Position numbers and translations under genes: made by a program
Shown: positions 1 to 64,000 of the stretch, one piece after another
How the letters are laid out: each line of letters starts with the position of its first letter
Position numbering within the stretch: position 1 is the stretch's first letter
Assembly (NCBI GenBank): GCA_051294905.1
Contig: CM119372.1
Span: 15,874,001 to 15,938,000 of the forward strand
Reading direction: 5' to 3'
Origin: Botryllus schlosseri
Taxonomy: Eukaryota
DNA: 64,000 nt
Notes under the pieces: model-generated
Database searches by the model: none
Seen by the model: only the letters and a program-made list of their open reading frames with translations
Told to the model about the DNA's origin: nothing

Positions 1-1774
1 AAACGGGAAAAGCGATTGAGGTCATTTCGCTACTCAAGGTAGTTGACGTGATGCCGCATTTAGCAACACGCGACTGAGCACGAGCTCGACAATAAAATTC
101 ATTGTAACAAGTGACCTAATATCTTAGTGGGTGTTAACAGGAACTTTCAGCTTACCATTCCAGCGCATCAACTCTGCACGGCTGGCAATTAACTTCATAC
201 TTGTAGACCAGACACGCCGCAGTTCGTGATCTCAATTCACGTGTGCGCGACAATTAAATGTCCAGATTACGCCGAATTTTAAAAAAATGCACTCCAATCA
301 TATGGTCTTGTGTGGTACATATAGTCATGAAAAATTCAAGCGCAAGAGCTTTTCATTAGTCTACTTAGGTTTACGACCGGCAGTATGATGTAAAACCTAA
401 GATAATATACACTTGCAACAACTTAACAAAGTATAATACTGTTGTAACGTACAAGTGGCGTTATAGTTTGCGGGATATTTCATTTCTCATTATTTAGCGA
501 AAAGTAGCCTGTTGACACTGTTGCAAAACCGCCACGGAGTGAACAGAAAGATATTTTTATTGGAGTAAGATCGTCGGTGGAGTGTGACTAATCCCCATTT
601 TACTATTAGAAATATACTTATTCGTTAAGCTGTATCTGGATACGTTTCGTGGATATAATCTTCTTATATAGCGACGTTTCAAGCCTAATATATATATATA
701 TTGGAAATGACATATTGCGCTACGCATGTCATGATAAATGCCCATACTTGAATCAAATTCGTCACGCATTAATCCTTTATAAAAGTGGAATTTCCCCTAG
801 TCAGCATATTGCAATTCCGAAAATGCACTTATCATGGCTTGACCAATATCTGGTGGGTACTTGACTGCGTATGTTGTAATTTTGACGACATCTACATCTT
901 CGAGTGGTGAATAAATGTGGAAGCTTGGCACGTGCCGTAACTGCTTAGATATAAACGACACGTACTAGGGATGGCGAGAACCCCTAAAAGGTTCTGGTTC
1001 GCATGAAAACAACCTTTACAAATGATTCGTAGTGAACATGAACGTGCACGTGACCATATGGCGCGACGTGACGTCACTGGAAAAACAGATCACATTTTCG
1101 TCTTTGTGCCAGCAGTCTGTAAAATATATAACTGGGGTACGTTAATTAATTAATGAGAGTGCGATTCGTGATGTCATCGGAGAGTAACAGTCATGACGAT
1201 GTTAACGGAGGAAAATGTGGTATCCTCGTCTGAAAATATCTTATTGGTAAAATTTTATTACGATTCGAGGTTGACCTTCGGCAATTATTCGTACCCAGTA
1301 TAACTGAGCATCTCAGAAAATCGTTTGAGTCCAGGGCCAATTTGGCACACTGCGGGGAATAGAAAGCTCATGATATCATTGCAGCAAGCATTGTGGTAAA
1401 GAGGGTGTCATATTATTCAAAACCGTAAGCAGTATATAAACGCTCCATCCCATCTAATTTTCAGGACCACGACAGTCTGTTTGAGATTTAAATACTAACT
1501 TTTATTTTACTGTTTATAACATTCGTACGTCCACATAATTCTGTAACGCAAAAGGTTTTTTTTCTGCAATATAGAGGCATAATGTTTGAATTTGAAATAT
1601 TCTAACGTTACTATTCTAGTGTTACTGTCTCTCTCTCGATAAGGGAGCTATACTCCGAAAGCTCTTGTTACCAAATGAACTTAATCATTTGTAAGTATAG
1701 GTGTAGGATAAGTGTTGGAAGCTACTGAGGTATATCGTCTGATATCGGCTAAACGAAGTTATCAATAGTTATAG

Positions 1775-3006
1775 CAGAGGTCTCAAACACGCGGCCCGCG
1801 AGAGGATTTTGTGCAGCCCGCGACGGCATTTTGGAATTTCTAGTATTCAACAATATATTCAAGTGCCATATATAGATACAAGATCTTAAAGTTCACTCTA
1901 AAACTACTATCAAAGTCACTGAAATCTCGAAAGATTTCACAATCACATCACTTTTAAAAGCTACTATGTAGTAGAAGATCTGCTAACGTCACATTTCTAA
2001 TTCATGATGATAAAACATGACCCTTGATGATTCGTGACTGAAGATTGTAATTTGGTTTGGTGCGACCTTCTCGTAAAATTACTCGATTTGGAATTGACTG
2101 CGTGAGTTAATAAAAATGACTTGAGTCAGGTCAAACGGTAAAATCAGAGAAGGATCTGCGACTCGGAACGGTGACTTGGTATTCCTACGGACGAAACAAT
2201 CTATGAAACTGTCATGGGGAATAGTAATATATCAAAACATCGTTGCTTGCGTTGCGTAGGATATGTAGCTACTAGCTATCTAATCAGGTATTTATGGTTA
2301 CCATTGGCATTCTGTGACCGCCGTGACATACAGTTGGTTACATGTTGGGTGCTTTTTGTTCCCTTTATCCATTTTATTATCGGTGTCGAGAAAGGTATTA
2401 GTACGCCCTACAGCTGTTACACCAATGAATTCTTTGCCGATTGGACATTTCTGTTCCAGGAGTTCTTAACCAGGCTACGTAGACCCCATCGGGGTACGAA
2501 GCACCTAACCAGGGTGTACGAGATGCATTGTGGAATTAGGCCTATATGCTGTGGAATATTTTCTTGGCCAATTTATTCAACTGGAAAATAGTATTGGCGC
2601 TATGCGCGATTTTATGTGAATGGGCTTTCTGATTTTCATATAGGTACCATCATAAATTGTGTTGAAAATTGTCAGGGGCAACGAGACATCTCATTGGAAT
2701 CATAGAGGGTGCATGATGTATCCTCTCCTATGATGTCTATAACTCATTAATTAAAAAAATTGTGACCCCCACAAAAACAATTTTATTCAAATATTTGATA
2801 ATATGAATTTGTCCTTTTTAAGCGTGAATACTACAATATAAAATTATATATCTAAGATGATTGTGGAATGCCTGTCTACAAGGTCCCGTCAAAAAAGTAC
2901 TAATTGGAAATAATACATTGGATATCCTCATTATTGATGCTGCGGCCCACGGCGTCATCAAAACTAGGAAATTGGCCCGCGAGCTCATTTGTGTTTGAGA
3001 CCCCTG
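1775..3006 (+). mobile_element. hAT (Buster-type) MITE family A, copy 1
   Basis: TIR CAGAGGTCTCAAAC...GTTTGAGACCCCTG; perfect 8-bp TSD AGTTATAG; colinear with 3716-5138 and 37411-38735. Confidence 0.9.
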
Positions 3007-3715
3007 AGTTATAGTGTAATATTTCAAGCGAAATTCTCGAGAATAAATCTTCCACTATATGCTAGGTTTGTTTTTGTTTCGTTTACCTTTTCTTTTTTTG
3101 CCCAATCTTAGTCATATAGACAGTGATCGGACGTTCAAAATTCAAGGAATTTCGATCACAATGGTATATTACTATAAAATGGTTGCCTGACGTATGAGCA
3201 TGCGAAAAGGGACGGATCGGCATTCGACACTTTAGCATGCGTCACGTTGACATGTGGTTTCACAGCTCCAAAACTTACCCTAAACCCACCCTAACACCAA
3301 AATCAGCCCTTATATATATCCCAACCCCAAACCTAATCCTAACCCAGGCGTGGGTTTTGTGCGGCCCGCGAAAGGCTCAAGAAACGCATTTAAAATATTC
3401 ATAAACGTTTTCCTATTATATTTCACCACGATAATGATATGTTATATTCTTACTATACCATATTTTTATTTCATTCGTGGCACGATAGCCCGACCTCAAG
3501 GCCAACGCATTTTGAAATGTTTCAACTGCTAAACACTAGAAAGAGTCAAAACGGGAATGACTATCGGATTTTACATTGGCCACTCCAGCAAGTTTATTAC
3601 TTTTGGTGCTGTACTTGGAAAAACCGAATCGTGCGTGTGTTAGGTAGATTCGTTCTCTGTAGGAGCAGAAGTAGCTATAGTTATAAAATCTCATAATATA
3701 ATCCTCAATCTAAAC

Positions 3716-5138
3716 CAGAGGTCTCAAACATGAAGCCGCCGCGGGCCACATGCGGCCCGCAACGAAATCTCAACAAACTTCACTATCACGTCACTTTTAA
3801 AAGCTACCATGCGGTAGAAGATCAGCTATTACGTCACATTTCTAGTTCATGATGATAAAATATGGCCCGTTGATGATTCATGACTGAAAATTGTGATGTG
3901 GTTTGGTGCGACCGTCTAGTAAAATTACTCGATTTCGGATTGACCATGTGATTAAATAAAAATGACTCGAGTTGAGTCGGATCAAACGTTGAAATCAGAG
4001 AATGACTAGCGACTCGGAGCGGTGACTTGGTAATCCTACGAACGCAACAATCTATGAAACTTTCAAGGGGAATGGTAATATCTTAAAGGGTCGTAGCTTG
4101 TGTTGCGTAGGGTATATAGCTATCTAATCAGATCAATATGGCCACCATCGGTATTCGGTCACCCCCGTGACGTATATAGTTGGTTACGATGCTGGGTGTT
4201 ATTTATTGTTCTTTTTATCCATGTTATTATCGGTGGCGAGTAAGGTAGTAGTACGCTCTACAGCTGTAAAACCAATAAATTATTCTCCGATTGGATATTT
4301 CTACTCCAGGGGTTCTAACCAAGGTCCGTAGACCCCACCGGGGTACGAAGCACCACATCAGGGTGTATTAGATCCATTGTGGAATTAGGCCTATATCCCG
4401 TAAAATATTTTCTTGGCCAATTTATTCAACTGAAGAATAGTCTTCGCGCTGCGCGTGATGTTATGTGAATGGGCTTCCTGATTTTATTATATAGGTACCA
4501 TCAGAAATTGTGTTGAAAATGGACAGGAGCTACGAGAAATCTTATTGGAAGCACAAGGGGTACGATTTCTAAAAAGGTTAAGAAGCAATGCTATTACTAT
4601 GGTTCAATAATGATTATCGAAGGCAAAATCTGACGCTGATTTAATTTGACTTTGGCAATGACAGTAACAATAGCCTATAAAGCTATACTTATCACGTCTA
4701 TATCAAAACCAGGATTAGGCTGCACCGCTCAAATGCTCTGATATCAGATCAATCGTCTGTAGATTTTAAAATATTCTACATAAAATTGTGGCACGTCAAA
4801 GGTCCAATAGCTGCAATATTATAACCCGACAGTTTTACAATGTTATGATGCCTCCTCTCGTATGGTGTCTATTACTCATTAATTAACAAAATCATGCCCG
4901 GCACAAAAACAATTTTATTCAAATATTAAAAATGTGATTTTTTTTCGTGTCAAACGTGAATAGTACAATGGCAAATTGCATTTCCACGATGTTTGTGGAA
5001 TGCCTGCCTGCAAGGTCCTGTCACCTAAGGCTTACTTGGAAATTGTACATTGAATATCCCTATTATTGATGCTGCGGCCCGCGGCGTCATCAAAAATGTG
5101 AAATTGGCCCGCGAGCACATTCGAGTTTGAGACCTCTG
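3716..5138 (+). mobile_element. hAT MITE family A, copy 2
   Basis: TIR CAGAGGTCTCAAAC...GTTTGAGACCTCTG; perfect TSD ATCTAAAC. Confidence 0.9.
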
Positions 5139-5216
5139 ATCTAAACCATACCCAGCCATAACCCCAAATTTTACCCACATGCTGAAGTGTCGCATCCCAT
5201 TATGTCGCATGCTCAT

Positions 5217-5825
5217 TAGGGTTGTTCAAAAAAAACTTTTTTTTCCAAATCTCACTCGCCTAGTGACTAAATCGTCAGGTTGTCCAAGAAAACGATGCAC
5301 ACCAAATTTGACTCAATTCCAACCAGTAACGGCCGTGCAATCTTGAATTGAAATTTTTAAATTATTAATAAAAATAAAAAAATTAAAATTCTCAAATTTT
5401 TCTGTCAACCCCATGAAATTGTTGAGCTCTCTCCAAAGACGATGCAAAAGAAATTTGAGTCAATTCCGACTTGTAGAAGTGGAGTTATTCGAGTTTTTCT
5501 TTGATAATCCGCGGATCAAGGATAATCCGAGAATCATCAACGAAAAACTCGAATAACTCCACTTCTACAAGTCGGAATTGACTCAAATTTGTTTTGCATC
5601 GTCTTTGGAGAGAGCTCAACAATTTCATGGGGTTGACAGAAAAATTTGAGAATTTTAATTTTTTTTATTTTTAATAATAATTTAAAAATTTCAATTCAAG
5701 ATTGCACGGCCGTTACTGGTTGGAATTGAGTCAAATTTGGTGTGCATCGTTTTCTTGGACAACCTGACGATTTAGTCATTAGGCGAGTGAGATTTGGAAA
5801 AAAAAGTTTTTTTTGAACAACCCTA
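5217..5825. mobile_element. Foldback MITE, near-perfect ~290-bp inverted arms, TAGGGTTG ends
   Basis: Arms 5217 to ~5510 and ~5530 to 5825 are reverse complements with only a few mismatches; 8-bp TSD ATGCTCAT. Confidence 0.92.
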
Positions 5826-8773
5826 ATGCTCATATGTCCACGACCCCTATAAAATACTGCTATTTCAAAATAATCTTCACGACGTAGAACTTACCAAGGT
5901 TCATTTGCGAACACGAAATATCGAGGTTCACACGATGTAAGCGAGCGTGAACAGTACTCTCATACCATACCTACCACATATCCACTGTGTAAAGATAATT
6001 GATACGAAGTTAGCAATAGCCACTCGAATTCCTGACCACATCGGAATTTATTCTTCGAGAATAAATGAATTGTGATGGTTTTACGCGGTCACAATGTTTC
6101 TCCTGTCCACCATGGAGGTGTTGTATTGTTACGTTAGTTAAGCAGTCAATGCAATGGATCATTAACATTACCAATATGTGATGTGGCGACCCTCTCATTC
6201 ACGAAAGAGATGGGTAGAAATTATTAAAATGTTTCCGCAGAATTCTCATTTATCGACATCATGCAGTAGATGTCAAACTATTTACGAGTAACAGTGCAAT
6301 GAATCTGATATAAATGTTTCTATACACTCATTGACCAACATGAAAGATCAATTCGTTCACGCCAGTAGGCCTTCTATGCAATCATTGACGTAATCAACAG
6401 AAAACTGCACTAAATGGAAGTACACGTGAATGCAAATGCGATTAAAATTGTAAAAAGCACATAGTCCGACTGCTTTGATGTCATGACATATCTTCAGGAT
6501 TGTACCTCCCGAACCCCAAATCCCATAATTGGGGGGGGCAAGCTCGAAGGGCCCAAAATTATTTCTCAAATCAACATAAATTACAGAGTATTTTGTGGGA
6601 GATTTCCAACAACTCCAACATTTTCCACGTGCTATGCGCAGTTTGCTATCCCTACATTCCACATTTTAATATGGGTACCCTCAGCGTCCGAGAAAAAAAT
6701 ACTCATTATACTTAGAAAATAAAATGGCATTTCAACGACGGTCATCACCGCTCCACGACACACCAAGACTTCTGAAGTTCTGGCCAATCTGCGAATTACC
6801 AAATAAAACCTTAGGTGAAAATCTCCATTGTTCATTGGCGCGAATTAGTCCTGCGAGAAATATCCGTAAGGGGGGGGGGGGGGATTACCAACATTTTTTG
6901 GGACCTAGTGAAGTACTGTTTCGGCCCTGTATATAATATAACTATATAGAATGTAAGGTAATTCGATGTGCAATTCGCAGCACAAATATGATAGTTTAGT
7001 CTGTCCCTGAATTTACCGATCCAGACTACGGCCAACTATACTTGGAAAATATGTCAATATTAATATACCTGAAAATAATAAACCCTGCTAGGTATAAATA
7101 TTATGATAGAGTCTTAAGCTCCTTAGACAAAACTAGCAGCGGATTGTGATGATATTTCGCTGAACAAGAATAATCCTCAGCGGTACCATATCTAAGAAGT
7201 GCTAACCCATACGCAATACAGGCAAGGCGTGAAGGTAAAAGAGACAGAATATATCGCACGTGAACAACAGTCAACTATTTTGGTATGTCTTACTGTCAGG
7301 TTGCTGTGTATGTGTGCGCGCACGAAGTTAATGCAATTCTTGCAGTTATTGACATGGTTAAAAAATAAAAATAGTGATAGGAAGTAATCAACTGCTTCTT
7401 CCAAGAATTAGGAAACGCCACTAATGCGCGAATTCATTAGTTGCACATTGTTTGATTTGGGTTTTGTGGGGAAAGATTTGAAAAAAGTAGCAAATAAAGT
7501 GTGAAAGTGATTGGAATGTCCAAACCATGCGTAGACAACGCAACTGTTCGTCTAGCTCGCCAGCGTATAGTTATACGACGAAATATTTATTATTTTTGCA
7601 GTTATGAAAACTTGGGAGTCAGAAGAATTTACCTTGCACCCCCATAACTGCAGTCGCCCATGCATGCTAAACCACGAAATGCGGATTTGCGATAACAACC
7701 GTGTATATAGTGCATACGAATAGTTCCATTCACATTTATCACTGCTATTTAATGGGCTTGGTTAATACCACTTGCTGATAGTCATACCATAGCCGCACTT
7801 AAATACAGTGAATTATGACAATTATGTAGTGGGTGTTCTTCCGCAAATGCACATAGCTTAACGGATGAGATATCCGATTCCTTTCAACGTTTCGTTAAAT
7901 ATATTACCTAAATCTCCTTTAAGATATCAACGAGGCGGAAACGAACTAAAGAAAGTGAGGGTTTGAGGATCAGACATATATTTTTCGACCGTTAAGGCGA
8001 ATAACATCATCGTACCGAATGAGAATACATCAACGAAGGTTTTTCAGGACTTAGTTTTTAACCAAGGTCACGAACTAATATGTCAATTGAAAATAGACCG
8101 CAGCTGAACTCACCAGCATTTCACGCACCGGTTTCAGGAGATCATATATATAAATGTAGGTAACCAGAAGGATTCCGCCATATCACATCTGTCCACATGT
8201 TCTCACCGATAATGATTCAAAATAGAACGCAGAAAAGTAGCTAAAACAATCAGATGTGTGCCTCCGGCAAGGTTTAGATTTCGAGTATCATCCAGACATC
8301 GGTGACATATCGTTTTACACAATTCATTGCATCCACCCTTCTATACTTGTGTGCTTTCTGTTTCGAAATCAGGCGATTGGAAATACGAAGAGGAAATGCA
8401 GCCCGTTTTCCACGGACAAGGATGTCATCCGTTCATGATATATATAGCAAGCTGTTGACGTAGGAGTGCGTATATGTTTTTATGGTTGGAGTATAGACAC
8501 CAGTTTCGACCTATCGCTCCCAACGTTATTTCTGTCAGCGATTAGGTGCGTTTTGTAAGTAGGATTGTACTATAGTGAAAGCGGCTTGCTAGTGCCCTAC
8601 CAGGTCATCAGTATGCTGCCATAACGATACAAGTCAGTGAATTCCAATAAGACAAGACAAGGGTATTTATATATACGATTCAAGCAATTAACAAGATCCA
8701 AAAACATGCTAGTATAGAAACGTTATAGTAGGAGTATAGAAAACGAGATCAGAACTGACAGTTCAAAGTAATT

Positions 8774-8806
8774 GGGAAAACGCCGCGAAACTTTCCTATA
8801 TATAAA
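8774..8806 (+). promoter_or_regulatory. Candidate TATA box (TATATATAAA) with adjacent kB-like motifs, upstream of gene A
   Basis: GGGAAAACGC at 8774-8783 and GAAACTTTCC at 8787-8796 directly precede TATATATAAA at 8797-8806. Gene A's first coding exon has a splice acceptor, which implies an upstream non-coding exon. Confidence 0.3.
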
Positions 8807-10321
8807 GATTCCGATCGCCAATTAAGTGATCGAATACTTTACTCCTGAACCGAAGTTTAAAAATACGCTTTATAATGTTCAAGCTGCGAAATGTATACGG
8901 ACATGAGCGATATATGCTGCTGGAATTTGCCAAATACCTTGAGGACCGAAATACGGTACATAGGCAGTAGAGTGCTCACTTGTTAACTAGGAGATCGTAT
9001 ATATTTATTGCAAACTCACGAAATATATGAATTACTACGCCATGATTAGACATCATTAACTTTAAAAAAGGTCGCTCCATATGTTCGATCCAGGTTCTCT
9101 TCCGCAGACTTTTAGCTCGGCTTACTGACAGACTTGGCTCCTAAATGTACCACATTTGAGTGAGGTCAGCAATGAGGAGCTCAGATGTAACTATATACGA
9201 CAAGTAGGCTACAAGATGATCGTGTCGCGTAGTCTCTCTCTGCGATATTAACAAGCTATAATGATGTGAGTTACGGAATAATACAGAGCCGGTTTGAATT
9301 GAAAATGCCACCGATCGTGATCTCAGCTACAATTCCGTTCGTGAATACAACAATATGTAACTGGTCGATGCCTCAAACATATAGTTTCCTTTCTATCAGT
9401 GATAGTATTTATATCCCTTCCCGACGAACCATATATGTATTGTGCGCAACTTTGTTGTTCTTCTAAAATGTTGAACATTCATTATTCAACTTGTGATACG
9501 CGCCATTCAATAATATGTATCCTGTTAGTTGTTCAATTGACGAAGGGCGTCTTATATGCTAGGATTTGTTTTTCTCTCGTGTTTAGGTTAAAAATTGTTG
9601 TGAATCACCGGGCATATTGATTGTGCGTAGTTTAAAAGAGCTAGTATACGTCCAATGGTAAGAGCAATGAGGATGCAAGACTTTCACACGGAAAGGTGGA
9701 TGAGAATGTAAAGTAAATATTGGTTGAAACTGTTTCGTATTTATTACCATGCCACCAACACGAATAGGATAGCAATGGGCCAGGGAGCCCAAAATAAGCG
9801 GTGTTGCAAGGTTACGGGTCGTTCGTACATGTGATTGGATCTTTCAGGTAATTTAATTAGCTCACGGAAAATCGCCAAGCAGACGCACGTGATATGGAAT
9901 TTATAGTCCAGACGATCTGGGATTAAGATTTTAAATATCGATAAACGGATGTATTCTCTAAAAGAGCATATGTATTAACAGTTTGTATCGATTGGAACAT
10001 AAACTGAGATTAGAGGTTCCAAACTCCTGTCGAACCACAAGAGTAAAGGTATGCGAATGACGGTAGTCATCTCACCTACATATTTTAATCTAGCTCTACT
10101 GATCGCGGTACAGCAGATAGCTGCGGTAGGACGTATTATCACAATTTACAATCTTGTTCGATGGCACTTCTATCACTAAGTAGTTTCCATTAATATGATA
10201 TATATTGAGTATATTTCCACTTACTTGCAGAAAGTTACAGTATTTCGTTTTTACTCGGGATTCAGACAAATTATATTAATCATTGAATCGTTTCACAATC
10301 GAAAGCCAACGGACAGTCGAC

Positions 10322-13300
10322 ATGAGGATGCTAAACCTTGTAATGGTGTTAACTATTGTATTCTTGGGAATCGCGGTACTGCAGTCAGAAGGTAGGTGCT
10401 CTTATGTATATCATGTATCTAATATAGTGGAGCGTCATGTATTATACTTGTTTAATGAACTACTATTTGCCATCAAAGGTATTCGTGATGACAATATACG
10501 ACTCAGGTGATGTAGGATGTTTGAGATATAGTTGGACTGTGATACTATATGTTCATGGCTCATTGATCATGCTCACTAGGTGTCGGTTACCAATTATCGA
10601 CCTCTATGGTGATTTATGGGCCTGGGTAGTGGTACGGTACTTTTCGATTTTAGGAAGAAATCATAGACGATATTTTTCGCACAATACGGTACTAACTTGC
10701 GGTATATAACAGAAACGTGCGGGGATCGTTATCATACCTTTAGTTTCGCCAACGTGCTAACAATTGGAAAAGACGATTCCGAATGTTTCCTAATTATTTC
10801 TGAAGTATCTCTGTTCACATGCTAAGCTCTAATTATACAAATGTTTTGCCGACGACCTATGCAGGACGGGTGCATAGCCCGAATGTGATATGTAAGCTGT
10901 CTATGGCAAATACAGATTATACATAACGATGACACGCGATTGATCAGATTTAATAACTGACATTTATATGTATCAGGGATAGTACTAACCATTTAATATC
11001 ATTTTGCTCGTAATCCTAACTTCATTTGGTGATTCGCGTTGGCAAAACAACGGTGTTTGCAAGAGAGAAATGTAGTTCGTAATATTTTGCTGGCATCTGG
11101 TAGAATATTTCACGAGAGTCATTTCGCACTGATACTGAAAAGTTATTAGGTTATACAACTTACAAGTCAAAGCAATCTTGTATGTTATCGTTCACATTCA
11201 CATGGTACCATTTAGGCCACAGTTTTTATTCGTTTGTGTTGTGATATTCATGATGTTTTTCGACTACAATGGTCATTTACACCAGGCCGATATTCTTTAT
11301 TATGATTCCGTATCTGTCGGATTTTAGCACGGCCTACTTCTAGGCTATTTAAGACACCACTTACTCGGATAAGATGACGAGGAGCAGCCTAGATAAACCG
11401 CCAAGACCTAAATAGGAATATTGGTATCAACCTCTGTCGCACTCGAACCCGATGGTGTTGCAGCTGTGGATCATACAAATACACGCTATCTCGCCACGAC
11501 GCCACGCGGCCACTCAGTTGCCAGCGGTTCCCAACGTGGGCGGTATCGCCCCAGTGGGCGATTTCGAGAAACAAGGGGGCCAAAATACTAAAGGGGATGA
11601 CCTAAGGGGCGGTTGTGAAGCGAAAATGTTAAAACGACCTGTGAGATATATTTTACTGATTGGGTCAAGAAAAATACGTGAACACGACTTATTCTGCATA
11701 TGACACGAAAGTTGACTAAAAAATGGTCAACTCAACTCAACCGGTTTCCTGAGCATCTATACTCGGAAAATGACCTTTTTTGCCAATTCACCAGCGATCA
11801 GAGTTGGGTGAATAGATTTTCCGTATTTTCGGATCCAAAATATTGGGGTGCGAAAATTTGTGTCGAGCTGGATAAGGGGACGATGATTCGAAAAAGGTTG
11901 GGAACCACTGGTCTACACAGTGGGCTCCCAAAAGTATGATATTTTCAAATATGCATTTTTACATTTCGGATCGGTCATTTTTCGCATGTTACAATAACTC
12001 GCGACTCCATCAAGTTATTATAGGTTTTGCGTGAGTCACAGACGTATGGTGTTTGCACTTCGCAGTATGACGTCATTGGTTCGCACAATTTCATATCTAT
12101 TAGAGCGGGGAGTCGTGGGCGGTAAAGACTATAGCCACCGGTTTTCAGGCTCAAAGTCGGCTGTATTAGCTATACGCATTTATTTCTCGTATGGAACCAC
12201 CATTTTCTGGCGGGAGAAGGGAAACATATTACGCAGAGGCTACAACCAATACATTCATTTAAAAGCTCCAACTATGCTCAGCCCTCTTATTACTTACCGA
12301 GGAGTTATTTGGGCTTACCTACTAAAGCGCGATTTTGATGTTGAATATGCCGATGTGATATTTTTGATGCGCCGCAACGATACGGCACGATGTTGATGTG
12401 GTACCGTTAGTACGTATGGAATAAATTGAAGTCATCACTCACGATATATCTAAATCAGGGGTCGGCAACCTTTTGCTAGTCGCGGGCCAAATTTCGGATG
12501 TACAACCTTTTGGCGGGCCGGATTTTTTCTTAGTACTATATTTTACGCTCACTTCGGTATATTATCCTACATTGCTGCAATCTCAATCATACCAATCCGA
12601 AGACACATGTATTTACACTTCAACGACACAGAGTAATTGTGACAATTGACGCAGCTTGCTTTTTGAAAGGTTTTCAACTTCTGGTAACAAGTCAGATGAA
12701 ACAAGAATCAGACCCTATTCAAAATGGACGTCCGAAATACGTGATCTTAGCTTGCTCTTCGTGAATTTCATTGTTCAAAACTATTTGTTCACGTGCGTTC
12801 GTGCTTCCAAAAATCGATGCAATTTCTTTTGCATTACTGGTCAAGCTGGGATAAAGACCAATTTCAAGAGCGTACTCTTTGTCAAAGTCATGCAGCGATA
12901 TGCTCTTTGTATGAAATTTGTCATTCAATTCAACTGCATCGCATTTCAGAAAGGCTTATTTGAAATTCTCAGGCAATGGTATTGGCGTCCACATTAAACA
13001 GAGTACCGAATAGTCAGAATTCATTTTGTAGAGAAGGAATGTCGGAAAAGCGGGTGAATATTCAGTACGGTAGTTAAATTTCGTATCACAGTTACAAATG
13101 TAGTGTTGGTACTAGGTTTTCTATCCTCCAGTATAGGAAAGTGAGCATAACTTTCTTTGTACTGTTGACATTTCCAGAGTCACAGATTTGTTTTGAATGC
13201 GCCTCAACATCTCATGTATGTAGTTGTTTTCCCCCTGAAGTTGCAAGTTCAATTTGTTCAGATGTGACGTTAAATGTACCAGAAAAGCAAGATGAGATAC

Positions 13301-16300
13301 CCATTTTCGATTACAAGATTATGAGTCGGCGATATTTGTATTTTCGAGGAAAGTTGCTATTTAATTTCTCAGTTCATACACTCGTGTAAGCATAGCTGCT
13401 CGACTCAATGAGCGAACATGACAGATATAGGCCTACATGACATCGCCATATTGATTCTCTGCTTCTAGTAATATCTGGCGTAACTGATTCAGTTTATGGG
13501 ACAAAAATTATATTAACAGTTTTCACCATTGTGGCCAAAACACTATTCAGGTTTTTTGTCTTGGCACACAATGCCTTCTGGAAAATCAAACTATAGACAG
13601 GCTAACTAACATACGGAGGCTAGTTATCTATAATTGAATAGTTTGAGATTCCGTCATTCCGTCTGAGATGCTCCAAGCGTTTTTTGAAGCAAAGGAAGAA
13701 GACCTTTATTGTCACACCCCGTTAGAGTGATTAACCCCTTAAAAAAGTATGGAACACCTTCGGTTGCGAGATACACCCGATTGATAAGCACTGATCCAAT
13801 CTAGTCTATCTCCATCTCCTACTTCAACCACCTTCGTTTTATGGCGTAACATTAGACTAATACGATGTAGGCTACTATTATATCGTAGCAATGCCGCATT
13901 TTTTTCATGCAGCGCTGCACTGCAGATTGAAACTCATTTTGAAGCGGCGGGCCGTATTCTTGTGATAACTAATTATTATATCGCGGGCCGGACGATTTCG
14001 CTTGGCGGGCCGGATCCGGCCCGCGGGCCGTAGGTTGCCGACCCTTGATCTAAATTATCGCACTAGACATCAGATCATTTCTTTGAGTACAGTGGACAAT
14101 CGCGATGCGCAGCGTGAGTGGAGATTAGGGGTCTTACATATACTGCGGAACGTTTCCATCCGGCCTGCGAAGCAAGTTGAGTGTAACCGTTAATGATAAA
14201 CCGCTAAATAAAGTTACATATAGTGCTCAAATGTATGGTTTTACCTATCTGTGGTGGAATTGCTATACCTATCTATAGCTTTAAAAAATGTCCCCTGCCT
14301 CATATAGCTCTTTTGTCGGTTATATCCATAAAATGTCCCACTACGCATCCTTAGGGCCAACGCCGCATCATCACCTAAACCAGGGGATTTCGACAAAAGT
14401 GCCATATATACCCGAAATTTTCAATTGTAATTCCCAAAGAGCCATACATACATCGATGTTAACTATTACGTCACAATTTAACATCCGTGACCTTATTTAA
14501 GCATAAAATGAAAGGCAACTCTAGATGGGATTCGTTGTGTTCGCCATATTTTTTGTGTTGTTTAAAGGAAAGGAAAGGACGTAGTTTATTTTTGTCCTTG
14601 ATGTTTTTGCGGCATATACACCGACTCATGATATACATACAACTCCCCCGCTAATCATGCCCGTTGCGTAACATTTGAGCATCCGACACAGTGAAAAACG
14701 ACAGTTGAGCGTTTGACACTTCAGCGTAGTTACATGCTTCGGGAACCTTTTGCGAGCTTCATATTTTTAATTTTATTTCCGTTGGAAGTTTCGAGCCCCT
14801 AAAAGGCCCTATTGGTATGCCACTTTTTGACCAGACAAAGACGTTGTTTTAGCTACCACAGGCATAATAATTCTTGTCGTTATGAAAATTTACAAACAAA
14901 TTCCCTCAATGTTGATAAACAAGATGCGAACTAAGTGGAAGATTAGGAATTTATCAAAGAGCCATATTATATCATCAAAAGAGCCATAGCTTTTCGAGCA
15001 CGGACCTAAACCAATGGAGCATAAAAATTTACCAACTTCAATCGTTGTGACTCGCTCGCACCAGTCATTTGGATTATAACTGTATTGAATCTTTCACCAA
15101 TTATATATTTGTTTTCGAATGAAGATGTTGCTAGAGTCGCAGTGAGCGACATTCTTATATATTATTTATAAGCTTGATAAAGTATTCCACTGAAAACAAT
15201 AATAGTTTATGAGTAACATTTTGGCACGATTGGTCATGTTCGTAATCGGCAATCCGACCAGCGACCCAAATTGAGTTCGACAGCCTTGGCCTCGATATTG
15301 CCTATACACCGCTGGTTAAATGGAGAGAATAGCTTGTACTTGATTTCAACCACCATACATGGCTGTGTGAAATTTCATACCGATCATCGCCCATAAACGT
15401 ACCATTAAACCCGTGTTCAATTAGCTTAACTCTAAAGGAAAATTCTATGCTACATGGCCGCACTAGGGTCATATATTTGTATTTGTGACACAAAATGCAA
15501 CCTGCGTTACGATAGTGCCTTGGTATGTTTCATGGTTTATAGTCTTCAAAGCACCGAAACAAAAAGAGATTTAGGTATAAATAATAGCGAAGGACATTGT
15601 TATCATCCACTGAACGACCGTATACTGAGCAGACATGCGGTAACCGGGACTTGTAATCGCAATCGATTACGGCGATTACATCATTTTCAAGTAATCGTAA
15701 TCATATTCGATTGATTACTTTTTACGAAGTAATCATGATCGTGATCGATTATTTTGCATAATCGATTACTTTAAATACAGGGACGTTTACTGACCTCACA
15801 GTACTGTGATATAATATGAATACATAATTGTGCGAGGTATGGATAGATGTTAACGGTAGAATCGTCGGATTTGTGAACCTCGATGCTTGTTGTTACATCA
15901 CAACTTTTTGTCATGCTCTTCGATTACGCTTCGGTAAGAACCCCAGTCGGTAAGAACTAAGAATTTACTGCCATACCTGTTTTTTTTGTGACGATGACTC
16001 ACAATATTTAGATAGCTAAGTACCGTGTGTTAAGTTTCCATGCCGGAATTCGTGTTTGTTATGCCGTGTCATCCTATCCATGGTTCTACTTTAATCGGGC
16101 ACGAATTGTTATTTTTCCTTCACTGCAATCTGAACTTGCCCCAACCACCCATTTGCATCATTTTAGCATGCATGGGTCGTACATTAAACGAAAATTCATA
16201 GGGAGCAATAAATAATTATAATCAGCGACTAAGATGCGTTGTGAGTATATTATGACCTGTTGAGATATAATCGAATCGAATCATGATTTAGAAACAGTTT

Positions 16301-19017
16301 AAGAACGATGCAGCCTCGTCTCAATCGTTATCTTGTATTCGAATATGCACTCAACGATCAAGTTCAAGTAAGCAGAATAGATGTAGAGGTTTGTTTGTTT
16401 TGGGGTATTCATGGTGTTTGCCGACTACTATGGTCATTTACACCAGGCCGATATTCTTCTTATTTTTCCGTAACTGCCGACTTATAGCACGGCCCACCTC
16501 TAGGCTTTTGTAAGACACCGCTGCCGCGGATGAGGTGGCGAGGAGGAGCCTAGGTAAATAGTCGCGAATACCTTCAATGCAATCTTAATCGTAATTAACG
16601 ACTGCTAGATTTTGCGATTGATTGCATTGATGCAGTATAAAAGTCACTTGTCTGCTGCTGTGATGCGTTTACATGCAAAAATTCCGATATCGAATTAAGG
16701 ATTAAATTTTGTCACTTTAGCAAGTGGGATCTTTCAAGATTTCTTCCATATGATCACTTATTAACACATAAAGAAAGTATGTGTTCATCAAAGAACGCAA
16801 CCACAACAGCATTTGTTTCTGTTTATCGACATGTGGGAGATGGTTGAATAATATATCAAACACAGAAATGACTTCGCTTAACCGACCGCTTATTTGATTT
16901 GGTCATCATGATCATTGTCCAATGTCCATGTCCATTCGCGTTCATAAATACAATCACTGGATTGAATTAGATATTAGATACAAAGGAACATCACATATAT
17001 TATCATATATATGTCCGCTTTATTGAATATGGTATTGCTTTCACTTATCCTCGCTATACCTACCAATGTTCAGCTTGACTGACACTGGGAATATCATCGC
17101 TTTTGTTTCCATCTTCATTGCGGAACGCATTCTATCGACCATGAGCGATGCCCACCGCAACTGCATAACTCTTGCGATATGCTTCGTGCCGCTTACAACG
17201 CGATGAGTGCGCTACTTCAATACATTATAACACTACCACAATCCATTTCATGTACCGCGGATACCGAGATACTGAGCGGTTGTCCATTGAAATACGAAGG
17301 CGAAGGGAACATAACACATCACGTTGCAACCGGATTCAATTATTATTAAAGTGGTTAATTGAATTATATAGATAGACTGAAGGATATGCATTTACCGCAG
17401 TCTTGTATAGCTATATAACGTGTAGACAGATTTCGATAGTTTCGATAAGCTAACTCCAAATTATCTGCACTGTTTACGGATCATTTACACGCAGTGCCTG
17501 ATAGCAGCAGAATAACGCTGTCAGTAATGCGTTGTTAGTAAACTCGCACCGTCACTTTAGCGATACCGCACTAATAATTTTGTAATACTGGCCGACAGCG
17601 ACCAGGATAATCCCAATAAATATGTGTGCGTGTTGTTTTTACAAGCCTTTACCCGTTTACCGAGTACGCGCTACACAAGACGACTCGCACGACATATACA
17701 GCAAGGTTAGGACCTCCGCATTGAGTTAAACTTTACTTGAATCGTTTCACGAATTTGATAAATGCTGTCAAATCCCGTAACAAAACTGCAGCATTAGTCA
17801 CATCCTGCTCGTAAACACTGTCATTAATTGGCCTACTGGGTATTGCTACGGTACACTACAACGCATGTAATCCCTATTTGTATATATCCAGGAAGACTGT
17901 GTTTTCCCACTACTTATCAATTTATTATTAACAATTTCATCATTTCGTTACACCAGAAGACTGCGATACCGTGAAGAGATAGGAAGGTGTCTAAACGACT
18001 TGGAGTATTCTTTGAAATCAGACATCCACCTGCTAAAAAGTGGGTAAATCGGTAGTCAAGTCGAAAAGATGACCTTTTTTGGCATCACATCAGGCTTTCC
18101 AGTACAAATTTCAGAATCAGCAGTTTTCTAGTCCGGTTGTTGTTTGAGGTATTCATGATGTTTGTCGACTACAATGGTCGTTTGCACCTGGCTCATGTTC
18201 GTTATTTTTGATTCCGTAGCTGCCGACTTGCGGCACGGCCCACTTTTTGACTTTTGTAAAACACCGCTTACGCGGATAAGGAGCCTAGATAAATCTCCAA
18301 CACCTAAGTAAGAATTCTGGAGTTGACCTTAGTCGGACTCGAACCCACGACCAATCGGTGTTGTAGCTGTAGATTAAACCACTACGCTATCTCGCCACTT
18401 CTATTCCTGTACTCTGACTTTTGTCATTTCTAAAAAATGTCATTGTTTCCGGATTCCGAAATATGGTAACCCTAAACTTAGTGAGATTCCAATTCATACG
18501 GAGAATATTATATTTTATAGCACCGCATCAATCCGTATCATCCTTGAACATCCTTGAAAAGTTTGGTGACCGATTGAACTCAAGTTTTCGTGAAATTTTG
18601 TTCTGAAAACGTGACGACGTGACGATGTAATGTTAATTCTAATACCATTTATTTAAGAACTGATCAAATTGTAGTCAACGAAAAATCCAATGCCCACAAT
18701 ATTTTCCTATACTATGTACTGTAGGCTACGATGGGAGTACGTGCACGCGGGTTAGTAACAGTATTGCGTACCCTAACCGCTATTCGATCTGTAACTTCAA
18801 AAATCCCCGTACTGATATTATTGTGGTGTGATTTGACTCCAGTTATTTAATGGATCATCGTACATACAATAATACAGTTTTCCATCTTATTTTCTGCAGG
18901 TCGGGCACGATCAAGATACGCCCTGTTGACGCGGATTTGTCCGCCATATTGCAAGACAACATCTCATCTGCATCATTGCCATCAGAAATTCATGGGGAGG
19001 AGATCTCGGAAATGTAG
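10322..19017 (+). CDS. Gene A: multi-exon orphan secreted protein precursor (signal peptide, basic core, acidic C-terminal tail); middle exons uncertain
   Basis: Exon 10266-10391 (ttcag acceptor, ATG at 10322) encodes signal-like MRMLNLVMVLTIVFLGIAVLQSE and ends G|gtaggt (phase 1). Candidate exons: 10865-10891 (GRVHSPNVI, |gtaagc, phase 1-1); 14093 to ~14175/14182 (LDNRDAQREWRLGVLHILRNVSIRPAKQ, donor ambiguous); 15543-15574 (SSKHRNKKRF, phase 0-2); 17957-18043 (RLRYREEIGRCLNDLEYSLKSDIHLLKSG, only open frame, phase 2-2); terminal 18900-19017 after a strong tttctgcag acceptor (SGTIKIRPVDADLSAILQDNISSASLPSEIHGEEISEM*). Confidence 0.6.
11229..11511 (-). mobile_element. tRNA-derived SINE, copy 1
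   Basis: Minus-strand head GGCCGCGTGGCGTCGTGG (A-box-like) and GGGTTCGAGT (B-box); colinear with copies 2 and 3. Confidence 0.8.
11522..11910. mobile_element. hAT-type MITE (CAGYGGTTCCCAA ends)
   Basis: TIR CAGCGGTTCCCAAC...GTTGGGAACCACTG; no TSD recovered. Confidence 0.6.
12456..14047 (-). mobile_element. Deleted hAT (Buster/SPIN-like) transposon with transposase C-terminal remnant
   Basis: TIR CAGGGGTCGGCAACCT; perfect TSD ATCTAAAT. Minus strand ~12640-12930 reads IASIFGSTNAREQ, then after a frameshift MKFTKSKLRSRISDVH...LLPEVENLSKSKLRQLS, typical of the hAT dimerisation region. Confidence 0.85.
16389..16558 (-). mobile_element. tRNA-derived SINE, 5'-truncated copy 2
   Basis: Matches the 3' part of copy 1; (CAAA)n tail, seen as GTTTGTTTGTTT on the plus strand. 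Confidence 0.8.
18136..18398 (-). mobile_element. tRNA-derived SINE, copy 3
   Basis: Colinear with copy 1; B-box GGGTTCGAGTCC on the minus strand at about 18335-18346. Confidence 0.8.
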
Positions 19018-19330
19018 GACCAATATCCACTTTAACCAAGTTGTCGGAGTAGATCATCTTGGTCTTAAGCAATTGCCCCTACTCCCCATTCATACATGTC
19101 GTTGAATATTCAAATTGAATAGGTTCATTGTCATTACATTTTGACGCTGATTTGCCATGAATAGATGTTTGCGTGGAGACACAACACCGTGTATGTGAAT
19201 CAGATCACGCAAGTAGGCGTACAAATCAGTAAACAAAATTGGTTCTCGGAATCAGTCTTTCGACGCAAAGGACACTGGGAATGACGGCACACATATTCAT
19301 ATCTGATAGGCCTAGATTTATTATCTAGGG

Positions 19331-21663
19331 CAGTGGTTCTTAACCTTGCTCCCAGCGCCCCCCAGGGGGCGCTGGCGATTTTGAAGGGGGGCGGAAACGC
19401 TCAGGGGGCGATATGAGGGGCGCTGGGCTCAGGGGGGCGGTATGGGGGGCGCTGGAGAAAAATGGCTTCGCAGTAGATGATGTGGTGATAGGACATATCC
19501 TTAATGAGTATTCAGAGCAAATTAACACCGAAAACTTCGTTATATATAGCCTTAAAAGTACATATAGGTTTAATTGTCCATGGGCGCCTAAATGACTTGC
19601 ACCGAATGTTCCTGTCTTGGCAATCTGAACCCCAGAACACGAATTCCATCTGGCGGGGAAAAATTATATGCCAGTGGAGAAATACCAATTTGAAATCGTG
19701 TGTGTCTCTTAGTTTAGTACGATTGGGCGACAGGGATATTCCTGTTGGGCGATATCCCTGTTGGGCGATTCTATATTTTTTGATATTGCAGACAGGAGGT
19801 CACGAAATAGCATCATGCAACGAAGTCATATTAACGGGTTCGCCCGCCCGAATATGTTATATTAGGCTTACCATATTTTGGAAATCAAAAAAGAGGACAC
19901 TTTTTCAGAAATTTGCAACTTGCAAAACCGGAGTAAAATTCGCGAAAACCGGTTAATATTTCCAACTTTGTGATCGGTTGACTAAAAAAAAAAAAAAAAA
20001 AAAGGTCATCTTATCTGCTCTCAGAGCTCAAATTACCGTTTTTCTCTCCACATTGCCAGGTGGTTGACTAAAAAAAAATCGTCTTTTCGCTCAGCGCTCA
20101 AATCACCGTTTTTCACTCCGAAATACCAGCCGGAGCGTCACTTCTGTGCTAATTTACGGCATATAACTCGCAATTTGCTCTAAATCTTACCTAAAATTTC
20201 AAAAAAGAGGGCAAAATCTCAAAAAAGAGGACAAAAGGGCGTCCTACGAGGACACTTTCAAAAAAGTCAAAAAAGAGGACAAGAGGACGTATGGTATGCC
20301 TATGTTATATTAACTAATATATTATTAGTTACGGGCCCTACAGTTTCCAAGACACCTCACAATGTTCGCTTCGAGTTTTGATGAGTCTGCGCACACTCAA
20401 CAACTCACTGCGCTGACCCTTGGACAACAGTGCGTAACGACTAAAAAAATGTCATAACTTCGGATTTGTTGTTAGCAACGTAGATTTTCTGTGCGCAGAG
20501 ACGGTGTCAGCACTGCGCACGTGCGCAGCTTTGAGGGAACATTGCATCTCACTCAGCTCTACCGGTGAATCTGGTAACGTGAGCAGAGAGGACAAGAAAT
20601 TGATAGCAATATATTTGCAATCCCCGGTCTTACTGACCGATCTTAGCATGAATTATCGAAAGTTTTTGCGCTTCGCACTGGCTCGCTAAACAGTACAACT
20701 GATTCCGTGGCAAAAGCGAACAACGCGATGGGGGCGGTCGGTTTATCACCTTATGGGAGCCCAAGACCCAAGTTTTTCCGGGGGCCCGACGAAGTGACGT
20801 TTCGTTTCTGCCAACGGGTATACGCCCGAAGATGTATAATTATTACTGAGGGGTCCTACCATTTCAAAAACACATCACTCAGCTCTACCGGTAAATCTGT
20901 TTACGTGAGCAGAGAGAGGATAAAAATTGATCTCAATATTCATGCAATTCCCGATCATATTGACCAATTTCAATCATTAATTAGTGAAATTTTCCGCGCT
21001 TCGCGCGTCTAGGCGAGAGTAGCTGGCTCAGTAAATGGACAGTTGGACACCCAATGTAGATACCTAGTATCAGCAAATAGCGGACAGCCGAATGGGGGTC
21101 TGGGGGTGAAGTCCCCCGGAAGTTTGGTTTATCACCCGATGGGGGCCCAGGGCCAACGTTTTTTGTTTGGGGGGGGGGCTGACGAAGTGCTGTTACGGCC
21201 CTGGTAACGAATAATTTTTCCTACGGGCACGCCCGAATATGTTTAATTATTACTTACGGGCCCTTTATTTTCCTATACAACAGCTCACTCAGCGCTACTG
21301 GTAAATCTGATTACGTGGGCTGAGAGGATAAAAAGTTTATAGCGACATATATATATGAATTACCACCTATTCATTCATGCATTATAGAAGATTTTGGTAC
21401 CTAGGGCTAGCAGGCCACACAAACTTTGCTGACCATCGAAATCACGCTATGGGGTTCGTGGGGGCGAAGCCCTCAGAAGTTTGGTTTATCACGCTATTGG
21501 TTCGCAAGGCAATCGTTTATAGGGGGGGTCGACGAAGTGCTGTTACGGACCTCCCTCTTACTCATTGTCTTCATTACATTCCTCACAATATGAAGTTGGG
21601 GGGCGCTGGAGCACGATAATTTTTGAAAGGGGGCGCTGGACGAAAAAAGGTTAAGAACCACTG
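19331..21663 (+). mobile_element. hAT MITE family D, copy 1 (GC-rich ends, composite interior)
   Basis: TIR CAGTGGTTCTTAACCTT; perfect TSD ATCTAGGG; highly similar to 56803-58361. Confidence 0.92.
19863..20302 (+). mobile_element. MITE family E (TAGGCTTACCATAT ends, GAGGAC repeats) nested in D copy 1
   Basis: Perfect TSD TGTTATAT; absent from D copy 2; second copy at 32577-32967. Confidence 0.85.
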
Positions 21664-22039
21664 ATCTAGGGCATTCAGAGGTTAAATATGAAAAATCCGC
21701 AACGAAAAGGCATAATGTAGTAATTTGTTAATAGATGCAAATGGCTTTCGGGATTTACACCCTTTCCAATATCTACTTCGGTACCAACCACGAAGAAAGG
21801 AATCGATTTGATAAAATATTAATGAAATGTGATCCGGTACGAAAAACTCCGATAATAATCATCTACCTACAGGGTGGTACTGAATATTGATTGAAACAAT
21901 GCAAACAGGAAATTAAAAACTAAATGATCGAACCCAACTCTCATCTGAAGTAATCATGTCAACTGAGACTTGGCATGTTGTTTGTTTCCATAAACGTTTC
22001 GCTTTAACTGTTGATTCGAGGGTCGAAGAGAGTAAGGCT

Positions 22040-23619
22040 TAGGGTTGTGCTTAAAAAAAAGTCGATTTAAAACAAATACGTTTCAAACGAGGCCCTTGTT
22101 TAAAACATGTTTTTTATTGTTTTGTTTGTTCTTTTCAAAGCCATGACGTCACGCATATTCAATTGTGACGTCATAGTGGATTGATATTCACAATTGAAAA
22201 TACAGGGTAAATGTAACTCCTTTGATGAAATAGGCTTCCAACCCTTGTCTTATACGGACCAAAAATATCTTAAACCAGGACTACATCGTCTTGCAGCGTT
22301 TTTACGGTCGGCGGTCATCATCATCAGAACATTCACTCCTTACCAATGATCTATATCTACTTACTACAGATGTTGAACCGAGTATTTCGAGGGTTCCGAC
22401 CGTCCCATATCGCATAACTCGGATATAACGGGTGGTAATCGTCGTCCGTATGCTCATATACAACATGTTTTGGAAAGTATTTACCCGGTTATGGCATAAT
22501 TATTAGGGATGGTGTGAACCTCTGAAAGGTTCAGGTTCGTGTGAACGCGAACCTTTTTAAAAGGTTCTGTGTGAACACGAACGTGAACCTCATGACGTCA
22601 CGTGACGTCATATTGCAAGTACCTAACCTATCTTACAATGAAGTGATAGCCTATATTGATGTACACGATACCTAGCGACGACTTGGACCACATAATGCAA
22701 CAATTCTGAAGTAGCCTACATATTGGCGTTTTAAACGTCGCTAAATGTATCAACTAAGGCAATCAAAGGATATAATACTCCCATAAAATCAATATCTTTC
22801 GTCGCTTTGCCAACAATTTCGACGAGGACTTACCAGGGAATATACACTTATCCCTTAACGGTCCAGGCCAGACCGGACAATGTATTCGGTGTCGAGTATT
22901 GTTACATTGATATTGAGCAGAGTGTAAAATGGATTTCTATACTTGCTACCAATATTACCTCATTAAGAAGTTATACAACAGTAGCCAACTCCTCAATCGC
23001 ACGGATTTGGTTTTGATGATGCAGTAAAGATATGAAGTCAAGATTGACCCCGTACGCCTTCTCGAATTTTTACATCAGAAAATGATATCAATCTTATTGA
23101 TTGGTTGAATAAGCATCCTTCGCTGACTACGTATTTCGCTCGTGATGTTGTGTGATTGCGGGTCAAGCTCACAGCAGAGAGTCACTAAATATTCACAAAC
23201 GGAAAGCTGGATATTTTGAGCAAACTTTTGTCACAAAACAAGTAAAACTTTTGAGATTTTCAAGGTGCATGCTCGTTTAGTGTTGATTTTTAATGCTGCC
23301 AGCGCCATGCATAGAGTGGCCCGCAGTCGAAATGCAATAAATTAGAACCAAAGATTTATTATAATAAAGTGAAAATTGCAATATATGAAAAAAAGGTTCA
23401 CAGTGCAGAACCTACCAAGGTTCTGTTGTGAACGCGAACCTCTAAATTTCCAAGGTTCACACACAGAACGCGAACGTGAACCTCACGTTCACACCATCCC
23501 TAATAATTATACAACTTAAAAGACACAGTTTTTCTTAAAAAGGCCTTTTTTAAAACGCTGTTTAAAACATGTTTTAAACAAAGTGTTTTAAACAGCCATT
23601 TCTTTTAAATGCAACCCTA
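22040..23619. mobile_element. hAT-type MITE family C (TAGGGTTG ends)
   Basis: Perfect TSD GTAAGGCT; related right ends near 33811 and 62928. Confidence 0.85.
22504..23502 (+). mobile_element. hAT MITE family B nested in family C
   Basis: TIR TAGGGATGGTGTGAAC; perfect TSD ATAATTAT; the empty site is seen in the family C copy near 33760-33772. Confidence 0.9.
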
Positions 23620-23706
23620 GTAAGGCTGTCATATTCTTAGTAAATGTCCTGATTCGGTTCCGATCCGTCTCCGACCGTATCAGAAAAAACACTGATCTGG
23701 CTTTGA

Positions 23707-23708
<2 letters not shown>

Positions 23709-23743
<35 letters not shown>

Positions 23744-24283
23744 TTGATTTGTCCAACCGTAAAGAAAACATCATTGGCACATGCAACAACAATAAATGAA
23801 CTTACGGTATAGGACAGGGTGTGACCGATATGACTCTGGGTAGGGTCAACTAGTCTGATCACACCCTGCATTAACAAATACAGATATTGTGTTATAAATT
23901 TGGATGCATTGGTTGGGATCAATCAATTCAGCTCAGCATAAAAATAAAATACTAAAGAAACTACAAATTTGGTGGGAGACAAGCGGATCATTGGTAATGG
24001 GAGATGAGGTGACTGAATAATTCCTTTTTGAAGGAGTGGTATGGGAGGTCCCGTATTGAAGAGGGTATAGCATTCCATATGACAGGACCGGCATAGTCGA
24101 TCGATTTCTTTGTGAGGCTACTGGTGGGTCGATGAAAATAGATGTTGCCCTGGGAAGAAAATCTGGTATTGTGTGAGTGAACAGTTTGAGCAAGGACGAA
24201 GAAATCATTAAACACAGGAGGCAATTCATTTGAAAAATATTGATGCATAAATTTAGCTACTTCAAATGTAAAAATATCGTCAG
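23709..24283 (-). mobile_element. 3'-end fragment of a second CR1/L2-group LINE with (TC)n tail
   Basis: Minus-strand ORF segment FEVAKFMHQY...VFNDFF...HSHNTR...SIDYAGPVIWNAIP aligns by eye with the C-terminus of the 59886 ORF. AATAAA lies directly before a (TC)n tail, seen as (GA)n at about 23709-23739 on the plus strand. Confidence 0.85.
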
Positions 24284-25938
24284 CCAAAAATGAGAAAATC
24301 CGACCGGATATCAAATCCGGTTCCGATCAATGCTCCGGCCTAGTCCCTGCACACGATTGTTTTTGATAATGCACATTAATCTGTGATGTTGTCGATGCCT
24401 TCATCAGACCACTCTGTTCTATCAAGACTTATAATCTGATGTCATTACTTCAGATTGCCGCGTCTGCTGGAGAACGAATTTCTGTTTCAACGATGACTGG
24501 TATTCCATATTCGCCGTCAGGAAGAAGAAGGTCGACTCATAAAGACAATTACAAACCGCGCACCAAAACGAACATTGACGGAGACACCTGGAATAGATGG
24601 CATGCATTGGAAAATGAAGTTCCACAAGTCTCGAGCGGCCATTTTCAACCGATGATAAAGCAAACATTTTCTCTGATGCATTTGAAATCCAAGCACTGGC
24701 ACACTATTGCCATTATGTACAAAGTCGTTTCCGCTACCCCTGATTTTGTAACAGTACACAAATGTACCTCGACCACACGTCAGTTTAGCACGATTGCGAA
24801 ATGCTGTCGATGATTGTTTAGCTATATCCGCGCTAGCTATTTTATGCACCATTTTCTTCAAGTGTTTACTATTTTCTTTCACTGCTAACGAATCAACGAC
24901 GTCAGTAGTTACAGTTTACAGACACACAATTTCGATTCGTGCGTCAAAGCGACATTAAAGACATGACGTTATTATTCGACTAACGCATATGTAGGTTTTC
25001 GCCTCATACTGCATGATTTCCCAGTACAGCAACGCAGATACGAAACATCTACATCTCTGATCTCGTTTGAAACTGCAATGCCGACTCGAAACTGTTCTGT
25101 CAGTCGCAAACAAGCCGCAGTGATAATGAGAAACACTAAATGACTTGCATTTCAATTTTACTCATACAAATCATAAATCAACCGTCGCTTGGCGTATGGA
25201 ACAGTTTAAAGACACATGATTCACTCTGCAATTAGCTGATATATAGTATAGCGTTGTGTTTTGTAAATTGGGGTTGATGGATGATTGTTAAACAGCAATG
25301 GTATGCCCGTTATGGTTTACAAGAGGCAAGAGAAATAGACGAGAAAGCCAGCGCGAAACAGATCGGTTAGTTCTCGCGTAGAAATTAATAACATTCGAAC
25401 TGTGTTTCAGCTCATTGGCAGCATTCTGAATTCTGGTGTTGCTAAAACAGTTGGGAAGTGTGATAAACCCTACACCCGATATCAAAAACATCTTGGTGCA
25501 TTGCATTTCGTTATATAATATATGCTTCACGGATAAGGCATCAAAGTCAAGACTTCGATATTCTGTCATAATTAACGATCATCACCATGTGGCAACCCAG
25601 ATATGCACGTCTCGCTGAAGACGCTTGTCGCGTGGTGATAGGAAATCATGGTATTCAAACCCAAAAGAAGGAAGGATATTTTTGGTAGTGCTAGGATGAT
25701 AACGTGATCATGAGGAGCATAAGAAAGGTCAACGGTCGTTGGACGTCACTGTTCGCGATCACATTTCTGTATCGGATTTCTTGCGCTTGTTAGCGGTTGC
25801 CGTTCAAAGCTGATGATATCTCTTTCATTGACAGTTTGACCCTAGTCACGAAATTAGTTGATTGACTGTTTTAACCAGCCGCGATTAGGGCAATTGTGGT
25901 TAAGTGATGGAAACAATTCTATTACATGGGGCATGTAT

Positions 25939-26418
25939 CGGTGTTGGAAGGACTCGAGGCATGACCTGTGAGAGGGACTAATCTCATTCATTTAATGATT
26001 TTGCGTTTTACTGAACCTCAATTGTTCTATTTGCTTTCTATTCTCTATTTTGGCGGATAATTAAAGACTGATGGTATACAACAGTTACGTAGTTTAGCAG
26101 TACTACGCATTCGTGAGCTATACAACGTTCTTTTGCTTGTGAATTTAACTCTATATTTATCACTCGGTTGAAAATAAATGACGACTGAATCTGAATTTCA
26201 AACAGCCAGCCAAATGCAATGACTTAATTAATCGTGCCTCGTAGTTCTGAAAAGACAACGTAACTTGAATTGTGACTTGACTCATGACTTGACTTGACTT
26301 GACAAGACTTGACTCGAGTCACCTCCAAAAATCGAATGACTTGACTTGACTCGCTTCAAAATGTGCAATGACTCGAGATGACTTGTGACTCGAAGGTAGT
26401 GACTTGATCCCAACATTG
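25939..26418 (-). mobile_element. hAT MITE family G (GACTT/GAGTC subterminal repeats), reversed short copy
   Basis: Ends CGGTGTTGG / CCCAACATTG; perfect TSD GCATGTAT. Confidence 0.8.
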
Positions 26419-27145
26419 GCATGTATGCGTAGCGTAGCGTAATGAGTGAACGACGTATTTATGTCGTCGATATTGAACGTGATAAAGACAGAATGAACCT
26501 AATTATCATCGGTACGCTCTCACGACGGGTCTCTGGGAAAATATGTAACGAATACGTTATCAATCCCGACCTATAAAATTAATAATCTCTTCAAACCAGA
26601 GTTGGATCAATTACATTATTTCAGTACAATTACAATAACAATTACTTTCATGCATGTTTCAATTACATTACAATTACAATTACTCCATGCTAAAAATATC
26701 AAATTACAATTACAATTACTCCTTGCACGGTTCAATTACATTACAATTACAATTACAATTGCTGCTGTTGAACATGTAATTGAATAATCATAAATTCAAC
26801 CGTGCTCCTTGACAACCGTAGCGTCGTAATTAACAACAATTCAAGTATTCATGTTTCATTCATGATACGCAAATACCCGGTAATTAATAAAAGAAAAACG
26901 TTTTCGAACTATTCCAGTATGCAGTATGTCGTTGAAAAAAGTATTATAATCATGCACGGGTTGGATTTGCGTATATAGTATATAATTAAAGAAATAATAT
27001 TATTTTTATCGAGGGACGTAGGAATTAGGATGAGTGGTGGAAACAAAACCGTGCTTTGTCAGATAAGACGTTATATAATATCCGGTGGTCTGGTTAGTTA
27101 GCCAGACGAAGTAACGATGCAATATCGTGATCTGAAATCGTATTG

Positions 27146-28658
27146 TAGATTGCCAACCCACGGATAGATGCGCAAGATGTGAGTCACGGATGAATGCACC
27201 GACAAACGTACTGCAGAGCCGGCTAAAAGCAGCAAACTTTGTAGTCCTAGAGCTGGCGATTCAAGCGTCCAAATTTGATGCATCTGGTCTTTATCGTAAG
27301 CTATTGATGCACTAATTCCGAAAATACAAATTAAAATCTCGTCTGGGCAATGTAACTGCTCCAAAATAGCCGTTTAAGGCCGACTGTTCTGAAAAGTGAG
27401 AGCGTCGCAGCAGCATGACCACAACAATGACCAATTACTCCCAGCGATTGTTCAGAACAATGCAGTGTTGGGATCAAGTCATTACCTTCGAGTCACGAGT
27501 CATTGCACATTTTGACTCGAGTCAAGTCAAGTCAATCGATTTTCGAAGGTGACTCGAGTCAAGTCAAGTCACTCGAATTTTGGAGGTGACTCGATTCAAG
27601 TCGAGTCAAGTCAAGTCAAGTCACGAGTCAAGTCACAATTCAAGTCAAGTTGCCTTTTGGAAGTATGAGGCATGCTTACGTCATTGCATTTTGCTAGCTG
27701 TCTGAAATACAGATTGAGTGGTTATTGATTCTGAACCTATGAAAGAATATAGAGTTAAATATAAACGGAAGAAGGCGGTTTATTACTCACATATACGTAG
27801 AAATGCATAACTACGTAAGTATAATTGCATGGCCTCTGATTATAGTTACCAGCCAATATAGAGAAACGAGTTGATAAGATGCAATACATTACCCATTTAC
27901 AAATTAATATGATACAATTCCAGCCTGCGCCGATGGTTGAGGGCTGTATAAATTATATTGGAATTCAATTTCAATAAAACAGGAGGCTTGGTTAAGTTAC
28001 GAACAGAGAACAGAAATATACATTTTGCGATTAAATTACTTTACTGTACTAGTTTACGACAACGTAAGCTGTAAGCTTCGGTCATTTCGTTTGCGATCAA
28101 TTTATTTGTGAGGGAACAATGGAGGCTCAGTAAAACGCACGATCATTGAATGATTGGTCGCTCTCATGGGTTACACCAGCGTTTCGCCAACAATCCGAAC
28201 GTATGCAAGATACAATGAATATTATTAACATCGATTGCATGATGACTCGAAATTGACTCGTGAATTTTGCTCCGAGTCACGAGTCAATCCACATTTCTGA
28301 TACGCCGTGTCAAGTCAAGTCAAGCCATTTTAGCAAAGTGACTCGAGTCAAGTCAAGTCATATGAAAAAGGTGACTCGAGTCAAGTCATGACTCGAGTCA
28401 TCCCAACACTGGAACAATGCCGATTCCCAGACTTTCACGACTATTTTGGGATGGTACCATTGCCTGGAAATATACTTTTATTGCGGAATCAGTGCGACAC
28501 TAGCTTTCGATTAGGACCATACATATCAAATTTCGACGCTTGGATCGTTAGCTATGGGACTATCAATTCTGCTGCTTTTAGCCGGCTCAGCAGTTCCCTT
28601 CTCGGCGTATTCAATCGTGAGTCACGTATTGCGAATCCATCCGTTGGTTAGTAATCTA
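27146..28658. mobile_element. Diverged foldback element (~225-bp inverted arms) nested in H
   Basis: 27146-27370 is the diverged reverse complement of 28440-28658 (shared GAGCCGGCTAAAAGCAGCA); related fragment at about 55625-55840; TSD not readable. Confidence 0.7.
27463..28411 (+). mobile_element. hAT MITE family G, long copy
   Basis: TIR CAGTGTTGGGAT; perfect TSD GAACAATG; (CAAGT)n/GACTCGAGTC arrays at both ends. Confidence 0.9.
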
Positions 28659-30573
28659 ATAATTGTATACAATGGCAGCCGAGGCCAGCATAGCGGTAAA
28701 AATAAAAAACTTCGCCCGCAAGGGCGCAGTCAAGGGCTTCCTCGAATGGATCCACCAAATTCCTTGTCGACATTTAAAGAGAATGCATTATAAGTCAATT
28801 ATTTTATGTTGTGCTTGTCAGGTCTCAATAGCAATTTAATGTAATTGAAATTGTAATTGAGCAAAATTTTTGTCAAATTACAATTACAATTACAATTACA
28901 ATTACACAAAATAAAAATGCTTCAATTAGAATTACATTACAATTACATTGAAATATGTAATCAATTACATTCAATTACATTACAAATTACAATTGATCCA
29001 ACTCTGCTTCAAACGTTATTTTAAAGTGTGATCTACGATTAGTAAACTGGTTCAAAGGCTACCGAGTCGCATATCGTTGTGTTCACACGTACAATGCATC
29101 ACTTATTGACAACGAGTGTTAGGAAAACGTTACAGGTTGTAAGATGAATAATATTCCGATTGCATCGTTCACTCTTTGCACTGCACTCTATAAGATTTTG
29201 ACATGTCGTCAAGTTGATTTGCATTTGTTCGCAGGACTTCACAAATACCACATATAATTGCAGGCCAGTGTTTCCTAACTTGTGTCCATGGATTTATTTG
29301 AGTCGGACAACGGCGTTATGTGAGAGCGCGAGCTTATCAATTTATCTCACTTATCACATTTACATGCTTCATAAGCCGTGACTTCTGCCGGACTATCATT
29401 TAATATAGATTTCCTCACGTGGGATTGTTAGTGTCGTAGTAGTGTAGTAAGAACTTCTTACTAAGAAGGCAGTGGCGTAACCAACTTTCTACGTGTCAAC
29501 AGAAATAGCTATTGATAAAAAGGTCCGCATATGCCGTATTGGAACCTACGCGTAACACAACTGGTTACCAACACCAACTTGTGGAAATCTGTGACTCCCA
29601 TGACCAGTTATAGCAACGTCAACTGGCAAATGGACAACACCCATATGGCAAGGTTCCACCTGTTGCAAATAAAAACAATTGTAAGAATTACATAGTTTTA
29701 CTCATTCATCTACGTTGCTATCGTTTGACTCTCATTAGCATAGAACCGGGCCGGCCAGAACTGTTCCATGCTTAAGCCGTATGTCTCAAAACTTATAGTT
29801 ATAAAAGAGCCGTAACTCAAAAATGCAGATAGACTTACTCACGATGAAATGTAGGCTCTCAAATAATGATTATACTGTTTTGTGGTAATACTGCTGAGTA
29901 TAAACCTGGGCTACAAGGAGTTTGAGGTTACACCTAGCCTATATGACGTCAAATTCTTGCGGAGCGGCTTCCACGAGTGTTAGTAAAACTTTCGAACGAT
30001 GCCATGACTTAAAAATTATTGCGGCTTCAGTTGTTGTGGTGGATTCCTTGCTGAAAGTTGTATTGCTGCATGAAGGGCATTTGGGGAAGATTTAAACTCA
30101 TTAAGTCTATTCCTCCACTTAAGTAGGGGATTGTTGGGAATGTGTCTTGTTAAGCATCGAAATAAAATTGCCTTTCAGGTCATGATGTAACTATTAAACG
30201 AAGCTTAACATGCGAGGCATGCTGGTTTACCTGTATTATCAGTGAATGCAGAGTGCACAGCACAATCTTTGTCCACGCTGTTTTGAAAGCTGTATTTACC
30301 TGTTCATACTTAGCCTACCTCCCAATTATTTCTCAACAACAATTTCTTGACTAAACCACGCAGCAATTGCTAGTATTGTCCCACAATACAAATGTACGGG
30401 TCCTCTGCCCATTATCCACCAAGAGTTTGACGGAACATACGCTTCCTTTAATATAGGCCTACCTATTATTTAGTTCAGTGGTTCCCAAAGTGGGCGATCG
30501 GGGAAAAATGTACGAAAGTTCAGCCAATTTCATCCTAGTAACAGTTTAATTTCGTGCCAAGTTTAATTTATAA

Positions 30574-31414
30574 CACTGGACCAACAAAGAAAAAACTTTT
30601 TTGAATGCCAACGATATTTTATTGGCTTCTAGGTATGTTCGGGCTGCTGAGTCCGAAAATGACATGCGTTTCTCTGAATTGGATCTGAGTTTTGAGATAT
30701 TGATATTATTTATATATTTATTCAATAATTATTTTATTTAATCGTCGTGAGAAAAATACTTCGAATTACGCAGATTTAGAATCTTCTCGGCGATCTGTGC
30801 CTCACTTTGAGAGCATACTAACTGAACTTTGAGCGTTACTGAACGTACTGTTTGGGCTTTGACGGCACCTGTTATTGATTTACAGAAATATGTTGTTTAT
30901 GCTATAGTATCGCCTAATTTTTAAAATTTTTGCTTGATTTTCACATAAAACTGGACTCGCGTATGGAGGGTTCTCTGTGTTAACGATTGCGTCTTCAACG
31001 ATATCGCTTCAGAAATAGAACAATACTGTATGCACACACTTGAAGAGACAAATGTGAACTCATCGAAGTTGCAGCATATAAAGTGATACAAAATTTGCGT
31101 ATTTTGAGCACTTTTCCAAACAAAAATGTGGAATATCTCAAAGAGTCTATTCGCAAAAACTAATGTCATTGTCAGATTCCGCGACATAAGAATGCCCTAA
31201 AACCGAAGTATACAAAGATCCGTATAATATACAAAGAGCATTTACCTATGTCAGAATTTGCGTATTTTTAGTACTTTTCCAACCAAAAATATGGAATATT
31301 TTCAAAAAAATCGACACAAATCAAAAAAACTAATGCCATTTTTGGATTCAGCGACCTAAAAATATCTTAAAACCGTTGAAACCTTCTTGGCCTCAAAATG
31401 CGTGTTTACCAGTG
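30574..31414. mobile_element. Chapaev3-like (CMC) non-autonomous element
   Basis: CACTGG...CCAGTG ends with 3-bp TAA TSD; internal duplicated block near the right end. Confidence 0.7.
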
Positions 31415-31579
31415 TAATTGATGGATGTTACTGAGATAGCGTCACAATACATGGCTGATCAAAGTCCGCGATAGTTGAAAAGGATCAAATCGAGGAAGTT
31501 CGCTCCCGATTGCACCAATTGAATTGACTTATGAATTCTCTCAACTTCGTAGCCACTCGTTAAAGAGGATACAAAGATG

Positions 31580-31875
31580 TCCGATCAATACCGAGAAAAC
31601 CAATACCGAGAATGCCATTACTGAGAATGAACACCACAGAGAATGGACATTGCCGAGAATGGACACCACCGAGAATGGACATTACCGAGAATGTAATGTA
31701 TGCAATGCAGGCATGTTATGCATATGTACAGGTCGTGCGTATGTGTATCACGGCGTTGCCAATTCTGTGTCGATTCTAAGATATAAATTTCTCGATAACG
31801 TCCGCCCGAGTGAGTTAGATTCTCGGCATTGGCTATTCTCGGAAAGGACCATTCTGGGTAATGTCCATGCACGGT
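31580..31875. repeat. Small element with inverted arrays of CCGAGAAT(GGAC) units
   Basis: About 7 direct copies at ~31590-31692 and inverted ATTCTCGG copies at ~31820-31865; no TSD found. Confidence 0.65.
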
Positions 31876-32435
31876 AAAGAACCAGATCACATGGCGAGGG
31901 AAGCTTACACTCTCAGCGAAAAGAGTGCATATTCACACCCGTGTACCACTCAAGATATACGGGTGTGAATACACACCCGTGGTACACGATACAAAGACCT
32001 ACATCAGATTTACACCAGAGTATAAACAACACACAATATTTGAATAAAAATGAAGTTAAGAAGGTACGGAGGTAGGCAGGAGGATTTATAACCGCGATAT
32101 ATATTTCTGAGTTATGTTCGGTTTTCGTGTACCACATTTTCGGTGTGAATACCCCTCCATTCGCTAATAGTTTCGACTTTCACACTTCACTGAAGTATTG
32201 TGTGGTTTGGAGTATTTCATCGAGTATAAAATTGGGATGTCGGGATATTTCTTCTTTGCTTTATTTCGACTCACCCCGTGACATTTTGATGACGTTTCAG
32301 CACAAAATTGCATCGGAACATTTAAGTCCAACGCGCAATAGTTTGTCCAGGGATATATAGAACTCTATATATTCTATATATCCCTGAGTTCGTCAATCAG
32401 ATGTGGCCAGTCGGCTGAAAAGGTTGGTCACCCTG

Positions 32436-33490
32436 CTGGTCCAGGCCAAACCGGGCAATGTATTCGGAGTCTGACTATTGTTACATTGATATTGAGCGGA
32501 GTGTGAAACGGGTTTCTATAGTTTCTATACTTCTAATGACTATACTCTATTACCCCATTAACAAGTTATACAGTAGTAGAGTTACCATATTTTGGAAATT
32601 TGAAAAGAGGACACTTTTTAGACTTACAATACCGGAGTAAAATCTGGAAAAATTGGTAAATTTATTCCGAGTTTGTAGTTGGTTGACTAAAAAAATGGTC
32701 ATCTTTCCGACTCGACTACCGAAATACGAAACAAAACAAAATATAGGTCGTCTTTCTGGCTCAATACCCGAAAGATCCGCCGTACGGTTACTTGAATACT
32801 GATTTCCTGTATCTCAGTTGAATTTTCACATATATTAAACCAAGATTTTCAAAAAAAGAGAACAAATTCTCAGAAAAGTGAACATTTGGGCGTCCTCCGA
32901 TGACACTTTCAAAAAAGTCAAAAAAGACGACAAATCCTCTTAAAAGAGGACATATATGGTAAACCTATACATTGGCCAACACCCCAATGGCACGGATTTG
33001 GTTTTCAAGATACGAAAGACATATCAAATCAAGATGGAACCCGCTATATATATCTTTTACATTAGACAACGATGTATTCTTTATATACATTTCATTGATT
33101 GGTTGAATAAGCATCATTCACTTACTCCCTACATGTAGGCTAGTGTATTTCGCTCTTGATGTTGTGTGATTGCGGGTCACAGCAGAGAGTCACTAACTGG
33201 ATGTTTCGAGCTAACTTTTGTAACAAAACAAGTAAAATTTTTAAGATATAGGAAAGGTGCATAACCGTTTACAGTGTTGATTTTTTTATGCTGCCAGCGC
33301 CATGCATAGAATGGCCCGAAGTTGAGATGCCTACAATTTCAACCAAAGATGTTATTATGACGTGAAAAATTGTGATATATGAAAAAGGTTCACAGTGCAG
33401 AACCTACCAAAGTTCGTTTGAGAACGTGAAGCCCTAAGTTTCTGGGGTTCACACACAGAAGTCGAACATTAAGTTCAGGTTCACACCATT
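32436..33490 (+). mobile_element. Family B 3' portion with nested family E copy (32577-32967)
   Basis: Colinear with 22860-23500; E insertion flanked by degraded TSD TACAGTAG/TACATTGG. Confidence 0.75.
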
Positions 33491-34392
33491 CTTATAGTAA
33501 ATATGGCCCTTTCGACGAAAAGGGCTACAGCCCACTGTCATAAACAGACCAATAATATCTTTAACCAGGACTACATCGTTATGCAGCATTTTGACTATTA
33601 GCGTTCATAATCATCAGAGCACAATACTTACTATAACTGTGGCATCGACGACGATTGCGAGGGTTCCAGCCACTCCACATGGTATACGTCAACTATATAT
33701 TGGGTGCAAATCGTTCATAGGCTCATACTACATTTTTCGAAAGTATTTGCACTATTATGGCCTAATTATACAGCGTTAAAAAAAGCTGTGTTTGTTTTAA
33801 ATGCAGCCCTAGGACCTAGGTGCGTGATAGTCACGTGTTATTCAGTGTGGTCTGTTGCATTCAATGATACTATAGTTTGTAACATGTTACGTGGTATGGT
33901 ATGACATGGTATGGAATCGGAAATTTCCATGCTCCAAACCGGACTCGATCGTTCCAAACCATGCTCACAATTTTCCATACCATAGCAACATTCTTCCATA
34001 CCATATTTGATACGTTTTTCATACTTTCGCAGTTGCCATAACCTCTCAGATATTATTATATCTCTGATGTGTGGAAATATTTCGGCGGCTATATTCTACT
34101 TACTTAGGATGAAATTATTATTTATTTAAACAGCCCTGATGCACCAATTCTATACCAATTTCTTTGTCTCATATGTCACCGTCGTAGGCTGCCTCAGTGC
34201 CTCATCATCGAAGGCGGAACGTAAATTATACGCGAGATTATTTGGGAATCACAACAGAGGTTCATGACATGTAACACTATGTGTGGTTACGCACTGCTAA
34301 CAGCAATGTGGAGATATCATCTATAAAAAATTACATAAAACTAACTCAACTCCTGGGGGTATCTCTATACACAGGCCGCCTTTCCTCTACTG

Positions 34393-35119
34393 CAGTGGTT
34401 CCCAAACCGTGGTGACTGACAGTCTCTCAAGTGGTAATCGAGACGATTCGGCGGTTCGAGAAATACTGGGCACTATAAGCTGTCGAACTAAAATAGGCCA
34501 ACGTCATATGTCCCATATTCTATGACTCTTCCATTGATCAGGCTGCGATTTTATAAGTCACCACGCGTTACTTTTGTGTCGATCAGTTACTATTAAATTC
34601 AGATTCCACTTGAGATCAATATATAAACCTTATTCTTATCACGGAATTGTGCACATGTATAGCCGAGTGTTATGCATCAAAACCGTAACCGGGTGGCGCG
34701 TTACAAAGCGATAGGAGGGTTGCAATTCGAAATTTCGAATGTCCATAAATCATATATTACGACCGATCGCAGAATATTCTAGACTCAATTCCACAAAACG
34801 TAGCAGATGATTGCTGGTTTGGATAAGGGTATATCGCTTACTCTAACTATAGCAGAACGTATTTCCTATATGCGAAATATCAGGCTGTACGGACGTCTCC
34901 GATCCTTATTCACTGAATTCGTCTTTCGTTTTTGATAAACCACGTATGGAGGAAACTGACGACTTTTATGCTGTAGTATTGCAGAATGCAGTATCTATAC
35001 CACGGGAAGAAGAGTTACAATCAATTGTTGTCGAGTTTGAAACGCTATTATGCTTAGATACAGTTTAGTTGGTTCACAAACGCTGTATAAAACGAGTAGA
35101 AAATGTTTGGGAAGCACTA
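34393..35119. mobile_element. hAT MITE
   Basis: CAGTGGTTCCCAAAC...GTTTGGGAAGCACTA; TSD CTCTACTG/CTCTACGG. Confidence 0.75.
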
Positions 35120-35374
35120 CTCTACGGGCGATTTCATCACTACCAACTACCAACTATAGATATGATTAACGAACACACACATTATTTCCCTAACGAAGTT
35201 AAGTCCATCATTATGCGAGTCATAAACGAGACACAATAAGTAACATCGAACAAAAGAGTTATATTTTCAGTTCCATCGGCTTACTACTTTTGGTTTATGG
35301 TCGCGGTAAGTCGCCTTCGAACGGCAACTGAGGATTTCCACAAAAGGTACCACCCACTCATCGACACACTATGG

Positions 35375-36090
35375 CAGGGCTGGCCAACCTTTTTGGCCAA
35401 AGGGCCACATTCGATTTACGAACTTCTGCGCGGGCCACTATCCGCGCGAAGCGCGAAAAATTTTTGAATTTCATAGATCAATAATGTTGTCATTTGATTA
35501 TATTGCGGGCCTGCTGTATATCGCTCGGCTAAGTTTGCGAGGACTGGGATATTCGGCGCATGCACATATCGATAGCAAAAGCTGCGACCAAGATGGGTCA
35601 AGCATTTCGTGCCTAGGTTTCAAAGTCTACGGTCTTACCGCGAGCGCAAACGCAAGGTGAACGACACTTTGTCTCGTAATCGCGAATATAGTTAGACTCA
35701 ATCTGATACATTAGGTGTTCTTCCATTTTCACAAAATGGCAACAATATTAAAAACAAGCAATCGAGTGACAACATATTGCGCTAAGCTTGTAGAAATTTT
35801 TTACCTTTGATACATCTATCGCAAATTATTCTGCTTTATTGTAGTGTAAGAAGATATATACCAATATGTGAATGGCCAATGGATCTGTCAATGCGTCGGA
35901 ACTGATATTTTAGCCATAACATCTCAAGTGTTGCGGCCAGACTAATCAAATTTTTGGTTGGCCTTACAAGTTCAAAATCTGTGCAATCCATTTTTGATGA
36001 TATTAGAAATTTCGGAAATTACCTCGCGGGCCACTCAAAACCTTCTCGCGGGCCACATGTGGCCCGCGGGCCACGGGTTGGCCGGCCCTG
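35375..36090. mobile_element. hAT MITE upstream of gene C
   Basis: TIR CAGGGCTGGCCAACC; perfect TSD CACTATGG. Confidence 0.88.
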
Positions 36091-36487
36091 CACTATGGTA
36101 TCGAGGTCATGGATTTTGACGGAATTTCTGACAAGCATTTTACTATAGTTTACTGTAGAAGGAGGTCGTATATAATCTAAAAATAGTACAAACATCTGGT
36201 TTTGATGTCGGTGACGTCATATTCGGAGATACGATCGTTGATATACAATGTGGGCCTAATTATCAATTCTTTCGTATATGTTGACGATTACCCCTGTCCA
36301 GTGACAGCCGAAACTATTCACCTTTACTAAAATATGAATATATTATTCTCATATATATCGAACTTCTGTACCATCAAGAGTGCATTCTCTGACAAAATAT
36401 TGTACTGCAATTTCCAAATCGGAAATATTGCCCGCAAATGTGTTACGAGCATCAAGTTTATGAGAAACCTATAAGTTTTGTCCGTGA

Positions 36488-36497
36488 TATATATAAA
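36488..36497 (+). promoter_or_regulatory. Candidate TATA box of gene C
   Basis: TATATATAAA about 360 bp upstream of ATG 36860; same 10-mer as upstream of gene A. Confidence 0.25.
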
Positions 36498-36859
36498 TGG
36501 GGAAGGCTTGTGCTGGGATTTATGCAGCCACATGCATGAACGCCAAACTACAAATACATAGAATTGCAAATTTAGGAACAGTAATAGTTGATCGAAGCAA
36601 TTTCGTGAAACTGTATATGAAAATTCAAGTATGTGCGGATACGCCTTTTTAATTCTGCAGCGATATATTTATCGGTGGTTATTTAAATATAACATGCCAA
36701 TATAGCCAATCATATTAGTTATGGTACAACGACGGCAACAGCACTTTCCGAAGATCTCGCATGAGGATTTAGTGCCTTCTCCAAATACCTGTCAACGAGT
36801 TTCAAAAGACGAATAATGAAATCTAGACATACATATAAGCCGTAATTGATTTTATTTCA

Positions 36860-39800
36860 ATGGATTTCGCAAAAAGCAGATATCGAAAGATAAGTACAAA
36901 AGTCGAGTCAATATTGATTTTAAAAATCCCAACTTATATCTTTATGACTCTAGTAATAAGTATCAGAGGTATGTAAGGTGACAGCCGCTAACCGTTTGTT
37001 TATCTCCGATTATACGATTTACAAATAATGGGATCATCACTCACACAAAATAATATACTTGCGAAATATGTGGTCAGCTTTGCTTTACCGTGATCTGGAT
37101 GTGGTTACTTTTTGGTTTGTCTAGTATTTGTGTTAAAATAATCGCATATAACCTGAGTTGAAAAAGGAACAATATCAGGGGAATGATTCTCCGTCGCTAG
37201 AATTTTTTCTCCAGCCATTGTCCATTATGAACGATGTAGGCCAGTATATATACATATATATTTATATTTCATATCGGCACATATGTTCATCGCATCGCAT
37301 AAAAAGGTCGGTTTCCCTTTCGTTCTTAGCTATAATTCCTTCACCAAATCGTAGTTGAAATTTCGATAGATGTAACATAAAGACCATAACTGAAGTGTAA
37401 CACCATAGACCAGGGGTCCCATGCACGCAACCCGCGGGCCGCATTCGGTCCGCGAGATCATTTTGTGCGGCCCACGTCGCCATTTTGGATTTCGAAGTAT
37501 TCGACAATATTTAACCGCCGCATATCTGTTTTTTTTTATATTGAAGAGCTTAACATTCGCTTTAAAACTATTAAAAAACTTGAAACTCCTCATCAGACTT
37601 CGCTATCATATCACTTTCAAAAGTTACTACGCGATGGAAGATCAGCGATCACGTCACATTATCTGTTCATGATGATAGAGCAATGACCCGTTGATAAATT
37701 CGTGACTGAAAATTGTGATTTGTACTTGGGACGTTTTGCGACGTTTTGCAGAATTACTCGAGCTCGAACTCGAAATGAATGGGTGATAAAATAAGAATGA
37801 CTCTAGTTGAGTCCTGTCAAACGTTACAATTGGAGAAGGACTTATGACCCGATCGCCGTGACTTGGTACAGCCACGCACTCAACAAACTATCACACTGTT
37901 ATCGGAAATAGTAATGTATCAAAAGGCCGTAGCTTAAGTGGCGTAGCGTATTTAGCTGTCTCAGCAGGTCGGTATGACAACCATTTGCATTTTGTCATCC
38001 CCTTGCTGTGTAGTTACTTATTTCCTGTATAATCTTAGGTCTCTTTATCCATGTGATTATCGCCTATTAAAGGTGGCGAGTAAAGTAGTGGTAGCCTACG
38101 CTCCATTTAGCTGTAACAGCAATAGATACTACGACGATCGGACATTTATATTGCTATGGCATATTATTCAGTATATTCAAGTTGTTGCTGTTGATCTGTT
38201 CCAATATTCGAAGGTAAATCTAACGCTGATTTAATTTGACTTTGGTAATGATATGGTCAATTACCTATAGTTATCAGGAGAATGCCCGTAACCCGGATTA
38301 GGCTGTATAATACTGCTCCAATGCTTTGATATCACGTCACACTTTGTTAATTTTTTAAATAATCCATAGCTATAAATGTGCACTTCAAATTTCCGCTGTA
38401 GCTGTCAAATTATAACGCGACAGCTTTTACGGTGTCACGATTCATTTGTACAGTCGCGTGGTGTCTGTAACTACTTATTTTGACAGAACAATGCCAAGTA
38501 ATCTACAACAACAATTTTTTTCAAATGTTTAAAAATATTATTTTTTCGTGCCAGGCGTGAATTCACAATAGTAAATCGTATTTTCCTAATTTGTGCCGAA
38601 TGTCAGTCTACAAGGTCCCGTCAAATAAGCCATACTTGGAAATATATTGAATCCCCAATCATTGGTGCTGCGGTTCGCGGCGCCATCAAAAACTAGGAAA
38701 TTGGCCCGCGAGCATATATGAGTTTGAAAACCCTGCCATAGACTACTGAGCAGTGGTTCTCAACCTTTTTGTCTTCGCGGACCCCCTCAAGTTTTAGTTC
38801 AAATTTAGCTCAATTATCGTGCAACCGTCATCTATCTTTTGCAAATATAAATTGAAGGCTAGTGTTAAACAGCAACGAGATGACCATTAGTGAAAATATT
38901 ATTATACTATATTTAGAAATATGGGTGGACTTTTATTATTTCGAAAAAGATTCTGCAGCTGAATTTCTTATTTCTTGAAATATGTGGTCCTGTCTTGAAA
39001 ATTCACGCGTTCGATTCGAAATGAACGAGAGCTGAAAATCTATTTTCACAGAAGTGGGTGGCGGCGAATGTATAATATTAACGCTTGACGCTTCCGACCA
39101 CACCTTTGAGCACGGCCGCAACAAATATGGCGCCAAAATTGGAAAACAGATTTTTCAATGAAGTTATCACTTCCAGACTAGGCATTTTTATATAGCAGCT
39201 CATCTTCAAAATTTTCTGGAATAGTTGTTATGTATATCACAGGAGAAAATAGAATCCGTGATGAGGTTTTAATCGCTTTTTTTAGACTGACTAGAAAAAA
39301 AACTGTTTTAACAAACCTCAACAAAACATTTTTAAACATCAATATGTTTGTGTCAGTAGACTATTGGCAATTTGGCAATTTAAATGATTTTACACACTGA
39401 GATTTTTAATCTCATACGGCCATTCTGTTGATGTGCTTGCTTACAAATTAATTCTCGGTCATTTTGAATAATTTAGAGGTTTCGCTGGCCCTCTGAAAAT
39501 GCTTCGCAGTCCGCCAGGGGTCCGCGGACCCCCGGTTGAGAACCACTGCTATAGAGTTTCCTCGTTCCGTCATATAGAGCGAGGTGTCACAGTGACGTAA
39601 TGGGTTCGGTTTTTAAAAGCGCTCGCTGTCACGCCGGGTATGTAGTATTGTTGCTAACAGCCCGAAATCCTGTCTTCAATACGGATTCCCAAAGCATATT
39701 GTTGTTTCTCTTATTAACCGGGTTTACAGCTGCCCTGATACCAACAGATCACATGTCCGTATTCTACTATGCCGTTGACGTTGTTACCGAAATTCTCGGA

Positions 39801-40558
39801 GATCTAAAAAACATAACTACGGCGATAGGTAACTATGTACGTCGAGGTTTAGAATGATTGACGCCGTTTTATTGCCTAAAATCGATAGTACGCTATTATT
39901 GTTAAGCAAAAGTGAGAAATATATACGTATAACGTGAGCAGACATTGGTTTTCAATCTGGACTAGTCTGACCAATATTTTTCGTAATATACGTATGCAAG
40001 TGTGCACTGTGCATACATCGTGGAAATAATTTGTGATTCGTGAACAGGGCGCTCACGAGGAATTCTCACATATTGATTTGACAGCATTCCTTTTTATACC
40101 TGTAGATTCTGCACAAAAATCGAATGAAAGTGTCGAATTACAGCTGTAAAACGTAGTATTGTGATGTGCTTAACGAGTCATATCTGTCTACCGATTACTA
40201 CTCAAATCTTTTGTATTGAATGATAAGTGTAAAAGCTAGCCTCTGGAAGCATTTTCAGTCAGTAACACAATACAACCAATGACATGACTTTCGCACAATT
40301 TGAAGATGTTATCACGTCAACCAGATAGTAGTTACAAGGTATAGCGAGATCTCCACAGAGGATAGGCTCAAAGAATTATTTATATATATACAATTATACG
40401 TATTATACTGCATTCATTAATGCTGGCGCTGTGTAGTTCCGCTATATGACTCCATCGTAGTCGAAAGATGTCACGACAAAGTATTGAAGAGTGACTTCGA
40501 ATGCTTGTTCCAACAGAACAAAGAGCAGCATACGCGGCAAACTGTGAAAGAATACTGA
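36860..40558 (+). CDS. Gene C: four-exon orphan secreted/N-anchored protein, probable distant paralogue of gene A
   Basis: Exon 36860-36968 MDFAKSRYRKISTKVESILILKIPTYIFMTLVISIR, G|gtatgt (phase 1). Microexon 37215-37235 (ttttctccag|AIVHYER|gtaggc). Exon 39730-39828 (99 nt, only open frame phase 1-1, ALIPTDHMSVFYYAVDVVTEILGDLKNITTAI|gtaact). Terminal exon from 40437 or 40461, both in frame: (PLYDSIVV)ERCHDKVLKSDFECLFQQNKEQHTRQTVKEY*, TGA at 40556-40558. AATAAA near 40788. Confidence 0.55.
37411..38735 (+). mobile_element. hAT MITE family A, copy 3 (in an intron of gene C)
   Basis: Perfect TSD CCATAGAC; lacks the ~280-bp internal insertion seen in copy 2 (4307-4590). Confidence 0.85.
38751..39548. 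mobile_element. hAT MITE
   Basis: TIR CAGTGGTTCTCAACC; degraded TSD CTACTGAG/CTATAGAG. Confidence 0.75.
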
Positions 40559-40855
40559 ATTGTATTACAGCAATCGCCATAAACAGTATGCAGTAGCCTA
40601 CGAACAACCTAGAATACTGTCAATCTAGTTATCATTTAGTTCAGCGGTTCCCAACCAGAAGTGACTGCTCCCAACTTCAAGTATCACATCAATGGATGGC
40701 CGTCAGAGCTAAACTATCGTACTCTGCAAACTCATTTCAATTTTTAATAAGCCATTCAGCCAACGGAATGATGCATAGGCCTATTGAAATAAACATTCTG
40801 CGATATAAAGATGAATTGTTGGAAGTTGAGGAAAAGTTAAAGAGATGAAATAGAT

Positions 40856-41114
40856 CAGTGGTTTTCAAACTGGGGAGGGCGTGAAAGCGTCTGATGTGGG
40901 GCGCGAAGCTGCGGTTAATATTCTTATTGCTCTGTGTATAGTCCCAATTTCACATTTGAGAATTCTCTCATCAACAGTCATAACCTTCCATGCAATCAAA
41001 CTCTCCGCTGGGATTGCCAGCATTCTGGTTACATTTTGTGATGTGACGATAAGGGGGCGCGAAATTTTTCACTATCACAAAGGTGTCGTGTTTGAAAAAG
41101 TTTGAGAACCACTG
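40856..41114. mobile_element. Short hAT MITE between the 3' ends of genes C and B
   Basis: CAGTGGTTTTCAAACT...AGTTTGAGAACCACTG; degraded TSD AAATAGAT/GAATAGAA. Confidence 0.7.
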
Positions 41115-41446
41115 GAATAGAATAAATCAAGAATAGTAACTTTTGCAAGTATATTCCTAATCCGCCCAACGGGTTGAAACCTCTTTATCTGGTCGATTAT
41201 CTTTATTGGCGTACATATCCACAATTCCACACAGTATATGATTTTGCTGTCATCGAAATCACAATTTTTGCCGTTTACTCTAGCTTGCAGTTAATATTTG
41301 CATAAGATAGATGGAGGCAACATGATATTTGCGGTAAATTCAACCTACAACCCAAGGTCGGGGATGGGCCTTGACGGACTAAAACGGGTCTGCGGGACAA
41401 AACGGTTGAGAACAACTGAACTGCGAATTTCCACTCCGTTATTATG

Positions 41447-42299
41447 TTATGAATAATATGTTGATGCCCCGCATAAGCGATCGCAAGCATGAATTTCTGA
41501 AAATCTATGAATGAAGCAAGCTCATCTTCCATATAGTTTATATGCCATTCACATGTCCCAATATGGATATATCGCCATATTTCACGAGAGAAAAGAAAAC
41601 AGCAGCAGTTAGAACAACTGGTGTCGCATCATTCCTATATAGTTATAGCATAAATTACAAAGCAATGAGTTCATCTTCGTACAAGAGCCCACGATAAAAT
41701 AATATTCTCTTACTTTTCCGTTCGCGCCTCGTTTGAAATACAAGGCAATCTTTCCGATTGCGCGCGCGGCGACAGTAGTTGGCCTGGCATGCACTTTTTA
41801 TCAAACGAAAAGCGTGCATGACTAAACAAAAAATGGATTAAACAATAAACGACATATCTACCTATTTACACCTGCGTTGGGTATCATTTCTGATCGACAA
41901 AAAAAATAGATAAACAGATATGCATCATTTGGTATTTTGATATATTCGCGAATTATTTGAAGGCCGTTGCTTCTGTTCAGAATCAGGTTAATACATTATA
42001 GTTGACCGAGCTTAGAATGTTAAGAATATTACAGGACTGCATCATTTCGGAACCAGTTATCCGTCTTTCGACGAAGTATGAATTCTAGTCAGCCAATACT
42101 ATCGGGAATTTGAGTATGGGTCTATAGCTCAAATTACCCCGAGCAATGAAAAGACCATTTCAACTGAAATTCCAATCGTACATAGGTAGCTTATATTCTT
42201 ACCGTTTTGTCTTGTACTAAATGAGCTGGCACCTACATCATCCAGGACATGACGTAATACCAATAAAGACACCGCTAAACAGACGAATGCCATCTTCAT
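41447..42299 (-). CDS. Gene B: three-exon secreted cationic cysteine-rich peptide precursor (84 aa)
   Basis: Exon 1 42299-42203 MKMAFVCLAVSLLVLRHVLDDVGASSFSTRQN G|gtaaga. Exon 2 41821-41714 (ttttttgtttag acceptor, 108 nt, phase 1-1) VMHAFRLIKSACQANYCRRARNRKDCLVFQTRRERK |gtaaga. Exon 3 41496-41447 (attttcag acceptor) KIHACDRLCGASTYYS*. All introns are GT-AG and phase-consistent. Minus-strand AATAAA near 41202-41207. Confidence 0.7.
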
Positions 42300-44169
42300 T
42301 GTTTTAGAGTGAGGGTCGTGAGAGGATCAGATTAAAATAAAAAACACTACACCTGTACGATGGTACAATAACATTTTCAACAATATCCAAAATTTCAACA
42401 CCGTAACTGTTATGCAAAATAGTAATTATAATGACGACTAGATACTAGACATATCTAAATATATCATGTACTTGCCTTATCTTTGCTATTTTATGAACGT
42501 TGGAATTATCTGGTGTAGCGTAGCGGCGAAAAATGGAATATTCTAAATAGATTCACCCCTTTAAAATTGACTTCAAACATTCACCATGCTGGTAGCAGAA
42601 AGGTTGCGCCGTATTTCAAGGGTGTTTCCAACTGAAAATTTATCAAGCATTGGGCCCTGGTGTTCTACAGGTCTCCCCCCACTTATACATCGGAAAATTG
42701 TTACAACGATACCTCTCTGATTTCAACCCCAGGCTAAAATGATTGGGTCTGAATTTCTGACAGCTACGTCGTAATATCTGGTGGTGTGACTACGGTTATA
42801 CGTTGCCTTTCATGCTATATGAGCTCAACGTGTTTCCACCTTTTTCGCTCTTCGCCATTTTACAAATAGCTTCGTATTATGTAACAAAAATAGTTTCATA
42901 TATGCATCCCACAATTCCATTTGTAGTTAAATCCATCGAACGATTAAGCATCTCTTTCACTCGGATACAGAGAGTTAACATCAAAAGAAGAACCGTTTCC
43001 CTTGCTACGGTGAAAATAGCACTGATATAAATGCGATATTAAGTAAGTAGATAAGCACAATTGACATATGCTAAATATTTGTTTGAATGGGTATGATCAA
43101 ATAGCAATCGATTTAATATTTTGAAGCATGACACGATCAGGTGAATAAGGGTGATCAAGTACGCCACATCTATTTTATATCAGGATACCTTTCGGTTAAA
43201 TGTTATCTCCTGGTTCTAAAGTCGGCAACTTGTCATATAATCAAATTTAATATTCACAATAGACCTGGCGTAGATGATGAAAAGATCGATTATTTCAACA
43301 CAATTTTGACCGATAGAGTCAGCGAATATCAGCAGATAATATTTTGCATTTTCTGAAAATAAAAATCCTTATAGCAGACTTTGCTGATGGTAAACATATA
43401 ATGAAGATATGGGGACAAGTAGTTGAACTCAGACTGCACCAATACAATTCGAAAATATAAGCGGTTATTATTTTGCATCTTCTACATTTGAATCCCAATT
43501 TGAAATTCCCGAAAAATAGGTTAATGAGCTGAAAGAATCTACAGAATATTAATAATATTATTATTATTAAGTGGCGACGTTTATGTTTCCGGCCTTGTGC
43601 GTCACGGACAATTGCGTTTTCTCTTTGATTTAAATCCACGGCAATAGAAGTTGAAAGGTCAGTTTTATTTTCAGGTGAACTCGGACCCTTTATTCCAATT
43701 AAATGCCAAGGATGCCTCATAATATAGCGTAAGAGTTTGATCCTCTGCTCGTTCGGCAGTTTCCTGTCAACACATCCCCGACGGAAAAAATTCTCTCGCA
43801 CTCATTAAACATGTGTCTGTTGTTTGAACAGCTGTATCGTTATGAAAATACCGAAACATAGTCATTGGCATACTTAGATAACAGACATTGCTATAATCTT
43901 CCTCCCGACAATGCATATGCTGAGTATCATCCGATGTTTATCGCTAGGAGATAATTTTCAGTTAGGCCTACTCAGATCAAATCAGCTGCAGGTGTGAGCG
44001 TGTCACTATAATCGTCAAATCAAAAACTTCACCGTGGACTAGACATAGCATGATCAAAAGATGCTTGATGCCATAAAACCCCAGCTATTCAATATAGCAT
44101 TGACCATGCGCCACCGAAATTCAATTGATTGTGAACCCCTTCTTCAGGTTTATCGGTCGGCTTTTGAAT

Positions 44170-45010
44170 TCCACTATGGATTATCACTGGTAAAGTAAAC
44201 GCTACCAGTAACCCCATCCTCGTATTTCAAATTTTTAGTTCACTATCTTGTACTGGCGTCAGTGAACCCAAATTGAAGCCATAGAAATGTAATACCCGTT
44301 TTCGAAATTATAGGTGGGAGTCACACCATTTGAAGTGCAGTCAACACTTGTTGTGTGAGAACTGGAGACCTAAGACCTTTGGTAGGGAAATTCAATACAC
44401 ACCAATAAACAGCTTCGCGGTACATCAGTCGCCATGTGGCTTGAGCAATGAACAAAACGCGATGCGTGCTGAGCGCGGTCTCGTCGATAGTTCTCGGAAA
44501 ACAAATACCGGTTCCCTGTAACTTCCTAGTGCCGGAGAAACAATGACATGCATACAAAATTTAAACCGCAGTACTGGTACTGCTTGAACGTGATATGGAA
44601 ACTGAATTTCTGTTTGCTGGCATATGGTAATCTTTATGTCAAGGTATTTTCAGTTTTTCATAGTGCAACTTTCTTAATATAATCAAATGCTTTTCCGTCC
44701 AAAACATGGGTCGCGAAGGGCATCGATATGGATTGCGAAAATGTTTACTTCAAGTACCCTGCACAATTGTTGATGACACGGTTTAATTTACGTAGAACTT
44801 TCCGCAAATTAGAAAATTATATCTGCCCTTTGCACGATTTCTGCTGCTACACGCCTGACCTGAAAATAACTGGCACCGATGGTACTCGCAGTTTTATTGA
44901 GATGCAGGACACAACGTTGCTGCCAGCACCCTCTTGAAAAATCTCTATGTGATGAGTTCTAGTCCTGGTACCGAAAAAGAAATGTCAGAGCCTTTCATGC
45001 CCCGCCCAGA
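44170..45010 (+). pseudogene. Possible heavily decayed DDE transposase (Sola-like)
   Basis: Fragments in the expected order: CGLSNEQNAM, TEFLFAGH, LRRTFRKLENYICPLHDF, LYV...PFMPRP. Recalled resemblance only; many stops and frameshifts. Confidence 0.35.
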
Positions 45011-46151
45011 AGGAGCTTCGCTCTTTTGAAAATGATAATGACGCGAGCACAATTAGCTACTATACTGATTCTGGGAACGAAGCTGATAAGCATGTGTTAT
45101 GACAAGTGAAGTCAGTGATCCAGGGTCTGCCGATGACTCTCAAATCCCTCGAGGTTCAGAATAAGCGTCTTACGAATTGTAATACTTGTATGAAAGCGGA
45201 TAATTTTCCGCTGGATGCTGTTGGGGAATTTGTGAATGATAATGGGACTGAGAATTGTTTGGCTGGAGCCGTTTCAGATTAGTTTTGGCATCATCGTCTT
45301 GGCCAGTGCTTCTCAACCTTTTCCAGTTCGCGACCGACCCCCTTTTAATGCAAATTTTATTGTGCGACCAAAATGAGATATGACCGAACGAATGAAAAAT
45401 ACAATGATGAAAAAAGAAACAATATTTGCTATGCATGCGAAAATGGATATTATCAGATAAAGTCGTGGCTTGATCAGACCCATGCTCACGAGCTCAGCCT
45501 GGCAGACCATGTTACTTAGTAGGCCTATCACTACCAGGAACATCGCAGTATTCCTTCTTCATTTCAATTCTTTGGTTATCCAGCCCTCTGCAGACAGCCT
45601 AAACCTCTCTTCACCTTGTATTCCTCGTCTGATGTCATAAAATCAATGAAGTGTGACGACGTTATGAACTCCCCTAAAATGCCAAAGTTTGTGTTGATGC
45701 TCGAACGATGAGGAATTACACAGAGCGCCGTTTGCGTCATAGTACATTGCACACTGAGACGACTAAATTGTTGGGGCAGAATAGTTTAGAGCAGTGGTTC
45801 TCAACTTTTTTTTAGACACGCCCCCCTTTATGATAGTGAAAGCGGTGAATTACATTGTTAACACATGTTGCTAAGTAGATGCGTTATTATTAGGCTGCTC
45901 CCTTGCTCCGCGTGGCTTGGTATAATATCCTTGCTGTTTTGCTAGCTTCGCTGGCAGGTCCGCGTCGGCCGAGTGTATGTATTAACAGCATGATAATTCC
46001 GACGCAAATTACATTCCTTGAACACAGAGACCTTCTTGGTACTAACCATGAACTAAAAAAGACCGGTTCACGGCTAACTTAAGTAAAGAAAGATATAGTG
46101 CTCCAAATCTCGCAGAAATATCGATCTTCAGTTTCATCTTTCATTGTACGA

Positions 46152-47357
46152 CAGTGGTCGGGAACCTATGGCTCTTTTGGGTATAAGATATGGCTATTTG
46201 CCAAATATTTATTGTTGTACTGAATTGATCTATATTGCAGGCAGAGACTTGTTGGTAAATTTCCATCACGGCCAGAATATTTATTCTCGTGGCAGTATAA
46301 ACATGTCTTTGAGAGGTAAAGACAATGCCGTCTTCAGGTTTAGTGGCTCGGACAGCTCTTTCCAAAATCCCCAAATTTAAGTTACTGTCTCGCCAGCGAC
46401 CAATATCACTCGTGAATTCGATGTACCCGACTCGAAATCTTGGATTGCACGAAACGTTGATTGGTCAAAGAGTAGGCTATAGCAGACATGGCGATGCCCA
46501 TAAATGACAACGCAGCTATCAAATATAAACGCACCGTCATCCAAGATCAGCTAATCTACGGCGCGAAATGAACTGCTGTGGAAGTGACATTCACAATAAC
46601 AAACAACGCCATAGCTACCCACGTTCGTGATTGGTAAGTCGCTTTGTAACACCATGAGAAGTGAGAAGTTGATCAGTATATAGATTTTCGGAATCAGTGC
46701 GACAGTTACATTCAGTTCATATCAGTTAATATAAATTCTAAGCTATTTACGAAGAATTGCGGTATCAATGGCAAAATTCACGCGTTTGTGCCTGACCTCT
46801 CTCATCGGGCTGTATTTTCGAATAATAAATATGCAAATCGCCTACTTTTGGGAGGATAATGTTCAAAATTTAGTCATTCACTAACATCGATAGAAAATAC
46901 CAATAGTAATTGAAATTTTCACAATTTCAAACAAAATCCTGGCGACAGCTGATGAACTGCCTCGCTTGCCTCCCCTGAACCCATGTCACTGATGTATCAC
47001 ACCTTACATTGGGAATATACTTCTGTAGTGATCATGTTTGGGTCCACTTACGATTGTGATCATGGGTTGTCGCATTTAAAAGGAGCATCACGATTCACGA
47101 CGAAGCTACGTTCTCGTAACTCAAGTTTCGCATGCTCGAATAAGGTTACCAGCATGATTAGTACGAGTTTTTGCAGAAAAAATGAGGCACACACGACGAA
47201 TCCCATGTTGTGATCGAGTTTATATAAGTTCTAAGATGACATCACGAACTTTCAATTGTGACGTAACAGAGGATTAACATGTATGGCTCTTTGGGAGTTA
47301 AAATGGAAAAAATCGGGCCAATATGGCTCTTTGGACGAAAAAGGTTCCCGACCACTG
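46152..47357. mobile_element. hAT MITE
   Basis: TIR CAGTGGTCGGGAACCT; TSD TTGTACGA/TTGTACGG; ATGGCTCTTT subterminal repeats. Confidence 0.85.
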
Positions 47358-47712
47358 TTGTACGGTATGGCATCGTCTGTGAGTGAGGATGGCCGCCAAT
47401 CACGTGCAGTGCAGTGATTGCATTATTTTACGAATTAGGATTTAGAAACCTATGACGTTACAGTTTAAAGCACAGACCTGGCAACAAACAAGATTTGAAC
47501 TTGAATATGGAAACAGTGACGTTTAAATTTAATTATTACGGCATAATTTGCTATATTGACTTTATGATGAATCAGGATTACTCACACGACGTACGCAGGT
47601 TACGTAATCACGGTACATTTATAAACTGGACTTCAAAGTAAACACGTTTGCGGATCAGTTTATTTATACTATAGTTTATGCTCACACACTAACATTAATA
47701 AGTATATTTTGG

Positions 47713-47860
47713 GGCGGAGATCATAAAGTTAGATGATCCCGGAGAATACCAATCATGTGATTAATAACTGCTAATCGGGACGCATATGAGGCGGAGATCA
47801 TAAAGTTGGCTGATCCGGAAGAATTCTAATCGTGCGATTAAAAACTGCTGACCGCGACCA
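47713..47860. repeat. Diverged 77-bp tandem duplication
   Basis: GGCGGAGATCATAAAGTT starts at 47713 and at 47790. Confidence 0.75.
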
Positions 47861-48569
47861 ATAAAGTTGGATAAGGTTTCGCGCGGTAATAACTAGAGGT
47901 GTCCCGAGTTTTAAATTAAGTGGTGTTATCTATTGTATCATAATGCGAAAGCGCGATTTTTGGCTGTCGGTTGTCAATTTATTGAATGAAACGACAGACT
48001 GCTGATAAAGATACTGCGGCTATTATAGGTAGAATGACCATCGTCGCGTAATGAAAGTCGTACTTAATCAGTAATATACAGCGACGAAATGGATTATAGA
48101 ATATTGATGGATATATCGCTCTGCAATGGTGGGTAGCCTACATAGTTCGTTGATCGATTGTCTGACTGTTTAGTGAAGCTATTACCTGGAGACAAACGAC
48201 ACGGTCATTATCGGAAATATTTACCCGTAAGAATGTGACGCAGTGTACGATGTGTTTGTAGATAACTAATATAGTTTGTTACGGTTTGTTAAATCATGAA
48301 ATTAAAAGTAACCTTTTGCGCTGCGATCAACCGATTTCCTTAATCCGGGATTTTAAATCCTGATGAACACGCCAATCGACTTTAGCGATAGTCCACCTTT
48401 ATATTAACCGCCTTTAATTCCAAACAACTCTTCGTGTACCGCGCAATGCCCAGGTCTGCTAAAAATTGAGGTAGTTCTATTGACGACCAGCCACCACATT
48501 TCAGATTAATATCAGTATTCACATATTTTTATTTATTTATAACTCAACTTGCTATCGTATCAATTAGAA

Positions 48570-50261
48570 AAGGGGTCGCCAACTCAAAATGGGGCGCGAG
48601 TCATTTTTCAAAATTCGTAGACGCCGCGGGCCTCATGACTTCAATGTCCAGATAACAAAACAAAAAAAATAGGCAAAGCAGTTTAACAACCCCGTTTTGA
48701 TAACTCTACGTCAGTACAACGCTGTGCTATCTAAGATAGGCGGCGGGCATATAGTTACCACAATAGAAATAACATTTTATTGAAGAAATACAAATACAAC
48801 AAAAAATATCACGATCACCAATTTCATTCAACTTTGAACTAGGAGCTGCGCACGATACCTGACAAACTATTCAGCAACTAAAACAGGGGTGGACAAACTT
48901 TCTAATATTCACGGTCACATTTCGATTACTTATGTAGCCTGCGGCCGCATTCCGTCCTGTGCATACTCGTAATGACCGAACTGGAGGCCAAATACCCACG
49001 TTAAACTGTCCATGTCCATTGGGGGTGAACTCCCGACTAATCTATTTACTCATATTGGCTTGCTATGAGCACCGAAATTGTGAGTAGTCATGTTATGAAC
49101 AGGCACAGGAATTCCTTGAGCAGTCGTCCCAAGCCAGAAAACTTTATCATATTCATGAGCAATGTTCCCTCTAATTTTTAAAGAGTTTGCGCACACTGAT
49201 CAACTCACTGCGCAGGCACTTGGACAACGACTAAAAAAAAGTCATCACTTCGGATTTTTTGTGCGCAACTTAGATTTTCTGTGCGCAGAGATCGCGTAAG
49301 CACCGCGCATTTGCGCACGTGCGCAGCTTAGAGGGAACATTGCTCATGAGTGAATTTCGTCATTAATAGGCATATTAGTATAGTTTCACATATTACTATG
49401 AAATATTTATCCTTTCACAGCCCATGTGATCAGATTCACCGGCAGAGACGACGCAGGGGGTGTCTTCGGAATTTTAGGGAAATTATTAATGCCGTGCTGC
49501 ATCTTTCGGCGGAACAATTGTTATTGTCCCCTTTGTTGCATGATGTTATTTCTTGATCTCATATGAAGATACTGGATGTATATTGGATTCGCCCAAACGT
49601 AGGCTTACCAGTAACAAATTTCTTTCGTGATGAAGAGAACGTGATTACAAATTGGCATTTCTTTATGGGGCGCATCATTTCCATCTGTCGTTCGCATCTG
49701 TACTGTGGGGCTCAGATTGCAAAGGACACTACTATATTAAAACCGAAAAGCCGCACGTAAATCGAAAAAAAAAATTCAAGAACAATGAAACCTCTCATTT
49801 ATTAGGAAGTCGATTCGGAAATCCAATTTGCAGATTGACGGCCGCCAACACATCCTAATTGAATTAAGTGTCAACGGCCGCAATATTTTCCATCTACTGC
49901 CGCAGATTGGTCACTCCTGGACTAAAGACTTGATATTGGGGTTAGCTGGACACGTCACTAGCTGGAAATTTATCTTCTCGTACAGTTGGGTCTTTTGGTG
50001 AGCCAGGAGTCGTTTCTCACGCGTCTCGGTCTTGGCAATGGCGGGCTATTGCACGTCAAGGTAATATACCAATTCATATCCGAAAATTGCTCCTCCATAG
50101 AATGATGGTACCACCGCCGAAGCAACTTCAATATGTTTAAACCGAAATCAATTTCAAATCATTTCAAGATGCTTTACTGAGCGTTCCTTACGAAACTTCA
50201 AATCATGTCGCGGACCAAAATTATGAGTATGACCTTGCGGGCCGGGTGTTGGTGAACCCTG
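48570..50261. mobile_element. hAT element containing nested hAT MITE 48884-49919
   Basis: Outer TSD AATTAGAA/AATTAAAA; inner CAGGGGTGGACAAA...TTGGTCACTCCTG with TSD AACTAAAA/GACTAAAG; a related left end starts near 50673. Confidence 0.7.
49160..49342 (+). mobile_element. Mini-MITE family F (CAATGTTCCCTCTAA TIR)
   Basis: 15-bp TIR; TSD TTCATGAG/CTCATGAG; also embedded in both family D copies. Confidence 0.85.
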
Positions 50262-51689
50262 AATTAAAAGATTGTTGGCATTCCATAGAAACCAAAACCA
50301 GCACTTAACGCATATTCAGGGTATAATATGGTATGGTATGGCATAGCATGGAAGTATGGTATGGAATTTTTTCCATACTTTCATACTTAGGCAGTTTTGC
50401 CATACACATTTCAAAAATTATACTATTTCGAGGCTTTATGCAGTGCTCGCGTACCACCTACATAAGTCACGCGCGCCGAGGGCGGTCAAAAATGTTTCCA
50501 CCGCGTTGAGCTGTCGAAAGCGGCGAGGCAGATAATAAACCGCCCATTTTAAGGTGCAGTATATGATTTCTGTAGTGGATCCATTTTGAATTGTTGTGGT
50601 CAAATATATTAAAACGGAATTTGGTTAGGTAAGAATCCCAATGCTTTACGACTAGATCCCTTCCACGTAGGCTAGGGGTAGCCAACCTTTTTGCCATTCA
50701 CGGCCGCATTTCAACTATTTATGTAGCCTACGCGGCCGCATTCCCGAGCATAGTCGTAATTAACTATAGGTGAACTGGTAGACTCCGGACAAATCAATTT
50801 AATCATATAGGCTTGCTATAATACGCCCCCGAATCGCGAGTGGTCACTGGTGTTATGGACTGCAGGCATTGCCGCGCGAAGCGCGAATTATTTTAAGATT
50901 CACTATTGAATTTCGTGATTAATTTTAGTAGTTTTACATATTACTATCACATTTACTACACTTGCTTTTATGCTTCAACATGTATGTTCTGCAGACAAAA
51001 GAATTGAAAGTAATTAGAACTCAAAGTATGATACTCGGAATTGAAAGTGAAATACAAATACCACTTCTAAAAAGCGGAAAATATATATTTCATGTCTTTT
51101 GTCCATAAAGTTTCAAAGGTGATCTGCTAAAACAGCTGTAACGTTAAAAAAAAGTCGGATTTCCCAGATCAGCAGGACACGTCATGGGCTGCTAGATTAC
51201 GATATGATAGGTAATTGCTAGATTGCGAAACGGTAGTTCCAAACGTTATGGTGGGCCATATTTACTGTGATGAAATATTAGATATGGGCGACAATGCGGT
51301 TTGAGCGGAACCAAGCAATCCGGTACCTAAATTATATTCACTGATACTTTCGTGAAAACATATTTGTCACTCCATAACTACTGTGCGTGAAGCACAACAA
51401 AATTTCTGGGCTTTACTTGACTTTTATGAATATTAAATGTTGTTACTCCGTGAAAATAGCCCCGAAATTCCTCAGGGTATCTTTCGTATTGGCGGATTAA
51501 ACTACTTCTACTTGCCAGACTGAAAATAGCGAAAAGTAAGTAAGTAGATCACAAAATATTACGAAGTAGAAGTAGAAAAATCTGATCTACTTGAGTAAGT
51601 ACCAGAAGTAGAGGAAAACTACTTGAGTACTTCAAAATAGTAGAAGTACTTCGTTACTGGCCACCTCTGGTGCTGTGTTAGCAGAGTAC

Positions 51690-51860
51690 CGCATTGCAAC
51701 CAGGACATCATGTCTGGGGTATGTTTGGAGTGTGTTGGTACTGTGTTGCAACCCGGACATCATGTCTGAGGTATGTTTGAGGTGTGTTCGTACTGCATTG
51801 CAACCTGGACATCAAGTCTGGGGTATGTTTGGATATGTGTGTTGGTACTGCGTTGCCACA
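51690..51860. repeat. ~52-bp minisatellite, about 3 copies
   Basis: Unit approximately GCAACCxGGACATCATGTCTGGGGTATGTTTGGAGTGTGTTGGTACTGxxTT. Confidence 0.85.
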
Positions 51861-52023
51861 CTTAAAGACACCCCATAGTTACCCTAAACAAGATGTCACT
51901 ATGTTGCGCCTCATTGCCAAAATGAAAGGCACCCTTCGAGAAATTGGAGTATTGCGATATTTGCGAGTTGCGCCTGATCAGCGGTCCGCTGTTTACATTG
52001 TGGTCTTTGTAGTAGTTCGCTCA

Positions 52024-52310
52024 GTCCGCAGTTCCGCTCGGTCCGCCGTTTAGTATTGCAAGTTCCGCTAGTTCCGCGGTCCGCTCGTTCCGCCGTTTAG
52101 TATTGAGCTATTTTGTTATGGTCCGCTCGGTCCGCAGTTCCGCTCGGTCCGCCGTTTAGTATTGCAAGTTCCGCTAGTTCCGCGGTCCGCTCGTTCCGCC
52201 GTTTAGTATTGAGCTATTTTCGTATGGTCCGCTCGGTCCGCAGTTCCGCTCGGTTCGCCGTTTAGTATTACATGTTCCGCTGTTCCGCGGTCCGCCGTTT
52301 CGAGTTGCCC
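52024..52310. repeat. 106-bp tandem repeat built from GTCCGC/GTTCCGC subunits
   Basis: Units start at 52024, 52130 and 52236; each contains two CCGCCGTTTAGTATTG blocks. Confidence 0.88.
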
Positions 52311-53065
52311 GCTAATAAGCAGTCTGTATTCATTTGTTTGTCTATAATAGACGATGCAAAAGAAGCGCTTTATATCTTGGCAATATACCAAAAGAAAAAT
52401 AGTTCAGAAACAGCTTTCGTTGATTCCGATAAAATGTGTCAGCATATGGAAACTGGAGGGGAAGAATTAGCACTTTTTTCTTTGGAAAAGCAGGCATCCT
52501 GTTTCTTTTATTGTTTCAAAACAATCTTAAAGTGCCACATATTTGGGTCATGTACCAGAGTGAAAAATTCTCTTCTACATAATATACCAACAATACAATA
52601 TTTATTGTTTGCAAACTTTTACGTTTTACAAAAGAGCAGTGTGCTGTCACAAAATGCATTGACCGATTAAATCTGCAGGACAGATGTACGAAGATAAATA
52701 ACGTTGGGAGCTAAATTAGGTACGGAGCTACTAATCACAATCTTTTAACTGCTACTGACTAAAAATAATTGCATCCACATATAAATTTATGGTTCGAAAA
52801 GAGGTCCTGATCGAAAGAAGATAGAGAACCACTGGATTCAAGTTCACCGAAAACTCAGTTACTCTCTTCTACAACAACCAGGTTTCATCATTATAGATGA
52901 TTTCAATAACAATATTTGATCTGTTGCTGTTGTACGCTGACCGTAATGTCACTAACGAACGTCGAAATTTGAGAAAAATGAGAAAAATACATAACGAAAA
53001 AATCTGACGTGATAGGGAAATTTTGAGGACAGAATCGAACTCAGCAACCTTAAATTAGTCTAAAC

Positions 53066-55012
53066 CAGTGCTTTTCAACCCGTGTGACGGTTCGTACTTG
53101 TGCGAATGAAAAAACTTGCAGTGCGAATGACGAAGGTGGTGCGAATGGTGCGAATGAAAATCCCGGATGAGTGCGAACGAGAATCGTGAATAATAATTGG
53201 TAATTTTTCCCGTGAATAATAATTGGTAATTTTTATGACGTGGAATAATTCAAGTAAACCTAATAGGAAATTCAAGGGCAGTGTAACTGTTGTAGTTTCT
53301 ACACAATTATAAAAACTTGTTTAACTTACGACATACCACTAATCGTAGCTCTCACAAGCAGTAGTGAATTAATATTTTCGCAATATAATTATTATTATTA
53401 CGTAACCAAAAGCCTGCTTTGGAAGCTGGTGTAGTGGCAGACATACAGTATATCAGCCCGTCTGAGCCTGCGACAGGCTGGAAAATGACGTCAAACTGAC
53501 TTTCTGGTTTCTTTTGCTAAACAATCATCATATTTTCATAATAACTGTTCTTTCAGCGCGAGGCACGAGGATAGTAGTAAATACCATCATTACAGACTCG
53601 CATTTGCAATTCACTGTAACGCAAATTTTTACCCCTTCAAGGGTTGTTAAAGTATGGACCGCAAAGGGTAAAATATTGGGTCGGCACGGTGCCAGAGCTA
53701 TCTGTTAATATGTATGTAATATTTGTTGGATTTATTGCGAAAAATCTTGCGATAGTATTTACATATCTAAGATCACGGTGTTGGATACTGTAGACAATAA
53801 GTGAGACACGCAGAAAATACGGCTTTATCTTGAGAATTCATAATAAGATTTGTCCGACTGGTTTTTCTAGAAAACATGGTCGAAGACCGTTGGGATGAAC
53901 TAATGTAGGGACTGGGGACGCATTCATTTCGAGATCAACTCTTTCTGCTGCGTTGGTTTGCATTAAGAGGTAAAATTTTGATCAACAAACCGCTGATAAA
54001 ATGCGGTGCCAAAACAAAAACGTCGACAAAACCTTGGCCAAAAAATGACCGATCCTGGATGGTCAATCCTTTCGATATGGATATGATCCGTTGTCGGCAC
54101 GGCATAGTCCCGTTCTAGCAATCTGAGTTGACAGTAGGACAACTGCGACACGCAGAGGAATTTAATTCATCCCAATTTGAAATCGCGTGCGTCAGACAGG
54201 TATTGTAGAGCGCTGTGCTGGATAGAATTTGGTGTGCGCGCTCTGTAGCCTATTTCCGTAAAATCGTAGTATGCTATACGGTTATTTTAACAATAAAATC
54301 CTTTTAATGGGTGAGGCTGGGGTCGCGAGATGCCACAAAACTCAGATTTTGGTGGTAATCTAAAAAGCTGCTTTAACGTTGTTAAACTGCTATGAAGTCT
54401 CAAGTTAGATTGAGATAATGAGCATAATACACAGTATCGTGAGTTTATTTACTCTTCTTAAATACTCGCGAGACAGAAAATGGGAAATCTAAAAAAAGAA
54501 TACAAAGTTAGATCAACGTATCATAAGGTAGCGAGCTCTAATGTGCCTACTCTCCTTGATCGTTTTGGACCTTATTTTCCAACACAGAAGGCAAAAGCCT
54601 CAACACAAACATGTGAGTTTTTCACCCTTTGGACATACTGGAGCCACCTGGATTTTTCGACAGCTCTCAAAACGATTTCATCCAGCAAGCATTTTTCACT
54701 CGCGAAAAATACGCTGTATTTTGGATAGGAGTGCAGAACAGATTTTAAGACCTGGCCATCCAAGCACTAGTAGACGTTCTTGTGCAAGAGGGCTTTAGTG
54801 AAATAGTTGAATTCAAAACGAGCAAAAAAGTTGCCTTTTTATGAGACACTTGATAGCTTGAGCTACATAGTAGCCAATTTGTTGCTTATCCGAACAAATA
54901 AATGTTGTATCTTCATCTTCTTTTAGTGTAACAATTTTCGGTTAATTTGTGCGAATGAAATTAATTTTACAAAAACAGTGCGAATGAACCTCAAAAAGGT
55001 TGAAAGGCACTG
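53066..55012 (+). mobile_element. Decayed Buster-type hAT transposon with transposase remnants
   Basis: TIR CAGTGCTTTTCAACC; perfect TSD GTCTAAAC; GTGCGAATGA subterminal repeats. Remnants VKVWTAKGKILGR (~53645; cf. VRWLSRGKVL) and TFLC/GFSEIVEFKT (~54775). Confidence 0.85.
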
Positions 55013-56314
55013 GTCTAAACCAATCATTAAAAGTTTTGAAGCAAAGTTTTTTTTCGAAAGTTGTAGACTAGTGTCATCCACTACGCTATACCTCGCCACC
55101 TCTACCGATACGTTTCGTAGAGGTAGTCTCTATGTTTACTACAGCCACTGACTGGGCTGAGCCACTGGATACTGAGGGTGGCTGATTCAGGTAATCTAGG
55201 TAATCGACGCGATCAACAATAAAGATATTAATCGATAACATGACGATCAGTACATACCAAAGCGTTTGTGTTGTGAAGTCACCGTAAATGTCAAGTATCA
55301 AAGTATTGTGTGTTTTACGCTGGTATACCAGTATATTGCTACCTACGGTAATTATTATGAGAATTCGAGACGATGTTTTCAAGGGGTGTTATGATATGAA
55401 CCCCTGAAAGGTACTGCAAGGTTCATGTCAACACGAACTGGTGATGTCACAATGCTTATATCCAGAACTAGTTTTCTGTAATGATACGTGTACAGTATTT
55501 ATATAGAGCAGTGGTTCCCAAACTTTTTCGGTGTCAGGGCCAAATTTAGAATTTCAGAGCACGATCGGGGCCGCACGAATACCAGGGCAATTAAACGGAC
55601 CCAAAATGTCATCAAAATATGATAATTGGCATTGTTCCGATCAATCACTTGACGCCATTGGCCATTGTTATGGTCATTGTGTTGCTGTGCTCCCATTGTT
55701 CAGATGAGTCGACCTTTGGAGACTATTTCGGAGTAGTTTCATTGCCCTGGCGAGATTTCAATTTGCATTTTATTATGCGCAATTTGCAAATTATGCGGAC
55801 GCTTCGGTCGTGAGCTATAGGACTACTAATTATGCCGCTTTCGGGGCGATTTAGTGAGTCAGGTTTTATCGCCTAGACGCGCGAAGCACGAAAATTTTCT
55901 GTAATTCCTGATTGAATCGGTCAATATGATCGGGAATTGCATATATATTGTCATCAATTTTTATCCTCTCTCTGCTCACGTAATCAGTTTTACAGGTAGA
56001 GCCGAGGGAAGTGTGTTTGAAAAGGTAGGGCCCCTCAATAATAATTAAACATCTTCGGGCGTATATACCCGTTGGCAGGAACGAATAAGCACTTGGTCAG
56101 CCCACCCCCCCCCTCAAAAATAGTAAATTGGGTCTTGGGCTCCCTGATAAACTTATCCCTATCACATTGTTCGCTTTTGCCACGAAACTAGTTGTACTGT
56201 TAATTGAGCCAGCGCGAGGCGCAAATATTTTCGATAATTCATGATAAAATCTGTCAATATGATCGGGAATTGCATATATATTGCTATCAAATTCTTGTCC
56301 TCGCTGCTCACGTA

Positions 56315-58699
56315 CCGTAATTTTCCATGTATAATGCGCAAATTTCGCCGATTTTTCGCCCTAAAATAGGGGGGTGCGTATTATACATGGGTACAGCAAG
56401 CCTTGATTTAATCTCCCTCGATCAAAAACTTGAAATCACACCTTTCTTCATGTTTGTTTCCAATCACGCATCACCTCTAGCCATCGTGCCCCGTAACTCA
56501 TATTACAGAGTGTAACGCGCTGCCAAATATAGAAGCGCGCTGCCAATTAACAAAAAGCGTGTTGCCAATTAACGAGAGTCGTCTGCACTGCAGGCGATCT
56601 CTTGCTGAGTTAGTTTGCCGTTTGTACGCGAGCGAAATTAGGTCGCTGGTTGCTACAAGCGTGTGAAGCAATCCTTGCTGATTCACTGCGTCAACGACAG
56701 GCCTTAACAATCGCATACACATGTGCGCAAGATATAATCGCTTGCGTAATCAGTCGCATATCCAACAGGACTGGTGCGCCCGACGCAACCGTTGGCCTAA
56801 GCCAGTGGTTCTTAACCTTGCCCCCAGCGCCCCCCAGGGGGCGCTGGCGATGTTGAAGGGGGGCGGAAACGCTCAGGGGGCGATATGGGGGGCGCTGGGC
56901 TCAGGGGGGCGGTATGGGGGGCGCTGGAGAAAAATGGCTTCGCAGTAGATGATTAGGTGATAGGACATATCCTAAATGAGTATTCGGAGCAAATTCACAC
57001 CGAAAACTTCGTTACATATAGCCTTCAAAATACATATAGGTTTAATTGTCCATGGGCGCCTAAATGACTGACACCGAATGTTCCTGTCTTGGCAATCTGA
57101 ACCCCAGAAGACGAATTCCATCTGGCAGGGAAAAATTATATGTCAGTGAAGAAATACCAATCTGAAATCGTGTGCGTCTTTTAGTTTAGTACGATTGGGC
57201 GACAGGGACATTTCTGTTGGGCGATATCCCCGTTGAGCGATTCTATATTTTTTGATATTGCAGACAGGGGGTCACGAAATAACATCATGCAACGAGGTCA
57301 TACCAACGGGTTCGCCCGCCCGAATATGTTTAATTATTGGTAACGGGCCCTACAGTTTCCAAGAAACTTCACAATGTTCGCTTTAAGTTTTGATGAGTCT
57401 GCGCACACTCAACAACTCACTGCGCTGACCCTTGGACAACAGTGCGTAACGACTAAAAAAAGGTAATAACTCCGGATTTGTTGTGCGCAACGTAGATTTT
57501 CTGTGCGCAGAGACCGTGTCAGCACTGCCCACGTGCGCAGCTTAGAGGGACCATTGCACCTAACTCAGCTCTACCGGTAAATGTGTTTACGTGAGCAAAG
57601 AGAGGATAAAAATTGATCTCAATTTACATGCAATTCCCGATGATATTGACCAATTCAATCATTAATTAGTGAAATTTTTCGCACTTCGCGCGACTAGGCG
57701 AGAATAGCTCCCTCAGTAAATGGACACCCAATGTAGATACCTAATAGGCTATCAGCAACTAGCGGACAGCCTAATGGGGGTCTGGGAGCGAAGTCCCCCG
57801 GAAGTTTGGTTTATCACCCGATGGGGGCCCAGGACCAACGTTTTATGTTTGGGGAGGGGGGCTGACGACGTGCTGTTACGGCCCTGGTAACGAATATTTG
57901 TACCTGCGGGAACGCCCGAATATGTTTAATTATTAATTACGTGCCCCTTATTTTCCTATAGAACAGCTCACTCAGTGTTACTGGTAAATCTGATTACGTG
58001 GGCTGAGAGGATAAAAAGTTTATAGCGACTTATAAATGTAATTACCATGCATTATGGAAAATATGCAATTACCATGCATTATAGCAAATTTTGGTACCTA
58101 GGGCGACCAGGCCACACAAACTTTGCTGACCACCAAAATCACGATATGGGGTTCGTGGGGGCGAAGCCCTCAGAAGTTCGGTTTATCACGCTATGGGTGC
58201 GCAAGGCAATCGTTTTTACGGGGGTTGACGAAGTGCTGTTACGGCCCTCCCTCTTACTCACTGTCTTTATTACATTCCTTACAATATGAAGTTGAGGGGG
58301 GCGCTGGAGCACAATAATTTTTGAAAGGGGGCGCTGGACGAAAAAAGGTTAAGAACCACTGGCCTAAGCAATCGCATCTGTAATTGTAATAGGCCTCGTG
58401 CGCAAGATGTCGTGTGTCGCTAGCCTGAACTATCGCGTCGCCGGCCTCGCAGGCTTAGGCTACTATCTATTCTCGTTTAGAGACAATGTCGTTAATTGTA
58501 TTATGATTAGCGATGGTTATGTCATGATAGTTCGACAGTGACATCGCAAAACAGAACAACATCGTATACTAAAACACGACTATTCATGTACTGCGAATGC
58601 AGGGTGCGTACTATGGGTACAGGCTTTTCCCCAGAATTTACACGCCATTTTAAGGATGCGTATTATACATGGGGGCGCACTATATTCGGAAAATTACGG
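56315..58699. mobile_element. Tc1/mariner(pogo)-like MITE
   Basis: TA|CCGTAATTTTCC...GGAAAATTACGG|TA; the flanks rejoin into the family-D module sequence. Confidence 0.82.
56803..58361 (+). mobile_element. hAT MITE family D, copy 2
   Basis: TIR CAGTGGTTCTTAACCTT; perfect TSD GCCTAAGC. Confidence 0.92.
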
Positions 58700-59871
58700 T
58701 AATCAGATTTACCGGTAGAGCTGAGTGAGGTGTCTTGGAAACTGTAGGGCCCATTAGTATAATTCCGTAACATGTTATTTCGTGACCTCCTGTCTGCTAT
58801 ATCAAAAAATATAAAATCGCACAAACGTAGGAAAAAATATAAAATCGCCCAAACGTAGGCTTTTAAACTAAGAGACGCACAAGATTTCAAATTGGTATTT
58901 CCTCACTGGAATATGATTTTTCCCTGCGGGATGGTATTTGTCTCGTGAGGGTAAGATTGCCAAGACAGTATTTCGTATAGGCTATCTAACGACGTTTTCG
59001 GTCAACATAAGGGCAGTCCTGTTCGGCCAAGGTTTTCTCGCTTGGTGCGTGGTGGCGCGGTAAAGGCTAACGCCGATATGCCCAATGCCCATTTCTATAA
59101 ATCTTGCGCATTTTTTCTTGGGGATGATGAGTACCCAAAAATGAAGATATTTGGCAGCATGAAATCACGCCTACAGAAAATAAAAATTGAAAAAGATGCT
59201 AAATTTTCCAAAAAATACTCTAATTTATGCTATTTCACGAAATAATTTTGAGCCCCGTTCGAGCTCGCCCCCTCTTCATTGGGAGTTTGGCGAGCGGCAG
59301 TTATAGTCCTGTCTTTACCTATATCTATAGCTACTGCTCGTTTAACTGGACGTAACGACAGCAGTCTACTCAAGACTTTCCAGCAATATTAATTAAAAAC
59401 TCCCGACTCCAAGCCAAGCTAGTGTACTTTATAAATATAAATTTAAGTTTTTGTCGTAACTCGATTTCTTAATATTGTTTGGGGCCCGCAAGAAGGCTAG
59501 CTGGGGGCCGCGCTTGGGAATCACTGATATAGAATATATATTGTATGTGTGCGTATGTGTAAAACATACGAGGGAAAAAGTTGTTTTCGGAAACACCATA
59601 ACAGCAGATTGCCATTGCGTCGTTTTTCCACATTCACTTCAATCAAATTATGGATTGTGAACCCTGGGTTCGTTAATTGCCCCTGACTAAATTTATGTAC
59701 GCCCAAGTACGTACGTACAAGTACGAAATATATATACATAGCTCAACATTGCATCAGGTAGACCTGCAATGTTCCTCAATCCTCCGGTTTATCGTGGCGG
59801 CTTCCCAATAAATCTCCAGAGATAGCATTGCGAGCTCAGGAATAATATCGCACGACACAGCATAAATATCA

Positions 59872-61109
59872 CTGGACGCCAACAAATGGTTGCGATCTCA
59901 GACACCTTGTCCTCTCCTCACCCGGTGACCTGTGGTGTGCCCCAGGGCTCAGTACTTGGACCGGTCCTTTTAACCTTATATGTAAAAGACATTTTTGAAA
60001 CCTCCTCATTGAACACCACACTGTTCGCTGATGATACTCACCTCCTCTCTTCCGCATCTTCGACGGCAGAGCTGGATGCCCTGACTGGTGACCAAATGCC
60101 CAAAGTCCATGAGTGGACGGCCCAGAACAACCTTTGCATAAACGCCTCGAAATCGCAATTGCTGACAGTCAATTCAAAAAATAACCTAACCGTTAATATC
60201 GCTGGTCAGCCCGTTTCCAACACAGATAATGCCAAATATCTCGGAGTTTTACTGGACTCGAACATGTCCTGGAAGAGTCATATTCAGTCCCTAGAAACTA
60301 AATTATCACCGAAGTGCGTCCTGTTCTACAGCCTTTGGCGCTTCATGCCAGCATGGGTTCTCCTGATACTCTTTAAATCCTTAATCCAATCGAAGTTACA
60401 TTATGGCATCCTCTGTTGGGGGGCTACCAGTAAAACTGCACTCAAGCCACTGCAGAAACTACAGCATAAAGTGCTCCGAATCATAGCTAGGGCCCCAAAG
60501 GGGCCTGGCTGCCCATTCAATAAGTCGCTGCTGAAGAGATTCGGCGTCCTAAACATAGAAGATATGCGGAAACTAGAAATCGCCAAGTTTATGTATCAGT
60601 TTCACTGCGGTCGTTGCCCCGAATATTTCAATGACTTCTTTACCTCTGAATCAAAAGCGCACAAGTACAACACACGCGCGTCCACGTCGTCCAAATATCA
60701 TATGATCGACCGAAAAGATCATCGCTCCATCAAATATGCCGGACCTGATGTGTGGAACAGTATCCCGCCGGCCATCCGACAGTCGACGAGCATGTCCACA
60801 TTCAAGTCGAAATACAAGCAATTACTACTAAATAAATACAGTCCATCCTCAAGATTACCGGACCACGACTGACCTATCGATCTCGCTTCTCATGACATGC
60901 CGCCCTATTTCTTGTCGCTTTCTTTTTCTATACTGTATTCTTTACTTTCATTCAGTGTGCATGCCTCCTCTTTACTACGCCTAGGCCAAGGTGGGTGTCC
61001 GATTCCATTGACAAATCCAAGTCGCTTCGACATCTTCCTGTCTATTCATTGTATCGCATTTTTTGTGGTGTATTGAACTGATAAAATTGCTAATAAACCA
61101 ATGATGATG
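59872..61109 (+). mobile_element. 5'-truncated LINE (CR1/L2 group) including 3' UTR
   Basis: RT ORF followed by a pyrimidine-rich 3' UTR, AATAAA at 61092-61097 and a short (TGA)n tail. Possible 6-bp TSD ATATCA at 59866-59871 and 61110-61115. Confidence 0.85.
59886..60872 (+). CDS. Reverse transcriptase C-terminal part (ORF2) of a 5'-truncated CR1/L2-group non-LTR retrotransposon
   Basis: Uninterrupted 328-aa ORF with GVPQGSVLGP, FADD and KYLG motifs and the C-terminal EIAKFMYQF...H.YNTR...GP.VWNSIP block. Confidence 0.93.
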   Translation: MVAISDTLSSPHPVTCGVPQGSVLGPVLLTLYVKDIFETSSLNTTLFADDTHLLSSASSTAELDALTGDQMPKVHEWTAQNNLCINASKSQLLTVNSKNNLTVNIAGQPVSNTDNAKYLGVLLDSNMSWKSHIQSLETKLSPKCVLFYSLWRFMPAWVLLILFKSLIQSKLHYGILCWGATSKTALKPLQKLQHKVLRIIARAPKGPGCPFNKSLLKRFGVLNIEDMRKLEIAKFMYQFHCGRCPEYFNDFFTSESKAHKYNTRASTSSKYHMIDRKDHRSIKYAGPDVWNSIPPAIRQSTSMSTFKSKYKQLLLNKYSPSSRLPDHD

Positions 61110-63251
61110 ATATCATAGACGGTTGTATCGCACTATTCCACTGTTGGCAGAGCGCAAAACGCATTTCCAATGATCTCGCTCCAGCCCTTTCCCGACCAAG
61201 CATGAATCACTGACGAACACTAATCAATTAATCATCGTTTTATCCACAAATTGAGGATAGTTATATTTTAAGCAAATATCTTGAGATTATATAGGTACAA
61301 TTTTTGACGACACAAGGTTCATCTCAGTTTTGTGTTGAATTTATTTTTTACTGCTTCTTCTAGTGATAGTAAGGTGCTATTGAGATAATTTTGATCCCAG
61401 ATGTTCAGATTGCCTGAACTTGCTTTCATTCACAGATTTAGAGAGTATAGTTCCTAATCAGGTTAGTTTGCGAATCACTGCTATAGGAAATCAACGATAA
61501 ATATTGTTTCCACACTTTCCTGCCACCCCAACCTTGTCATGCTTCTGTAGTCGAATACCAAGTTGCAGTGCTTCGGTACCAACCCGAGTCACTGCTTCAT
61601 GGACTCGTATGGAACCTCAAATCGCGAAAGGTGTAAACATCTCAATGTGTAGCGAGCATGGATACTCCATGGACTGTATAACCGGCGGATTTCGTTATAT
61701 TGGGCTGGATCCGGATTCATACCTTTGCTGGTAAGTCCGGAACCGGATCGGAGTCGGATTTGCACTCTTCCCGATACAAACGGGGTACTTGCAGGGAGTG
61801 ATGTGCCGGATTTTGTCGGATCCTATCGGATCCTGGGTGGATTTGGGACGTATTGTTCTATTTGTGTCCGGAACCGAACTGGAGTCCGATTCATAATTTT
61901 TCGTAGATTCAAAAGGCATATCAAACATGGCATAAGACCAGAGGTGATCAAACTAGTCATCGTCGGTATTCAAGTAAAATTAGAAGTAGGCCTAGTATGT
62001 TACAAGTTAGTAAAAAAGTAATTATTCTATGCCTAGTGTTGCTTAAAAAACTGAAACTGTAAAGTAGATCTAGAAAATGTCTGAAATCATAACCGCACTT
62101 CTGACCACACTGACCACCTCTGCATATAACCTTCCAAGGTAATATCTTATTCCTCCATATCTTTACGATTTTCTATACGCACTCTGCACAGATGCTTGAC
62201 TTACAGAGCATAAAAAAAGGTAACAGTTACAAGCATTCATTAGCAGTTACTCTCAAATAATAGATATTATCTGATCAATGCAAGGTCACGTCAAAATCCA
62301 GCATCGGGGTATGGACGGTACGTCACAATTATGACATTTAAAATTGTAAAATAATTTGGATTATACTGCCATTGTTCAAAATTGAAATTTACACCACAAA
62401 TAAGCTCATTTCCAGTTCAGCAAAGATCATTTCGCCCTGGCAGCCTCGCGCTCTTTAAAGTGCTTTCACGCCCCCAGTTTGAGAACCGCCGTTGTAAAGG
62501 TATCGAAATGATGTACCCGGTCAACATACTTTGATACTATGCTGCATTAGATATCTCTGCTCCGCGAGTAGTTGGTTCTCTCCAGTGTTGGGATCGGGTC
62601 GTTAGTCATTTCGAGTCATTGCACATTTGACTCCAGTCGCGTAGAGTTAATCGATTTCCGAAGTTGACTCGAGTCAACTCTTCTAGTAACAAACAATAGA
62701 GTTAACAAAAGTACGATGATTGGCGCTGCAATACAGTTATAAACCTTTAAAATAGTTGCTCTAACTACGATCTAAGCTGCCATATTTCTATGGTCCTTTT
62801 GTTTTAGTCATAATTTGGCGTTAGCGCCGGGTTGGGTATGCGCTACGATTAATACAGAGACACCCCTGGTTTAAACATGTTTTTAAAAAAAGTGTTTTAA
62901 AACCCCGTTTGTTTTAAATGCAACCCTAGTTGTGACTCTTTCAAAGCTAAGATTTTGGATATGCGGCTCTCTCTTGAAGCAGGTTTGCCCACCCCTGCTA
63001 TATAACGACACATATTTTTTATTCAATACCGTCCATGGGTGGACTTTTTTCAATTCAGTTACAAAATTTATAGAGTGAAGCCGATGATACCATGGCCAAA
63101 TCAAGCGAAATAGTTGGACTAACTAATCATGCCACAACTGAAATGCGACCACATATAGAGACTCTGTCTGTAATAACTACCCGCGATGTTTTATCGCTAT
63201 AACGAACTCTTTGGGAGTCAAATATCGACTTGCGTGCAATTTATATGTAGA

Positions 63252-63430
63252 CAATGTTCCCTCTAAGCTGAGCAAGGGCGCAAATGCGCAGTGCTGACGC
63301 GGTCTCTGCGCACGAAAAATCCGAAGTGATGACCATTTTTTTAGTCGTTACGCACTGTTGTCCGCTGACTGGGTCCACGCAGTGAGTTGGGGAGTGTGCG
63401 CAGACACGTCAACAATTAGAGGCAACATGG
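63252..63430 (-). mobile_element. Mini-MITE family F, reversed copy
   Basis: TIR CAATGTTCCCTCTAA; TSD TATGTAGA/TATGTAGT. Confidence 0.8.
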
Positions 63431-64000
63431 TATGTAGTCTACACTCAAATCTGGAATTTTTCCCCTAAATCGAAACATGATGATTTTACGGCAACATTTC
63501 ATTTATTACATAATATATTTTTTGACGGTTGCGACCAAAATTCTACTTGGGCTTGCAGCATCTTAGATGATATTTCACAGCAAGAAAAGCTGGAGCATCC
63601 GAGTTTTTTTAGTGCCAGTCATATAGATCCCCAGGTCTTGTGCCTTTGGAGCCACCGGGTAGGAGACCGTTGATAATTTTAAATATTTATAAATATGTTT
63701 TGCAAGGGCGTATATTCACGTATGTCTATCAGCGGTAAGTAGAGCTTGTATCAAAGTTTTATGCCAGCAAACGATCTGCTGTTAACGGCTCAAGATTTGC
63801 GGACAGAGATCATTATGAAATTTTTGATTCAATGGTACCACATCTCCCCTAACCAGGCATTGTCCCATTTACATGCGGCAATATAGCCGATATACCTTGT
63901 ACTTGCATCTGGCTGTTTCGGTTCCTGTATTGTATATATTTAACCTTGACTTGTAGTAAATCGTACTGGAGTCTCTAATAATAATCATCAGGAAGTACGT

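Follow-up and report, generated by a model that had tools for sequence, protein, structure and literature searches.

Two inverted paralogous genes face each other in the window (the whole 64,000-nt stretch analysed, eukaryotic DNA of ~39% GC, of which at least 16.7 kb is internally repeated), a reading to which we give a probability of about 0.8. Gene A lies on the plus strand (10322-24542) and gene D on the minus strand (42299-40471), and the pair likely encodes secreted, cationic six-cysteine peptides, which makes it a better-supported feature than the one first described at nearly the same coordinates. The first-pass annotation had joined A to a plus-strand gene C as paralogues; that pairing arose because a LINE tail and a terminal exon were both read in antisense as coding sequence, and with its removal a false family gives way to the A-D pair.

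Results

Gene models of the inverted pair

Judged from sequence signals, gene A probably comprises plus-strand exons starting at 10322, 10865, 18900 (in another frame) and 24454, and gene D probably comprises minus-strand exons starting at 42299, perhaps 41889, 41821 and 40541, with all introns of both genes in phase 1 (Table 1). Signal stretches were scored by hydropathy, and splice scores and percentiles come from our own generic weight matrix, used without training on this genome. The first exons of A and D are the sole ATG exons on either strand that combine a hydropathy of at least 2.9 with a donor score of at least 4, and the microexon of A and the candidate microexon of D have Pro-Asn in common. 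A may include 14093-14113, 14093-14182 or neither; use of the inner donor would give A exactly six mature cysteines and drop the amphipathic, sequon-bearing segment. Depending on the model, the mature product of A has six or seven cysteines, and that of D has seven, an odd count. A two-exon model of D was dropped once its 108-nt exon had been found.

Table 1. Features of the window discussed in the text. A1-A4 and C1-C4 denote the exons proposed in the first-pass annotation.
Feature	Position	Strand	Remarks
Candidate TATA box of gene A	8797..8806	+	sequence only; requires a 5' UTR intron with acceptor 10230
TATATATAAA upstream of A and C	8797 and 36488		
Gene A ATG exon (A1), signal-peptide-like stretch, phase-1 donor	10322..10391	+	hydropathy 2.98; donor (10392) 99.9th percentile
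Gene A 27-nt microexon (A2), phase 1-1	10865..10891	+	acceptor 96th, donor 95th percentile
A3, 90-nt stretch, uncertain exon	14093..14182	+	candidate inner donor 14114 giving a 21-nt microexon
Solo copy of LINE 3' tail	17925..18031	-	antisense is the RC..LKSD exon first assigned to A
A4, RC..LKSD stretch	17957..18043	+	
114-nt cysteine exon of gene A (phase 1-1), RRxRK at end	18900..19013	+	acceptor 100th percentile
Last coding exon of gene A, with C-RV-C...FC-x-N and a TAA stop	24454..24542	+	
C1	36860..36968	+	
C2, 21 nt	37215..37235	+	
C3, 99 nt	39730..39828	+	
C4, last stretch	40437..40558	+	
Gene D terminal exon	39867..40541	-	coding 40541-40471, then 3' UTR; AATAAA 39873-39868
108-nt cysteine exon of gene D (phase 1-1), RRxRK at end	41714..41821	-	donor GTAAGA; paralogous to 18900-19013
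Uncertain 18-nt microexon candidate in gene D	41872..41889	-	leaves a 50-nt intron; acceptor 3.1, donor 0.9
Gene D ATG exon, signal-peptide-like, 97 nt, phase-1 donor GTAAGA	42203..42299	-	hydropathy 3.10; donor score 4.8
5'-truncated LINE, RT C-terminal ORF and 3' tail	59826..61096	+	Pfam RVT_1, E 7.7e-14

Similarity between A and D

The two predicted products share a core, C-x3/4-YC-x8-C-x11/12-C-RV-C-x4/5-FC plus RRxRK, with identity in 22 of 57 columns (39%). Across all six pairs of models, the local score of A against D was 70-76 (z 7.6-9.0) and was reached in none of 5000 shuffles each, nor in any of 20000 shuffles in which the cysteines of D were held fixed. Of all ordered exon pairs on one strand, 18900 plus 24454 comes closest to the two cysteine exons of D, with a score of 56, whereas a search-aware null built on shuffled windows gave 25.6 ± 6.0 with a maximum of 46 (0 of 250 reached the score), so that the A-D similarity stands above both the shuffles and this null.

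The 18900 exon is the best match to the 108-nt exon of D among 432 candidates and is borderline on its own, its score being reached in 14 of 300 shuffled windows. The last exon of D, in phase 1, starts with C-RV-C and runs to FC-W-N, and the sole other start of this kind in six frames is plus-strand 24454, which is also the top AG-anchored match to that exon among 3265 YAG sites; the anchored match was reached in 0 of 200 shuffled windows at the protein level and in 3 of 300 at the DNA level, and an unanchored six-frame search with the terminal exons fell short of significance (its score of 39 was reached by the maxima of 11 of 30 shuffles). A two-sequence HMM run over the window found only the four training exons, with the next match at E 0.032. 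Codon mismatches between A and D number 25, 18 and 30 at positions 1, 2 and 3, and of the 19 residues that are identical across the two cysteine exons, 8 have different codons, a count biased by an alignment made on protein.

Gene D might instead be the working gene, with 18900 and 24454 a decayed or separately initiated copy that is not spliced to A1 and A2. We regard this as unlikely, although the model of gene A requires introns of 8.0 and 5.4 kb that are long and filled with repeats, the donor at 19014 is weak (score 0.3), AATAAA is absent within ~1 kb of the stop (a single poly(A)-type hexamer, ATTAAA, occurs there, at 24954), and the signal-exon halves (A1+A2 against D1) are not significantly alike (z 1.5). 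Against decay, neither plus-strand cysteine exon is interrupted in phase 1 and between them they carry the full set of six cysteines, the 18900 acceptor ranks at the very top of its distribution, A1+A2 and D1 are of equal length (97 nt), and 15883, the sole other non-repeat plus-strand ATG exon between 10400 and 24454, is weakly hydrophobic. We retain the reading of two inverted paralogous genes.

Contigs support the terminal exon of gene D and leave the exons of gene C unsupported

Four of the 24 sequencing runs returned by the run search were compared with positions 29000-41300, X1, X2 and X4 as contigs and X7 as raw reads (~6 in 100), and the upstream exons of D lie beyond 41300, outside this stretch. 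Among the 24 were four with a small share of the sequence, all of them without an RNA label on record; X1, X2 and X4, from three studies, are RNA only by conjecture. That the runs come from the same or a close species is indicated by repeats covered deeply at 85-99% identity.

Unique-DNA contigs of X1, X2 and X4 aligned continuously over 39867-40541, 40166-40541 and 39921-40541, crossing most of the supposed intron 3 of gene C without a break; at only 93-95% identity to the window, they may stem from another allele or from a close copy elsewhere. All three cease to match at 40541, with 243, 273 and 260 letters left over. The minus strand offers the AG of a pyrimidine-rich acceptor at this position; read on the plus strand, the next letters are CT instead of GT. 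The longest contig (X1) ends at 39867, adjoining a minus-strand AATAAA. The shared stop, the minus-strand acceptor and the AATAAA at the contig end together identify 39867-40541 as the terminal exon of minus-strand gene D. Transcript-like contigs thus cover the last exon of D and its 5' boundary, the other splice junctions of A and D being predicted. The unmatched 243-273 letters exceed the 205 or 223 coding letters in the upstream exons of D, and the raw reads of X7 have a depth of ~1 on mixed strands.

The terminal exon of D contains the antisense of most of C4 together with most of C intron 3. Bins 36398-37219, spanning C1 and the very beginning of C2, had depth 0 in all four runs, a value that for contigs cannot prove absence, and the depth of the bin holding C3 (6.41, 2.30 and 3.26) was close to that predicted from the D contigs alone (6.66, 2.40 and 3.40). 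The exons C1, C2 and C3 (36860..39828, +) are therefore unsupported. Gene C could still be a real plus-strand gene that overlaps D in antisense, is expressed elsewhere and is unrelated to A, as would suit its 116-codon open model, its donors at C1 (99.8th percentile) and C3 (98th percentile), a TATA-like box at 36488 and an AATAAA at 40788. We hold this to be very improbable: C1 had no depth in any of the four runs and C3 none beyond that explained by D, which is present in three of them, the C4 acceptor ranks at the 66th percentile, the model has no classical signal stretch, and such chains are easily built from the 510 microexon and 230 ~90-nt candidates of the window. An ORF near 34940-35065 was considered as a paralogue of C and rejected (E 2.8).

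A retrotransposon tail lies under gene A

In a self-BLAST of the window, 17925-18031 proved to be an inverted copy of 60989-61096 (78% over 108 nt), with an alignment score of 94 that none of 1000 shuffles reached (maximum 26). Positions 60989-61096 lie downstream of a 348-aa RVT_1 ORF and end in AATAAA, and both the similarity to DNA 3' of the RT ORF and the AATAAA end place the copy in a LINE 3' tail. The LINE may be of L2/CR1 type. In the A4 frame, the antisense of the tail attached to the LINE itself gives GRC...SD. The inverted copy, the RVT_1 ORF, the shuffle score and this GRC...SD reading together indicate that the RC..LKSD block of A is a retrotransposon tail read backwards, so that a 78% copy of a non-LTR retrotransposon tail accounts for the exon. 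C4 DNA resembles neither the LINE tail nor A4; an exonised copy of the tail in A is possible, yet it could not provide homology to C4.

The earlier pairing of A with C

The first-pass annotation had proposed a family of secreted helical ligands in which C and a gene A containing A3 and the RC..LKSD exon were divergent paralogues. As described, this family very probably does not exist, and we find it barely credible as an account of these genes. Its quoted A and C motif strings are all present where they had been placed, and the exons are alike in size and in their phase-1 boundaries. When A and C were aligned with shuffling, the score fell inside the shuffled distribution, an outcome that the annotation had itself named as refuting: the local score of full A against full C was 23, against a shuffle mean of 25.7, and 3836 of 5000 shuffles reached it. 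The global alignment gave z 0.12, exons 2+3 gave z 0.33 and the RC..LKSD exons z 1.03, with z between -0.6 and 1.0 over seven tests; the re-modelled A against C gave z 0.7, and D against C z 0.0.

VH microexons, 90-nt frames with a sequon and LKSD are each frequent in the window or in shuffles of it. Phase 1-1 microexon candidates containing VH number 4 of 510 in the window (shuffled-window mean 7.4), a sequon occurs in 55 of the 230 open 87-102-nt candidates, and 91 of 200 shuffled windows contain LKSD at least twice. The upstream TATATATAAA is in excess, with five copies against a dinucleotide-shuffle mean of 0.54, but the window has 16 (TA)4 starts; one copy lies inside the 3' UTR of gene D. 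Of the two proposed signal exons, that of A looks real, as does the microexon after it, and C1 fails a signal-exon scan.

The chain within A is itself in conflict, since A3 and A4 can be read in one frame only via a phase-2 donor at the 26th percentile, and the phase-1 donor of A3 leads to a stop at once or after seven residues. Nor are the two RC..LKSD blocks homologous exons, one being antisense to a LINE tail and the other to the terminal exon of D, and A4 and C4 lack DNA similarity (845 of 1000 shuffles reach theirs). What survives of the proposal is an old duplication, to which A apparently belongs, of a secreted protein without an assigned family; its partner is minus-strand D, inverted tail to tail and not in tandem, and the core common to both is cysteine-rich rather than an amphipathic segment with a sequon. 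For tool-free reading of DNA, the case is a caution that antisense LINE tails and antisense terminal exons can look like coding exons.

Predicted products

The predicted precursors are 91-106 aa long (129 aa if the full A3 is used), with a pI from residue 25 onwards of 10.2 and 10.3 and a net charge of +14 and +12. Folded alone, the cysteine exon of D was modelled as two helices (pLDDT 73), and the helical character once claimed for the product may accordingly hold for part of the core; the model of the terminal exon was unusable (pLDDT 52). A complex prediction with the two cysteine-exon peptides of A scored 0.02, and in VIA the best hit of a 35-residue half-domain model was an unrelated chain (Z 3.8, rmsd 3.6, 35 aligned).

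Homologues were sought with single exons of 22-37 residues or with two-row alignments, and the negatives from such queries are weak. The frame of C4 had no homologue among proteins of 71-2000 aa, nor did that of the last exon of D among proteins of 24-79 aa, a range that excludes its 91-97-aa product. The cysteine-exon alignment yielded one candidate among proteins of 19-118 aa and none at E up to 10, and the sole match of a profile search in 1.84 billion representatives, a 246-aa tandem-repeat ORF from one contig, was rejected. A metagenome scan for the pattern gave 198 matches with none confirmed; the ESM Atlas gave no usable match; Rfam and Foldseek gave 0 matches each. Profile searches of PDB sequences with single-exon queries found none, save a hemocyanin stretch at E 0.13, and Pfam searches with single exons gave weak matches only, apart from RVT_1, and none to an insulin/relaxin profile. 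With single-exon queries, then, no known family was matched to the predicted products of A and D. The literature holds no description of this cysteine pattern that we found, and supplementary tunicate peptide or transcriptome tables could still list these genes.

Discussion

Proposed function

In both genes a signal exon would be followed, probably after a microexon, by a ~110-nt cysteine exon that closes with RRxRK and then by the last cysteine-bearing exon, with phase-1 introns throughout. By standard knowledge of secretory precursors, the product would enter the secretory pathway and lose a signal of ~24 residues, its six shared cysteines would form three disulfides bracing a small, at least partly helical core of net charge +12 to +14, and the conserved RRxR might be cut by a furin-type convertase. 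Given the genes, the most likely single role, which we put forward tentatively and at slightly less than even odds, would be in innate defence, with the secreted peptides directed at anionic surfaces of microbes, like the turgencins. Size, charge, cysteine bracing and rapid divergence place this role first, by analogy with turgencins and botryllin.

The same two genes could encode a paracrine or hormonal ligand cut by a convertase at RRxRK, either as two disulfide-linked chains, following an insulin/relaxin-like logic, or as a released C-terminal cysteine peptide acting on a receptor. This we rank second, as a possible but doubtful role, since RRxRK is kept in both copies at a core identity of 39%, as are the aromatics after the last cysteine (FC-[FW]-N, S-x-F). 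The last exon of D also has CC-x3-C, which resembles the start of an insulin A chain. Both copies, however, have Phe at the place of the last A-chain cysteine, the RRxRK may simply contribute to a surface rich in Arg and Lys (another RxxR occurs in D between its second and third cysteines), and the single exons have no Pfam match. More specifically, A and D could represent an undescribed chordate peptide-hormone architecture, in which a precursor with signal and microexon has its two cysteine exons (3+3 Cys) cut apart at RRxRK to give a disulfide-linked, two-chain cationic ligand for an orphan tunicate receptor, possibly related, at great divergence, to insulin/relaxin or to the ALK ligands; we consider this improbable. 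A hormone role, if true, would carry greater weight than defence, and if the models hold, A and D present an unassigned six-cysteine cationic scaffold open to synthesis and assay.

Comparison with known systems

The spacings 3-8-12-2-5 (A) and 4-8-11-2-0-3 (D) do not fit the B- and A-chain cysteine spacing of insulin/relaxin. Insulin and relaxin place their cysteines 2+4 around the basic site, whereas A and D place theirs 3+3, have no C-peptide and carry the Phe noted above. The superfamily nevertheless resembles them in having a signal peptide, six cysteines, invariant there and borne on two chains, B and A, and a basic cleavage site between cysteine-bearing halves (PMC551602).

The ALKAL/augmentor ligands of ALK and LTK, set against A and D by description, are a lead only. 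Their cysteine spacing, x8 then x12, resembles that of Cys 2-3-4 in A. Like A and D, they are described as secreted, with a variable N-terminus and a cationic C-terminal disulfide domain, but this domain has four cysteines against six or seven (PMC10605310). Vanabins are likewise ascidian, Lys/Arg-rich and disulfide-braced, with close-set cysteines, but they have 16-18 of them as against 6-7 (PMC9486056).

The styelin-like botryllin also comes from an ascidian, as a pre-propeptide whose signal has 23 residues and whose product is cationic (net +11); it differs in its 158-aa precursor and 37-aa mature peptide, and the main text of its report does without the word cysteine (PMC9966394), while six shared cysteines form the framework of A and D. 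The St-CRPs are neutral peptides of 18-19 residues (PMC13208793).

Turgencins A and B, from the ascidian Synoicum turgens, are cationic, antimicrobial peptides with six cysteines, a tendency to helix-loop-helix and C-x2-C in the second half, all likenesses to A and D apart from the activity (PMC7024374). The products of A and D share six cysteines at pI 10.2-10.3, D having a seventh. They differ from turgencins, compared by eye, in being without CXMAC, KKXGG and an amidation signal, in their longer core, in the adjacent cysteine pair of D and in cysteine spacing, which is 3-4-8-2-3 in the partial turgencin sequence (PMC7024374). Turgencin connectivity is given as C1-C6, C2-C5 and C3-C4, and the genes of turgencin-type ascidian cysteine-rich antimicrobial peptides are reported there as uncharacterised, which makes gene-level examples useful (PMC7024374).

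Repeats around gene A

A composite terminal-inverted-repeat element occurs twice in the window, at 87–94% identity. One copy lies inside the last intron of gene A, the proposed plus-strand cysteine-rich peptide gene, which suggests that this intron grew fairly recently. Gene A's introns also hold three copies of a SINE-like repeat, in whose minus strand tRNA-like boxes can be seen by eye; the third copy is ~110 nt away from a minus-strand copy of a LINE tail (17925–18031). A second, more diverged LINE 3' fragment carries a tail of a different type, with a long hairpin and (GA)15 at its end. Elsewhere, the 615-nt palindrome is probably a foldback or MITE element.

Features in the window
Feature	Position	Strand	Details
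Near-perfect palindrome	5214–5828		615 nt; 96% to own reverse complement
ATG exon	6041–5975	-	Hydrophobic stretch, fair donor; separate from the gene A–D finding
SINE-like repeat	11229–11497, 16390–16558, 18140–18398		74–82%; gene A's introns
Terminal-inverted-repeat element	19325–21663, 56797–58361		Composite; 87–94% identity
LINE 3' fragment	23740–24326	-	A short way 5' of the terminal exon of gene A
TATATAAA	34620		Close to low-depth stretch
40-codon ORF	~34940–35065		Close to low-depth stretch
Tandem arrays	51686–52302		Units 52 nt and 106 nt
ATG exon	54541–54612	+	Hydrophobic stretch, fair donor; separate from the gene A–D finding

Contig depth and divergence

Contigs from two sequencing runs that may be RNA had low depth over 34343–35164 (X1, 4.0 and 9.6; X2, 0 and 2.6), a stretch of DNA with no further copy in the window, and another small transcript possibly lies here. 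Across the last exon and UTR of gene D (39867–40541), the proposed minus-strand paralogue of A, contigs differ from the window by 5–7%, which would reflect either strong polymorphism between alleles or an additional, closely similar D gene at another site.

Follow-up and report, generated by a model that had tools for sequence, protein, structure and literature searches.

According to the available text of PMC7024374, tunicates had by 2020 yielded only one cysteine-rich family of antimicrobial peptides (AMPs). The same text describes turgencins A and B of Synoicum turgens as cationic, Cys-rich, helix-loop-helix ascidian AMPs of 35-36 residues with an amidated end, the motifs CXMAC and KKXGG, and six cysteines (spaced x3, x4, x7-8, x2 and x3) that form the disulfides C1-C6, C2-C5 and C3-C4. 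In a Ciona screen, 79 of 244 short secreted peptides were set aside for containing Cys (244 minus 165, from the accessible part of PMC7387483).

Gene B, a predicted gene on the minus strand of the 64-kb window (the whole stretch of Botryllus schlosseri DNA that was analysed), would encode a 60-residue mature peptide with five cysteines. Like the turgencins, as far as they are described in the part of PMC7024374 at hand, it is ascidian, cationic and free of adjacent cysteines, and its exon 2, modelled alone (pLDDT 70), may also tend toward a helix-loop-helix. For turgencin A, the sequence given in that part of PMC7024374 yields by count a C2-C3-C4 spacing of x4, x8, equal to that of Cys20-25-34 in gene B, and a count by eye also found A-C before the first Cys and basic residues after the second in both. 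In contrast to the turgencins of that partial source, gene B has five cysteines, x14 in place of x2, 60 residues and no glycine for amidation; only the A-C of CXMAC is present, and KKXGG is absent. Because the six-Cys frame, both motifs and the amidation are lacking, gene B is not a turgencin. The exon of gene A, a probable paralogue in the same window, also differs from turgencin A, with x3 rather than x4.

The core of ShK follows the outline C-x4-C ... C-x3-C-G, which the predicted gene B peptide resembles, being likewise small, helical and Cys-rich. However, the ShKT domain and aurelin have six cysteines, paired C1-C6, C2-C4 and C3-C5 in the available text of PMC6409789 and PMC10608444, whereas the last of these is missing from the five of gene B, and a gap of 23 residues with an additional Cys inside it would be required. 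Since six cysteines are required, gene B is not a ShKT peptide; exons 2 and 3, scanned separately, did not match Pfam ShK. In insulin and relaxin, a B chain with two cysteines precedes an A chain with CC-x3-C-x8-C; this family was rejected, as gene B has no adjacent Cys pair, its three-Cys part comes first, and its exons had no Pfam hit. The Kunitz domain, a six-Cys fold with a beta hairpin and the core G-G-C ... N-x-F, was also rejected: gene B shares only the C-x3-C-G tail, has no G-G-C, and its exon 2 is predicted to be helical.

Halocidin and dicynthaurin of Halocynthia aurantium are linear helices whose chains are joined by a single disulfide (PMC10608444, available text). Compared by that description, they offer a precedent for the use of an unpaired Cys, although gene B instead has five cysteines; the odd number, which had been proposed to allow a disulfide-linked dimer, is compatible with an inter-chain disulfide of this type. 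The linear AMP class of Ciona is Cys-free by definition, most members having an anionic C-terminal helix (accessible part of PMC7387483), and botryllin is a styelin-like protein of 158 aa with a KHK motif (accessible part of PMC9966394). As these sources describe them in part, Ci-MAM, Ci-PAP, the styelins and botryllin share with gene B a precursor of similar size in which a cationic helical region comes after the signal peptide, whereas gene B differs in its five cysteines, three D/E in the mature part, and the absence of both an anionic helix and KHK. Secreted cationic Cys-rich peptides are a familiar kind; compared partly by description, the predicted framework matches none of the families tested, and gene B is not a member of any of them.

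Predicted structure of gene B and its surroundings

The gene B model comprises three predicted exons that together give 255 nt and an 84-aa precursor. Exon 1 (42203-42299, minus strand; 97 nt) begins at an ATG with A at -3 and ends at a phase-1 GTAAG donor; its first part (42299-42228) would encode a 24-aa signal peptide ending in V-G-A, and the remainder the first eight mature residues. Intron 1 (41822-42202, minus; 381 nt, phase 1, GC 0.35) extends from GTAAG to a T-rich TTTAG. Exon 2 (41714-41821, minus; 108 nt, phase 1-1, GC 0.50), predicted to form a helix-loop-helix, contains Cys20, Tyr24-Cys25, Cys34, Phe37 and RRERK (41729-41715), and is followed by intron 2 (41497-41713, minus; 217 nt, phase 1, GC 0.35), from GTAAG to TTTTCAG. 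The coding part of exon 3 (41447-41496, minus; 50 nt including the stop TAA) provides Cys49-x3-Cys53 and is the least supported exon. Each donor thus reads GTAAG, each acceptor is T-rich with AG, and the two introns are in phase 1. A probable 3' UTR (41200-41446, minus) contains a repeat element at approximately 41268-41418 and an AATAAA at 41207.

This is one of a pair of short repeats directly downstream of the gene B stop (40856-41114 and approximately 41268-41418), whose ends are of the inverted-repeat type; one of the pair supplies an alternative acceptor at 41111. Within intron 1, a T-rich acceptor at 41889-41872 (minus) could open an in-frame micro-exon of 18 nt, with a weak donor and a following intron of only 50 nt. 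The window as a whole is animal-type DNA of approximately 39% GC, and 28% of it is self-repeated. Its only long open reading frame, 348 codons at 59826-60872 (plus), encodes a domain of reverse transcriptase (Pfam RVT_1, E 7.7e-14) and is probably a truncated non-LTR retroelement. A 615-base element at 5214-5828 is 96% self-complementary from end to end, and a long composite repeat that carries nested insertions is present in two copies (19325-21663 and 56797-58361) whose blocks are 87-94% alike; the former copy lies 300 bases behind the gene A exon. An Rfam search of 38000-45500 yielded no match.

The original prediction described a gene for a secreted, cationic, Cys-rich peptide whose framework was not recognised. 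The gene-model test, the probable paralogue and the blank searches, in which exon 2 or its read-through served as query, speak for this description. Homologues of gene B were sought with exon 2 (37-40 residues) or its read-through, and none was found among proteins of 32-104 aa or of 105-2000 aa; a query of 37-40 residues is insensitive and misses distant kin, so these blank searches do not prove novelty. The sole hit among 1.84 billion representative proteins, an 828-aa tandem-repeat open reading frame with no passing stretch, was rejected as an artefact. For exon 2, the only Pfam match was to Lysis_col and fell below threshold, at 12-14 bits where 27 is the cut-off; neither the gene A exon nor gene B exon 3 alone had any match. 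A PDB sequence search gave no match, the ESM Atlas gave no usable hit for gene B and one lead of 0.75 for gene A, pattern matches in metagenome contigs were confirmed in 0 of 499 and 0 of 170 cases, and the gene A read-through found no relative. Among the titles and beginnings of abstracts listed by the literature searches, none described the gene B framework; single-cell marker tables in supplements could include the gene unnamed.

Gene A as a probable paralogue

A probable paralogous exon, termed gene A exon 2, was located at 18900-19013 (plus), approximately 23 kb from gene B. It is 114 nt long and of phase 1-1, with a strong acceptor and a GTAGG donor, and encodes C-x3-C (with Tyr before the second Cys)-x8-C, then F, and RRSRK just before the donor. 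A candidate signal-peptide exon at 10322-10391 (plus) has a phase-1 GTAGG donor; if joined to 18900 over the 8.5 kb between them, it would give a 24-aa signal ending in S-E-G.

The exon 2 peptides of genes A and B are 29% identical, with 10 identical columns of 39 that include all three cysteines, Tyr24, Phe37 and RRxRK. Among 115 candidate phase-1/1 exons, that of gene A was the best non-self match to gene B exon 2 (score 28, against 7.5 for the next). A score of 28 was reached in 7 of 300 simulated windows, and an exon with the Cys pattern and basic end occurred in none of the 300. The similarity was equalled in 85 of 20,000 shuffles in global alignment and in 689 of 20,000 in local alignment, where four unrelated open reading frames of 2,261 also outscored it; BLASTP produced no alignment. 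The predicted structures of the two exons agree in the second helix only, gene A having no first hairpin helix over the Cys pair. The signal peptides are no more alike than their composition gives (1289/10,000), and the DNA similarity of the exon 1 regions is at chance level (490/1,000). With this moderate support, gene A is probably a paralogue of gene B. Its alignment supports the predicted frame of gene B exon 2 and marks RRxRK as a conserved basic site.

The same 8-mer, starting with GTAGGT, is found at the first donor of gene A (10392-10399, plus) and inside gene B exon 1 (42236-42229, minus), and might reflect a shifted donor. At 7602-7700 (plus), a strong acceptor is followed by an open frame with C-x3-C-x8-C but without the basic end; no signal exon and no Pfam hit were found for this candidate, which may be due to chance. 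Just upstream of gene A, approximately 9587-9657 and 9772-9848 (plus) show acceptor- and donor-like ends by eye.

Predicted product and candidate functions

Recounting from the sequence reproduced both figures of the original prediction: the 60-aa mature part after V22-G23-A24 holds 14 K/R (4 K and 10 R) against 3 D/E, and its cysteines at 20, 25, 34, 49 and 53 give the spacing x4-x8-x14-x3. The mature peptide has a predicted mass of 7.1 kDa, a pI of 10.4 and a net charge of +11; 17 of its 60 residues are hydrophobic, Cys excepted. The hydrophobic core of the signal peptide spans residues 5-15 (Kyte-Doolittle 3.1), and a cut after V-G-A (22-24) fits the -3/-1 rule, which also allows cuts after 25, 26 or 28. 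The precursor ends in Ser and thus has no Gly donor for amidation. The best helical hydrophobic moment over 11 residues was 0.669, compared with a shuffle mean of 0.672, and was reached by 49% of 2,000 shuffles.

AlphaFold2 run on exon 2 alone as a single sequence predicted helices at 10-19 and 23-35 (pLDDT 70, pTM 0.40), which would set Cys25 and Cys34 on opposite sides of a turn. A fold search with this model gave a best Z of 4.5, with none of 48,161 chains at 5 or above and only generic helix pairs, and Foldseek gave no match; a homodimer prediction for the exon 2 peptide gave a score of 0.00 and no verdict. Dibasic pairs start at mature positions 26, 31, 40, 43 and 44, RXXR occurs at 26-29 and 40-43, RX[K/R]R is absent, and a single XBBXBX-type basic motif is present at 25-30. 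The proposal that the basic clusters could be convertase sites gained support for RRxRK (mature 40-44), which is kept in the paralogue, and not for the basic run at 26-32, which is not. A cut at RRxRK would yield a chain of 43-45 residues with a net charge of +9 to +11 and three cysteines, plus a neutral C-terminal 15-mer with two, so that one Cys would be left over for a cross-link. Calculated average masses are near 5206 for residues 1-43 and 1660 for residues 46-60, compared with 7104 for the uncut chain.

Our best explanation, held tentatively and short of an even chance, is that gene B belongs to a lineage-specific family, with at least two copies in the window, and encodes a secreted cationic host-defence peptide. 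The signal peptide would be removed after Ala24, and the exon 2 part would fold as a helix-loop-helix in which a Cys25-Cys34 disulfide closes an 8-residue loop. A convertase would then release the three-Cys chain by cutting at the conserved RRxRK, and the spare Cys20 may bond to the neutral two-Cys 15-mer or to another copy. Such a polycation would bind anionic microbial surfaces and damage or trap microbes, like ascidian cationic AMPs. Charge, size, secretion and fast divergence would fit such a role, and we favour it with reserve; an antimicrobial role of the peptide is plausible.

Several comparisons bear on this reading. That amphipathicity is at shuffle level and that few residues are hydrophobic count against it. 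In its favour, the turgencins are a precedent for cationic helical Cys-rich AMPs in ascidians, halocidin and dicynthaurin are one for inter-chain disulfides, and a Ciona peptide rich in Arg and of weak amphipathicity (moment 0.118, +11) killed bacteria with an MIC of 6.25 uM in the available text of PMC7387483. The same text reports that Ciona AMP families keep their signal peptides, whereas those of genes A and B are not alike beyond composition, which also counts against host defence. According to this text, cleavage of frog AMP precursors is possible at RXXR, KK or RR, which speaks for the defence reading, and in the linear AMP precursors of Ciona the boundary is reported to be acidic instead. 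The RRxRK of gene B amounts to a minimal RXXR with dibasic pairs; its departure from the canonical RX[K/R]R and its contrast with the acidic boundary given for the Ciona linear AMPs in that partial source again count against a defence role.

A hormone precursor would account just as well for a conserved basic site of cleavage. The main rival to host defence, in our judgment unlikely, is that gene B encodes a signalling precursor (a peptide hormone, neuropeptide or cytokine-like ligand) in which RRxRK is the convertase site and the product acts on a receptor, possibly as two disulfide-linked chains, with its charge tethering it to sulfated glycans. The sole long run conserved between the two genes is RRxRK, together with Y-C and F, and both the lack of an amphipathic excess and the motif at 25-30 agree with signalling. 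However, neither exon 2 nor exon 3 alone matched a Pfam hormone family, and no C-terminal Gly is available for amidation. Low identity between neighbouring paralogues and a high net charge are more usual for defence peptides, and the 29% identity and net charge of +11 found here therefore speak against signalling.

A more specific proposal, to which we give only a slim chance, is that genes A and B represent a tunicate family not described before, in which a minimal precursor yields peptides of two chains joined by disulfides. A convertase cut at RRxRK, at the exon 2/3 border, would leave a short chain with two cysteines bound to a cationic helical chain with three, and one Cys would stay available for dimerisation. 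If true, this would be an insulin-like logic without shared ancestry, and the product could be a ligand or a defence effector.

The 3' end of gene B and chance expectation

The five-Cys count is the weakest part of the gene B model because it rests on exon 3. It is rather improbable, in our estimate, that gene B is real with a different 3' end, either with exon 2 as the terminal exon or with another acceptor, in which case there would be no five-Cys framework. If intron 2 is left unspliced, the frame stays open for 20 codons to a stop at 41657-41655 (minus), giving 87 aa with three cysteines, the last residues forming a short tail, acidic and hydrophobic, beyond a KR site; the alternative acceptors at 41504 and 41111 would give seven and four cysteines, respectively. 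No clear third exon of gene A was found in the window, so that exon 3 stays the least certain part of gene B, and the gene A exon 2 frame is likewise open past its donor to a stop near 19105 (91 aa, five cysteines). A decayed exon 3 in this gene A tail near 19088 was considered and rejected as weak (633/10,000 at the protein level and 78/1,985 at the DNA level). Against a different 3' end, the second donor (GTAAG) and acceptor (TTTTCAG) of gene B are strong and in phase, a phase-1 donor immediately follows RRxRK in both genes, and the gene B read-through is intron-like in composition (GC 0.34) and has no likeness to the gene A tail (9084/10,000 shuffles).

We regard as distinctly improbable that gene B encodes a secreted structural or matrix-binding polycation (of the tunic, mucus, adhesion or a gamete coat) cross-linked via its odd Cys. 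Its Arg-rich composition and low hydrophobicity would suit this role, as would an odd count of cysteines, which gene B has in both its three-exon and its read-through model and gene A in its read-through. However, the peptide is small and has no repeats and no Gly-, Pro- or Tyr-rich stretch, and nothing positive was found for such a role.

A simple three-exon finder produced signal-peptide models in the real window only at the gene B locus. In Markov-5 simulations, any three-exon signal-peptide model appeared in 10 of 150 windows and one with at least four cysteines in none of 150; this test is supportive, not exact, because its filters were picked after gene B was seen. A GC content of at least 0.50, as in exon 2, occurred in 3.8% of 4,019 unmasked 108-nt windows. 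No repeat elsewhere in the window resembles any of the three exons. Gene B is probably a real small gene. That it is instead a silent pseudogene or chance arrangement, as might be argued from the lack of a homologue for the exon 2 and read-through queries in the databases searched, the 1.07 signal-like first exons expected per simulated window and the self-repeated fraction of the window, is the least likely reading, given the intact frame and splice signals, the simulations, the probable paralogue and exons that match no repeat elsewhere in the window.

Other ATG-hydrophobic-donor candidates lie at 45543 (minus), 28554 (plus), 54541 (plus), 25140 (plus) and 6198 (minus). Those at 45543 and 28554 passed a stricter filter and neither yields a three-exon model; approximately one per window is expected by chance. 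An internal duplication of the gene B exon-intron unit, spotted by eye, found no support: the intron score was reached by 44-468 of 1,000 shuffles across scoring schemes, other splice sites did equally well (4-17 of 88 donors, 32-60 of 1,033 acceptors), and at the protein level 3,030 of 5,000 shuffles did as well.

Genomes of this kind commonly encode secreted Cys-rich orphan peptides, and the surprise is therefore moderate. For the sister group of the vertebrates, a new Cys framework would add a testable scaffold for innate immunity or peptide signalling.
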